DNA from: Planctomycetota bacterium
GTDB taxonomy: Bacteria; Planctomycetota; UBA1135; UBA2386
DNA length: 64,000 bases
Assembly: GCA_002684655.1 (NCBI GenBank)
Contig: NYVR01000091.1
Location: 1,452 to 65,451, forward strand
Direction: 5' to 3'
Positions 1-64,000 of this stretch are shown here, piece after piece. The translations under genes and the position numbers were made by a program. The notes under the pieces were generated by a model. The model was not told the origin of the DNA. It saw only the letters and a list, made by a program, of their open reading frames with translations, and ran no database searches. Numbering within the stretch: position 1 is the stretch's first letter; the number at the start of each line of letters is the position of its first letter.

Positions 1-2
1 TG

Positions 3-671
3 CCAGCGCTCTGCCTCGTCGCGTCGGGCGGGCACACCGCGCTATACCATTTGCATGAGCCGGGTCGCAGCGAGCGGCTCGGGACGACCCGCGACGACGC
101 CGCGGGCGAAGCCCTGGACAAGGGAGCCGCGCTGCTCGGGCTGCCGTACGCGGGCGGACCATCGATCCAAGACGCGGCCGTCGGCGGCGACCGCGCGGCC
201 CACAAGTTCCCGCGCACGCTGCTCGACAAAGGGTCACTCGACTTCTCGTTCTCAGGCCTGAAGACGGCGTTGCTCTACAAGCTCGCGCCGCCGGGCAAAC
301 CGAAGCCCGCGGCCCCGCCCTCGGCCGCCGAAGTCCAAGACCTCGCGGCCTCTTATCAAGAGGCGGTCGTCGACGTCTTGATCGCTAAGCTCCGCCGCGC
401 TGCGCAGGGCCGCGGCGTCCGCTCACTCTGCATCGGCGGCGGCGTGGCCAAGAACGCGCGCCTCCGAGAGCGGCTGGCGGCAGACCCGCACCTCGGGAGC
501 TTGCGACTCGTAATGCCGCCGATGTCTTTGTGCGCCGACAACGGCGCGATGATCGCCGGGCTCGGGACGATCTTGTTCCGGGCGGGCGCCGTATCACCGC
601 TGGATCTCGACGCCGTCGCCACAGCACAGACGGACGGCAAGGCAAAGGTCCGCAGGAGAACGCCGCGATGA
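3..671 (+). CDS. tsaD: tRNA threonylcarbamoyltransferase TsaD (5'-truncated by window edge)
   Basis: Frame is open from base 3: LVASGGHT, TRDDAAGEALDK, FSFSGLKTA, GGGVAKN, CADNGAMIA are TsaD/Kae1 motifs. Confidence 0.95.
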   Translation, partial: PALCLVASGGHTALYHLHEPGRSERLGTTRDDAAGEALDKGAALLGLPYAGGPSIQDAAVGGDRAAHKFPRTLLDKGSLDFSFSGLKTALLYKLAPPGKPKPAAPPSAAEVQDLAASYQEAVVDVLIAKLRRAAQGRGVRSLCIGGGVAKNARLRERLAADPHLGSLRLVMPPMSLCADNGAMIAGLGTILFRAGAVSPLDLDAVATAQTDGKAKVRRRTPR

Positions 672-1480
672 ACAACGGACACGAAGAAGAGCTCCGGGAC
701 CTGCTCGGCGCGGTCCAGCGCGGCGAGCGGTCTATCGACGCCGCGCTCGCAGCGCTGCGGGTCGCGCCCCGCGACGGCGCCGCCGCCGCGGCAGACGGGC
801 AGTTAGGCTTCGCGACGGTCGATCACGACCGGCAGGCGCGCTGCGGGTTCCCTGAGGTCGTCTTCTGCCCGAACAAGACGCCGGCGGACACCGCGGAGAT
901 CGCCCGCGAGATCTTGCGCCGCGCCGACCGCGTGCTGCTGACGCGCGCAGAGCCAGCGCACGCCGATGCTGTCCTGGCCGCGGTCCCTGCGGCCGTGCAC
1001 CACGAGCGCGCGCGGTGCATCACCGTTGTTCCAGCAGAGACGGAGGTTTGTGGCGAAGTCGCGGTCGTCGCCGCGGGCACAGCCGACCTGCCGGTAGCTG
1101 AGGAAGCTGCCGTCACGCTGGCGATCGCCGGCAATAACGTGACCCGATTCACCGACGTCGGCGTCGCGGGGATTCATCGCCTGATGGCGCGCATTGAGGA
1201 GATACGGCGCGCCAACGCGATCGTCGTCGTGGCGGGCATGGAGGGCGCTCTCCCCAGCGTCGTGGCCGGACTTGTGGAGAAACCAGTGATCGCAGTTCCC
1301 ACGAGCGTCGGCTACGGTGCGTCCTTCGCGGGCCTGTCAGCGCTGTTGACGATGCTCAACAGCTGCGCGGCGGGCATCGCTGTCGTCAACATCGACAACG
1401 GCTTCGGGGCCGGCTACCTAGCCTCGCAGATCAACCGACAATCCGCTAACCGACAATCCGCCAACAACCGACGACCGTGA
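668..1480 (+). CDS. larB: Nickel-pincer cofactor biosynthesis protein LarB (PurE-like)
   Basis: ATG at 668 overlaps the tsaD stop (ATGA); motifs [56 protein letters not shown]. Confidence 0.92.
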
Positions 1481-2628
1481 GCACCAACAACCGCACCGTT
1501 CGCCCACCTGCCCGCCTCGTGCTCGAAGATGGCACGGTGCTCGTGGGACGCGGCTTCGGCGCTGCCGAGGACATGATCGGCGAGCTCGTCTTCAACACCT
1601 CGATGACGGGCTACCAAGAGATCCTGACGGACCCGTCCTATCGAGGACAGACGGTGCTGTTGACGCAGCCTCACATCGGCAACTACGGGGTCTCCGGCGA
1701 AGACGAGGAGTCGACCAAGCTGTGGCTCTCCGGGCTGGTCGTGCGCGAGGCCTGCAGCCGGGCGAGCAACTTCCGCTCCGGGAGTGAGCTGCACGACTAC
1801 CTCGAGCAACACAGCGTCCCGGGCATCGAGGGCGTCGACACCCGCGCGCTGACCAGACGAATCCGAGACCACGGCGAGCAACGCGTGCTGATCACGCGCG
1901 ACATGTCCACCAGTGAGGCCGACCTCGTCGCGAAGGTGAAGGCCGCGCCCCGCGTCGGCGACGTCGACCACGTGCTCAAGGTCACGACCCCCGACGTCTA
2001 CCAGTGGAGCAAGGGATACGAGTCCGAGTTCAGCGCGCCGGCGCCGTTCCAGCCTGACGAGCGCTTTCACGTCGTCGCCTATGACTTCGGCGCGAAGCGA
2101 AACATCCTGCGCTCGCTCGTCGCGTGCGGGCTCGACCTGACCGTTGTCCCTGCCGACACCCCGGCCGAAGCCGTGCTCGCGCGGAAACCAGACGGCGTCT
2201 TCCTTAGCAACGGTCCGGGCGACCCCGAGGTCTGCGCTTACGGGATCGCGGCGGCCAAGGCGCTGGTGGAGAAGCTGCCCGTGTTCGGGATCTGCCTGGG
2301 CCACCAGCTCCTGGCGCACACGTTCGGCGGCAAGACCTACAAGATGCCGTTCGGCCACCACGGCGGGAACCAGCCAGTGATCGACCTGACAACCAACAAG
2401 GTCGAGATCACCTCGCAGAATCACAGCTACGCCGTCGACGAAGACTCGCTGCCCGAATCCGTCGTCGTGACGCACAAAAACCTCAACGACGGCACGGTGG
2501 AGGGGCTGCGCCACACCGAGCTGCCGGTGTTCTCTGTCCAATACCACCCCGAGGCGGCGCCAGGCCCCCACGACGCGCTGTATCTCTTCAAGCGATTTGT
2601 AGAGCTGCTCGCAGGCGCGCGGGCCTGA
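1477..2628 (+). CDS. carA: Carbamoyl-phosphate synthase small subunit
   Basis: [31 protein letters not shown] (catalytic Cys), [14 protein letters not shown]. Confidence 0.97.
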
Positions 2629-2632
2629 CCGC

Positions 2633-3511
2633 GTGATCGAACACCTCGTCGACCGCGACACGAGCGGCCGCAGGCTCGACGCGCTGGTGCGCGAAGCCGG
2701 CGGGCTCTCCCAGAGACAAGCCCGGCAGCTTTGCGCGATCGGCGCAGTGGCGGTGGACGGCGTGCGCAGGGAAGGCACGTATCGCGTCCGCTCGGAGCAA
2801 CGTCTCTGCTTCGACGAAGCCCTGGTGCCGTGGTCGCTGCGACTCGGCTTTCCGGTCGTCCACGCAGACGAGCACGCGCTCGTCCTGCACAAGCTGCCAG
2901 GGGTCGCGGTCCACGGCGGCCCGCTGGTCGACGCCTCCGTCGCCGACGCGCTGCGAGCGCACCTCCCCAAGAGCGGCCTCGCGCAGCGACTGGACCGCGA
3001 AGCTTCCGGGCTGCTGCTCGTCGGCGTCACGACCGAGGCCCTGCGGGATCTTGGCGCCGCCATGGAGTCCGGGAGGATCAAACGGATCTACGAGGGCGTC
3101 GCCGTCGGCGAGCTGCCCGAGGACGACCGGAAGATCGAGCTGCCGCTGAAGGTCACCGACGAGCCGCGGGGAGATCGACCCAAGACCGTCGTGTGTGAGG
3201 CGGGGCAGCCGAGCGTGTCGCACGTGACCGTGCTGGGGCGCCGCGCCGGCTTCAGCCACGTCCGCGTCGCGCTGGAGACGGGCCGCACGCACCAGATCCG
3301 CGCCCACATGCGGGCCATCGGGCACCCGCTCGTAGGCGACGCGAGGTACGGCGTCGAAGCCGTCAACGACCGGGCGAAGGAGACCTTCGGCGTGCACCGG
3401 ACGATGCTGCACGGCGCCGAGCTGCGCTTCCCGTCACCAGGCGACGGCCGCGAAGTCTGCATACGCGCGTTCGCCGAGCCGGACTTCGCGCGGCTTTTCC
3501 GCCCCCGTTAG
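2633..3511 (+). CDS. RluA/RluD-family pseudouridine synthase with S4 domain
   Basis: N-terminal RLD..S4-like segment, QRLDREASG catalytic motif, TGRTHQIRAH, GHPLVGD. Confidence 0.9.
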   Translation: MIEHLVDRDTSGRRLDALVREAGGLSQRQARQLCAIGAVAVDGVRREGTYRVRSEQRLCFDEALVPWSLRLGFPVVHADEHALVLHKLPGVAVHGGPLVDASVADALRAHLPKSGLAQRLDREASGLLLVGVTTEALRDLGAAMESGRIKRIYEGVAVGELPEDDRKIELPLKVTDEPRGDRPKTVVCEAGQPSVSHVTVLGRRAGFSHVRVALETGRTHQIRAHMRAIGHPLVGDARYGVEAVNDRAKETFGVHRTMLHGAELRFPSPGDGREVCIRAFAEPDFARLFRPR

Positions 3512-3541
3512 CGCGACGTCCACAACGCCAGCGACGCTGAC

Positions 3542-5275
3542 TTACTGGCGGCCCGCGGCGAGCGCGTCGCAAACCTTGGCGACCACCTCTTCGGCGCTGC
3601 AGTCGGTCTTCTGCAGGCCCTTGCGGATTAGCAGCTCGACCTTGCCGTCGGCGGCGTTGCGACCGACGAAGACTTGGATCGGCAGCCCGATGAGTTCGTG
3701 ATCCTTGAACTTCGCGCCAGGCGACATCTGGCGGTCGTCGAGGCAGACCTCGACGCCGGCCGCTCGCAGGTCTTCGTAGAGTTGCTCGGCCAGCTCGACC
3801 TGCTCTTTGCGCTTCTTGTCCAAGAAGGCCACGACGCACTCGAACGGCGCGATCGGCACCGGCCACACGATCCCCTTCTCGTCGTGGTGCTGCTCGACCG
3901 CGGCTGCGGGCGTTCGCGAAACACCGATGCCGTAGCAGCCCATCATGAACGGCGTAGGCTTGCCGTTCTGAGCCATGAACGTGGCGCCCATCGCCTCCGA
4001 GTATTTGGTCCCGAGCTTGAAGATGTGGCCGACCTCGACGCCGCGGGCCTCTTGCAGCGGCGCGCCCGTCTCCGGGTCGCCCTCACCTGCTCTCGCGAGT
4101 CGCAGGTCGTGATAATCCGGCTCGCGCGCGTCGCGACCGAGGTTGACGTTGAGGCAGTGGAAGCCGGTCTCGTTGCAGCCCGTCAGGAGGTTGGCGCGCC
4201 CCTTCAGCGACTTATCAGCGAGCAGCGTTATGTCTTCGGAGAGCCCCACCGGGCCCGCGAAGCCAGTCTCGGCGCCCGTCGCCTTCTCGATGTCTTCGTC
4301 GCTCGCGAGCTCGACGTTGAGCGCGTCGATCGCGTTCACCAGCTTGACCTCGTTGATCTCCAGGTCGCCCCGCTGCATCACCGCAATGATCTTCTCTTCC
4401 TCGGCGAACGTCGCCTTGTAGATGACAGTCTTAGCCATGCGCCCAGCGACCCACTCGGGGAAGAAGGCCTCGAGCTGCGCGACGGTCTTGACGTCCGGCG
4501 TCTCGTGCTTTTCGAGGGGCTGCGGTTCGCCGCCGTCGGGCGCCGACGGCAAGCGACTGCTGGCCTTCTCCACGTTGGCCGCGTAGCCGCTCTCACGGCA
4601 GAACAGGATCGCGTCCTCGCCGCTGTCCGCGATCACCATGAACTCTTCGCTGCCGGCGCCGCCGATGGCGCCAGAGTCGGCCTGCACGACGGTGTAGTCG
4701 ACGCCGCAGCGGTCGAAGATCCGGCAGTATGCGTCGCGCATCTTCTGATAGGCGACATCGAGCCCCTGCTTGTCCGCGTCGAACGAGTAGGCGTCCATCA
4801 TGATGAACTCGCGACCGCGCATCAGGCCGAAGCGCGGCCGGATCTCGTCCCGGAACTTGTCTTGGATCTGGTAGCAGTTGACAGGCATCTGCTTGTAGCT
4901 GTTGACCTGCGCGCTGACGAAGTCGGTCATGACCTCCTCGTGCGTCGGCCCGAGGCACATGTCAGAGCCCTTGCGGTCCTTCAACGTGAACATGATCCCG
5001 TCCGTCACGTAGCGCTCCCATCGCCCGCTCGACTCCCACAGCTCTCGGGGCTGGATGATCGGCAGCATCACCTCGTTGGCCCCCTCGCGGTCGAGCTCTT
5101 CGCGGACGATCTGCGCGAACTTCTTTACGACACGCCACATCAGGGGCGCGTAGGTGTAGACGCCCGCGGCGGTCTTCACGATGAAGCCCGCGCGCGCGAG
5201 CAGCCGGTGGCTGGGGATCTCGGCGTCGGCGGGGTCCTCGCGGAGGGTCTGGATCAGGATCTGGCTGAGACGCAT
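3542..5275 (-). CDS. proS: Proline--tRNA ligase (with editing insertion domain)
   Basis: Start MRLSQ at 5275; LGPTHEE, FRDEIRPRFGLMRGREF, EVGHIFKLGTKYS, MGCYGIGVSR. Confidence 0.97.
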   Translation of the reverse strand: MRLSQILIQTLREDPADAEIPSHRLLARAGFIVKTAAGVYTYAPLMWRVVKKFAQIVREELDREGANEVMLPIIQPRELWESSGRWERYVTDGIMFTLKDRKGSDMCLGPTHEEVMTDFVSAQVNSYKQMPVNCYQIQDKFRDEIRPRFGLMRGREFIMMDAYSFDADKQGLDVAYQKMRDAYCRIFDRCGVDYTVVQADSGAIGGAGSEEFMVIADSGEDAILFCRESGYAANVEKASSRLPSAPDGGEPQPLEKHETPDVKTVAQLEAFFPEWVAGRMAKTVIYKATFAEEEKIIAVMQRGDLEINEVKLVNAIDALNVELASDEDIEKATGAETGFAGPVGLSEDITLLADKSLKGRANLLTGCNETGFHCLNVNLGRDAREPDYHDLRLARAGEGDPETGAPLQEARGVEVGHIFKLGTKYSEAMGATFMAQNGKPTPFMMGCYGIGVSRTPAAAVEQHHDEKGIVWPVPIAPFECVVAFLDKKRKEQVELAEQLYEDLRAAGVEVCLDDRQMSPGAKFKDHELIGLPIQVFVGRNAADGKVELLIRKGLQKTDCSAEEVVAKVCDALAAGRQ

Positions 5276-5359
5276 TGGGCGGAGGAGCGTAGAGGAGGCC
5301 CCGCGCCGGAACAAAGCCCAACCCCACAGCGACCCCAACTGTCGGCTAGGATCGTCGTC

Positions 5360-6826
5360 ATGCTGCGCGCCATCTCAGTCCTGACCGCTTGCGCGATGCT
5401 CGCGCCGTCGGTCGCCTCCCAAAAACGGCTCCCCAACCTCGTCGTTATCTTCATCGACGACATGGCCTACGCCGACATCGGGCCGTTCGGCGGCAAAGTG
5501 CCGACTCCAAACCTCGACCGGATGGCCGCCGAGGGCATGCGCTTCACGGACTTCAGCGTCGCTACCGCGGTCTGCTCGGCGTCCCGCGCGGCCCTGCTGA
5601 CGGGCTGCTACCACCGCCGGGTCGGGATCTCCGGCGCCCTGGGCCCGCGCTCCAAGCACGGGCTGCATGAACGCGAAATGACGCTCGCCGAGGTCTGCAA
5701 ACAAAGAGGCTACGCGACGGCCTGCTACGGCAAATGGCACCTCGGACACCACCCGAAGTTCCTCCCCACGAACCACGGCTTCGACGAGTTCTTCGGGCTC
5801 CCCTACTCCAACGATATGTGGCCGCTGCACCCAGCGTACGCGCACCTGCCGACGGAGGCCGAACGCCGCAAGAAGGGCTACCCCGCGCTGCCGTTGATCG
5901 AGGGCGTCGAGGTCGTCGATCCAGAGGTGACCGGCGAAGACCAAGAGATGCTCACGACGTGGTACACCGAGCGCGCGGTGTCGTTCATTGAGCGCAACAA
6001 GGACCGACCGTTCTTTTGCTACGTGCCGCACTCGATGGTTCACGTGCCGCTGTTCGTCTCCGACAAGTTCAAAGGCAAGAGCGGCGCCGGGCTGTTCGGC
6101 GACGTCGTGATGGAGATCGACTGGTCGGTCGGACAGATCCTCGCCGCGCTGCAAGATCACGGCGTCGACCGTGACACCATGGTCGTGTTCACGTCAGACA
6201 ACGGCCCGTGGCTCAGCTACGGCCACCACGCGGGCTCGTCGGGGATATACCGCGAGGGCAAAGGCACCATGTTCGAAGGCGGGATCCGCGAGCCGACGAT
6301 CGTGCGCTGGCCCGGCCGGGTCCCAGCGGGCGCGACCTGCGCCGAGTTCGCGTCGACGATCGACATCGTGCCGACGTTCGCGAAGCTGATCGGCGCCGAG
6401 CTGCCCGACCACAAGATTGACGGGCGCGACATCGCGCCGCTGCTGTTCGGCGAAGACGGCGCGAAGTCGCCGCACGACGCGTTCTTGCACTACTACGCGG
6501 GCGGCCAGCTGCAGGCGATCCGTGACGCGCGCTGGAAGCTGCACTTCCCGCATAACTACCGGACGATGGACGGCAGGCCCGGCGGCCAGGACGGGAGCCC
6601 CAACCCCTACTCGCAGGCGTCGATCGGCCTCGAGCTATTCGACTTAGACAACGACCCCGGGGAGACCACGGACGTCGCGTCGAAGCACCCTGCCGTCGTC
6701 GCGCGCCTGCAAGCGCTCGCCGACGCCGCCAGAGACGACCTCGGCGACAAGCTGACCAAGGCGAAGGGCCGCGGCGTCCGGCCCGCGGCCAAGCTGACGC
6801 AAAGCGACGAACGCCTCGTCTGGTAG
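5360..6826 (+). CDS. Exported formylglycine-dependent sulfatase (arylsulfatase A-like)
   Basis: ATG 5360 gives a signal peptide, then PNLVVIFIDD, CSASRAALLTG, GKWHLG, SDNG, EGGIREP. The ORF-track extension to 3674 is antisense to proS. Confidence 0.92.
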   Translation: MLRAISVLTACAMLAPSVASQKRLPNLVVIFIDDMAYADIGPFGGKVPTPNLDRMAAEGMRFTDFSVATAVCSASRAALLTGCYHRRVGISGALGPRSKHGLHEREMTLAEVCKQRGYATACYGKWHLGHHPKFLPTNHGFDEFFGLPYSNDMWPLHPAYAHLPTEAERRKKGYPALPLIEGVEVVDPEVTGEDQEMLTTWYTERAVSFIERNKDRPFFCYVPHSMVHVPLFVSDKFKGKSGAGLFGDVVMEIDWSVGQILAALQDHGVDRDTMVVFTSDNGPWLSYGHHAGSSGIYREGKGTMFEGGIREPTIVRWPGRVPAGATCAEFASTIDIVPTFAKLIGAELPDHKIDGRDIAPLLFGEDGAKSPHDAFLHYYAGGQLQAIRDARWKLHFPHNYRTMDGRPGGQDGSPNPYSQASIGLELFDLDNDPGETTDVASKHPAVVARLQALADAARDDLGDKLTKAKGRGVRPAAKLTQSDERLVW

Positions 6827-6886
6827 CGGCGGCGACAACCGCGACCGATAGCGCGGGCCGAACGCCGAACGAGGTAGCATGCTGGC

Positions 6887-8602
6887 ATGTCCTGCACCCT
6901 CGCATTCGCCTTCGCTTGCGGCGCCGCGCTCGCGGCCGCCGCGCCGCAGACCCCAGAGCCCGGGCGGCCGCGCCGCCCCAACGTCGTCCTGATCATGGCT
7001 GACGACATGGGGTTCAGCGACATCGGCTGCTACGGCAGCGAAGTCCGGACCCCGACGCTCGACCGGCTCGCAGCAGAGGGCGTGCGGATGACGCAGTTCT
7101 ACAACACCTCTAGGTGCTGCCCGACCCGCGCGGCTCTCCTGACGGGGCTCTACTCGCACCAAGCAGGCATCGGGCTGATGACCGGAGACCGCGGCTACGC
7201 CGCCTACCGCGGCGACCTCAATCGTCGCTGCGTGACCATCGCCGAGGCGCTCCGGCCCGCGGGCTACAAGAACTACATGGCCGGCAAGTGGCACGTCACC
7301 CGCCACGTCGCGCCGACCGGACCAAAGCACAACTGGCCGCTGCAGCGCGGCTTCGACCGCTTCTACGGCACCATCACCGGCGCGGGCAGCTTCTTTGACC
7401 CGACGACGCTGTGTCGAGACAACACCTACGTCACGCCCGAGAACGACGCCGAATACCAACCAGAACGCTTCTACTACACCGACGCGATCAGCGACCAAGC
7501 GGTGCGGTTCGTGAAGGAGCACGGCGAACGAGACCGCGACGAACCGTTCTTCCTCTATGTCGCCTACACGACCGCCCACTGGCCGATGCATGCGCTCGAG
7601 GAAGACATCGCCAAGTACGACGGCGTCTACGAAGACGGCTTCGAGCCGATCCGCGAGGCGCGGCTGAAGCGCGCGCGCGCGCTCGGACTCCTCGATGCAT
7701 CGTGGGCGATGTCGTCCATCCCGAAGCCCTGGGAGCAGACCGCGAACCACGCTTGGGAGAGCCGCAACATGCAGGTCTACGCGGCGATGATCGATCGCAT
7801 GGACCAAGGCATCGGCCGCATCGTGGCGGAGCTGGAGCGACAAGATCGGCTCGACGACACGATCGTGATCTACCTGCAGGACAACGGCGGCTGCGCTGAG
7901 GGTATGGGCCGCCAGTCCAACGCCGAGAAGATCCGCGGCAAGTCCTTCGAACCGCTCGGCAAGGACGGACTGCAGAAGAAGATCTGGCCGCCGATGCAGA
8001 CCCGCGACGGCCGCGCAGTACGCACCGGGCCGCAGGCAGAAGCTGGCCCCGAGGACACCTACATCGGGTATGGGCGCGGGTGGGCCAACGTCTCCAACAC
8101 GCCGTTCCGCGGCTACAAGCACGACGCATACGAGGGCGGAATCAGCACGCCCTTCATCGTCCGTTGGCCCAACGGGCTGCCGGCGAAGCAGCGCGGCGCG
8201 ATCGACGACACCCCCGCGCACTTGATCGACGTGATGCCGACCCTGCTAGCCGCGGCTGGCGCGAGCTATCCGCAGCAAAACGGCGCCGAAGCCGTCCAGC
8301 CTGCCGAGGGTGTCGACCTGCTGCCGGCGCTGCGAGGCCTCGCCGTGGCGCGGCCCGAGGCGCTGTGCTTCGAGCACCACGGCAACCTGGGCCTGCGCGC
8401 TGGCCGGTGGAAGATGGTCTCTACCTATCGCAAGGAGCGCCCGATCTCCTGGGAGCTCTACGACATGCAGACCGACCGCACGGAGCTCCGAAACCTCGCG
8501 TCGGAGCAACCGGAGCGCGTCGAGGCGCTCGCGCGCCAGTGGCGACAGTGGGCAGATCGGGTCGGCGTGCAGCCGTGGCCGATCCAACCCAAGCAGCGCT
8601 GA
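6887..8602 (+). CDS. Exported arylsulfatase
   Basis: Signal peptide; PNVVLIMADD, CCPTRAALLTG (CxPxR), GKWH, DNGG, EGGISTP. Confidence 0.92.
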   Translation: MSCTLAFAFACGAALAAAAPQTPEPGRPRRPNVVLIMADDMGFSDIGCYGSEVRTPTLDRLAAEGVRMTQFYNTSRCCPTRAALLTGLYSHQAGIGLMTGDRGYAAYRGDLNRRCVTIAEALRPAGYKNYMAGKWHVTRHVAPTGPKHNWPLQRGFDRFYGTITGAGSFFDPTTLCRDNTYVTPENDAEYQPERFYYTDAISDQAVRFVKEHGERDRDEPFFLYVAYTTAHWPMHALEEDIAKYDGVYEDGFEPIREARLKRARALGLLDASWAMSSIPKPWEQTANHAWESRNMQVYAAMIDRMDQGIGRIVAELERQDRLDDTIVIYLQDNGGCAEGMGRQSNAEKIRGKSFEPLGKDGLQKKIWPPMQTRDGRAVRTGPQAEAGPEDTYIGYGRGWANVSNTPFRGYKHDAYEGGISTPFIVRWPNGLPAKQRGAIDDTPAHLIDVMPTLLAAAGASYPQQNGAEAVQPAEGVDLLPALRGLAVARPEALCFEHHGNLGLRAGRWKMVSTYRKERPISWELYDMQTDRTELRNLASEQPERVEALARQWRQWADRVGVQPWPIQPKQR

Positions 8603-8750
8603 GCCGCCCGGCCCACCAAACCGGCCACGCGACCCTCGACGCGATCTTTCCACAGCTGGCTGCGGGATGTGGACAGCTCTGCACAAGCTGCCGCATGCGC
8701 AGTTTCCGCTCGCGCCCTAGGGGACCCGGCGCTGTAGTCTTTGCCCGACA

Positions 8751-12053
<3,303 letters not shown>

Positions 12054-12084
12054 AAAAGCAGCGCCCCAAGCGCGCCCGAACGAC

Positions 12085-13353
12085 ATGTCGAACGACTTGA
12101 ACCACGACTCCGGCAGCGCCCGCGACGTCGCCGATTTCTGCCTTCAGCAGGTCCCTGATCAGCAGCAACAGCGAGCCAGCTTCGCCTCCTCCGATCTTTG
12201 GCGAGCGGTCGCCGCGACCGGCACTTCGCTCTGGCTCGACACCGGCGACATCGACGCGGCCAAAGAGCTCTGGGTGCGAGAGTTCGTCGCGTTGACGACA
12301 AACAACACGCTACTCAACAAAGAGGTCCAAAAGGGCATCTACGACGAGCTGGTCCCGAGCGCAGCACGCATCCTGCGGGACAAGGGCGTAGACAAAGACG
12401 GCTTAGTGCAAGAGGTCGCCTTCGTGCTGAACGCCGTTCACGGCCTAAAGCTCGTTAAGACATTCGACGCTGACGTCTCGGTGGAGCTTCACACGGCGCT
12501 CAGCAACGACGCCGAGGCCAGCTATCAATACGGCAAACGCTTCCACGCGATCTGCCCCGATCGATTCATCGTCAAGGTGCCGCTGACGCCTGCCGGCCTA
12601 CTGGCGGCCCGGCGCCTGTCCGATGACGGCGTTCGCCTGAACTTCACGCTGGGCTTCTCTGCGCGACAGAACTGGCTGATCGCAGCTGTCGCGCGCCCGA
12701 CCTGGGTCAACGTCTTCATGGGCCGGATCAACGCCTTCTTGAGCGACAACGGCCTCGGCGACGGAAAGAACGCGGGAGAAAAAGCGACCCTCGCGAGCCA
12801 ACGAGGGCTCCGCAGAATCCGCAATCAAGGCGGCGCTCACGTGCGCCAGATCGGCGCGTCCATGCGCAACGGCGGTCAGGTCGCAGACCTGCTGGGCCTC
12901 GACGTGTTCACCATGCCAATCGGCGCAGCCGAGGGCTTCGTTGACCTCGCGCCCGAGGCCGCCGCAATCGTCGACAAGACCGGAGACGATCCGGCCGTTG
13001 AGTTCGCGCCGAGCGCCGACGTTATGGGCGACAAGCTGACGTGCTTCTGGGACATCGACAGCCACTTCGAGACCGCTGCCGCCGACGCCGCCGGACTAGA
13101 CCCGAAGACCGCGACCGCGGAAGACGTGCTCAAGGCCCTCGCCGACAACGGCGCAGGTGACATCTTCCCCCAGTTCTCTGTCGAAGAAGCTGCGCGGGTC
13201 GCCGCCGAGGGCAAGATCCCTGCCTACAGCAGCTGGAGAGAGCGGGTCCGCGCTGGAACATGCAGCTGGGACGGAACCCTGACCGCGGCCGCGTTAGCCA
13301 GCTTCAGCAAGGACCAGGACGCGCTGGACGACCGCGTCCGCGGGCTGCTGTAG
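12085..13353 (+). CDS. Transaldolase family protein (long form)
   Basis: LWLDTGD, TTNNTLL, FIVKVP (Schiff-base Lys), NFTLGFS, ASMR motifs. Confidence 0.85.
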   Translation: MSNDLNHDSGSARDVADFCLQQVPDQQQQRASFASSDLWRAVAATGTSLWLDTGDIDAAKELWVREFVALTTNNTLLNKEVQKGIYDELVPSAARILRDKGVDKDGLVQEVAFVLNAVHGLKLVKTFDADVSVELHTALSNDAEASYQYGKRFHAICPDRFIVKVPLTPAGLLAARRLSDDGVRLNFTLGFSARQNWLIAAVARPTWVNVFMGRINAFLSDNGLGDGKNAGEKATLASQRGLRRIRNQGGAHVRQIGASMRNGGQVADLLGLDVFTMPIGAAEGFVDLAPEAAAIVDKTGDDPAVEFAPSADVMGDKLTCFWDIDSHFETAAADAAGLDPKTATAEDVLKALADNGAGDIFPQFSVEEAARVAAEGKIPAYSSWRERVRAGTCSWDGTLTAAALASFSKDQDALDDRVRGLL

Positions 13354-13731
13354 ACGCTGCGCGCGACGGAAGACCTGTCCAACGAAGCCTCCCGCTGCTT
13401 TTGGACGACCGCAAGCGGCTCAAGCGACGCAGGGGGCTGCTGTGCACGGATCCCCGAGGCGACCGACGACGCGGCCTCTAGCGCGGCCGCCGCTTCCCTG
13501 AGCGAGCGGATCGGCGTGCCGCTCGGCCTGCGCGCGGGCGGGATACGCCCCAGGGCGTGCGCCGCGCCTCCACGGTTTGAGGCAGTTCATTCCGCAGAAC
13601 AGCCAGAAAGAGGGAACCTCCGTCGCCGCTATCCGTTGCTGATCTGACGCGAGCGCCGACAATCGACCCGGCGATCCCGCATCGCGTTCTGCACAGCTCC
13701 GCGCGCCCCGAAGCCGCCACAAGCCGTCCTC

Positions 13732-16700
13732 ATGACAACCTACGCTCCCCGTCGTTCGCTCGCAGCGATGCTCGCCGTCTTCGCCGGCACCGCCGTCCTA
13801 ACAGCCCAGGGCACGCCCGTGGGCTTCGAGGAGACCTACGCGCTCGCGAAGGACCGCGCGGCTGTGGTCGCCAAACTGATCCCTGGCACCCCCGACTACT
13901 ACTACTACCACTGCCGCGAACGGCTCGACGCGCGCGACTTTCCGGCCGTCAAACAGACGCTCGCCACTTGGATCCAGCGACACGGTCGCACCGATCGCGT
14001 CGTCGAAATCGAAAATCGAGAGGCGCTGCTGAGCTACGACGAAGACCCATCGCGGACCTATGCTTTCCTCCGCGAGCGGCTCGGTCTGCGCTACGAACAC
14101 GCGCGCGTGATACCAGGGGCGCCAAGCGATCTGGCGTCGCGACTGGACCCGGCGCTGCTCGACCGCGCCACGCTCATCAAGCGCGCGCTGCGCGCCCGCA
14201 GCGGAACGGTTAAGGGGTTCCACCAACGCGCGCTCGCTGGCCTCGCGAACACAGAGCTGAATGAGTGGCAGCTACACAGTCTGCTCGACCTCCTCGAACG
14301 CCCCGACGTCACCAACCTCCCGGCGCTGATCGTCCGCGACTTAGGCAGCCGTGACAGCCGCGGCTTCGGATCACTCCGTATCCATAAAGAGCTGCGGCTC
14401 GAGCAGCTCGACCAATGCCTCGCGCTGCGCCCAAAACTGCTGCAAGACCAGCGGTTCGTCGACGCCTACCTCACCCGCCTACAACCAAACGCAGATGAGC
14501 AATGGCTCACGGACCCGCAGAATCGCCGAGCGCACCTACAGCGGCTCTGGACGTTCGCGCAGCGCCTCAGCCCGGCCTTCAACTCGCTCAAGGCGCACGT
14601 GCTCTTTCACTGGCTGCGTCACGATTTGACGCTAGGCGCGCCGGATAAGGAGCGCTTCCTCGCCTACATCCGCTTGCCGCGACGACGATTTTTCGTCAGC
14701 GAGACGCACCTCGACCGCTTCCCACGCACCGCTAATCACGTCGACCTGGACAAGCAGTTCCCGTCCAGGATGACGCCGATCAAGAACGACGCCCAGCTCG
14801 TCCGCGCTTGTCTCGAGCATTTTTTTCAGCGCGAAGACAACGTCACCGCTTACAGCGACTTCTTAGATCGACGATGGCTTGAGGGGGTCCTCGCGGAGAC
14901 CAAGCTGATGGCCGGTGAAGGCGATCAGGAGCGCTGGTATTCGCTGCTCGACGACCCCGGCCGCGTCGAGGAGCTCGAGCAACGCGTCGAGTTACGCTTC
15001 CCGACGGAGCTGAAGCGGATCTACGATGCAGATGACGCTGTCCAGCTAGCGCTCGACGTGAAGAACGTACCCGCCCTCGTCGTCAAGGTCTTCGAGATCG
15101 ACGCCTACCGGTACCACATCGAGCGACAAAAGCCTATCGACGCCAGCATCGACCTCGACGGCGTCGTCGCCAACTTTGAACAGACATACGCCTACGACGC
15201 GGCGCCCATACGACGCGTTCGGCGAACGTTCGACCTGCCCCTGCTGAGCGAACCAGGGACCTACGTCGTCGACTTCGTCGGCAACGGCATCTCAAGCCGG
15301 GCCGTCATCTACAAGGGCCAACTCCGAATGGTCGAACGCACGTCAGCGGCAGGGCAGATGGTCCGCATCTACGACGAGCGTGGCGCGCACGTCCCCGACG
15401 CTGTCGCCTGGTTCGGCGGGAAAGAATACGGCCCCGACGACCGCGGCGAGATCGTGATCCCGTTCTCGACGAACCCCGGCACGAAGCAGCTCGTCCTTCG
15501 CCACGGCGAGCGCTCATCGATCACCCCGTTCGAGCACCGCCGGGAGTCTTACGAACTCACCAGCCATCTACACATCGACCGAGAGTCTCTAATCGCCGGG
15601 AACACGGCCGAGCTCGTCGTGCGACCCGCGCTCGCGCTTGACGGCCACCGGGTCTCAATCGACCTGCTAGAGGACCCGCTGCTGACCATCGTCGCGACCG
15701 ACCTTGACGGCAAGTCGACGACCCAGGAGGTGCGCGACCTCAAGCTAGAGAACGGGCGCAGCTACATCCACAAGCTCCGCGTCCCGTTGCGCGTGAGCGG
15801 GCTGGAGGTCGCGTTGAGCGGGCGCGTCCAGAGCATGAACGACGGGGCCCAGCAACTCGTCGCGAGCGCCCGCAGCTTCCCGATCAACCTGATCGACGGC
15901 ACCGTTGAGACCGGGATCCCGATGCTCGTGCGGACGCCCGCCGGCTACGCGGTCGACCTACGCGGCAAGAGCGGCGAGCGACAGCCTGGCCGCGTCTGTC
16001 ACCTAGAGCTCCACCACCAAGACTACAAACAACCCATAGAGGTCACGCTTAAGACTGACGAGTCCGGCCGCATCGAGCTCGGGCGCCTCCCAGGTATCGA
16101 CCACGTCTACGTCTGGCGCGAGGGTGGATCCAAAGGGGGGTTCACGTTGAGCCAGGCGCGCGTCCAACTCCCGGACGCGATGCACGGCATCGCGGGGGAG
16201 ACGCTCCGCATCCCCTATCAGGGCTCGGCCACGACGCCGAGCCGCGACGATTTCTCCCTGTTGAGCTTCAGCCACGACGCGTTCGATCGACTCGCGATCA
16301 AGGATGGCTTCTTGGAGCTGCGAGACCTCGAACCGGGCGATTACCAGCTCAAGCTGCACGACACCGGCGAGAACATAACCGTACGAATTACGCGCGGAGA
16401 ACGGGACGGCCATTACTTGCTAGGACGCGCACGCGTCCTGACATCAACGAGGACGTCGCCGCTCCACGTCACGGAGGTAACCTGCGACGACGACGGGCTG
16501 CGGTTGCAGCTGGCCAACGCCACACCATCGACCCGTGTATACGTGGTCGCGACCCGCTACCTGCCGGCGTTCGATATGTTCGACGGGCTCCGCCTCGACG
16601 CAGGCGAGCGCGCGCACGCCTCACACATTCGCCACCGTGTCAGCACCTATGACGCCGGTCGCAAACTCAGCGACGAATACCGCTACGTCATGGAGCGGCG

Positions 16701-19700
16701 CTTCGCGCAGAAGTACGCCGGCAACATGCTTCGCAGACCGAGCCTGCTGCTCAATCCGCTCGCGCTGCCCGACGTCTCCTTTAACAACCCTGTCGGCCTC
16801 GGCGGCGGCGCAGGCGGCAGGTTCGCGGGTCGCACGGGCGATCGCAGAGGCGCGCGCGGCGCGCCTGCGCCGGTGAAACAGAACAAGCTAGGACCAAGCG
16901 CCGGCGCGCGCGCGAACCTCGACTTCTTGCCGCGCGGGTCCAAGCTGATCAGCAACTTGACCCCGAACGACCAAGGCACCGTGGTCGTATCCGCGGATGA
17001 GCTCGGGGAAGGCCAGCAGATCCACGTCTTGGCGATCGACGGCGCGCAAGCCGTCTACGACCTTACGACGCGCGCCGAACGACGGCTTGAGCCGCGATCA
17101 CGAACGTTGCCGACGGCGCTACCCGCCGATCAGAACTTGGTCGAAAAGCGGCGCATCGAGTTCATCGCTGCCGGCGACTCGGTCAGCATCGACACCACGA
17201 GCGCGCCCATGGTCGAGGTCTACGACACGCTCGCGAGCGCGTTCCGACTGTTCACGACGATCAGTCAGGACGAGGCTCTCCAGCAATTCGCGTTCGTGCT
17301 GGATTGGCCTGAGCTGTCCCGAGATCGAAAACTCGACCTCTACAGCGAACACGCCTGCCACGAGTTGCACTTCTTCCTCCACCAGAAAGACCCGGAGTTC
17401 TTCGCAGAGGTGATTCGGCCGTTCCTCGTCAACAAGCTCGACAAGACATTCCTAGACGAGTGGCTGCTGGGACGCGACCTGATCAGCTACCTGGACCCGA
17501 AGCGCTTCGCGCGACTGAACTTGGTGGAGAAGATCCTGCTCGCCCGACGCGTCGGCGGTAACGAACCCGCGGCCGTCGCGCGAACACTCCGCGAGTCACT
17601 AGAGGTGAACCCGGTGAGCGAGTCGAAGCTCAGCCGCCTCTTCGACGTAGCGCTGTTCAACTCGGCCTTGGAGAGCGCCCCGCCAGCCGGCCAACGAGAG
17701 GGCGCGTTCGACCCAAACTTATGGAACTCGGCGATCGGGAGTAGCGGCAGCGCGAGGTCCGCGGCGCCGAAGACCGATGGGCCGGCGACCGCTGGCCCTG
17801 CCGGACCGGACAGCCCGGCGGCCGAACGCAGCTTCTCCGACCCTGCGATGGACAGAGAGAAGCAGCAGCGCAAAAAGATCGCGAGCCTCTACAAAGAGGT
17901 GGGTCGGACGAGGCTGCTGGTCGAACACAACTACTGGCAACGCAGCATCGATAAGCCAACGGCGAACGTGATCAGCGCGAACCATTTCTGGGTCGACTTC
18001 GCGACGCAAACGCCCGGTACGCCGTTCATCTCCCCTGCGATCGCGCAGGCGAGCGGCAGCTTCGTCGAGATGATGTTCGCGCTCAGCGTGCTCGATCTGC
18101 CTTACGCCGCCGGCGAACACGGCGCGGAATCCGAGGACATGCGGCGCACGCTGACCGCGGCCACCCCGCTGCTGTTGGTCCGCAAGGAGACCGCCGCTGC
18201 TGCCGAGCGAGCCGACGGCGAGCCGCTCCTTCTCGGCCAAAACTTCTTCCGGTATGACGACCGGTACCGATGGGTCGACGGCCAGCGGCGTGATGCGTTC
18301 GTCAGTGACGAGTTCTTGGTCGGCGTCGTCTACGGCTGCCAGGTCGTCGTCACCAACCCGACGTCCGGTGCACGCGTCGTCGACGTCCTGCTGCAGGTTC
18401 CGGCCGGCGCCGTCCCCGTGAACCGCGGACTCTGGACGCGCGGCCAGCGCGTGACGCTCACGGCCTACGCGACGCAGACAGTGGAGTACGCTTTCTACTT
18501 CCCTACGACCGGCGTCTACGCTCAGTATCCGGCGCACGCGGCCGAACAAGGCGCGGTCGCCGCGGTAGCGGCGCCGCAGCGGTTTAACGTCGTCGCCGCG
18601 CCCAGCGAGATCGACACGTCGTCTTGGGAGCACGTCTCACAGCAGGGTTCGCCCGAACAGGTGTTGACGTTCCTCGACGCACAGAACATCCGCCGGCTGG
18701 ACCTGACGAAAATCTGTTGGCGCCTGCGAGACCCTGCCTTCTTCGAGGCGCTGCTGCCAAAGCTGCGAGCGCGGCACGCATTCGACAGCACTGTCTGGTC
18801 CTACGGCCTGCTGCACCGCGACCTGCAGTCGTCGCGGGAATACCTGCGCCATTGCGACAAGTTCCTGAACCAGTGTGGTCGCTGGATCGACACGCCGCTC
18901 GTGCAGATCGACGCCAAAGAGCGGCTGCAGTTTCAACACCTTGAGCTGAGCCCGCTCGTCCAGCAGCGCGCGCACCAGCTAGGCAGCCGCCGGACGTTCG
19001 GCAACAAAGACCTCGCGGAGCAATACAGCGCGCAGATGATCTCGCTGGGCTACCGTCCGCAGCTCCAAAGCAGGGACTGGCTCGCCGTCACCTACTATCT
19101 GCTGCTCCAAGACCGCGTCGAAGAGGCGCTCACGTCCTTCGACCGCGTCGATCCAGCCGCGCTCGAAGCCAAGGTTCAGTATGACTACCTCGCGGCATAT
19201 CTCTGCTTCTTCACAGGCGACGTACAGAAGGCGCGCCGTGTAGCGACAAAGCATCAGGACCACGTCGCGCGACACTGGCGAGCGCGATTCCGAGAAGTCC
19301 TCGCACAGCTGGACGAAGCCGAAGGGAACGCTCGGCAGCGCTCCGCGGAGCAAACCAACGACACTCTGACGGCGACCGCCCCTGCGCTGGAGGTGGCGAT
19401 CGAGGGGACGAGCGTGGCAATCAGCTACCAGAACGTCGACGCCGTGGACGTGCGCTACTACGAACTGGACGTCGAGTTCGCTTTCTCGACGCAGCCATTC
19501 GCCGGCCCCGAGGGCGCCTCGGCCGCGTTCGTGAAGCCCAAATACCGAGAACAGCGGACGCTCGACCGCGCCAAGAGCCAGTTGACCTACGAACTCCCGC
19601 AGGACTTCCTGCAGAAGAATATGTTGGTCGAAGTCCGCGCAGGCGGACTCGTGCGCTCTCGTCAGTACTTCGCGAACGCGCTCGACGTGCGGTTCCTTGA

Positions 19701-19953
19701 GTCCTACGGACAAGTCGCGGTCACCGACCCCACGTCTTCAAAGCCGCTGGCCAAGGCATACGTGAAGGTCTTCGCGCGCATGCCTGACGGCGCGGTTCGG
19801 TTTCATAAAGACGGCTACACCGATATCCGCGGTCGCTTCGACTACGTCAGCCTCTCGGACGACCCGAACCGCGGCGCGCAGCGCTACGCGGTGATGGTGT
19901 TGGACGAGGAGCGGGGCGCGGTCATCCGCGCGCTGAACCCGCCCGCGAGGTGA
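13732..19953 (+). CDS. Giant exported protein (2073 aa), helical N-terminus plus macroglobulin/Ig-like beta domains and a TPR-like segment
   Basis: Uninterrupted ORF with signal peptide (…AVLTAQ); beta-rich segments (YVVDFVGNG, VVVTNPTS..VLLQVPAG, YAFYFP); C-terminal YVKVF..FHKDGYTDIRGRFDY. Domain calls are inferred. Confidence 0.75.
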   Translation: MTTYAPRRSLAAMLAVFAGTAVLTAQGTPVGFEETYALAKDRAAVVAKLIPGTPDYYYYHCRERLDARDFPAVKQTLATWIQRHGRTDRVVEIENREALLSYDEDPSRTYAFLRERLGLRYEHARVIPGAPSDLASRLDPALLDRATLIKRALRARSGTVKGFHQRALAGLANTELNEWQLHSLLDLLERPDVTNLPALIVRDLGSRDSRGFGSLRIHKELRLEQLDQCLALRPKLLQDQRFVDAYLTRLQPNADEQWLTDPQNRRAHLQRLWTFAQRLSPAFNSLKAHVLFHWLRHDLTLGAPDKERFLAYIRLPRRRFFVSETHLDRFPRTANHVDLDKQFPSRMTPIKNDAQLVRACLEHFFQREDNVTAYSDFLDRRWLEGVLAETKLMAGEGDQERWYSLLDDPGRVEELEQRVELRFPTELKRIYDADDAVQLALDVKNVPALVVKVFEIDAYRYHIERQKPIDASIDLDGVVANFEQTYAYDAAPIRRVRRTFDLPLLSEPGTYVVDFVGNGISSRAVIYKGQLRMVERTSAAGQMVRIYDERGAHVPDAVAWFGGKEYGPDDRGEIVIPFSTNPGTKQLVLRHGERSSITPFEHRRESYELTSHLHIDRESLIAGNTAELVVRPALALDGHRVSIDLLEDPLLTIVATDLDGKSTTQEVRDLKLENGRSYIHKLRVPLRVSGLEVALSGRVQSMNDGAQQLVASARSFPINLIDGTVETGIPMLVRTPAGYAVDLRGKSGERQPGRVCHLELHHQDYKQPIEVTLKTDESGRIELGRLPGIDHVYVWREGGSKGGFTLSQARVQLPDAMHGIAGETLRIPYQGSATTPSRDDFSLLSFSHDAFDRLAIKDGFLELRDLEPGDYQLKLHDTGENITVRITRGERDGHYLLGRARVLTSTRTSPLHVTEVTCDDDGLRLQLANATPSTRVYVVATRYLPAFDMFDGLRLDAGERAHASHIRHRVSTYDAGRKLSDEYRYVMERRFAQKYAGNMLRRPSLLLNPLALPDVSFNNPVGLGGGAGGRFAGRTGDRRGARGAPAPVKQNKLGPSAGARANLDFLPRGSKLISNLTPNDQGTVVVSADELGEGQQIHVLAIDGAQAVYDLTTRAERRLEPRSRTLPTALPADQNLVEKRRIEFIAAGDSVSIDTTSAPMVEVYDTLASAFRLFTTISQDEALQQFAFVLDWPELSRDRKLDLYSEHACHELHFFLHQKDPEFFAEVIRPFLVNKLDKTFLDEWLLGRDLISYLDPKRFARLNLVEKILLARRVGGNEPAAVARTLRESLEVNPVSESKLSRLFDVALFNSALESAPPAGQREGAFDPNLWNSAIGSSGSARSAAPKTDGPATAGPAGPDSPAAERSFSDPAMDREKQQRKKIASLYKEVGRTRLLVEHNYWQRSIDKPTANVISANHFWVDFATQTPGTPFISPAIAQASGSFVEMMFALSVLDLPYAAGEHGAESEDMRRTLTAATPLLLVRKETAAAAERADGEPLLLGQNFFRYDDRYRWVDGQRRDAFVSDEFLVGVVYGCQVVVTNPTSGARVVDVLLQVPAGAVPVNRGLWTRGQRVTLTAYATQTVEYAFYFPTTGVYAQYPAHAAEQGAVAAVAAPQRFNVVAAPSEIDTSSWEHVSQQGSPEQVLTFLDAQNIRRLDLTKICWRLRDPAFFEALLPKLRARHAFDSTVWSYGLLHRDLQSSREYLRHCDKFLNQCGRWIDTPLVQIDAKERLQFQHLELSPLVQQRAHQLGSRRTFGNKDLAEQYSAQMISLGYRPQLQSRDWLAVTYYLLLQDRVEEALTSFDRVDPAALEAKVQYDYLAAYLCFFTGDVQKARRVATKHQDHVARHWRARFREVLAQLDEAEGNARQRSAEQTNDTLTATAPALEVAIEGTSVAISYQNVDAVDVRYYELDVEFAFSTQPFAGPEGASAAFVKPKYREQRTLDRAKSQLTYELPQDFLQKNMLVEVRAGGLVRSRQYFANALDVRFLESYGQVAVTDPTSSKPLAKAYVKVFARMPDGAVRFHKDGYTDIRGRFDYVSLSDDPNRGAQRYAVMVLDEERGAVIRALNPPAR

Positions 19954-20049
19954 GCCCCGCCGCATCGCGACGCGCTGCCTCGACCAAGACAAACGCGGCC
20001 GGTGCGCTGGCCGCGTGGCAGACGCGACGCGCAAAGGGCGAAGCGCGCG

Positions 20050-20763
20050 CTAGGAGCCGCCGCGGCCGAACTTTGGCCCGCCGCCAGCGCCGTTGCTGGG
20101 TTTGCCCTTCGACTTGCTCTTACTAATACGAGGCCGACCGGCCTTGTTACCGCTGTTGCAACCTGCTCATTCGCTGGGCAACGGCAAGCCTTGCAGATCC
20201 TCCATCTCCATACGCGCGAGGCGGACAGCTGCCTCAAGGTCCTCGCGGTGCAGCGTCTTCTCGGCTTCGTTAGGAGCCTGCTCGGCGAGCCATCGCCAGT
20301 TCTGCCTCGCAGCCTCGATTTCAGGCTCCCAGACTTTTCGGTCGAGGCCCTCGAGGCGCATCAGCCAGGTCTTGAGGAACTGCGCGCGCGCCAGCGCCTG
20401 CCGGGCTTCGCGCAACAAGGTGTCATCAGCGTCCGGCGCAGCCTGCATCGCCTCCACCAGGCTGGCGAGCTCGTCGCGGGCCTCGATGAGCCCTTGCGAC
20501 TGCATGCGGGCCTTGTTGAGCTCGATCACGAGCCGGTGACCGACACGCTCGTCGTATGCATCCGGGTCTGCCGGCAGCGCCTCGAGCGCCGCCTGATACT
20601 CGCGGATCGCGAGCTCCCAGTCGCCTGCTTCCGCCGCCTCGTAGGCCGTCGCCGCGACCGCGCCCGCGGCCTCGAGGGCAACCTGATCCTGGCCCGGGCC
20701 TTCGTGATAGGCCCACGCTCCGACTGGGAGCACGAGCCAACCGATCAGCAGGATGTTTCGCAT
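20050..20763 (-). CDS. Membrane-anchored helical/TPR-like protein of the MoxR-VWA operon; candidate selenoprotein (UGA at 20167-20169, E-U-A-G-C)
   Basis: The ORF track stops at 20167 (198 aa). Reading through TGA gives PSE-U-AGCNSGNKAGRPRISKSKSKGKPSNGAGGGPKFGRGGS and TAG at 20050-20052. The 198-aa part is secure; the extension is inferred. Confidence 0.65.
20131..20144 (-). promoter_or_regulatory. Candidate SECIS-like hairpin
   Basis: AGGCC-GGUC-GGCCU hairpin starting 22 nt after the UGA at 20167-20169; only 5 bp. Confidence 0.35.
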
Positions 20764-20950
20764 GATGTGATGCTTGCTGGCCGACTGTCGACCGCAGCAG
20801 ACAGCTTATCGGCGACGACGGCTGCCAGGGGCCAGGACGCCAGAAAACTTCGCTGGGCCGGGCCGATCGCGCACTTAAAGCCCTTTTTTCGATCAGATAA
20901 AGACACCGGCAGCACCTGCGCCGACGCGCGCGCAGGGCGAGCCCGAGCGG

Positions 20951-21940
20951 CTATCCATCAGCCCGCGGAGCGACCGCGCCAGGTCGCCAAGTCGTCCCGA
21001 AGTAATGGAGCAAGATCGGCAGCAAGGTCAGCACCAAGGAGGCGACCAGCACGGAGAACAAGGCGTATTCCCGCATGCTCAGCTGCTCCAACAGTGGCTT
21101 GCGAGAGTCCCGCGCCGCTGCGCTGAGGATGTCGCTGGGGACCTGTCGCCGGTTGCCGTTGTGAAACTCTCCGCCGGCGCGGATAGCGAGCTGCCGCAGC
21201 GTGCTCTCATCTTGGCGAGACTGCTGACCACCGATGAAGCTCCCGGAGAGGTGGTCGCCGACGCCGATCACCAGCGTACCGCCGATGGACGGGGGCAGCG
21301 TGGGCATACCTGTCGAAGGTACTGTGTCTCCGTCGCTGACGATCACCATGAGCGCGCTGTTGACGCGCCATCGACGCGCGATGTCGCAGGCGACCTGGAT
21401 GCCGTCGAACAGCTTGGTCTTGCCGACCTTGAACGCATACTGGAGATCGACCTCCGTGAGCATGTGCCTCACGACCTCGATGTCCTTCGTATCAGTCACG
21501 ACCGGCTTGGCGCCGTTGTAGGTCGCGATGACGGACACCTTGTATTGACCGATCTTGACCCGCTCGAACATGGAGTCGATCAATTCACGGGCGCGCTCGT
21601 GCCGGCTCTGATCGCCGCTCGCACCCGCGTCCTCCAGCAGCATGCTGGGCGATACGTCATAGATGAGCAGTAGGTGACGCCAATCTTCGTCCGGAATCTC
21701 CTCGCCTGCGTGGACCTTCGGCTCGACAAACATCAGCGCCGTCAGCCCCCACGCCAGCGCGCTGCTAGCCAAGATCCGGGCGAGCGGCGCGCCCTTTGCC
21801 CACGCTGCCGGTGTCCCTGTTGGCCCAAAGACCAAGTGTCGAAGCCTGTGCACGCGACGCGCGTGCGACACCTCGCCGACCAGCGTGAGCGCGAAGACCG
21901 CGAGCGCGACGTAAAGGGCTACCAAGGCGTGTGCCTCCAC
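20951..21940 (-). CDS. VWA domain membrane protein (BatB-like)
   Basis: N-terminal TM segments, MIDAS-like DVSPS, IVSDGD, C-terminal TM. Start is GTG 21940 or TTG 21925, overlapping the upstream stop. Confidence 0.85.
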   Translation of the reverse strand: MEAHALVALYVALAVFALTLVGEVSHARRVHRLRHLVFGPTGTPAAWAKGAPLARILASSALAWGLTALMFVEPKVHAGEEIPDEDWRHLLLIYDVSPSMLLEDAGASGDQSRHERARELIDSMFERVKIGQYKVSVIATYNGAKPVVTDTKDIEVVRHMLTEVDLQYAFKVGKTKLFDGIQVACDIARRWRVNSALMVIVSDGDTVPSTGMPTLPPSIGGTLVIGVGDHLSGSFIGGQQSRQDESTLRQLAIRAGGEFHNGNRRQVPSDILSAAARDSRKPLLEQLSMREYALFSVLVASLVLTLLPILLHYFGTTWRPGAVAPRADG

Positions 21941-22839
21941 CCCAACAAAAACAGTCCCAGCAGGCCGAGCGCGCTCAGTCCAGCGATAGAGAACGGGAAG
22001 AACCAATCAACCAGCTCAGACGTCCCCTGCTCCATCTCCGCCTTGGTCATCTCGTCAATCTGGGTAAAGACGCTGCTCAACGCGTCCGAGTCTCCGGGGT
22101 TAAAGACCTCACCACCGGTTGTCCGTGCCAGATTCACGATCGGGCCAGGCGCCTCAGACTCCTGGATGTTGACGGCGAACAGCTTGATCGCGTCCTTACG
22201 AAGACGCTTCGCGATCACCATCTCTGCGCCGTTCGAGAGGTCGCTGCTGAACCCGTCCGTGATCAGGATCATCATCCGGTCGCCGTCGCTGCGCGAGGTC
22301 AGCACCTCGCGGGCGCCGAGCACTGCCTTGCCGATCTCGGTGCCGCCGAATCCTGGCGGCGCGTTTTCTGGCCGCATGAAGGGGATCGAGTTACGGAACG
22401 CAGACGGATCGCTGGTCAACGGCACCCAGTGAAGATAGTTGTTGCCGAAAAACGTCAGACCAAACGAATCACCGTCGCGGAAGTCGAGGAACTCGTTGAT
22501 CGCAGCCATTGAGGCGTCGTAGCGGGATCCTCCGCCGAACGACGCGGTCATCGAGCCAGAGATGTCGACGAGGAATTGGATGTTGGTCAAGGCCCGCTTT
22601 TGCCGCGGGGCGGCCAGCTCCTGTGGTAGCGCTAGGAGCATGACGGCCACTGCGAGCAACAGCCCGGGTAAGGACTCGCCGAACGCCAGCAGCGCGCGCA
22701 TCAGCCCGCCGCTGCCGAGGCGGCGGCGCCCGTCCGAATCGAACGGCATCGCGACGCGTCCGCCGCGACGCGTCCACACCCAATAGACATGCAGGACAGG
22801 CAGCGCCAACAGCAACAGCAACCACGGACGCCCGAACAT
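21919..22839 (-). CDS. VWA domain membrane protein (BatA-like)
   Basis: MFGRPWLLLLL BatA-type N-terminus, MIDAS DISGS, GGTEIG, LITDG, C-terminal TM. Confidence 0.88.
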   Translation of the reverse strand: MFGRPWLLLLLALPVLHVYWVWTRRGGRVAMPFDSDGRRRLGSGGLMRALLAFGESLPGLLLAVAVMLLALPQELAAPRQKRALTNIQFLVDISGSMTASFGGGSRYDASMAAINEFLDFRDGDSFGLTFFGNNYLHWVPLTSDPSAFRNSIPFMRPENAPPGFGGTEIGKAVLGAREVLTSRSDGDRMMILITDGFSSDLSNGAEMVIAKRLRKDAIKLFAVNIQESEAPGPIVNLARTTGGEVFNPGDSDALSSVFTQIDEMTKAEMEQGTSELVDWFFPFSIAGLSALGLLGLFLLGWRHTPW

Positions 22840-23651
22840 CAGCGCGCCTCCGGCTGCAGTTGGTCCGCCGTAACAGATCGATACGGCGCCAGCAGCTCGC
22901 CGACGTCGACGCCGTCCGGCGGGTTCGGCGCGTGCAGCCACTCCTCGACGTGGCGCAACAGCGCGCCAGCTCGGTCGTCTGCTCGAATCGCCATAACGGC
23001 GTCGGCGACCTTCATGTCGCCAAGATCCAACCGCGCTCGCCAGAACGCGACCAGCAAGCGCTCCAGCTCAGCCTTCTCGCGCTCCTCCGCGTCGCCTCGA
23101 CCCACTCGCTCGACCAGCGGCCGCAGACGATCTGCGAGCGTTGGTTCGGCTGCGGCGACGACAGCCGCAGGTTTCCGCGGGCGCCCGAGAAACAGGATCG
23201 CGAAGAGCCCGATCGCCCACAAGGCGACGACGCTGACCTGCAGCTGCGAATAGCCGCCGAGCGATTCGCCAGGGTTCGCCGCCAGCGCGCTCGGCTCGAA
23301 CATGTTTTCCGGCAGGACACTCACGACCTCGACATTGAGCGCAGGGAGATCGTCGGTCGTCGACCCGTCCTCCCTCGCGAGATAATCCGTCAGGTCGTAG
23401 GTGCCGGCCTCGAAGCCGACCCACTCAAGGTCGTATCGCAGGTGCTCACCGTGGGGCCACGCCTTTACGACCCTGACCATCACCGGCGACTTGGACGTGC
23501 TCGCCACGGGCGCCAACGCGGTACCGGCGAGCACGACCTGATCGACGTAGGCGCGCATACCCACCGTCGCCTCGCGCACGTCGCGCTGCTGAGCAGCAGC
23601 CCAGCCGACGCACAAGAGCGCAGCAGACAGCAGCTTCGCGGCTCGGTTCAT
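22839..23651 (-). CDS. Exported single-pass membrane protein of the MoxR operon (BatD-like/hypothetical)
   Basis: Signal peptide, beta domain, TM (VVALWAIGLFAILFL), helical tail; overlaps both neighbours. Confidence 0.75.
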   Translation of the reverse strand: MNRAAKLLSAALLCVGWAAAQQRDVREATVGMRAYVDQVVLAGTALAPVASTSKSPVMVRVVKAWPHGEHLRYDLEWVGFEAGTYDLTDYLAREDGSTTDDLPALNVEVVSVLPENMFEPSALAANPGESLGGYSQLQVSVVALWAIGLFAILFLGRPRKPAAVVAAAEPTLADRLRPLVERVGRGDAEEREKAELERLLVAFWRARLDLGDMKVADAVMAIRADDRAGALLRHVEEWLHAPNPPDGVDVGELLAPYRSVTADQLQPEAR

Positions 23652-24565
23652 CTGCCACCCCCTGACACTCCGCGCGACCGGAAGAAGTGCCGCAGCTTAT
23701 GCAGGTATGGCTCGTCAGTGCGAAGGACGAGGTGATCGACGCCGCCCCTGCGCAGCGCTGACGCAATGCGCTGCTGGTCGACCATCTGGCTGCGCGCCCG
23801 CGCCGTGAACACGCGGCCGGTCTCTGCCTCGCGCGCGCGGACGAACCCGCCTGCCGGCAGGCACACCTCTGCGGGGTCCTGCACCTGGATCACGGCGACC
23901 TCGTGCTCCTGCGCTAACAGCGCCGCGGCGTGCGCGACGCCCGCCTCGTGGAGGTCGCTCACCAGCACGATGATTGAGCGGCTCTGCAGCGTCGGACGGA
24001 GCTCGCGAATTCTTCGCGTCACCATCGTCTCTTCGTCGAAGGCGTGTCGACGCAAACGGAGGAGCCACTGCATAACCTGGTCTTTGGCGAGGCTCGGTTG
24101 GATACGCACGTCTCGTCGCCCGCAGCCGAGCACGCCGACCGGGCTAGTACGGTCCAGGCAAGCGAGCGCTAGTCCGCCCGCCACTTGCAGCGCGACCTCA
24201 TACTTGCTGCGCTCGGTCGAGGACACGACCATCGAGGCAGACGTGTCGAGCAAGAACCACGCGGGAATCCGGCGCTGGGCCTCGTATTCTTTGATGTGGT
24301 GTTTGTTGGTGCGCGCCGTCACGCGCCAGTCCATCGCCTTGACCGGATCTCCTGGCAGGTATTGGCGTGACTGCACGTAGTCGATACCCGACCCGAGGAA
24401 GCGCGACCCGTCGAGGCCATAGCTTAAGTCATTCGCTAAACGCCGGATCGCGATGACAAACTTACGCGCTGCCGACGGCTGCACCTCCGGCAGCATCCCA
24501 GGCAGCTCGGCTTCTCGCTCACGGACGCTGCGTCGCGCTCGATCTGTCGATTGCGGACCGCTCAT
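23648..24565 (-). CDS. DUF58 domain protein
   Basis: GSGIDYVQSRQYLPGDPVKAMDWRVTAR, LLDTSASM, VSD; directly follows moxR. Confidence 0.92.
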   Translation of the reverse strand: MSGPQSTDRARRSVREREAELPGMLPEVQPSAARKFVIAIRRLANDLSYGLDGSRFLGSGIDYVQSRQYLPGDPVKAMDWRVTARTNKHHIKEYEAQRRIPAWFLLDTSASMVVSSTERSKYEVALQVAGGLALACLDRTSPVGVLGCGRRDVRIQPSLAKDQVMQWLLRLRRHAFDEETMVTRRIRELRPTLQSRSIIVLVSDLHEAGVAHAAALLAQEHEVAVIQVQDPAEVCLPAGGFVRAREAETGRVFTARARSQMVDQQRIASALRRGGVDHLVLRTDEPYLHKLRHFFRSRGVSGGGR

Positions 24566-34530: not shown

Positions 34531-34938
34531 TCACCTGTCTCTCCGTCCAGCAGCGCCCTGAGCGCCAGAACCCGGGGGTCTGCTGTCGCGGTCGTAGAGG
34601 GCGCGCTGGCTCTCGTCGAGCACGAATCGGATCCGTTGCTCGGTCTTGCGGTTCGCCTCTAGGCGCGCGCCGCGTAGCGCCAGCGGCATTTGGCTCCATT
34701 TTGCGCCCTTGAGAATCTCCAACTCGCGGCGCTCGCCCTCCTGGAGCACCATCCGCAAACGGTCGTGCTGCAGGCCGGTGAGGCCGTATTTTTCGGCCAA
34801 GTTCTGGGCATAAACGGCCGACCCATCCTCTGTATGGGGCCCAGCGAACACGGCTGGCAGCGCGACGCCGACTACAGCTCCCGCGAGGAAGCTGCACAGC
34901 GCGACAGCCAAGATCCAGAGTCGCACAGTTCTCGACAC
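34531..34938 (-). CDS. Small periplasmic helical protein (Spy/CpxP or heavy-metal-sensor-like)
   Basis: N-terminal TM, YGLT..Q..RL and VLDESQRALY LTxxQ-like repeats; third gene of the ECF cassette. Confidence 0.6.
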   Translation of the reverse strand: MSRTVRLWILAVALCSFLAGAVVGVALPAVFAGPHTEDGSAVYAQNLAEKYGLTGLQHDRLRMVLQEGERRELEILKGAKWSQMPLALRGARLEANRKTEQRIRFVLDESQRALYDRDSRPPGSGAQGAAGRRDR

Positions 34939-34940
34939 GC

Positions 34941-35396
34941 CTACTTGCCGCCTTCAGGCGCCTCCATCGACTCCATCACCAGCTGGTCGAGTCGATCCAT
35001 CTCGCGTTCGATCTCCGCTGGCGCCGCTTCCAGCGTGCCGGCCCGCCCGCTGTAGATCAAGCCGGCGTGCCAAGCGAAGCCCAGACCGAGGACCAACGCG
35101 GCGGCCATCAGCGCGCGCACGCACAGACGCACGGCGTCTGCGGCGACGTCTTGCTGCTCCAACTCATCGCGCCCCGGGAGGCGGCGCGTCGCGTTCAGCA
35201 CCCGGAGGGTGAAGTCCGCAGGCGGCGCCATCGGCTCGTCCTCGGACACCCTGTGCGCGATCTGCTCGAGCTCTGCGACCTCTTTGCGCAGCGCAGGCTC
35301 CCGAAGCAAGCGCGCTGCGAAGTCGGCGGCGGCGGCACCCGACAGCTCACCATCTACGTAGCGCTGGATCATCAATTGGTCCACTGAAGGGTTCAT
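34941..35396 (-). CDS. Transmembrane anti-sigma factor
   Basis: IQRYVDGELS ASD-like N-terminus, PPADFTLRV, one TM; overlaps the ECF sigma stop. Confidence 0.8.
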   Translation of the reverse strand: MNPSVDQLMIQRYVDGELSGAAAADFAARLLREPALRKEVAELEQIAHRVSEDEPMAPPADFTLRVLNATRRLPGRDELEQQDVAADAVRLCVRALMAAALVLGLGFAWHAGLIYSGRAGTLEAAPAEIEREMDRLDQLVMESMEAPEGGK

Positions 35397-36013
35397 CGAC
35401 GACCTCCAGGCGACGCCGCGCCCGGGCTCGGCGCCATGTCAGGGTGCTCGCGCAGCAACGCGTCTCTGAACCGCTTTCGGGCGCGGAACAGCCGCGACTC
35501 GACCGTGCCGAGCTGGATCTCCAAGATCTCGGCGATCTCTGTGTAGGAGAACCCTTCGAACTCTCGCAGGACCAGGATCGTGCGAAACTTCTCAGGGAGC
35601 TGTTGGACGATCTCACGCGTGACCTTGCCTGCCTCCTCTTTCTCAAGGGAGGCCGTCGGGCTCTCGCGGCCCTCGTCACCGCGCTCGAAAATCTCGGTGT
35701 CTTCGACCAGCCGCAAGCGGCGGCTGCTCGCGCGCGAGATGTGATCCGTCGCCGCGTTGACCGTGACCCGGTAGAGCCACGTGAAGAACTGTGAGTCGTG
35801 CTTAAACGTGTGCAGCTTGCGGAACACCTTGAGGAAGACCTCTTGGGCGAGGTCCTCACACTCGACGGCGTCGCGGCAGTAGCGACCCAGCAGCCGAAAC
35901 ACGCGCTCCTTGTAACGCTCTACCAACTGGCCGAACGCCGCTTCGTCGCCGCGGATGACGGCGGCGATCAGGTCTCGGTCAGGGGTCGCGGGACGTTGCT
36001 TCAAAGCGAACAC
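35393..36013 (-). CDS. ECF RNA polymerase sigma factor (RpoE-like)
   Basis: AFGQLVERY, EDLAQEVFLK, FFTWLYRVTVN, LREFEGFSYTEIAEIL..GTVESRLFRAR. Confidence 0.93.
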   Translation of the reverse strand: MFALKQRPATPDRDLIAAVIRGDEAAFGQLVERYKERVFRLLGRYCRDAVECEDLAQEVFLKVFRKLHTFKHDSQFFTWLYRVTVNAATDHISRASSRRLRLVEDTEIFERGDEGRESPTASLEKEEAGKVTREIVQQLPEKFRTILVLREFEGFSYTEIAEILEIQLGTVESRLFRARKRFRDALLREHPDMAPSPGAASPGGRR

Positions 36014-36127
36014 GAGGCCTTGGATGGCACCGGCGGGCCCTTTCTTCCCGCCGGATCGCGATTGGTATCAACCTCGCACGCAAGCGACGGTGGCACCGCT
36101 GCTTGGAGCGTAGAGGTCCCCTCCAGC

Positions 36128-37372
36128 TTACTCTGGACCGCCGTAGAGGTGGCCCATCTTCTCGCGCTTCGTATCCAAGTATTTCTGGTTGTGCTGGTTA
36201 GGCGGAACGACGAGGGGCATCTGCCCTTCGATCTCGAGCCCGTAGCCCTGCAACCCAGCGAGCTTCTTGGGGTTGTTGGTGAGCAACCTCAGGCGGCGCA
36301 GACCGAGGTCGTGGAGGATCTGCGCGCCCGTGCCGAACTCGCGCTCGTCCGGCTGAAAGCCCAGGTGCACGTTCGCCTCCACGGTGTCCATCCCGGCGTC
36401 TTGCAGCGCATAGGCGCGGAGCTTGTTGTCGAGGCCGATGCCGCGCCCTTCCTGGCTGATGTAGAGAACGACCCCTCGCCCCTCCTCCTGGACCCGCTGC
36501 ATCGCGGTGTGCAACTGTGGACCGCAGTCGCAGCGAAGCGAGCCGAAGGCGTCGCCTGTCAGGCACTGCGAGTGCACGCGGACGAGGATCGCCTCGTCTA
36601 TCGGCGGGAAGCGATCGCCCTCGCCGACGCGGTCGATGCCGACCGTCAGCGCCATGTGCGTCCGCTTATCGACGCGGCTGTTGTACGTGTGGCAGTCGAA
36701 GTCTCCCCACTCCGTGGGCATCTTCGCGACGGCGACGCGCTCGATCATGCGCTCGCGTCGCCGCCGATATTCAACGAGGTCCGCGATGCAGCCCATCTTG
36801 AGGCCGCGCTCCGCACAGAAGCTCTCTAGCTCAGGCACACGCGCCATCTCGCCGTCCGGCTTGGTGATCTCGCAAATCACGCCAGCAGGCTGCAAGCCAG
36901 CGAGGCGGCAGAGGTCGACGATGCCTTCGGTCTGTCCCGTCCGCACCAGGGTCCCCCCCTCCTTCGCTCGCAGCGGGAAGATGTGGCCCGGTCGAGCGAG
37001 GTCCGTCGGCTTCGCGTCGGGATTTGCCGCGGCGAGGATCGTGGTCGCCCGGTCCTTGGCGGAGATGCCGGTCGTCACGCCCTCGGCCGCCTCGATCGAG
37101 ACGGTGAACGCCGTGCCGAAACGCGAGCGGTTGTGGGACACCATCATCGGCAGGTCGAGGCGATCGCAGATCTCGTTGTCCAAGGCCAGACAAATCAGCC
37201 CGCACGCCTCGCGGGACATCTGCGCCACGAGCTCCGGCGTCGCGAACTCTGCGGCGAAGCAGAGGTCCCCCTCGTTTTCACGATCGGGGTCGTCGACCAA
37301 CACGATCGGCCGGCCAGCTTTGAGCTCTTCCAGCAGTTCAGGGATAGGAGCGAACGTCTGTGTCACGATCAC
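36128..37372 (-). CDS. ribBA: Bifunctional DHBP synthase / GTP cyclohydrolase II
   Basis: DDPDRENEGD, TAFTVS, RPGHIFP, RVHSQCLTGDAFGSLRCDCG, QEGRGIGL, LTNNPKK. Confidence 0.96.
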   Translation of the reverse strand: MIVTQTFAPIPELLEELKAGRPIVLVDDPDRENEGDLCFAAEFATPELVAQMSREACGLICLALDNEICDRLDLPMMVSHNRSRFGTAFTVSIEAAEGVTTGISAKDRATTILAAANPDAKPTDLARPGHIFPLRAKEGGTLVRTGQTEGIVDLCRLAGLQPAGVICEITKPDGEMARVPELESFCAERGLKMGCIADLVEYRRRRERMIERVAVAKMPTEWGDFDCHTYNSRVDKRTHMALTVGIDRVGEGDRFPPIDEAILVRVHSQCLTGDAFGSLRCDCGPQLHTAMQRVQEEGRGVVLYISQEGRGIGLDNKLRAYALQDAGMDTVEANVHLGFQPDEREFGTGAQILHDLGLRRLRLLTNNPKKLAGLQGYGLEIEGQMPLVVPPNQHNQKYLDTKREKMGHLYGGPE

Positions 37373-37579
37373 AACATAGGCCGCGGACCGCGCTGAGCGT
37401 AGGGGCGAAGATCTACGTTGTGGCCGCGTCCCGTCCGAAGCGCCTACGGAGACGCCATAGCACCGCGCTTATCTCCCCCGCGAGGGGTGCGTCGCGCCAC
37501 GTGGCTGGGTAGCGCGCTGGCCTGATCGACGCGCTGACAGCTTCGCCGAAGGAGCCGCGCCCCGTAGGATCAGGCCCGA

Positions 37580-39598
37580 ATGATCGCCGCAATCGTGCTC
37601 GCAGCCGCGCTGCTCCCGCCGCCTCAAGACCCCCCAACACAAGCGCCGCAACGGCCCGGGGAGCGCGTGGCGTGGCAACGCAGCCTCGCGGACGCGCTGG
37701 CGCTGCAGACCAAGACCGGCCTCCCGCTGATGATCGCCGTCAACATGGACGGCGAGGTCTTCAACGATCGCTTCGCAGCGACCACCTACAAGGACCCTGG
37801 CTTCGTCGCCTCGACGCGCGGCTACATCTGCGTGATCGCCTCGCCAGACCGCCACACCGAGTCCGACTATGACGCGCTGGGTAACCGGATCGAGTGTCCC
37901 CGCTTTGGCGGCTGCACGTGCAGCGAGCACATCAACATCGAGCCCGAGCTGTTCCGCCGTTACTTCGACGGCAAACGCAACGCGCCGCGTCACGTCGGCG
38001 TCAATCCAGCCGGCGAGGTCATGTTCGATCGCTTCCTCGACAGGCGCATGCAGACCGCGATCGACGCCGTCGCCAAAAACCGCGGCGACCGCCCCGCGGC
38101 GCATCTCCAGGCGCCCAAGAGCGTCGAAGAAATGTTCCGCCGCCGCGACGCGATGGCTAGGTCGATCCTGGAGCAGCGCTACCGCGACGCCGACAAGACC
38201 GACAGGCGAAACCTGCTTGAGCGCGCAGCGAAGGCCAAGAACGACCCGGTGGACCTACTACGGATGGGGCTTCGGGATTCGGACGGCGACCTCGTCGGCC
38301 TCGCGGCAACTGCGCTTAGCAAGGTCGGCAACAGCGGCGCGCTCATCGACATCGAGGACGCCCTCGCCAGCGTCGAGGACGCGGGCATCCGGACCCGCTT
38401 GATCCAACAGCTCGGCGCGCTGGGGCGTGAAGACCCCGCCGCTGCGCGGATGGCGCAGCAGTTCTCGCGCGAGGCAGAGATCGCGCCGCCGCCGTGGCGC
38501 AACGATTGGGCGACCAGCGAGCTGCTGCAGGGACGCGCCGGGATCGAGCGCGCGCTAGACCGCATCGAGTCGGCGATCGGCAAAGCTCCCAGCGACGACA
38601 ACCTCCGCTTCGAGCTGGCGATGGCGCAGGCCGCCTTCGCGACCATGCTCATGCAGGAGAACGGCAGCGGCATCGAGTTTTGGCTCGCCGACGCCGACCG
38701 CAACCTAAAGAAGGTCGCGGGGCCCGACCTGCGCTTCGAAGCGCGCGCGCTCACGTCTGTGCTCGCATGGTACATGTCGGACGCAGCGCTGGCGCGGCGC
38801 GCGGCGGAGGAGGCCTTGGCCGCCAAGGCATGCCTGCGACGACCCGACGCGTGGCTGGCGACCAACTTCCTCGACGTGCTCGTGCAGTTGACGGCGCAAG
38901 GCGCGTATTCGCGAGCGCAGGGCGGCGCGCAGGTGAGCCTCGCCGACGAGATCGCCCGCGTGAACATGGCGTTCAAGCTGCTAGAGGCGGCGGGGACAGC
39001 GCGCGAAGGCGGGCTCCTCGCTGGGATCGGGCTCCTCGAATACGCAGGCCTGCGCGCAGAGGCGCGCGCGAGGCTGGAGGCCCTCGCAGCCGACTTCCCG
39101 ACGTCGACGGCTGTGCACGACCGCTGGCGCAACCGGATGTTGATCGACTGGGGCGCTGAGCGCATGCGTCATCGTTACGCGAAGTTCGCGACCGAAGCTG
39201 CGGACAAGGCGACCGCCGAGTGGTTCGCCGGCTACGCGGCGCTGGTCGCTGGCGATCGACACACCTCGGACCAACGTAAGATCGAGGCGGACAACGCCTA
39301 CACCGACGCTATCGAACGATTCGCCCGAAGCGCTGCGTCGAACCCAAACTACGCCGAGTCGTCCAACCACTATGGGGTGTTCGCGCTCGCCGGGCGCGCG
39401 TGGATCCGACACGAACGCGGCGACAGCATGGCGGCGGTCAGCGACCTGCTCAAAGCAGCCGACCTCCGTCCGGATAGCTTAGACCAGGACGACGGCTTGC
39501 AGCGAAAGCCCCGCGGCGTCGCTGTCCGGCTGCATGACGCGCTTCAAAGCGCGGGCGAGGCAGCCCTGGCCGCGAGGCTGCAGCCGATACTCCCGTAG
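37580..39598 (+). CDS. Exported protein: thioredoxin-like N-domain plus HEAT/TPR-like repeats
   Basis: Signal peptide, VAWQRSLADALA..GLPLMIAVN Trx-like start, CPRFGGCTCSEH cluster, helical repeats. Confidence 0.7.
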   Translation: MIAAIVLAAALLPPPQDPPTQAPQRPGERVAWQRSLADALALQTKTGLPLMIAVNMDGEVFNDRFAATTYKDPGFVASTRGYICVIASPDRHTESDYDALGNRIECPRFGGCTCSEHINIEPELFRRYFDGKRNAPRHVGVNPAGEVMFDRFLDRRMQTAIDAVAKNRGDRPAAHLQAPKSVEEMFRRRDAMARSILEQRYRDADKTDRRNLLERAAKAKNDPVDLLRMGLRDSDGDLVGLAATALSKVGNSGALIDIEDALASVEDAGIRTRLIQQLGALGREDPAAARMAQQFSREAEIAPPPWRNDWATSELLQGRAGIERALDRIESAIGKAPSDDNLRFELAMAQAAFATMLMQENGSGIEFWLADADRNLKKVAGPDLRFEARALTSVLAWYMSDAALARRAAEEALAAKACLRRPDAWLATNFLDVLVQLTAQGAYSRAQGGAQVSLADEIARVNMAFKLLEAAGTAREGGLLAGIGLLEYAGLRAEARARLEALAADFPTSTAVHDRWRNRMLIDWGAERMRHRYAKFATEAADKATAEWFAGYAALVAGDRHTSDQRKIEADNAYTDAIERFARSAASNPNYAESSNHYGVFALAGRAWIRHERGDSMAAVSDLLKAADLRPDSLDQDDGLQRKPRGVAVRLHDALQSAGEAALAARLQPILP

Positions 39599-39639
39599 AT
39601 TTTGGTCCCTCTGCCTCCTCACGGACACTCCGAGACCTC

Positions 39640-40377
39640 ATGACGTCACAGCCCCACCCACCAGATCGAAGCCGCCTCGAGCTGCTCTTGGTCAGCAACT
39701 CGACCATGCACGGCGGCGGCTACCTCGAGCACTGCGCCAACGAGATCTCCGACTTCCTCGGCGACATGCGGAGAGTGATGTTCGTGCCTTACGCGCTGGC
39801 TGATCACGACGCATACGAGCGCAAGGCTCGCCCAGCGTTCGAAGCCCTCGGTTACGAGCTCCGATCAGCGCACACCTACGACGACCCGAGGGCCGCGCTA
39901 GACGATCACGACGCCGTCTTCATCGGCGGCGGCAACACGTTCCGCCTGCTCGCTCAGCTTGAGGCGACGGGCCTGCTGGACGCAGTGCGCGCTCGCGCTC
40001 TCGCGGGCATGCCCTACATGGGCAGCAGTGCTGGCACCAACGTCGCCACGCTCTCGATTTGCACGACCAACGACATGCCGATCGTGCAGCCGCGATCTTT
40101 CGACGGGCTGCAGCTCGTCCCTTTCCAGATCAACCCGCACTACCTCGACCCAAACCCCGGCAGCAAACACATGGGCGAGACGCGCGAAGAGCGCATCTTG
40201 CAGTTCCACGAAGAACGCGACAGCCCGGTGCTAGGACTGCGCGAGGGATGCATGCTCCGCGTCCGAGGATCCTCCATGCAGTTGCGCGGGACAACCGCCG
40301 CGCGGCTGATGCGCCGCGACGCAGCTGCAAAGGAGTACACCCCGCCGGCAGATCTATCTTTTCTCTTAGAGACCTGA
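39640..40377 (+). CDS. pepE: Dipeptidase E (peptidase S51)
   Basis: LLVSNST, FIGGGNTFRLL, GSSAG nucleophile, PFQINPHY, GETREERI. Confidence 0.93.
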   Translation: MTSQPHPPDRSRLELLLVSNSTMHGGGYLEHCANEISDFLGDMRRVMFVPYALADHDAYERKARPAFEALGYELRSAHTYDDPRAALDDHDAVFIGGGNTFRLLAQLEATGLLDAVRARALAGMPYMGSSAGTNVATLSICTTNDMPIVQPRSFDGLQLVPFQINPHYLDPNPGSKHMGETREERILQFHEERDSPVLGLREGCMLRVRGSSMQLRGTTAARLMRRDAAAKEYTPPADLSFLLET

Positions 40378-40396
40378 ACGCAGGCTCGTCGAACTC

Positions 40397-42052
40397 ATGG
40401 CACGGACCAACCACTCTCTAGCGCTTGCCGCGGCAACCATCGCCCTCGGCGCTGCAGCCTGCACGACCCAGCCGCAAGCAGCCACCAGTGGGCTTAACAG
40501 CCCCGCCCAAGCCGAGGACCTAATCACAGGCGACATCCTCCGCGCGCACGTCGCCAAGCTCAGCAGCGACGACCTGCAAGGGCGCGGCGTCGGGACCGCC
40601 GGCGACCGCAAGGCGCGGACCTACATCGCCCAACAGCTTCAGCAGGTGGGTTGCGTCCCTGGCGCCGCTGACGGCTCGTGGGAGCAACCTGTACCGATCC
40701 TCGGTATCCAGTCGAAGGTCACGACGCCGCTGCGCGCTGCAGGCAAAAACGGCGAAGCTGCGTTCGAAGCGCCGTTCGACTACACAGCCGTGGCCGGCAG
40801 CCCCGCGCAGCGAGCCGCTTGGGACCGCGCCGAGCTGGTCTTCGTCGGCTACGGCATCGACGCACCCGAACAACAGTGGGACGACTTCGGCGACTTCGAC
40901 GTCACAGGCAAGGTCCTGTTGGTCATGAACAATGACCCAGCCGACGACCCAGCGCGATTCGCCGGCAGCACGCGCCTGTATTACGGGCGTTGGAGCTACA
41001 AGTTCGAAGAAGCGGCGCGGCGTGGCGCTGCAGGATGCATCGTGATCCATACGAACGCCTCGGCGGGCTACCCCTTCCAGGTGATCCAGAGCAGCCACGG
41101 ACGCGAGAACTTTTGGCTGCCGTTCCCAGACGACCGGCCGACGCTCGGTGTCCGCTCGTGGTGCTCAGAGGACGCCGCGAGGAAGCTGTGTGGCCTCGGC
41201 GGGCACGACCTCGACGAGCTTCGGACCCGAGCCGAACAAGGCAACCAACCGCCGGTCTCGCTCGGCGTCAACGTCGACCTCGCGATTGACAACACGCTAC
41301 GCGAAATAGAGTCCGCGAACGTGCTCGGCGTACTGCCTGGCACCGACCCCGAGGTGCGCGACGAGTATGTCGTGCTCACGGCTCACTTCGACCACCTCGG
41401 CGTCGGCAAGCCGCGAAACGGTGACGACATCTACAACGGCGCCGTCGACAACGCGTCAGGGTGCGCTGGCATGCTGGCCCTAGCCCGGGCGGCGGCCACG
41501 CTCCGCGAGCGCCGCCGCAGCATGTTGTTCCTCGCAGTCACGGCAGAAGAGTCCGGCCTGCTCGGGTCGAAGCATTACGCCGAAAACCCGACCGTCGACC
41601 GCGAAAAGCTGATCGCCAACGTCAACGTCGACGGCCTCAACGTCTGGGGCGAGACAAAGGACATCGAGTTCGTCGGATACGGAAAGAACAGCCTGAGCGA
41701 CGTAGCGCGTGAGATCGCCGAGGCGCGCGGGAGGTCGCTCAAGCCAGACAGCCACCCAGACCGCGGCTACTTCTACCGCAGCGACCACTTCAACTTTGCG
41801 CGGATCGGCGTGCCCGCGGCCTACTTCAAGGCCGGTTCTGAGTTCCTCGACCGACCGGCTGGCCGGAAGCGGATGAAGGCCAGCTACACCACAGTGCATT
41901 ACCACCAACCCACGGACGAGTTGGCAAAGTGGTGGAACTTCAAGGGCGCGGTGAGCGACATGCGCGTGCTCTTCCGGCTGCTTGCGCGCACTTCAAACGA
42001 CGACGCGGCGCCGACGTGGACACCAGGCGACGAGTTCGAGAAGCTCCGATGA
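40397..42052 (+). CDS. M28-family metallopeptidase lipoprotein with PA domain
   Basis: Lipobox-like AAAC; AHFDHLG, GAVDNASG, AEESGLLGS, RSDH, YHQPTD. Confidence 0.9.
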   Translation: MARTNHSLALAAATIALGAAACTTQPQAATSGLNSPAQAEDLITGDILRAHVAKLSSDDLQGRGVGTAGDRKARTYIAQQLQQVGCVPGAADGSWEQPVPILGIQSKVTTPLRAAGKNGEAAFEAPFDYTAVAGSPAQRAAWDRAELVFVGYGIDAPEQQWDDFGDFDVTGKVLLVMNNDPADDPARFAGSTRLYYGRWSYKFEEAARRGAAGCIVIHTNASAGYPFQVIQSSHGRENFWLPFPDDRPTLGVRSWCSEDAARKLCGLGGHDLDELRTRAEQGNQPPVSLGVNVDLAIDNTLREIESANVLGVLPGTDPEVRDEYVVLTAHFDHLGVGKPRNGDDIYNGAVDNASGCAGMLALARAAATLRERRRSMLFLAVTAEESGLLGSKHYAENPTVDREKLIANVNVDGLNVWGETKDIEFVGYGKNSLSDVAREIAEARGRSLKPDSHPDRGYFYRSDHFNFARIGVPAAYFKAGSEFLDRPAGRKRMKASYTTVHYHQPTDELAKWWNFKGAVSDMRVLFRLLARTSNDDAAPTWTPGDEFEKLR

Positions 42053-42756
42053 ACACTACGGCGAGACTACCGTCGACGACCCGCCTCGCCGAAGGCGCCG
42101 TCATCGTGCTGAGCATCCTGGTCGCGTTCGGCCTCGACGCCTGGTGGGACTACGCTAAGAAACGGAACGCAGAGGCCGACCACCTGCGCGCGTTGCTGAT
42201 CGACTTCGAACAAACGCGCGCCGGGATGGAGGCCACGATCGCACACGGCGAGCGAATCATCGAACACGCCAAAAATCTCTCTGCGGCCGTCGACGCCGAC
42301 GCAGCGCCGACCGACGCGCGGATGGACGCGATGCTGTTCGAGCTGATGTCGCTGCCGACGTTCGAGCCCGTCGTCGGCGCTTATGAAGAGCTCATCGGCG
42401 CAGGCAACCTGCGCTTGATCACGGACAAGGAGCTCCGCGCGGCGCTCGCCGGATGGGGCGCCAACCTGCGTAGCTACGCGACCCGCGAGCGCTGGGCGAC
42501 CGACCAATGGAACCTCGTCAACGCACCGTTCCTGCTGCAGCAGACGTCGCTGGCGCAGCTGGTTCCGCGAGGCGCGCTCGGCACAACCGTCGACAACCCG
42601 CATCCGCGCAACCACGCAGAGCTCCTGCAGCTGCCCTACTTTCACAACCTGGTGGTGTATCGCTGGATCGCGGCGAAGGACGCCGTCGAGTCTGGCAAGC
42701 AGCTGATGCGCAAGCTGCAGCAAATCGTCGCCCAGATTGAAGGCGCGCTCGGTTGA
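42049..42756 (+). CDS. Hypothetical membrane-anchored helical protein
   Basis: ATG overlaps the M28 stop (ATGA); EGAVIVLSILVAFGLDAWW N-terminal TM. Confidence 0.75.
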   Translation: MNTTARLPSTTRLAEGAVIVLSILVAFGLDAWWDYAKKRNAEADHLRALLIDFEQTRAGMEATIAHGERIIEHAKNLSAAVDADAAPTDARMDAMLFELMSLPTFEPVVGAYEELIGAGNLRLITDKELRAALAGWGANLRSYATRERWATDQWNLVNAPFLLQQTSLAQLVPRGALGTTVDNPHPRNHAELLQLPYFHNLVVYRWIAAKDAVESGKQLMRKLQQIVAQIEGALG

Positions 42757-42774
42757 CCAAGCGGTCCTTGGCGC

Positions 42775-43662
42775 TCAGCGGCGGCGGCGCGGCGCCGCGT
42801 AGGCCTCAAGGTCGGCAGCGACCTTCTGGATCTCTTCCTCGGTGACCTTCTCGCCCTTGGTCCGGCGGAGCATCTCAACGAACCACGCGCACTCCCAGTC
42901 GCTGACCGGACCGCCGACGTTCTTACCGTCGTTCTTGTCGCCGGTTTGCGCGTTGGAGCTGAGCAGCTCTACCCCGTCTGGACCGACGATCACGACCCAA
43001 GGGAGTCCGCCGCTCCGCTCGCCCTTGTAGCGCGCGTTGATCGCTTTTCCGGAGGTGTCCCGATCAACGTCGATCATCAGATCGACCCAACCCTTGCCGT
43101 AGATAGGCGCGGTGACCTGTCGCCCGAGGAACTCCTCGAGCACCTTGCACCAGCCTCACCAAGGGGCGTCGAAGCGGATCAGGATGTTACGGCCGGTCTT
43201 CTTCGCCGTAACCATGGCCGCTGCGAGCTTCGCCGCCGCATCAACAGGCGCGCAAAAGTGCGGCTCGACGGCGGCGAGCAGCTCTGCGCCGCTGAGCTTG
43301 CCGTCGACGAGATATGACGACGCCGCGATGGTCTTCAAGCGCGCACCGCCTGCGTCCTCGACCAGCAGCGCTGGACGCTTAACGGACGGATAGAGTTTGG
43401 CGTCGCCGCTGTAGACCTCGAACTCGTAACGGAACTTGCGAGAGACCGTTCGGTCCCTGCGCAGAAGACCGGCGAGGTCGACCTCAGCTCCCGGCAGCAC
43501 GACCAGGACCCGCTTGTTGTGCACAGCTGCGCGCGCGCGGGCCTTGCGCAGGTCCGCGGGGACGACGGCCTCAACGCCGGCCGCTTCTGTCGCTTGCGCG
43601 GTGGCGAGTCCGCCGAGCGCTAGCGTGATCGCGAGTTTTCGCGCGGTGAGCGTGACATCCAT
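42775..43662 (-). CDS. Exported thioredoxin-fold selenoprotein (UGA at 43156-43158; W-U-G-W-C)
   Basis: ORFs 43156..43662 and 42775..43143 are in the same frame and joined by TGG-TGA-GGC-TGG-TGC, giving RFDAPW-U-GWCKVL at the canonical Trx active site; GLPW cis-Pro loop downstream; signal peptide. Confidence 0.88.
43122..43141 (-). promoter_or_regulatory. Candidate bacterial SECIS element
   Basis: GCUCGAGG-AGUU-CCUCGGGC, an 8-bp stem with a G-containing loop, starting 14 nt after the UGA. Confidence 0.6.
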
Positions 43663-43733
43663 GTCCGTCAGCTTACCTGCTATCGCGCGCTGCCGTCGCG
43701 TCCAAGCTGCCGCATAAGCGGCTTCGGCTCCAC

Positions 43734-46256
43734 CTAGCTCTTACGCGGATCTGCATAGGCAGCGCCGACCGGCAAGCCGCCGTCCGCCGAATGCAGGACC
43801 TGGAAGTGGTCTCGCCCTTGCTCGTCAGGTCCTCGGAAAACCAGCGTAGCTGCCGCTGCCTGCGGGACGATTTGCGCGAGCACGTTGAAGAGCGAAGTCA
43901 CGCGACGCACGGGCACGTCCTGCCCGTCGCGCTGCAGCACCAACAAAACGGCGCGGCCCTGGAGCTTGTCCAGAGACCCCTGCAGCTCGGCGGCGACCTC
44001 GCTGATGTGGTTGTCGTCGTCGCCGTCGGCGACCCCGATGACGACCATAGGAGGAGCAGAATCGTCCCGGACCCCGAGCAACCGCAGCAGCGACTGGCCG
44101 GAAGGCTCAGCGCGCGAGGGAGCGGCGCTTTGGGCGTCTGCGGGCGGCGCGGCGGGAGCTGACGGCTCCGGCTCAACAGGCGCCGGCGCCTCCTGCGGAT
44201 GCAGCTGCGCAGGCTCGCCGTCGCCGCTCTCCAGCAAAACCTTCGACGCCTTCTTCTTGCGCAACCCTGAGACGATCTTCTCTAGGGCCTCGCTCGCATC
44301 GTGACCGCCAGGCCACGCAACCGTGACCGTGACCCCGACGAGGACCCCAGCTGCCTTTAGCCTGTCGTCGAGCTCTGCGTCGACCATGCGCGCGTCCATC
44401 GCGTCATCACCGGTCGACTCGACGCAGAGGCGCGCTCGCTTGCCCTTCTTCTCCAGCGCCTCGAGCAACGGCGGGTGCAAGCGGACTGGCGCGTCGCCGT
44501 CGAGCAGCACCGTGGCCGCGCCGAGCGCCAGCACGTGCTCAGCGACGGCGCGGGCCGCGACGGAGTCGTGGATCGTAACCTGCTGAAGCGCGAGCTCGAC
44601 CCCGTCAAGCTCGCGGGCGATGGTGCGCGGCAGTTGATCTTCCGAGCGACCGTTCAGCTCGCAGCTGATGACCACGCCGCTGTCGCTCTTAGTCACCTCA
44701 AGCAGTCGCGGGAACAAAACGTCGACATCGCCGCCCTCAGCGATCTCCAAGCGCGCCACCTTCGCGGACTCGATCGCTTCGTGGAGGTTCTGTCGCAGCG
44801 TGCGCGACAGCGCCGCGCCGCCGCGGACATCAATCCGCACCGAAGCGCCCTGGAGGCCCTCGAGCGCCGCCGGCAAGCGTCGGTCAAGAGCGCGCTGCAG
44901 CTCCTTAGGCTTACCGGCCTCGCTCTCAACGATCACGAGCTTGCAGTCCCCGTCGTCGCCGAAATGCACGGGCGGCGGCAGGAACGGCTCCCGGTCCGCG
45001 CCGCTGACGGTGCAACTAAGACGGCGAGGCGCCATCGACGCGGCCGCGCGCTCGACGGCCGCGGCGGCTTCGGCATCCAAATCAAATCCTGTGGGCCAGT
45101 CGACCACCACGTCTTTACCGGCGGTCGCCTCTTGAAGGCCGAGACACTCGCTCGCGAACGCCGACAACACGGCGCCCCTCGACCGACCGTTCGGGGTGAC
45201 CAGCAGCGACACCTCCTCGCCGCTGCGAATCTCCACCAGCGGCGGCCACACGATTTCACGATCGTCCGCGGCGCCGATCTCTACGAGCGTCGCGCCCGCC
45301 CCGCGCGCGAAGTCGACGCAGAAACGCTGCACTGCGGCCGATCCTGACGCGAACTCAAAGCGCACGCTGTTGCCCTCGAAATCTGATTCGCGGCCGTCGA
45401 GCACGAGCGAGAGCCCGTCGACCACGTCCTCGTCGCTGCCCTCTAGCCCGACGATGACGGTCGCCTGGTCATCGCTGACCGAGCACTGCACACGATCTTC
45501 GACGTCCCGATCGAACATGACGCGCGCCCCGACCGCCACGCTCCGAGCGCCGCCGTCACGCAGCGCCTTCGCGAGCGCCTCGCGAGTCTCCGTATCAGGC
45601 TTGACGCTGCCGACGAACTTGAAGACAAAACGCACGCCTTGCGCCGCCGCGACGAGCGCGACGACGTGTTCGGCCATCGCGGTCGGCAGGTCGACCTGCT
45701 CGCACTCGCCGGTCTGGATGGTGACCTTGGTCGCGTCCGCTGCAGCCTCGCTGCTGACCTCGACCGTAGGCAAGCTCCCTTCGTGCACGGTCTCATCGCC
45801 GTAGCCGCGTTTGACCACGACCAGCAGGGGCTTCTCGGTCGCAAGCTGCTCGGCGACGACCTCTTTCACCGCGCTCCCGATCATTCCGTCGCCGGTGAAG
45901 CGGACGAGGACCCTGCGATGGCGCAGCGACGTCGAGAACGAACCTGCGATCCTGGCGAGCGGGCCGCGGACGGCGTCCATGACCTCCGGCTTCGGCATGT
46001 CGGGTACGTCAACGGTCACGACCGTATCGAACCCGTCCTCGTCGCTCTGCGAGCACGTGGCCTTGACCGGGCCTTGGTCTTCTTCGAGCGCCTCCAGCTC
46101 CTCTGCGTCGAGTTCCTCAAGCACCGGGATGTCGTCGATAGGCTCGAGCTCGGGGGTCTCCTCGAGCGGCTCGAGTTCCGGGAGCTGTGCGTCGATGGCG
46201 TCCTTAGCGGAGCGGCCTGGGCGCTTGCGGGGCAACCCGTGTCCGTGCTTGGTCAT
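43734..46256 (-). CDS. Hypothetical cytoplasmic protein with ~8 tandem ~90-aa alpha/beta repeats and an acidic N-terminus
   Basis: ATG 46256; recurring unit ends IVWPPL, PFLPPP, VLFPRL, RLHPPL, QLHPQ; no signal peptide. Confidence 0.75.
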   Translation of the reverse strand: MTKHGHGLPRKRPGRSAKDAIDAQLPELEPLEETPELEPIDDIPVLEELDAEELEALEEDQGPVKATCSQSDEDGFDTVVTVDVPDMPKPEVMDAVRGPLARIAGSFSTSLRHRRVLVRFTGDGMIGSAVKEVVAEQLATEKPLLVVVKRGYGDETVHEGSLPTVEVSSEAAADATKVTIQTGECEQVDLPTAMAEHVVALVAAAQGVRFVFKFVGSVKPDTETREALAKALRDGGARSVAVGARVMFDRDVEDRVQCSVSDDQATVIVGLEGSDEDVVDGLSLVLDGRESDFEGNSVRFEFASGSAAVQRFCVDFARGAGATLVEIGAADDREIVWPPLVEIRSGEEVSLLVTPNGRSRGAVLSAFASECLGLQEATAGKDVVVDWPTGFDLDAEAAAAVERAAASMAPRRLSCTVSGADREPFLPPPVHFGDDGDCKLVIVESEAGKPKELQRALDRRLPAALEGLQGASVRIDVRGGAALSRTLRQNLHEAIESAKVARLEIAEGGDVDVLFPRLLEVTKSDSGVVISCELNGRSEDQLPRTIARELDGVELALQQVTIHDSVAARAVAEHVLALGAATVLLDGDAPVRLHPPLLEALEKKGKRARLCVESTGDDAMDARMVDAELDDRLKAAGVLVGVTVTVAWPGGHDASEALEKIVSGLRKKKASKVLLESGDGEPAQLHPQEAPAPVEPEPSAPAAPPADAQSAAPSRAEPSGQSLLRLLGVRDDSAPPMVVIGVADGDDDNHISEVAAELQGSLDKLQGRAVLLVLQRDGQDVPVRRVTSLFNVLAQIVPQAAAATLVFRGPDEQGRDHFQVLHSADGGLPVGAAYADPRKS

Positions 46257-46475
46257 ATGTAGGGTCTGCGGAATCAGAAGGAGGGGGTCGCACAACGTAG
46301 CAGCGAGCAAGCTCGCGCCAAGCCCAAGACATCATACGACGGGGGCGGCTCCGCCTGGTCTTCGCCGGATGGCTCCGGCGACGCCGGCGTTTCCGCCCGC
46401 GGACGACGCCCGTGGATTCGGATGGATTCGGCGACGCACTGTTCTCCCGAAGGCGGCGTATCGTAAAAGAGGCGT

Positions 46476-47459
46476 ATGCCGAAACCGAAGCTGGCGTTTG
46501 GAAGACAGCCGAACTGGGAGCGCCTGCGCGCCCTCAAGTGGGCCGTCCCAGCCACCCTCCTCCTGATCTTGGGTTTGACGATGTATTACACCGTCCCACC
46601 CGACTCGCAGGGCGTCGTGCTCCGATTCGGTCGATTCAGTTCGATCGAGGACCCCGGACTGCATTTCAAGCTCCCGCTAGGCATCGACTCCGTCCAAACC
46701 GTCCCGGTCAAGCGACAGCTGAAGCTGGAGTTCGGCTTCGGCACGGACGGCGCGACCAACTCACGCCAACGCAACATCAGCCGACAGGGCCAATCGCTCG
46801 AGAAGAGCATGGTCACGGGCGACCTGAGCGCCGCGCTCATCGAATGGATCGTCCAGTACCGCATCGACGACCCGCGATCGTTCTTATTCGTAGTCCGGGC
46901 TCCTGAGCAGACCTTGCGGGACCTGAGCGAAGCCGTGATGCGCGAGGTCATCGGTGACCGCACGGTCGACGAGGTCATCACGACAGGTCGGCAGGAGATC
47001 GAAGATCAGGCCCTGCAGCGACTCCGCGAAATGGCGGCGAACTACCAGCTCGGGATCAAGGTGGACCAGCTGCAATTGAAGAACGTCAACCCTCCGAGCG
47101 AAGTGCAGAACTCGTTCAACGAGGTCAACAAGGCGCAGCAAGACCGCCAGCAGAAGATCAACGTCGCCAACGGCGAATACAACAAGGTGGTGCCGCGAGC
47201 CAAAGGCGAAGCGGAGCAGAAGATCAGCGAGGCCGAGGGCTACAAGCTCAAGCGCATCAACGAGGCTCAAGGCGACGCCGCGGCGTTTAACTCCGTCCTC
47301 ACGGAGTTCGTGAAGGCGCCTGAGGTGACGCGGAAGCGGCTCTACCTTGAGACTATGACGGAGGTGATCCCGGGCCTAAACAGGACGTGGATCGTGGACG
47401 ATTCGGTTACGCAGCTGCTGCCGATGGTGCAGGGCGCCGGTTCGGGAGGTGGAAAGTGA
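46476..47459 (+). CDS. hflK: FtsH modulator HflK
   Basis: TM, GVVLRFG, PGLHFKLP, MVTGD, NPPSEV..FNEV..A, VPRAKGEA, RLYLETM. Confidence 0.93.
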   Translation: MPKPKLAFGRQPNWERLRALKWAVPATLLLILGLTMYYTVPPDSQGVVLRFGRFSSIEDPGLHFKLPLGIDSVQTVPVKRQLKLEFGFGTDGATNSRQRNISRQGQSLEKSMVTGDLSAALIEWIVQYRIDDPRSFLFVVRAPEQTLRDLSEAVMREVIGDRTVDEVITTGRQEIEDQALQRLREMAANYQLGIKVDQLQLKNVNPPSEVQNSFNEVNKAQQDRQQKINVANGEYNKVVPRAKGEAEQKISEAEGYKLKRINEAQGDAAAFNSVLTEFVKAPEVTRKRLYLETMTEVIPGLNRTWIVDDSVTQLLPMVQGAGSGGGK

Positions 47460-48400
47460 AGATCGTTTCGATCCTGTTGGGCCTCTTGGCCCTGTTCGTC
47501 GTGCTCCTCCTCGGCGGCGCGTTCTTCACCGTCCACGAGACCGAGGCGGTCATCCTGACCCAGTTCGGTAGACCCGTCGGCGAGCCGATCACCGAGCCCG
47601 GATTGCACTTCAAGACCCCGTTCGTGCAGGACGTCAACCGGCTGGAGAAGCGCGTCCTTGAGTGGGACGGCCCGGCGACCGAGATGCCGACAAAAGACAA
47701 GACCTACGTCATCGTCGACACCTTCGCGCGCTGGCAGATCGGCAACCCAAAAGACTACTTCGTCAAGCTCCGCGACGAACGCAGCGCCCAGTCTCGCCTC
47801 GAAGACATCATCGGCAGCGAGGTTCGAACCGCGGTCGCAGGCCACGAGCTCATCGAGGTCGTGCGCAGCAACACCAGCCGTAACGCGGCGAACGCCCCGA
47901 TCAAAGAGGGCGCAGACTCTTCTGCGCTACGCCGCGCAGCGCGCGGTCGCTTGGCGCTGCAGGCGGACATCCTCGAGGCGGCGAAGCCCAAGCTAGCGAC
48001 GCTGGGCATCACGCTGCTCGACGTCCGCATCAAACGGGTGAACTACAACCGCGACGTTGTCACCAACATCTACCGCCGAATGATCAGTGAGCGCGAGCAG
48101 ATCGCCCAGCGCTTCCGCAGCGAAGGAGAGGGCGAGGCCGCGCGGATCAACGGCCGCCGCGAGCGCGACCTGCGCGAGATCGAGTCCAACGCTTATAAGC
48201 GCGTCCAGGAGCTCAGAGGCGAAGCCGACGCAGAGGCGACGCGGATCTACGCCGAGGCCTACAACAAGAGCTCTGAAGCGCGCGAGTTCTACGGCTTCCT
48301 GAAGACCCTGGACACCTACCGGGCGATCCTCGGAAACCAGACGAACGTGATCCTCTCCACCGACAGCGAGCTGTTCCGGCTGCTAGAGAAATCCAACTGA
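47456..48400 (+). CDS. hflC: FtsH modulator HflC
   Basis: GTG overlaps the hflK stop; TQFG..PGLHFKTPF, RMISERE..A..FRSEG, FYGFLKTL. Confidence 0.93.
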   Translation: MKIVSILLGLLALFVVLLLGGAFFTVHETEAVILTQFGRPVGEPITEPGLHFKTPFVQDVNRLEKRVLEWDGPATEMPTKDKTYVIVDTFARWQIGNPKDYFVKLRDERSAQSRLEDIIGSEVRTAVAGHELIEVVRSNTSRNAANAPIKEGADSSALRRAARGRLALQADILEAAKPKLATLGITLLDVRIKRVNYNRDVVTNIYRRMISEREQIAQRFRSEGEGEAARINGRRERDLREIESNAYKRVQELRGEADAEATRIYAEAYNKSSEAREFYGFLKTLDTYRAILGNQTNVILSTDSELFRLLEKSN

Positions 48401-48429
48401 CGACACCGTCGCCACCGAGAGACTCAACC

Positions 48430-49353
48430 ATGGACCGACGCAGCTTCCTTGCCGCTGGCGGCGCCGCCGCAGCCTTCTCCGCGACCGGCGTGACCGGTGC
48501 TCACGCCGACGACCGCGGCCCTCAGGCCAGCCCGGGAGAACCCTTCCAGCTGCTCTATGCGCCGCACTTCGGCATGTTTAAGAACCACGCGAAGTCACTC
48601 GAGGACCAGCTGCAGTTCGCCGCCGACCAAGGCTTCCGCGCCTGGGAAGACAACGGCATGTCCGGCAGAGACGAGGCGACCCAGCGACGCCTCGCGGCCA
48701 AGATGGGCAAGCTCGGGATGACCATGGGCGTGTTCATCGCGCACGGCGACTTTTCGCAGCCGACGTTCGCCTCCGGACGCAAAGACCATCAAGAGCGCGT
48801 GCTCAAGGAGATCGACAGAGCCTGCGTCGTCGCCGAACGAGTCAACGCGACGTGGTGCACGGTCGTGCCGGGCGCCGTCGACCCCCGCAAAGACGCTGGC
48901 TACCAATTCGCCAACTGCGTCGAGCTGCTCAAGCGCTGCTGCGAGCGCATCGATCAGAACAAGAGCGACCTCGTCATGGTCCTTGAGCCGCTGAACTTCC
49001 GCGACCACCCGCGGCTCTACCTGACCAAGATGGCGCAAGGCTTCGCGCTCTGTCGCGCCGTCGGGAGCGCGCACTGCAAGGTCCTCAACGACCTGTATCA
49101 CCAACAGATCACCGAGGGCAACCTGATCCCCAACATCGACGCGTCGTATTCCGAGATCGGCTACTTCCAGTGCGGCGACAACCCCGGTCGAAGAGAGCCT
49201 TACACCGGCGAGATCAACTACCGGAACGTCTTCGCCCACATCCACAGAAAGGGCTTCAGGGGGGTCGTTGGCATGGAGCACGGCCTGTCCCAGGGCGGCA
49301 AGGAAGGCGAGCTCAAGCTGATCAACGCGTATCGCGAAGCCGACGCGTTCTGA
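48430..49353 (+). CDS. Tat-exported hydroxypyruvate isomerase / xylose-isomerase-like TIM barrel
   Basis: MDRRSFLAAG Tat signal; LEPLN, DLYHQQITEGN, DNPGRREP.TGEINY, GMEH. Confidence 0.88.
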   Translation: MDRRSFLAAGGAAAAFSATGVTGAHADDRGPQASPGEPFQLLYAPHFGMFKNHAKSLEDQLQFAADQGFRAWEDNGMSGRDEATQRRLAAKMGKLGMTMGVFIAHGDFSQPTFASGRKDHQERVLKEIDRACVVAERVNATWCTVVPGAVDPRKDAGYQFANCVELLKRCCERIDQNKSDLVMVLEPLNFRDHPRLYLTKMAQGFALCRAVGSAHCKVLNDLYHQQITEGNLIPNIDASYSEIGYFQCGDNPGRREPYTGEINYRNVFAHIHRKGFRGVVGMEHGLSQGGKEGELKLINAYREADAF

Positions 49354-49366
49354 ACGAGGGCGCCGG

Positions 49367-49936
49367 CTACGTCGCCCGCTCGCCGAACAGCAGCTCTCCA
49401 GCCCACGGCTGCACGCCCTCAAGGCGCAGCAGCGCGCGTTTGTTCTCTAAGCCGCTGGCGAACCCCGTGAGTTGGCCGCCGCTCCCCACGACGCGGTGAC
49501 ACGGCACGATGACGGTTAGCGGGTTGCGCCTGTTCGCGGCGCCGACCGCGCGCGCAGCGGTCGGGCGCCCCATCGCTGCCGCCTGTCGCGCGTAGCTGCT
49601 CGTCTGGCCGTAGGGGATCTCGCGAAGCGCCCACCACGCGCTCACTTGGAACACCGTCCCGACCGGATCGAGCGGCAGGTCAAACGACCGCAGCTCACGA
49701 CCGAAGTAGGCCTGCAGCTGCGCGGCGCACGCTTGGATCACCTCTTGATCGGGGTCCTCGACGACATCGCCGGTGACGCCGTTGCCGGCGGCGTCGCTGC
49801 CGGCGAAGAGCAGGGCTCGCAGGCCCCGCTCGCTCGCGTAAGCGTGCAACGAGCCTAGCGGCGTCGAGATCTCCCCGTGAGCGAAGGAGCCTGTCGACGG
49901 GCGACGCCGCTTGAAGCTGCCTGCGGGCCGCGTCAC
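49367..49936 (-). CDS. ogt: Methylated-DNA--protein-cysteine methyltransferase
   Basis: GTVFQ..W..LREIPYGQT.SY, ARAVGAAN..NP, PCHRV active site. Confidence 0.92.
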   Translation of the reverse strand: MTRPAGSFKRRRPSTGSFAHGEISTPLGSLHAYASERGLRALLFAGSDAAGNGVTGDVVEDPDQEVIQACAAQLQAYFGRELRSFDLPLDPVGTVFQVSAWWALREIPYGQTSSYARQAAAMGRPTAARAVGAANRRNPLTVIVPCHRVVGSGGQLTGFASGLENKRALLRLEGVQPWAGELLFGERAT

Positions 49937-52167
49937 CGGACGGTCTTCGCTGCCAAGTAGGGCAGCGGGATGTCGTGAGCGTCTACGCCGCGACGCACGG
50001 CGTCGCGCTGGACCATGTAGGGGTCGGCCAGGAAGCCGCGGGCGATCGCGCAGAGATCAGCGCGGCCTGCCGCGACGATCGTGTGGGCGTGATCGAGGCC
50101 CTGGATCGCGCCGACCGCCATCACCGGCACGTCCGCCTCGAAGCGGATTCGCTCGGCGAAGGGCACCTGATACATGCGCCCGTACTGCGGTCGCGACTCC
50201 GGCACGTTGCCAGCTGAAGAAACGTCGATGACGTCCACGCCTGCGTCTTTAAGCCAACGGGACAGCTGCACCGCCTCGTCCACCGTGATGCCGCGGTCTT
50301 CGCTGTCGAACCAGTCCGTCGCCGACAAGCGCACAAACAGCGGCATGCTGTCGGGGATCGCGGCCCGCACCGCCCGGGCCACCTCCATGGGGAAGCGAGC
50401 ACGGTTCTCGAGCGAACCGCCGAAGTCGTCGTCGCGGACGTTGCTCAGCGGCGACAGGAAGCTCGACAGGAGGTAGCCGTGCGCCATGTGCACCTCGACG
50501 AGATCAAATCCCGCGCGCACACACCGCTCTGCGCTGGCCACGAACGCGTCCAGGACTCGGCGCATATCCTGGGCGTCCATCGCGCGCGGCGTCGGCCAGT
50601 CGGGACCGAACGGCAGCGCAGACGGACCTATCGTGGGCCACGCGTCGTCACCCGTCAGGGGCGCGTCACCCTCCCACGGCCGGCTGCAGGACGCCTTTCG
50701 GCCGGCGTGAGCGATCTGCATCCCGATCTTTGATGAGGAGTGCGTATGGACGAAGTCGACGACGCGCTTCCACGCCGCCTCTTGCTCGTCGGTCCACATC
50801 CCCGCGCACCCGGGCGTGATCAAGCCGTCCGCGGTGACGTTGGTCATTTCGGTCATGACCAAGCCCGCCCCACCGGTAGCTCGACTCCCGAGGTGCACGA
50901 AGTGCCAGTCGCCGACGACGCCATCCGTGGCGGAGTACATGCACATCGGAGAGACGACGACGCGGTTGGGGATCGTCGTCCCACGGACGGGGAACGGCAG
51001 GAACGCGGGCGGCAGCCCCGCCTCGGCGCCTGCCTCTCGCGCGACGAGGGCGTCGACGGCGCCGACGAGGTCGGGGTCACGCGTCTCCAGGTTGTCGTGC
51101 GTGATGCGCTTGCTGCGCGTCATCAGGTTGAAGACGAAGCGCTCGGGCACCTGCTGCAGATAGCGGCCGCTGTTCTCGAACCACTCCAAGCTAGTCTGCG
51201 CGGCGCGCTGCACCTTGAGGACGTCGACGAAACGCGCCTCCTCATAGACCTCCAACGCCCGCGCCGTGTCGCCGACGTTCTCCGCGACGGCGTCGGCCAA
51301 GGCGATCGCGTCCTCCATCGCGAGCTTGGTGCCGGATCCAATGCTGAAGTGCGCCGTGTGCGCTGCGTCGCCTAACAACACGACGTTCTCGTGCCGCCAA
51401 GACTCGCAACGAACGGTCGGGAAGGTGCGCCAAATGGAGCGATTGGTGAGCAGCTGCTCGCCTTCCAGGTGATCGGCGAACAGCTCGTGGCAAAACCGCG
51501 CGGAGGCCTCTTCATCGAGCTTATCGAGCCCGGCACGTTTCCAGGTCTCTTCACGGCACTCGACGATCCAGGTGCCGAGGCCGTCCTCGAAGGGATATGC
51601 GTGGACCTGAAACAAGCCCCACTCGGTCTCCCTGAAGACGAACGTGAACGCCGTCATCTTCTTGGTGGTCCCAAACCAAGCGAACTTGCATTTGCGCCAA
51701 TCGAGGTCGGGGCGGAACGTGTCGGCGAAGCGCTGCCGCACTTGTGAGTTGACGCCGTCGGCGGCGACGACGAGGTCCGAGTCAGCGACCAGCTGGTCGA
51801 AGTCCTCGACCGTGTGCTCGAAGTGCAAGCCAACGCCGAGCTCGCGGCACCGATCCTGCAGCAGCAACAGCAGCTTCTTCCGCGCCAAGCCACAGAAGCC
51901 GTGGCCCGTGCTGGTGACCTTCTCGCCGGCGTAGAAGGTGTCGATGTCCGTCCAATACGCGAACTCGTCGCGGATTCGGCGGAAGCTCTCCGGGTCTGCT
52001 TCCTCGAAGTTGCCCAGCGTCTCGTCCGAGAAGACTACGCCCCAGCCGAACGTGTCGTCTGAGCGGTTCTGCTCGTAGATGTCGATCTGCGCGCTCGGCA
52101 GCCGCTTGGACAGCAGGATCGCGAAGTAGAGCGACGCCGGGCCACCACCGATGCAGGAGATCTTCAT
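49933..52167 (-). CDS. Bifunctional FAD monooxygenase / NADH:flavin oxidoreductase (salicylyl-CoA 5-hydroxylase / anthraniloyl-CoA monooxygenase type)
   Basis: IGGGPASL, TFGWGVVFSD, GDAAHTAHFSIGSGTKLAMED, then an OYE domain NRVVVSPMCMY, HMAHGYLLSSFLSP. Confidence 0.92.
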   Translation of the reverse strand: MKISCIGGGPASLYFAILLSKRLPSAQIDIYEQNRSDDTFGWGVVFSDETLGNFEEADPESFRRIRDEFAYWTDIDTFYAGEKVTSTGHGFCGLARKKLLLLLQDRCRELGVGLHFEHTVEDFDQLVADSDLVVAADGVNSQVRQRFADTFRPDLDWRKCKFAWFGTTKKMTAFTFVFRETEWGLFQVHAYPFEDGLGTWIVECREETWKRAGLDKLDEEASARFCHELFADHLEGEQLLTNRSIWRTFPTVRCESWRHENVVLLGDAAHTAHFSIGSGTKLAMEDAIALADAVAENVGDTARALEVYEEARFVDVLKVQRAAQTSLEWFENSGRYLQQVPERFVFNLMTRSKRITHDNLETRDPDLVGAVDALVAREAGAEAGLPPAFLPFPVRGTTIPNRVVVSPMCMYSATDGVVGDWHFVHLGSRATGGAGLVMTEMTNVTADGLITPGCAGMWTDEQEAAWKRVVDFVHTHSSSKIGMQIAHAGRKASCSRPWEGDAPLTGDDAWPTIGPSALPFGPDWPTPRAMDAQDMRRVLDAFVASAERCVRAGFDLVEVHMAHGYLLSSFLSPLSNVRDDDFGGSLENRARFPMEVARAVRAAIPDSMPLFVRLSATDWFDSEDRGITVDEAVQLSRWLKDAGVDVIDVSSAGNVPESRPQYGRMYQVPFAERIRFEADVPVMAVGAIQGLDHAHTIVAAGRADLCAIARGFLADPYMVQRDAVRRGVDAHDIPLPYLAAKTVR

Positions 52168-52249
52168 GCGGGGGCTACTCTAGACCGTGGAGCACCGACC
52201 GGCCAACCGAACGCCCCCGGAACGGCCTCCGCGCCTCCAGGTCGGGGTA

Positions 52250-52266
52250 TCGCAAGTCATTTGCGA
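52250..52266. promoter_or_regulatory. Inverted repeat, candidate transcription-factor operator in a divergent intergenic region
   Basis: TCGCAA-gtcat-TTGCGA perfect 6-5-6 palindrome. Confidence 0.35.
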
Positions 52267-52513
52267 AAAGGGTCCTGCAACCGATTGGCGTCGACATCGC
52301 CGCGCCCGGGAGGCGAATCAGAACGCCGTAAACGCCCCCATCGGTCGATTTTGGCGCGCTCGGACGAAAGTCCGAATCGACCGACCGATTATCCGTGATT
52401 CGTGCAGACCGAATACGTCGTTCTCGTTGCAGCTTGCAAAGGTAGATTGCACGTCCGACAGCAGGAAGGTAGCCGGTAATATGTCCGGTGAGGTCATAGT
52501 CCCCGACCAGCCG

Positions 52514-52522
52514 CCCCCCCCC
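52514..52522 (+). repeat. C9 homopolymer at the 5' end of the sugar transferase
   Basis: Nine consecutive C between ATG 52481 and the main reading frame. Confidence 0.8.
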
Positions 52523-52535
52523 AACCGAAACACGC

Positions 52536-53921
52536 TTGGCCGAAAAAACAGCATCGACCAGACAGCTCTTCTCGGCAGTAGCCGAGCATTCGAGCATTCT
52601 CGCCGCGCTCAGCGTGGCGGGTGTTTGGTCGCACGGGACAGAGTCGCCGACGAGCGACTGGCTGACCGCCTCGCTGGCTTCGGTCGCCTTGTTTCACGTC
52701 GGCTGGCTCCTCGTCGCGCGCCGCCTCGGAGCACATGCGGTCTCGCCGTCGAGAGACCTGGCCTACTCGGTGGCGCGCACGATGGAGTCATGGGCGACGA
52801 CATGGGGACTCGCGGGGCTGCTCGCCGTGACGACGATCGCGCCTGACGGCTTCCAAGTCTGGCTCGCGCTGCTCGCCGGAGCCGCCATGTTGTGCGCGCT
52901 GCGGTTCGCGACCTCCTTTAGTCAGGTAGGCCGCCTCGCTGGGCGCGCTCGTGCGATCGTCATTGGGAGCTGCCCGAGCGCGCGCGCGCTCACCTCCACT
53001 TCAGACGCTGAAGGGGCCTTCCACTTGTGCGGCTTCGTCCCCTTCGCGAGCGAAGACCCCAAGCAGATGCCTCACCTTAAGCAGCTCGGCGCGCTGCAAG
53101 ACTTGTCCAGCCTGATCCGCGCCCACAAGGTAGACGTCGCCCTCGTCAGTCCCTCGGACGACGCTGTCACCCGGGAGGTCCACCAAGTGATGGACACGTG
53201 TGAGGCGCTCGGCATCCAAACGCAGTATTTCCCTTCCTTCCTCGACGTCGCAGACATGCGTGTCGGCATCACGTGGAGCGCGAGTCGGCCCGGCCTCAAC
53301 GTCCAAAAGGTCGGCAAAACGTCTTTTGAAGCGGCCTGCAAACGGTTCATCGACGTCGTCGGCGCCGCCGCAGGCATCGTCGTGCTGACGCCCGTGCTGC
53401 TAGCTTGCGCCCTCATCGTCAAGCTCAACAGCCGCGGGCCGATCCTCTACAGCCAGACGCGGGTCGGCAGGCTCGGGCGAACGTTCCGCTGCCTGAAGTT
53501 CCGCACGATGCACGTCGGCGCCCAAGAGATGCAGGAGCTGCTGCGCTCCGAGAGCATCCAGGACGGCCCGGCTTTCAAGCTGGACAGCGACCCGCGCGTC
53601 ACGCGGGTCGGCAAGGTCCTGCGCAAGTTCAGCCTCGATGAACTGCCGCAGCTATTCAACGTGCTCAAGGGCGACATGAGCTTGGTCGGCCCCCGCCCGC
53701 CGATGCCGAGCGAGGTCGAAAAATACGCCTGGTGGCAGCGCCGGCGCATCTCGATCAAGCCCGGTCTGACCTGCATCTGGCAGGTCTACGGACGCAACCG
53801 CGTTTCGTTCAAGCGCTGGGTCGAGATGGACCTCTTCTACATCGACAACTGGTCGCTGTGGTTGGACATCAAGCTGATCTTGAAGACCGTTCGGGTCGTC
53901 TTCAGCGGCACCGGCATGTAG
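52536..53921 (+). CDS. Priming polyprenyl glycosylphosphotransferase (WcaJ/WbaP-type sugar transferase)
   Basis: N-terminal TMs, Rossmann-like AIVIGS, KRFIDV, KFRTM, DPRVTRVG..LRKFSLDELPQLFNVLKGDMSLVGPRP, KPGLT. The true start may be ATG 52481 across the C9 frameshift. Confidence 0.92.
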   Translation: MAEKTASTRQLFSAVAEHSSILAALSVAGVWSHGTESPTSDWLTASLASVALFHVGWLLVARRLGAHAVSPSRDLAYSVARTMESWATTWGLAGLLAVTTIAPDGFQVWLALLAGAAMLCALRFATSFSQVGRLAGRARAIVIGSCPSARALTSTSDAEGAFHLCGFVPFASEDPKQMPHLKQLGALQDLSSLIRAHKVDVALVSPSDDAVTREVHQVMDTCEALGIQTQYFPSFLDVADMRVGITWSASRPGLNVQKVGKTSFEAACKRFIDVVGAAAGIVVLTPVLLACALIVKLNSRGPILYSQTRVGRLGRTFRCLKFRTMHVGAQEMQELLRSESIQDGPAFKLDSDPRVTRVGKVLRKFSLDELPQLFNVLKGDMSLVGPRPPMPSEVEKYAWWQRRRISIKPGLTCIWQVYGRNRVSFKRWVEMDLFYIDNWSLWLDIKLILKTVRVVFSGTGM

Positions 53922-53927
53922 TCACGG

Positions 53928-53948
53928 CGCGCGCGGTCACCGCGCGCG
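53928..53948. terminator. GC-rich inverted repeat at the junction of convergent genes
   Basis: CGCGCGCGGT-C-ACCGCGCGCG palindrome spanning the pepP stop; no U-tract. Confidence 0.3.
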
Positions 53949-55274
53949 ACGCATCAACGCCTCGATGTCACGCACCGCCTTCGGCGCGGCCGCGGTTAAC
54001 ACGACAGGCCCTGACTTCGTGATCAACACGTCGTCCTCAATCCGCACGCCGATCCCCCGGAGTTCGCGCGCGACGTCGCGGTCGTCCCGCGCGAAGTAAA
54101 GCCCCGGCTCGACCGTCAGCACAGCGCCGACTGGCATCGTCACCGGGCGGCCCTGCGCGTCTTCGTAGCCGCCGACGTCGTGCACGTCTCGCCCGATCCA
54201 GTGGCTCGTCCCGTGCATGTAGAACGGGCGATAAGCGTCGGCTTTGACGAGCGACGCGGGATCGCCACGCAGCACGCCTAGGTCGACGAGGCCCTTTGTC
54301 AGCGCGCGCACGCATGCGCGGTGCGGGCGGTCCCACGCGGCGCCGGGCTTGCACGCGCGGATCCCGGCCGCGAGCGCCCGCAAGACGACCTGATAGACGG
54401 CTTTTTGGGGGTCAGAGAACACGCCGTTGACCGGGAAGGTCCGCGTAACGTCGCCGGTGAGCCCCTCGATCTCAGCGCCCGCATCGATCAGGAGCAGGTC
54501 ACCGCTGCGCATCCGACGATCGTTCTCGTGGTAGTGCAACACGCACGCGTTCGCGCCGCTCGCGACGATCGACGGATAGCCGTTACGCGGGCTGCCGGCG
54601 TCGCGAAACACCTTCTCTAACGCCGCCTGGGTCTCGTACTCATACATCCCCGGTCGCGTCACGGTCATCGCAGCGACGTGACCGGCGCAGGTGATCGCGG
54701 CGGCGCGCCGCATCGCGTCTTGCTCTGCCGCGTCCTTAACCAGGCGCTGCGCAGCGAGGGCGGGGCGGGGATCCCGCAGCGTCGGATGCGCCGGCAGACG
54801 TCGCTTACGGCGGCGCTGCGCGACGGCCCCGAAGACCTCGAACAGGCGGCGATCAAAGTCAGCGTCGCGGCCGAACGTGTGCCACAGCGACCCATCGTTC
54901 GAGATCATCTCCGGCAGGTCTGACCACAGCTCATCGATCGGGCGGGCCTCGTCAACGCCGAAGCGCTGCTGCGCCCCGCGAGTGCCGAAGCGCCGCCCGT
55001 CCCAAATCTCGCGGGTCTTATCGCGCGGGCGAACGAACAGCACGGCCCGATGTCGGCGACGGTCAAGCCGCCACGCCACCAGCACGACCGAGGGCTCAGG
55101 GAAGCCCGTCAGGTAAAGCACGTCGGAGTCCGGACGGTAGTCGTTGAGGACGTCGCCGTTGCGGAGCGTCTCCGGCGCGCCGGGCAGGATGAGGACGCCG
55201 TCCCCGAGGGTGTTCAGCAGGCGCTGTCGGCGCGCGCGATGCAGAGAAGGATCCAGAGAAGCGTCTCGACTCAC
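53937..55274 (-). CDS. pepP: Xaa-Pro aminopeptidase
   Basis: YRPDSD..YLTGF.EP, LHYHEN, LIDAG, DVTRT, HGTSHWIG.DVHD, TVEPG, RIEDD. Confidence 0.94.
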   Translation of the reverse strand: MSRDASLDPSLHRARRQRLLNTLGDGVLILPGAPETLRNGDVLNDYRPDSDVLYLTGFPEPSVVLVAWRLDRRRHRAVLFVRPRDKTREIWDGRRFGTRGAQQRFGVDEARPIDELWSDLPEMISNDGSLWHTFGRDADFDRRLFEVFGAVAQRRRKRRLPAHPTLRDPRPALAAQRLVKDAAEQDAMRRAAAITCAGHVAAMTVTRPGMYEYETQAALEKVFRDAGSPRNGYPSIVASGANACVLHYHENDRRMRSGDLLLIDAGAEIEGLTGDVTRTFPVNGVFSDPQKAVYQVVLRALAAGIRACKPGAAWDRPHRACVRALTKGLVDLGVLRGDPASLVKADAYRPFYMHGTSHWIGRDVHDVGGYEDAQGRPVTMPVGAVLTVEPGLYFARDDRDVARELRGIGVRIEDDVLITKSGPVVLTAAAPKAVRDIEALMRRAR

Positions 55275-55385
55275 GGCGGCCGAGTTTCCCCGCTCGCCGC
55301 GCGCCGGCGCAAGGGCGCCGTGACCGGATCCGCCGCTAGGCGGAGCCGGTGACCGCGGGCAAGACGGCCGAGACCGCCCGCGCCG

Positions 55386-55847
55386 CTAGAAGAACGGCAC
55401 CTCGACGAACACGTCTGGTTGGTCCCAGCTCAAGGGCACCTCCACGAACATCGGCGAGAAGCCGACCGCGTCGATCTCAAGCACGACCAGGACCTCGTCC
55501 TCGTAGAACTCAGGGCCGATGACGGCGGCGCCGGTGCTGTCCTCGAAGAAGCCGACCTCCGCGTCGGCGAGCAAGTATTCGTCGATCAGCACGCGCCCCG
55601 AGCTGTCCGTTAGGAACCAGTCGAAGTAAGGGCTGACGCAGGTGCAGCCCGACCACTCCTGGTCCGCCTCCACGACGCGCACGGAGACGTTCTCCCACGC
55701 GAGGTTCGTGACCGGGTCGTAGACCTCGACGAGGACCGAGGTGAGGCGGGGTTGTTCGACCACCACCACCGTCGCGCGCCGGGACCTGCCGCCGCAGGCG
55801 GACAAGAGCAGGGTTACTGAGAGGAGTATCCAGGTTGGCAAGCGCAT
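55386..55847 (-). CDS. Hypothetical acidic beta-rich lipoprotein
   Basis: SD GGAG upstream; lipobox LSAC; transthyretin/prealbumin-like TDSSG motif. Confidence 0.75.
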   Translation of the reverse strand: MRLPTWILLSVTLLLSACGGRSRRATVVVVEQPRLTSVLVEVYDPVTNLAWENVSVRVVEADQEWSGCTCVSPYFDWFLTDSSGRVLIDEYLLADAEVGFFEDSTGAAVIGPEFYEDEVLVVLEIDAVGFSPMFVEVPLSWDQPDVFVEVPFF

Positions 55848-55879
55848 TGTTTTGTCTCCGGGGGAAGCGGGGTTCCTAG

Positions 55880-55895
55880 AGCAAGGATCGTGCCG
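55880..55895 (-). promoter_or_regulatory. Sigma54 (-24/-12) promoter
   Basis: Minus strand reads CGGCACG-ATCC-TTGCT versus consensus TGGCACG-N4-TTGC(A/T), ending 32 nt upstream of the lipoprotein ATG. Confidence 0.7.
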
Positions 55896-56067
55896 CCGGG
55901 AGGCCTCCGTGGCCCCGCTGTCACGGGGAGCCGCGGCGCCGCTACGCGACAGGTGTCGCGTCAGCAGGACACCGAGAGCATCCTCCCGGCGACACGCGAT
56001 CCTTCAGCGCAAGACAACGCCTGGCGTGGCGTGTTTCACCTCGATTCGGAGCCGCCGACGCCGCGCG

Positions 56068-57399
56068 TCACCGCTGCCGGCGCAGCTCGTCGTGCTCGCT
56101 CATCCGCTCGGCGATCCGCTGTTCAAAGCCTCGGCCACCTGGCACGTAGAAGCGCGCGTCCTTCAGCGCCGCTGGTAAGCACTCCATCGCGGCGACGCCC
56201 GCCTCGGTGTCGTGCGCGTAGACGTAGCCCTTGCCGTGCCCGAGATCCTGCGAGAGCCCGCTGACCGCGTTCCGGAGGTGCGGCGGCACGGGGTGCTGCG
56301 ACCCTTCGCGCACTTCCCGCTGCGCCGCCGCGATGGCGCGGTAGACCGCGTTGCTCTTAGGCGCCGCCGCGAGATACACGACCGCCTCGGTCAACGGCAA
56401 GCGGCCTTCAGGCAGGCCGAGGAACTGAACGGCGCTGACCGCCGCCATCGCGACCTGCAGCGCCATCGGGTCCGCCAGCCCGACGTCTTCGGAAGCGACC
56501 GCGACGACGCGTCGCGCCGCGTGCATCGGGTCCGCGCCGGCCTCGAGCGCGCGCGCCAGCCAATAGACGGCAGCCTGCACGTCCGAGTTTCGCAGGCTCT
56601 TGTGCAGCGCCGAGAGCAAGTCGTAGTGCAGGTCGCCCGACTTGTCGTGCTGCAGCGCCCGGTGCTGGAACGCCTCGACGACCATCTCTTCCGAGATCTC
56701 ATCACCGTCGAGGCAGGTCGCGGCGCAGGCCTCAAGGCACACCAGCGATCGACGCGCGTCCCCTCCGGAGAGCGCCGCCAGCCGCTCGACCGCGGCATCG
56801 GCGATGGTCAGACGGCGCACGCCCAGGCCGCGCTCCTGATCCGCCAGCGCCTTGCGCACGAGCCCCGCGATACGAGCCGCATCCAAAGGCTGCAGCGGGA
56901 CGACGCGGCACCGCGAGAGCAGCGCGCCGTTGATCGAGAACGACGGGTTCTCCGTGGTCGCGCCGACGAGGACGATGTCGCCGCGCTCGACGTGCGGTAA
57001 GAACGCGTCCTGCTGCGCCTTGTTGAAACGGTGGATCTCGTCGACAAACAGCAGCGTGCCGCGTCCGTCGCGCTGACGTCGCTGCTTGGCTTCCGCGACC
57101 GCCTCGCGGACCTGCGCGACCCCGGACAACACCGCAGAGAACGGCTGAAAGTGCAGGTCGGCGTGCTTCGCGATCAGCAGGCCCAGCGTGGTCTTGCCGA
57201 CGCCCGGCGGGCCGAACAGCAGGAGCGACCCGGCGACGCCCTGCTCGATCGCCGCACGCAGCGCCCGCCCCTCGCCTAGCAGCTCATCCTGGCCGAGATA
57301 TTCGTCGAGGTCGGCCGGCCGCATCCGCTCGGCCAGCGGCGCGAGCGGCGCGCGCTTCGCGTCGCGGCCGTCTTCACTGATGTCGCCGAACAGCGTCAC
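56068..57399 (-). CDS. rarA: Replication-associated recombination protein A
   Basis: PLAERMRP, GPPGVGKTT, FVDEIHRFNKAQQD, GATTENPSF, SALHKSLRNSD, ASEDVGLADP. Confidence 0.95.
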   Translation of the reverse strand: MTLFGDISEDGRDAKRAPLAPLAERMRPADLDEYLGQDELLGEGRALRAAIEQGVAGSLLLFGPPGVGKTTLGLLIAKHADLHFQPFSAVLSGVAQVREAVAEAKQRRQRDGRGTLLFVDEIHRFNKAQQDAFLPHVERGDIVLVGATTENPSFSINGALLSRCRVVPLQPLDAARIAGLVRKALADQERGLGVRRLTIADAAVERLAALSGGDARRSLVCLEACAATCLDGDEISEEMVVEAFQHRALQHDKSGDLHYDLLSALHKSLRNSDVQAAVYWLARALEAGADPMHAARRVVAVASEDVGLADPMALQVAMAAVSAVQFLGLPEGRLPLTEAVVYLAAAPKSNAVYRAIAAAQREVREGSQHPVPPHLRNAVSGLSQDLGHGKGYVYAHDTEAGVAAMECLPAALKDARFYVPGGRGFEQRIAERMSEHDELRRQR

Positions 57400-58193
57400 G
57401 CGTCAGTCCGCTGTCGCTGCGCCTCAAACAACAGGACGCCTGCCGCCACGGCGACGTTCAGGCTCTCGACCGGAGGATGGAGCGGGATCCGCACGTGGGC
57501 GTCCGCCGCGTCGAGCCACTCGGAGTCGACGCCGCCAGCCTCGGCGCCGAGGACCAGCATCGAAGGCCGCCGCAGATCTGCCTGCGTGTGGGAGCACGGG
57601 CCCCTTCCGTCGGCGACCACGAGCTGCAGCCGCTGACGGCGCGCGAACGCGATCGCATCGGCCGCGGTCATGCCGTGCGTGACCGGCAGCCGGAACACGG
57701 AGCCCATCGAGCCTCGAACGGCCTTCTCGCGGAACGGGTCCGCGCCGCCGCGCAGCGTCAAGCAACCCGTCGCGCCAGCAGCCTCGGCGGTGCGCACCAC
57801 CGCGCCGACGTTGCCGGGGTCGCGGAGACCGGCCGCCGCGACGACCAGCGGCGCGAGCTCTTCACCGAGCAGCGCGCGCTCGTCGTACGAAGGGCGACGA
57901 ATCAGCGCCGCCACGCCTTGCGGCGTGTCGAGCGCGCTCATGCGCGCGAGCACCGCGTCCGAGACGTCGAGGAACGAGCCCGCGCGCTCCGCCAAGGCGT
58001 CGCGCAGGTCGACGTCGTTCAGCTTCGGCGAGACGGCCGCCTCGACGACCTCTCCGCCCGCCCGGACAGCGTCCCAGACGAGCCGCACCCCCTCGGCGAG
58101 CATCAGGCCCGCGGCCTTGCCGGCGGCCGCTTCGCGGAAGCGCTGCACGGCTGGGTTCTTGGCCGACGTCAAGGACTTGGACTTGTGCGCCAT
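57396..58193 (-). CDS. TrmH/SpoU-family RNA methyltransferase
   Basis: ATG 58193; RDPGNVGAVVRTAEAAG, RGSMGS, LGAEAGG, ESLNVAVAAG. Confidence 0.92.
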   Translation of the reverse strand: MAHKSKSLTSAKNPAVQRFREAAAGKAAGLMLAEGVRLVWDAVRAGGEVVEAAVSPKLNDVDLRDALAERAGSFLDVSDAVLARMSALDTPQGVAALIRRPSYDERALLGEELAPLVVAAAGLRDPGNVGAVVRTAEAAGATGCLTLRGGADPFREKAVRGSMGSVFRLPVTHGMTAADAIAFARRQRLQLVVADGRGPCSHTQADLRRPSMLVLGAEAGGVDSEWLDAADAHVRIPLHPPVESLNVAVAAGVLLFEAQRQRTDA

Positions 58194-58619
58194 CGCCCCA
58201 TGATGGCCGCGCGCCGCGACGGGTTCTATCAGCGAATCACCGCGGAGCGCCGCGGCCTGCGCGCAACGGCAGCGCGCGCCCAGCACACCAGCGAACCCGG
58301 GGCAGACGCATCCGAGCGCGAGCAGCGCGCCGGCGTCGCCTCATCACGTGTCACGCTCCGCGCGCCGTCTGCCGAGGGCCAGCGAGTTGGTTGAGGTCAT
58401 GGCAGCGGCACGCGGGATCCCCCGCTCGGACCGTAACGGAATCGCCACGTAAGGCATCGAGGCGTGGGCCATCTCGCTCGGCGAGGTATCCTGGGCCACA
58501 CTCGGAGCGGTCGGCGGCTCCCCCTGCAGCTTCGATCGCCACCGCGTCGCGAACCCCACGATGAGCCTGATCTCTCGACAGACCCAGCACGACGCCCGCC
58601 TGCTTACAGGAGGCCTTCT

Positions 58620-59222
58620 TTGAAGTTTTGCAGCGCATGCGGCGGCCGCTTGGAAGACAAGGTGCCGCCAGGCGACGATCGGGTGCGGCGGTGGTGCCCG
58701 GCCTGTGAGGTCGCGCACTACAAAAACCCGCTGGTCGTCGTCGGCTGCTTGGTCGAGCGCGGTGACGAGCTGCTGCTTTGTCGACGAGCGATCGAACCGG
58801 CGTACGGAAAGTGGACCGTACCGGCTGGCTTCCTGGAGCTCGGCGAGACCTTGGCCGACGGCGCCGCGCGCGAGACCCGCGAAGAGGCGGGCGCGCACGT
58901 GGAGGTCCTAGCGCCGCACAGTCACCTCGACCTGACGCACATCGGCCAGCACTACGCCATGTTCCGCGCGCGCCTGACGGCGCCAGACATCAAGGCCGGC
59001 GTCGAGAGCCTCGAGTGCGCGTGGGTGCGCCGCGACGACATACCGTGGGACGAGCTGGCGTTCCCTGCGGTCCACTTCGCGCTGCGGCTCTTGTTTGACG
59101 ACCAGGACGCCGGGGTGGCGCACGTGCACCACGGCCAGATTCGATGGAGCGGCGCTGGATCGCGCTTCTCGGCGACCAACTATGAGCTCGCAGACCACCT
59201 CCGAACGCCGGTGCGGCCATGA
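58620..59222 (+). CDS. Zinc-ribbon NUDIX hydrolase
   Basis: AGGAGG SD then TTG 58620; FCSACG..CPAC zinc ribbon; GFLELGETLADGAARETREEAG Nudix box. Confidence 0.9.
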   Translation: MKFCSACGGRLEDKVPPGDDRVRRWCPACEVAHYKNPLVVVGCLVERGDELLLCRRAIEPAYGKWTVPAGFLELGETLADGAARETREEAGAHVEVLAPHSHLDLTHIGQHYAMFRARLTAPDIKAGVESLECAWVRRDDIPWDELAFPAVHFALRLLFDDQDAGVAHVHHGQIRWSGAGSRFSATNYELADHLRTPVRP

Positions 59223-59316
59223 CATCGCCACCCCCTAGACGAAGGGGGAGTCGCCCCCCTATCCTCAGAGCACGCAGCCACGACCGGCTGCTGCCCCTTA
59301 CAAGGATCCCATCTTT

Positions 59317-59646
59317 ATGAAGCTCCCCGCAATGCTCGGAGTCCTCGCGCTCGCGTTCGCGCTGGTCGCCTGTGGCTCACCCGCGAGCGAAGGCGCCAAC
59401 GCGGCGCCCTCCTCTGCCGACGCGAACGCCACGTCCAGCGCCCACCTCGTCCTCGAGAGCGCGCCCGATTGAAACGGCTGCGTCGCCACCGTGCGTGGCG
59501 CCATCCGCAAGCTCCCGGGCATCGGCGAGATCGACGTCAAGGCTGGCAAGGCTGAGATCCGGGTCACCTACAACCCCGACGTGACCGACGTCGACAAGCT
59601 GCTCGCCGGCATGGAAGCAGCGGGGCAGCCTGCCAAGCGGCAGTAG
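59317..59646 (+). CDS. HMA (MerP/CopZ-like) domain lipoprotein, candidate selenoprotein (UGA at 59470-59472; D-U-N-G-C)
   Basis: Absent from the ORF track. ATG 59317: MKLPAMLGVLALAFALVAC (lipobox), linker, HLVLESAPD-U-NGCVATVRGAIRKLPGIGEIDV…IRVTYNPDVTDVDKLLAGMEAAG, TAG at 59644-59646. Confidence 0.85.
59475..59507 (+). promoter_or_regulatory. Candidate bacterial SECIS element
   Basis: Upper stem CGCCAC-CGUGC-GUGGCG starts 11 nt after the UGA; lower stem CGGCUG/CAUCCG has one mismatch. Confidence 0.6.
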
Positions 59647-59698
59647 CGACGGCGGCCCCGCAGCGCGCCCGGCTCGCCGCTGAGGACGCGCCCGCGTC

Positions 59699-60232
59699 AT
59701 GGCACACAACCACCGCGCGTCTCCGCCGGAGCCGACCATCGTCCGGTGGAGCGCCGCCACGCCTGCCGCCGCGACCGTGTTAGACGTCGCGGCCGGTCAC
59801 GGCCGCCACGCAGAGCTGTTCGCTGACCGCGGCTGCGCCGTCACCGCGGTCGACCGCGACGCGGCGGCGTTGCGGTCGGCGAACGACCCTCGGATCGAGG
59901 TCATCGAAGCCGACCTCGAGGGCGCGCCTTGGCCGTTCGGCGACCGGCGTTGGGACGTGGTCGTCGTGACCAACTACCTCTGGCGACCGCTGCTCGGCCA
60001 CCTCGCCGCGGCGCTCAGCGACGACGGCGCGCTGATGTATGAGACCTTCATGGTGGGCAACGAGCGCTACGGTCGCCCGCGCGACCCCGACTTCTTGCTC
60101 TGCCCCGGTGAGCTGTTGGCGTTCGCCGAGGCCAACGACCTGGAGGTCGTCGCGTTCTCCGAAGGCGAGGTCGGCGACCCGCCGCGCGCCGTCCGGCAGC
60201 GCCTACACGCCCGGCGGCGGCCCGTCGCGTAG
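59699..60232 (+). CDS. Class I SAM-dependent methyltransferase (TehB-like)
   Basis: VLDVAAGHGRH motif I, AVDRD, ADLE, VVVTNYLWRPL, YETF. Confidence 0.85.
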   Translation: MAHNHRASPPEPTIVRWSAATPAAATVLDVAAGHGRHAELFADRGCAVTAVDRDAAALRSANDPRIEVIEADLEGAPWPFGDRRWDVVVVTNYLWRPLLGHLAAALSDDGALMYETFMVGNERYGRPRDPDFLLCPGELLAFAEANDLEVVAFSEGEVGDPPRAVRQRLHARRRPVA

Positions 60233-60727
60233 CGCCCGCTCGTACCAGCTGACGTCGCGCCACCCGCCGAACTTGTAGCCGACGCGGCGGTAGACGCCGA
60301 CGAGCGTAAAGCCAAGGCGCTCGTGAAACGCGACGCTCGCGTCGTTGGGCATGGTGACGCCCGCGACGGCGTTGCAGTAGCCGCGCGCCGCGAGCCGATC
60401 AAACAGGCGCTGGTAGAGCTGCGCGCCGACGCCGCGGCCCTGCGCGCCGGCGGCGACGTACGCGGAGACCTCGGTGCTGAAGCGGTAGGCCGCCCGCTCG
60501 CGGTGCCGGACCCCGTAGGCGTAGCCGAGCAGCTCCCCGTCGGCGTCGGCGACCAGCCACTCGTGCTGCTCTTGCGCGCGCGCGACGCGCGCTGCGAGCT
60601 CCTCGGCAGTCGGCGTCACCAGCTCAAACGAGGCCCACGACTCCTCCACGTGCGGCCGGTAGATCTCGACCATCGCCGCAGCGTCTGCAGCGCAGGCTGG
60701 TCGGATCGTAAAGGCGGCGCCGCTCAT
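60203..60727 (-). CDS. GNAT N-acetyltransferase (phosphinothricin acetyltransferase / Pat-like)
   Basis: ATG 60727; ASFE..P, RERAAYRFSTE.S.YV, QGRGVG, PNDAS..FHERLGF, VGYKFGGWRDV. Confidence 0.9.
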   Translation of the reverse strand: MSGAAFTIRPACAADAAAMVEIYRPHVEESWASFELVTPTAEELAARVARAQEQHEWLVADADGELLGYAYGVRHRERAAYRFSTEVSAYVAAGAQGRGVGAQLYQRLFDRLAARGYCNAVAGVTMPNDASVAFHERLGFTLVGVYRRVGYKFGGWRDVSWYERALRDGPPPGV

Positions 60728-60825
60728 GATCGTTGAGGCTAGGTCCAGCTGCGCGCGGGGACACGTGCGAGACCTCGAATCCACCTGGATCGCCGCGGCC
60801 GGCGCGGCGTGATCACCCGCGCGCG

Positions 60826-61734
60826 TCAGTGGAGCGCGGCGGCGATCGGCGCGGCCACCGCGCGCACCTTGTCGCCGCGCGGGTGCAGCTCGACGAACGG
60901 CACGAACGCGTCGAGCAATAGGTCGCGACGCACCTCGAAGCAGAGGGTCTGGCCGGGGAACCGCGCCGCGAGCACGTACGCCAGCGTCGACTCGTGCAGG
61001 TGGTAGCTGTCGTTCCGCGCGACCTCGACCCCGGCCGCGCGAAAGCCCTGCTCGACCGAGGCCGCGAGTTCGGGGGCCGCGAGCTCGCAGCCGGCGCCGT
61101 CGTGCGTGATCAGGTCGACCTCCGGGCGCAGCGGCCACGACTCGATCGCGCCCGGCGCGTAGGCGTCCCGCAGGGTGCGGCCGATGTCCTCGTCGACCGC
61201 CACCGAGAGGCTGCGCGGCGCGTAGGTGTGCACAAAGAGCCCGGCCCCGCCCGCAGAGCAGACGGCCGCGAAGGCCGCCTCCACGACCTCGCGATACGCG
61301 AAATAGCGCGCTAAGAGCAGCGCGCGATCTGCCGGGTGCTGCACCCACGGGGGCAGACCAGGCGTCATCTCGCCGGCTTTGGACGCCGCCGCGACGGCGT
61401 CTCGCGCGACGTCGCGGTTGGTGTCGCAGAACGTGCGCGGCAGCTCGCAGCGAACCACCACGGCCGTTCGATCCGGCCGCGCCGCGACGACCGCGCGCGC
61501 GATCGCCTGCGCGACCTCCGGCGCGCCGACGTCCGTGTTGACCAAGAAGAAGTCGCGCAAGCCGTCGTCGTAGTCCCCCTGCAGCTCTTCACGGAGCGCG
61601 TCGAAGTGCTGCGCCTGGGTCGCGCCGTGCGGCACCTCGAGCAGCAGGTCAGGCGGAGCGTTGGGCTCTGCGGCCGCGCCTCGCACCCACTGCACTTCGC
61701 ACACGCGCTCGATCGATCGGACGGCTTGCATCAT
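60826..61734 (-). CDS. N-formylglutamate amidohydrolase-like protein
   Basis: LEVPHG, TD, RTFCDTNR, VHTY, N..Y, FEVRRDL follow the HutG-like pattern. Confidence 0.65.
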   Translation of the reverse strand: MMQAVRSIERVCEVQWVRGAAAEPNAPPDLLLEVPHGATQAQHFDALREELQGDYDDGLRDFFLVNTDVGAPEVAQAIARAVVAARPDRTAVVVRCELPRTFCDTNRDVARDAVAAASKAGEMTPGLPPWVQHPADRALLLARYFAYREVVEAAFAAVCSAGGAGLFVHTYAPRSLSVAVDEDIGRTLRDAYAPGAIESWPLRPEVDLITHDGAGCELAAPELAASVEQGFRAAGVEVARNDSYHLHESTLAYVLAARFPGQTLCFEVRRDLLLDAFVPFVELHPRGDKVRAVAAPIAAALH

Positions 61735-61752
61735 GACGTCGCCTCGGCGCGA

Positions 61753-63675
61753 TCAGCGCGGCGCCTCCCGAGCGGTGACCACAGCGTCGGGCACGAGGTC
61801 TACCGCGCCGCTGCGCGCGCCTCCCCACGACAAGCCGACGCGACGGCGGACGCCCGGGATCTGCGCGAACGGGACCTCGACGCCGCCGTCGGCGTCGGTG
61901 CGCAGCGTGCGCCACGGCAGCGTGTTGGCGACCTGATACGCGCGCTGCAAGATCGAGCGAACGGGGTCGCGGGTCCCTTGGATCGACGCAGGACGCGGCT
62001 GCACCCGCGCCCCGACGACCGGCGCGCCGCGCGCGTCCAAGAGCGTCACCGTCGTCCGCGCCAGCGGGTCGAGCTGCAGGTTCGTTCGCGCGCCGGGCCC
62101 GGCGACCTCGACGACCCGGTAACCAAAGCCTTCTGCCGTCAGCACGGAGACGAGCCACTCGCCGGCGACGACGCGGACGGACGCGCTGCCGCGCGGGTCG
62201 AGCGGGATCCGCATCGGGACGTCGAGGAGACGTCCAGACGCAGCGCCGACACCAAACAGGAGCGCGACCGCGCCGCGCGCGGGCAGGCCGTTTGGGTCGA
62301 GCACCTGCAGCGCGAGGTCGCAGCCGCCGACCGCCGAGCGCTCCTCGTCCAAAGCGCGGACCGCAGCGGGCAGCGCTCGCCCCGCTTCCGGAGCGAAGAG
62401 CACCGGGCGCCAGCGCGCGCCCTCAGGCGGCACGAACGACAGCCGGCACGAGTCGACGCGGTGCGGGACGTCGACGAAGGCGAACGAACCGTCGGCGCGC
62501 ACCTCAGCGGTGAAGGTGAGCGCGTGCGACGCGGACGAACCTTCGCGGGAGATGAAGCGCTTGTCGACCACCGAGAGGTGCGCGACGGTCCCGGCGGGTG
62601 CGCCCGCGACCGCGCCGCGGAGCGGCTCGACGAGGGCGCAGGTGAAGGGCAGCTCGTCGCCAGCGAGCCGCTCGACGGGGCGGTTGTCGACCGCGACGCG
62701 CCGCCACCACGCCCCGCCGAAGACCGGCGGGCGGTCGCCGGCGTCGACCGCAAGCACGAGCCACGCGTCCGGCGTCCGCAGCGGATCGCCCTCGTACGGG
62801 ACCACGACCTCACACCGGCCGCGCGCGTCCGTGACCCCCAGCCGCCGAACCCGCTCGGGTTCGACGCCGCGCAGCCCGTCGACGCACCCGAAGAGCGAGT
62901 GCGAGACCACGTGGGTGACCGCCGCGCCGGACAAAGGCCGGCCCGCGCCGTCGCGCGCGCGCACGACGACGCGCTGCGGCGGCGGCAGCTGCAGGACCTG
63001 ATCCATCGCCGCGCTCCACAGCGGCTGTCCGTCCGCGAGCCGCGCCTCGAAGATCAGGTAGGGCGGGCCGGGCAGCTCGAAGCGACCGTCGTCGCCGAGC
63101 CTCAGCTCGATCTCGGCGCCCGGCGACTGGCTCATCGCAAAGCAGCGCAGCGGGCCGCGGTCGCGCCAAGCGTCCGCGCCGAGCAGCCTCCCCCGCTCGA
63201 TCGCTGCGGGCGCCTCGCAGCGCAGCTCGAGGCTCGCCCCCGCCGCGAAGAAGCCGACGGTCGGCGCGCAGCAGCGCCGACCTTCAACGGCCGGTCCGCG
63301 CGCCCACGCGACGTAGCAGAGCCCAGGCCGCAGCCGCGCCAGCGCGCGACCGCGCGCGTCGGTCCGGAGCTCGACGAGGTGATCCTGCCGCAGCGAAGGA
63401 GACAGGTGCGGCTTCGACCCGAGGATCGTGACCGCGGCGTCGGCGACCGGTCGACCGGCCGCGTCGAGCACCGCGCACGGCGTCGGCTGGAGCCGCTGCG
63501 ACGTCGCGGGCGACGCAAGCGAGGCGCTCAGGAGGAGCGCGGCCCAGCGACAGTGGGCGAGGTTTGTTGCGGGCGTGCTCAAGAGCTGCACCAAGGTAGC
63601 TCCCGCGCCCGGCGGCGACAGGGGCCATCGCCGCCGAATCGTCGCGGCGCCGGCGCCGCGACGCGCCGGTCGCAT
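61753..63675 (-). CDS. Exported protein with repeated carboxypeptidase-regulatory-like beta domains
   Basis: Repeated VLD.AG.PV.(D/G)A.V and TDARG motifs; signal-like WAALLLSASLASPA. Start is uncertain. Confidence 0.7.
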   Translation of the reverse strand: MRPARRGAGAATIRRRWPLSPPGAGATLVQLLSTPATNLAHCRWAALLLSASLASPATSQRLQPTPCAVLDAAGRPVADAAVTILGSKPHLSPSLRQDHLVELRTDARGRALARLRPGLCYVAWARGPAVEGRRCCAPTVGFFAAGASLELRCEAPAAIERGRLLGADAWRDRGPLRCFAMSQSPGAEIELRLGDDGRFELPGPPYLIFEARLADGQPLWSAAMDQVLQLPPPQRVVVRARDGAGRPLSGAAVTHVVSHSLFGCVDGLRGVEPERVRRLGVTDARGRCEVVVPYEGDPLRTPDAWLVLAVDAGDRPPVFGGAWWRRVAVDNRPVERLAGDELPFTCALVEPLRGAVAGAPAGTVAHLSVVDKRFISREGSSASHALTFTAEVRADGSFAFVDVPHRVDSCRLSFVPPEGARWRPVLFAPEAGRALPAAVRALDEERSAVGGCDLALQVLDPNGLPARGAVALLFGVGAASGRLLDVPMRIPLDPRGSASVRVVAGEWLVSVLTAEGFGYRVVEVAGPGARTNLQLDPLARTTVTLLDARGAPVVGARVQPRPASIQGTRDPVRSILQRAYQVANTLPWRTLRTDADGGVEVPFAQIPGVRRRVGLSWGGARSGAVDLVPDAVVTAREAPR

Positions 63676-63723
63676 CGAGGTTTGCGGCTTCAGCCGCAGC
63701 GCCCGGCAGCCGATGAAGCCTGT

Positions 63724-64000
63724 ATGCCGACGCGAACGCTGCCGCTGCTGCTGATCCTGCTCGCGGGGTGCGCCCACGACGAGGGTCCGGGCCGCGCGAA
63801 GAGCGCCTTCGCGTCGTTCCAGCGCGCGCTGCAGCGGGGCGACGGGCCCGCGTGCCGCGCGCTGCTGACGCGCGAGTCGCAGCCGGTCGTCGCCGAGCTT
63901 CCGTGGGAGGACCTCGCGGCGCGCGCGCCGCTGGAGATCGTCGGCGCGCGCCGCGTCCGCGACAACGCCGAGGAGTACCACGTCGACGTCCTCGACCCCA
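63724..64000 (+). CDS. Hypothetical lipoprotein (3'-truncated by window edge)
   Basis: MPTRTLPLLLILLAGC lipobox; frame stays open to the end of the window. Confidence 0.7.
   Translation, partial: MPTRTLPLLLILLAGCAHDEGPGRAKSAFASFQRALQRGDGPACRALLTRESQPVVAELPWEDLAARAPLEIVGARRVRDNAEEYHVDVLDP

Follow-up and report, generated by a model that had tools for sequence, protein, structure and literature searches.

Three TGA-interrupted genes in the window

The window, the whole 64-kb stretch of DNA that was analysed, contains three genes in each of which an in-frame TGA codon opens a UxxC motif (Table 1). These three codons almost certainly encode selenocysteine (Sec, U) in three exported proteins. The initial annotation had proposed three UxxC genes within 40 kb, built on three unrelated folds and all exported. 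We found all three at the positions given there, and the conservation of the TGA codon suggests that they are real selenoprotein genes. The folds are indeed unrelated, being Thioredoxin_7 (gene 2) and HMA (gene 3) by Pfam and TPR-like by AlphaFold model (gene 1), and each product has a predicted export signal, which is a signal peptide or anchor in gene 1, a signal peptide in gene 2 and a lipobox in gene 3. The TGA-N6-TGC pattern is not in itself enriched (34 matches against 28.7 expected, with 34 reached in 16 of 100 shuffles) and consensus-type hairpins are common, so the case beyond chance is carried by reading frame, homology and conservation, and neither motif nor hairpin makes it alone.

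Table 1. Positions of the three selenoprotein genes, their elements and the gene 1 operon in the window
Feature	Position	Strand	Details or basis
Gene 1, 237-aa TPR-like selenoprotein	20050..20763	-	Translation; alignment of relatives spans residues 1-237
Gene 1 stop codon TAG	20050-20052	-	
Gene 1 SECIS hairpin	20131..20144	-	Stem AGGCC/GGCCU, loop GGUC at +31..+34
Gene 1 Sec codon UGA (U199)	20167..20169	-	Context LPLPSE-U-AGC
Gene 1 predicted signal peptide or anchor	20710..20763	-	MRNILLIGWLVLPVGAWA, followed by invariant YHEGPGQ; by eye and crude hydrophobicity rule
Gene 1 operon, upstream genes	20951..25563	-	MoxR-DUF58-unknown-vWA-vWA; gene 1 is the last gene
vWA proteins (two)	21919-22941 and 20951-22006	-	Pfam
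270-aa protein, unknown family	22839-23651	-	
DUF58	23648-24565	-	Pfam
MoxR AAA_3 ATPase	24562-25563	-	Pfam
Gene 2, 295-aa predicted exported Thioredoxin_7 selenoprotein	42775..43662	-	Active site W-U-G-W-C
Gene 2 final stop TGA	42775-42777	-	
Gene 2 SECIS hairpin	43122..43141	-	8-bp stem GCUCGAGG/CCUCGGGC, loop AGUU at +26..+29
Gene 2 Sec codon UGA (U169)	43156..43158	-	Context FDAPW-U-GWC
Gene 2 predicted signal peptide	43591..43662	-	MDVTLTARKLAITLALGGLATAQA; N-termini of orthologues comparable
Gene 3, 109-aa HMA-domain lipoprotein selenoprotein	59317..59646	+	Metal-binding loop D-U-N-G-C
Gene 3 predicted lipoprotein signal peptide	59317..59373	+	Lipobox L-V-A-C; translation
Gene 3 Sec codon UGA (U52)	59470..59472	+	Context SAPD-U-NGC
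Gene 3 SECIS hairpin	59484..59500	+	Stem CGCCAC/GUGGCG, loop CGUGC at +21..+25
Gene 3 stop codon TAG	59644-59646	+	

For gene 1, Pfam gives no more than sub-threshold TPR/MIT matches. Its AlphaFold model (pLDDT 78.6) has an all-helical TPR-like fold with helices over residues 23–190, followed by a disordered tail (residues 195–237) that holds the UxxC motif. The TGA is present in 31 of 33 genomic matches in relatives, and all 25 aligned loci have U within the motif DLQGLPLPSE-U-xG-C/U and a conserved tail. In the genome collection, the 80 best loci have U at this position in 73 cases and Cys in 7; the tail variants of the family are UxxC, UxxU or U-x5-U, and the Cys forms read CxxCCxC. The gene order of the operon is also kept, as both vWA genes lie upstream on the same strand in 37 of the 40 loci with full flanks, and MoxR lies upstream in 33 of them. 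Gene 1 is the founder of a Planctomycetota-wide family that is cut at the TGA in databases.

In gene 2, the Pfam Thioredoxin_7 domain (residues 144–228; 34.4 bits, cut-off 27) spans U169. Each of the top 19 matches, down to 40% identity, contains one TGA, and U occupies the position in 19 of 20 aligned loci, the remaining one (L038) having Cys. A second, N-terminal thioredoxin-like domain has lost its CxxC in the genus and carries WCVWC or WCGWC in distant homologues. The HMA domain of gene 3 extends from U52 on (residues 51–103; 39.8 bits, cut-off 24.8). One TGA is found in 43 of 49 matches outside its own genome, with up to four paralogues per genome, and U in 24 of 25 aligned loci, with Cys in L086. 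The lipobox lies inside the N-terminal sequence MKLPAMLGVLALAFALVAC, and a Cys close to the end of the signal peptide is seen in almost all rows of the alignment.

SECIS hairpins and SelB

A hairpin follows each UGA, with the stem starting 22 nt (gene 1), 14 nt (gene 2) and 11 nt (gene 3) downstream, exactly as first described. The spacing from UGA to loop is 27, 22 and 17 nt, respectively, and all three loops start [N]G[G/U]. The bacterial SECIS consensus, as set out in the available part of PMC13188914, has a loop of 3–9 nt, a stem of 4–16 bp, a spacing of 16–37 nt and a G within the first two loop positions, and the three hairpins agree with it on every count. In a strict and uniform form, the consensus is passed by 17 of 26 Sec contexts versus 152 of 1343 (11%) ordinary TGA ends (Fisher p = 2e-10).

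The hairpins are also conserved. The loop of gene 1 is invariant across 24 orthologues, and both partners vary in 6 of its 7 stem pairs; among 23 homologues of gene 3, this holds for 4 of 6 pairs, and 91.3% of cells are paired. In both genes the covariation score was reached by 0 of 500 shuffles. The gene 2 hairpin is near-invariant in 19 orthologues, synonymous sites included, with 98.7% of cells paired and one compensatory pair, and its folding energy has a z of −3.42, none of 200 shuffles being as stable. The folding energy of the whole stretch showed no gain over shuffles for gene 1 (z −0.25) or gene 3 (z +0.63).

The differing sequences and distances of the hairpins had been taken in the initial annotation as a sign of relaxed or non-canonical SECIS recognition. 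We consider such recognition, acting on genuine selenoproteins, improbable. It could account for a first loop base that ranges from +21 to +35 across the Sec sites of the genome, for the 9 of 26 Sec contexts that fail the strict consensus test with its contiguous stem, for one SECIS placed past the true stop codon and for a single hairpin that, in relatives, seems to be shared by two UGAs at a distance of 9 nt. However, all of these fall within the published 16–37-nt range and its stated exceptions (PMC13188914, available part), and the canonical loop start is common to the three genes. Moreover, the selB product (351.6 bits, above cut-off) matches the model over positions 1–578 of 581, and its C-terminus, which had been singled out for inspection, is the usual winged-helix SECIS-binding domain (SelB-wing_3). 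Because the spacings and loops are canonical and SelB is ordinary, relaxed recognition is not supported.

Decoding of the UGA codons

It is more doubtful still that the UGAs are true stops in split, decaying or misassembled genes whose downstream frames go untranslated. Public gene calls do stop at the TGA (at least 120 relatives of gene 1, nearly all of 198 aa, at 84% query coverage), and the disordered tail of gene 1 is of low complexity. But dozens of genomes, down to 40–50% identity, retain both the TGA and the frame beyond it, and full-length homologues have Cys at the TGA position (P0051, P0089 and P0100). In addition, domains span the TGA in genes 2 and 3, and covarying hairpins lie past it in genes 1 and 3. 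Both genes compared are also covered by independently assembled marine metagenome contigs, and among the differences listed none falls at either TGA.

The Sec machinery is complete. In addition to selB, the genome has selA (450.8 bits), selD (354 bits; its own frame holds one TGA) and a tRNA-Sec of 99 nt (72.8 bits; SeC(tca) by aragorn). The sel genes lie on contigs C141, C88 and C84, and none is within the 64-kb window, as had been noted. Least probable of all is insertion of Cys or Trp, or read-through by a suppressor or near-cognate tRNA, for although non-TGA homologues carry Cys at the site and the inserted residue is not readable from sequence alone, the full selA/selB/selD set is present, both tRNA-Cys genes have a GCA anticodon, the tRNA-Sec is the sole UCA tRNA and no UCA-anticodon tRNA-Cys was found in the 86%-complete bin (with about 14% of the genome missing), and TGA is the main ordinary stop, ending 28 of the 43 predicted genes of the window, so that any recoding must be local and hairpin-dependent.

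Selenoproteome of the source genome

The source genome is a 3.69-Mb metagenome bin of an uncultured marine planctomycete (85.65% complete, 1.16% contamination, G+C 66%). Our scan gave about 25 selenoprotein genes with 27 Sec codons, a count that is approximate because the genome is a metagenome bin, as is the assignment of its contigs to one organism. The expectation of a selenoprotein-rich organism is borne out. The local density is not typical: the genome averages about one selenoprotein gene per 150 kb, so that three per 40 kb is about 11 times the average (arithmetic from the scan counts). Beyond the three genes of the window, 15 have a Pfam or NCBIfam domain spanning U and 5 have a TGA that persists in relatives; for 2 of the 25 (TlpA-d and a DG-like zinc-ribbon protein) the basis is only paralogy or a sub-threshold family match. 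Among the members are a full-length DsbD whose periplasmic thioredoxin domain carries the Sec, five TlpA-like redoxins, several Thioredoxin_7 proteins, MsrA, a rhodanese, HMA proteins and a SlyD-like protein with a GUCREC motif. Formate dehydrogenase and glycine reductase, the usual families of anaerobes, are not among the genes found by the genome scan, and several of the families present appear in no selenoprotein catalogue checked.

Inspection by eye assigned a signal peptide, lipobox or anchor to 16 of the 24 selenoprotein genes with an intact N-terminus. With a crude uniform predictor, 12 of 22 came out as exported where the background is 43% (p = 0.19); a looser rule, which also flagged two obviously cytoplasmic proteins, gave 17 of 22 where it is 52% (p = 0.012). 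The earlier suggestion that Sec is used mainly in the envelope agrees with the inspected majority, but the share is not robustly above the genome background in the crude uniform test.

Comparison with known systems

Bat (Bacteroides aerotolerance) operons are MoxR–vWA operons with a TPR component, BatC. By fold and context, gene 1 can be likened to BatC, as it is TPR-like, predicted to be membrane-targeted and last in its MoxR(AAA_3)-DUF58-unknown-vWA-vWA operon. It differs in its flexible tail with UxxC or its variants. A Sec-containing Bat component was found neither in the literature searched nor in a 119-family selenoprotein table. Mammalian thioredoxin reductase carries a C-terminal GCUG redox arm. 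Gene 1 and the SlyD-like GUCREC protein resemble it in having Sec beside Cys in a flexible C-terminal tail on a folded domain. There is no homology to it; gene 1 lacks a flavin domain or any other redox domain, and its tail would therefore need a partner for recycling.

Gene 2 resembles the thioredoxin-fold UxxC selenoproteins of the Thioredoxin_7/DsbH group in that Sec comes first in the CxxC, export is predicted and the gene is mis-called as two. It differs from them in its extra N-terminal domain with the lost CxxC, and no NCBIfam selenoprotein model matched, the best NCBIfam scores being far under their cut-offs. Gene 3 shares with known HMA selenoproteins the fold and the Sec at the first Cys position of the metal-binding loop. 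It scores far under the cut-offs of the models for those proteins (NF041115, 25 bits with a cut-off of 95; NF045683, 12.9 bits with a cut-off of 375). Unlike them, it is a small lipoprotein that stands alone and has UxxC instead of UxxU, from a family with multiple paralogues in relatives.

Like the genomes of known selenoprotein-rich bacteria, this one has a large selenoproteome in which thioredoxin-fold and redox families predominate. Its set is smaller in number and weighted to exported proteins; according to the available parts of the sources, Syntrophobacter fumaroxidans has 39 selenoprotein genes (PMC9312934), the Olavius algarvensis Delta 1 symbiont at least 57 and a Methylomirabilota MAG 63 (PMC13188914). 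The string "planctomyc" has 0 occurrences in the available part of that 2026 review (PMC13188914).

Proposed mechanism and implications

We regard it as very likely that the three UGAs are read as Sec by the ordinary bacterial route, in exported proteins that are part of a selenoproteome numbering about 25 genes. The computation shows the reading frames, the retained TGA codons, the Cys/Sec pairs, the hairpins with their conservation and covariation and the machinery genes, whereas selenium insertion itself, export and the chemistry are inferred. SelB with GTP and Sec-tRNA(Sec) would bind the hairpin 17–27 nt past the UGA, within the coding sequence, and the products would then be exported, two via signal peptides and one as a lipoprotein. 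In each protein, a redox or metal-binding CxxC would have Sec in place of its first Cys. About two thirds of the selenoproteome may act outside the cytoplasm. The cell would run a network for reduction and metal handling in its periplasm, where a selenolate instead of a thiolate would serve as the attacking nucleophile.

Three genes in the window continue past a conserved TGA

Reading through the in-frame TGA recovers all three genes that the initial annotation had put forward, with the same frames, folds and N-termini: a TPR-like protein (c1), a thioredoxin-like protein (c2) and an HMA lipoprotein (c3). The N-terminus is a signal peptide or anchor in c1, a signal peptide in c2 and the lipobox LVAC in c3. 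The Thioredoxin_7 domain of c2 (PF13899; 34.4 bits, gathering threshold 27) covers residues 144–228 and spans the Sec residue U169, and its W-U-G-W-C lines up with the WCGWC present in a Cys homologue (L038), which is the expected redox position. In c3, the HMA domain (PF00403; 39.8 bits, gathering threshold 24.8) starts almost at U52 and occupies residues 51–103, placing U-N-G-C at profile positions 8–11, where the domain opens with its metal-binding xCxxC loop. The c3 product scores below the curated cut-offs of the "UxxU metal-binding (seleno)protein" family NF041115 (25 bits against 95), MerP (TIGR02052; 29.7 against 92.55) and CopZ (32.2 against 91); it is predicted to work like these proteins, yet lies outside those equivalogs. 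For c1, Pfam gave only sub-threshold TPR/MIT matches, and the predicted structure is a TPR-like helical array (residues 23–190) with the U in a disordered tail behind it.

Six-frame searches covered 60 relatives that share the genus, family or order of the bin. In all three genes the frame continues past the TGA as coding sequence or homologous domain, and the TGA is kept in orthologues and replaced by Cys in some homologues. The best 19 matches to c2 outside the source genome bin (G000) each have one TGA, down to 40% identity, and weaker homologues lack it. A TGA is present in 31 of the 33 matches to c1, with two TGAs in 11, and absent from 2; these matches extend to the final residue, and 25/25 aligned loci conserve the tail that follows the U. 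Matches to c3 outside the bin carry one TGA in 43 of 49 cases, other stops in one and none in five, and the family reaches four copies in some relatives' genomes. The U column is common to 19/20 (c2), 25/25 (c1) and 24/25 (c3) aligned loci, with Cys at the U position in L038 of the c2 alignment and L086 of the c3 alignment. Nine close relatives have U-x-G-U in c1, versus U-A-G-C in the bin. This conservation marks c1, c2 and c3 as selenoprotein genes, with selenium insertion itself predicted.

The closest loci in the genome collection belong to uncultured Planctomycetota, and the window DNA recurs in marine metagenomes of several studies. Independent metagenome contigs cover c2 and c3, and the differences listed include none at either TGA (209 more are unlisted). 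Among the data sets listed as containing the window DNA, none is from RNA. One RNA-library contig (X23, record 10) covers 42784–42961, within the stretch of c2 that follows the UGA, in a library that may hold carried-over DNA, and it speaks neither for nor against expression. Elsewhere in the window, 1 or 2 bases are missing at 52514 in all three independent metagenome DNA runs; this discrepancy, just upstream of the gene at 52536–53921, could reflect strain variation or a minor misassembly. In five genomes of the same genus (G001, G008, G009, G010 and G013), c2-type and HMA-type genes lie 1–45 kb apart on one contig, the c2–c3 distance in the window being 16 kb, and this neighbourhood looks like conserved synteny rather than chance.

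Candidate selenoprotein genes of the bin. Positions of c1–c3 are those of the window; C-numbers are contigs of the bin.
Feature	Location	Strand	Product and Sec context	Hairpin (loop; stem; UGA to loop)	Evidence
c1, TPR-like	20763..20050	minus	237 aa, U199, LPLPSE-U-AGC	GGUC; 5 bp; 27 nt	
c2, thioredoxin-like	43662..42775	minus	295 aa, U169, FDAPW-U-GWC	AGUU; 8 bp; 22 nt	
c3, HMA lipoprotein	59317..59646	plus	109 aa, U52, SAPD-U-NGC	CGUGC; 6 bp; 17 nt	
FG-GAP protein	C30:3171				TGA in 15/15 matches in relatives
"GCTUGNG" family	C86:5018		418 aa		TGA kept in 40/40 matches in relatives
Coiled-coil "GGGUTGC" protein	C22:61722		681 aa		2 TGA in close relatives, none in distant ones
"SGUUG" protein	C170:3554 (gene C170:2646-3725)	minus	360 aa, KSG-UU-GVK, two adjacent Sec codons		2 TGA in 4/4 relatives
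SlyD-like FKBP	C155:2529 (gene C155:2515-3048)	minus	ends DSGUCREC	GGUC; 8 bp	TGA and covarying stem kept in two orthologues
Rhodanese lipoprotein					domain across U
AhpC-type peroxiredoxin					domain across U
BCP					domain across U
TlpA-like redoxin a					domain across U
TlpA-like redoxin b					domain across U
TlpA-like redoxin c					domain across U
DsbD, full-length (L093)	C1:16794-19109	plus	U-N-S-C in C-terminal thioredoxin domain		domain across U
Deiodinase-like protein					domain across U
Trx7/PDZ					domain across U; NF041199, 327.9 bits, above cut-off
MsrA					domain across U
HMA-like protein			two Sec		domain across U
OsmC					domain across U
ArsC-related protein					domain across U; NF041106, 125.4 bits, above cut-off
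Rdx/SelW-like protein					domain across U
SelD					domain across U
TlpA-d	C153:28828				weaker: paralogy only
DG-like zinc-ribbon protein					weaker: NF049953, 51 bits, below cut-off

The hairpins fit the bacterial SECIS consensus

The stems start 22 nt (c1), 14 nt (c2) and 11 nt (c3) after the UGA, exactly the distances first reported. In c1, the loop is invariant in 24 sequences, two-sided changes occur in 6/7 stem pairs, none of 500 shuffles reaches the covariation score, and the hairpin shifts along where two codons are deleted. The c3 hairpin behaves similarly, with two-sided changes in 4/6 stem pairs among 23 sequences, a near-constant loop and a covariation score reached by 0/500 shuffles. 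The 20-nt hairpin of c2 is almost invariant in 19 sequences, including every synonymous site of L-E-E-F-L, though the proteins are just 40–74% identical; its one compensatory change turns C-G into U-A. As given in the accessible part of PMC13188914, the bacterial SECIS consensus has a loop of 3–9 nt with a G in its first two positions, a stem of 4–16 bp, 16–37 nt from UGA to loop and a minimum free energy of at most −7.5 kcal/mol. All three hairpins fit these published values, so the relaxed SECIS recognition that the initial annotation had entertained is not supported.

Rfam found nothing in the window at gathering thresholds. SECIS elements share too little sequence for a covariance model, and we therefore used a uniform, rule-based strict test across the bin, in which a consensus hairpin follows 17/26 Sec contexts versus 152/1343 ordinary TGA ends (11%; Fisher p = 2e-10). 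The raw motif TGA-N6-TGC is not enriched (34 matches, 28.7 expected), and since hairpins also follow 11% of ordinary TGAs, neither motif nor hairpin alone proves anything. Folding energy against shuffles was informative for c2 only.

In the U-x-G-U relatives of c1, one loop lies at 27 nt from one UGA and 18 nt from the other, so a single hairpin could serve both. A c1 subfamily (L063, L155–L162, L167, L168, L171 and L172) carries a second Sec codon six codons after the first (U-S-G-N-G-T-U), and L063 has two successive hairpins, the second UGA lying within the loop of the first.

The bin encodes the Sec machinery and about 25 selenoproteins

The initial annotation proposed checking the genome for Sec machinery, inspecting the SelB C-terminal domain and looking for a tRNA-Cys with anticodon UCA. 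The bin has the full set, all above curated cut-offs: selA (450.8 bits), selB (351.6 bits; GTP_EFTU, beta-barrel and SelB-wing_3 domains, the last being the C-terminal domain in question), selD (354 bits, with one in-frame TGA of its own) and tRNA-Sec (Rfam 72.8 bits; SeC with anticodon tca in aragorn). Both tRNA-Cys genes carry anticodon GCA. Of the 43 genes predicted in the window, 28 stop at TGA, so the codon is not globally reassigned. The mechanism is ordinary bacterial Sec insertion, selenium incorporation itself being predicted. Aragorn also reported a tRNA-like gene whose anticodon has four bases (ctgt) and which is assigned to no amino acid, at positions 13967–14055 of a contig of the bin.

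The bin comprises 3.69 Mb in 176 contigs (85.65% complete, 1.16% contamination, about 66% G+C). Both flanks of every in-frame TGA were scored with a codon log-odds model for which 691 long open frames served as the training set. The first scan required 40 and 30 stop-free codons on either side of the TGA and missed adjacent UGAs and near-terminal Sec sites (selD, c1, Rdx and ArsC); short-flank, double-TGA (pairs of nearby TGAs) and hairpin-anchored (TGA followed by a consensus hairpin) scans were therefore added, the last having poor specificity on its own (144/1293 hits). Candidates were checked by Pfam/NCBIfam or against relatives, 15 of them being counted on a domain that spans the U. Most of the 92 scan candidates were neighbouring genes that share a frame, such as groES–groEL; a HAD hydrolase (L108) was rejected on a domain that stops ahead of the TGA, and L107 (C150:5136, "GSCUSRG") has no family match.

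The total is about 25 selenoprotein genes with 27 Sec codons, an estimate rather than a census since the scan is homology-light and the bin incomplete. This bears out in substance the proposal that the organism is selenoprotein-rich. The local density is not typical: the bin has about one gene per 150 kb, and three in 40 kb is a roughly eleven-fold local excess.

Several of these genes have distinctive architectures. The DsbD protein L093 comprises DsbD_N, DsbD_TM and a C-terminal, periplasmic thioredoxin domain, which suggests that the electron donor of the periplasmic selenoproteins is itself a selenoprotein, as predicted from its gene. The SlyD-like FKBP isomerase, encoded outside the window (loci L195 and L197–L199), ends in DSG-U-CREC in place of the His-rich tail of its paralogues, and its hairpin is located 3' of the true stop codon. 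The "SGUUG" protein (L189) is predicted to be exported, has no Pfam or NCBIfam match and is about 50% identical to its four relatives.

Most of the selenoproteins are predicted to be exported

The 5' end is intact in 24 genes, and by inspection of the N-terminus for a signal peptide, lipobox or single anchor, 16 of these are predicted to encode exported products: c1, c2, c3, the FG-GAP protein, rhodanese, DsbD, the deiodinase-like protein, TlpA-b, TlpA-c, TlpA-d, Trx7/PDZ, the "GCTUG" and coiled-coil families, MsrA, the two-Sec HMA protein and the UU protein. The gene for TlpA-a is cut by a contig end and falls outside the 24. Eight products look cytoplasmic (AhpC, BCP, OsmC, the ArsC-related protein, Rdx, SelD, the SlyD-like protein and the DG-like protein). 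A crude uniform export predictor flagged 12/22 against a 43% background (p = 0.19), and a looser rule 17/22 against 52% (p = 0.012), the latter mis-flagging the cytoplasmic OsmC and Rdx. Given the 43–52% background of these home-made rules and those errors, we make no claim of enrichment. The suggestion that Sec is used mainly in the envelope thus holds as a prediction for the majority of these proteins, and an envelope enrichment is not established; "mostly exported" is a fair description of the predicted selenoproteins of the bin.

c1 belongs to a Bat-like operon

The c1 family comprises 389 tblastn-confirmed loci in the genome collection. Among the best 80, Sec occupies the first position in 73 and Cys in 7; the tails take the forms UxxC, UxxU and U-x5-U, and the Cys forms have CxxC in Cys-rich tails. 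Gene order is conserved as MoxR–DUF58–unknown–vWA–vWA–c1, an arrangement like the Bat (Bacteroides aerotolerance) operon: where full flanks are present, both vWA genes lie upstream in 37/40 loci and MoxR in 33/40. In two loci of the same genus (L110 and L112), the gap between the second vWA gene and c1 is about 800–1000 nt, versus 188 nt in the window (20763–20951), and an extra gene may lie there. The operon in the window is flanked by large open frames at 13732–19953 (plus strand, 2073 aa) and 25615–29700 (minus strand, 1361 aa).

Public databases hold 1514 relatives of c1 at E <= 1e-10. Among the 120 listed, nearly all stop short at residue 198, under the label "hypothetical" or "TPR repeat protein", and the few full-length ones are Cys forms. 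A fold search with the c1 model returned generic TPR matches, none at E <= 0.001; the best PDB matches were TPR domains, led by YbgF (E = 2.4e-3; TM-score 0.43 by query length and 0.76 by target length). A TPR-like protein with an N-terminal membrane segment, its gene lying behind those for MoxR, DUF58 and two vWA proteins, c1 resembles the BatC-type TPR component in operon place and predicted fold; its Pfam TPR matches are sub-threshold. We infer that c1 acts in the periplasm as a TPR scaffold; its flexible tail would carry a selenenylsulfide or diselenide and may serve the vWA/MoxR machinery as a redox or metal-binding arm.

Discussion

Many of the families found here are already catalogued: the accessible Table 1 of PMC13188914 contains Prx, MsrA, OsmC-like, rhodanese, SelW-like, deiodinase-like, ArsC-like, Trx7/PDZ, DG and TlpA/redoxin selenoproteins. 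Absent both from that table, as accessible, and from NCBIfam/Pfam matches are the Bat-operon TPR, FG-GAP, "GCTUG", "GGGUTGC" and "SGUUG" proteins, the SlyD type with a C-terminal GUCxxC, the stand-alone UxxC HMA lipoprotein and DsbD proper. Our literature search returned nothing on the selenoproteomes of Planctomycetota or on Bat operons with Sec, and some of these families may appear in survey supplements. Export of selenoproteins is in itself nothing new, SaoB, SaoX and SaoC being lipoproteins according to the accessible part of 10.1101/2022.07.06.499078. c1 is one clearly interesting new family, and several other uncatalogued families stand beside it.

SelB passes its curated threshold in 221 of the 301 Planctomycetota genomes sampled (>= 85% complete), and about a quarter of sequenced bacteria use Sec according to the accessible part of PMC9312934; Sec use looks like the norm for the phylum. 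The accessible parts of PMC9312934 and PMC13188914 place selenoprotein-rich bacteria among the anaerobic Thermodesulfobacteriota, Clostridia and Synergistota. A marine planctomycete with about 25 selenoprotein genes, most of them predicted to be exported, represents selenium use outside the anaerobes, and together with the SelB count it may point to a large unnoticed reservoir of selenium use. Gene callers cut genes of the c1, c2 and c3 type at the UGA, so in Planctomycetota annotation the halves of envelope redox proteins that hold the active site are systematically lost.

A joint reading of these results, tentative and as a whole rather doubtful, would be a phylum-wide envelope selenium network for redox and metal handling in Planctomycetota, in which Sec-DsbD would feed the TlpA-like, Thioredoxin_7, MsrA, rhodanese and HMA selenoproteins, and c1 would tie selenium to the MoxR–vWA "Bat" system through a UxxC/UxxU tail acting as a reactive or metal-binding arm; the same reading would take the Bat-operon TPR, FG-GAP, 418-aa "GCTUG", 681-aa "GGGUTGC", "SGUUG" and SlyD-like GUCxxC proteins as new families. 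The biochemical function of MoxR–vWA (Bat-like) operons is not known, according to the accessible part of PMC3557215, and the c1 family offers a testable selenium link to them. If this reading is true, the c1 tail would provide the first concrete biochemical handle on these widespread operons.
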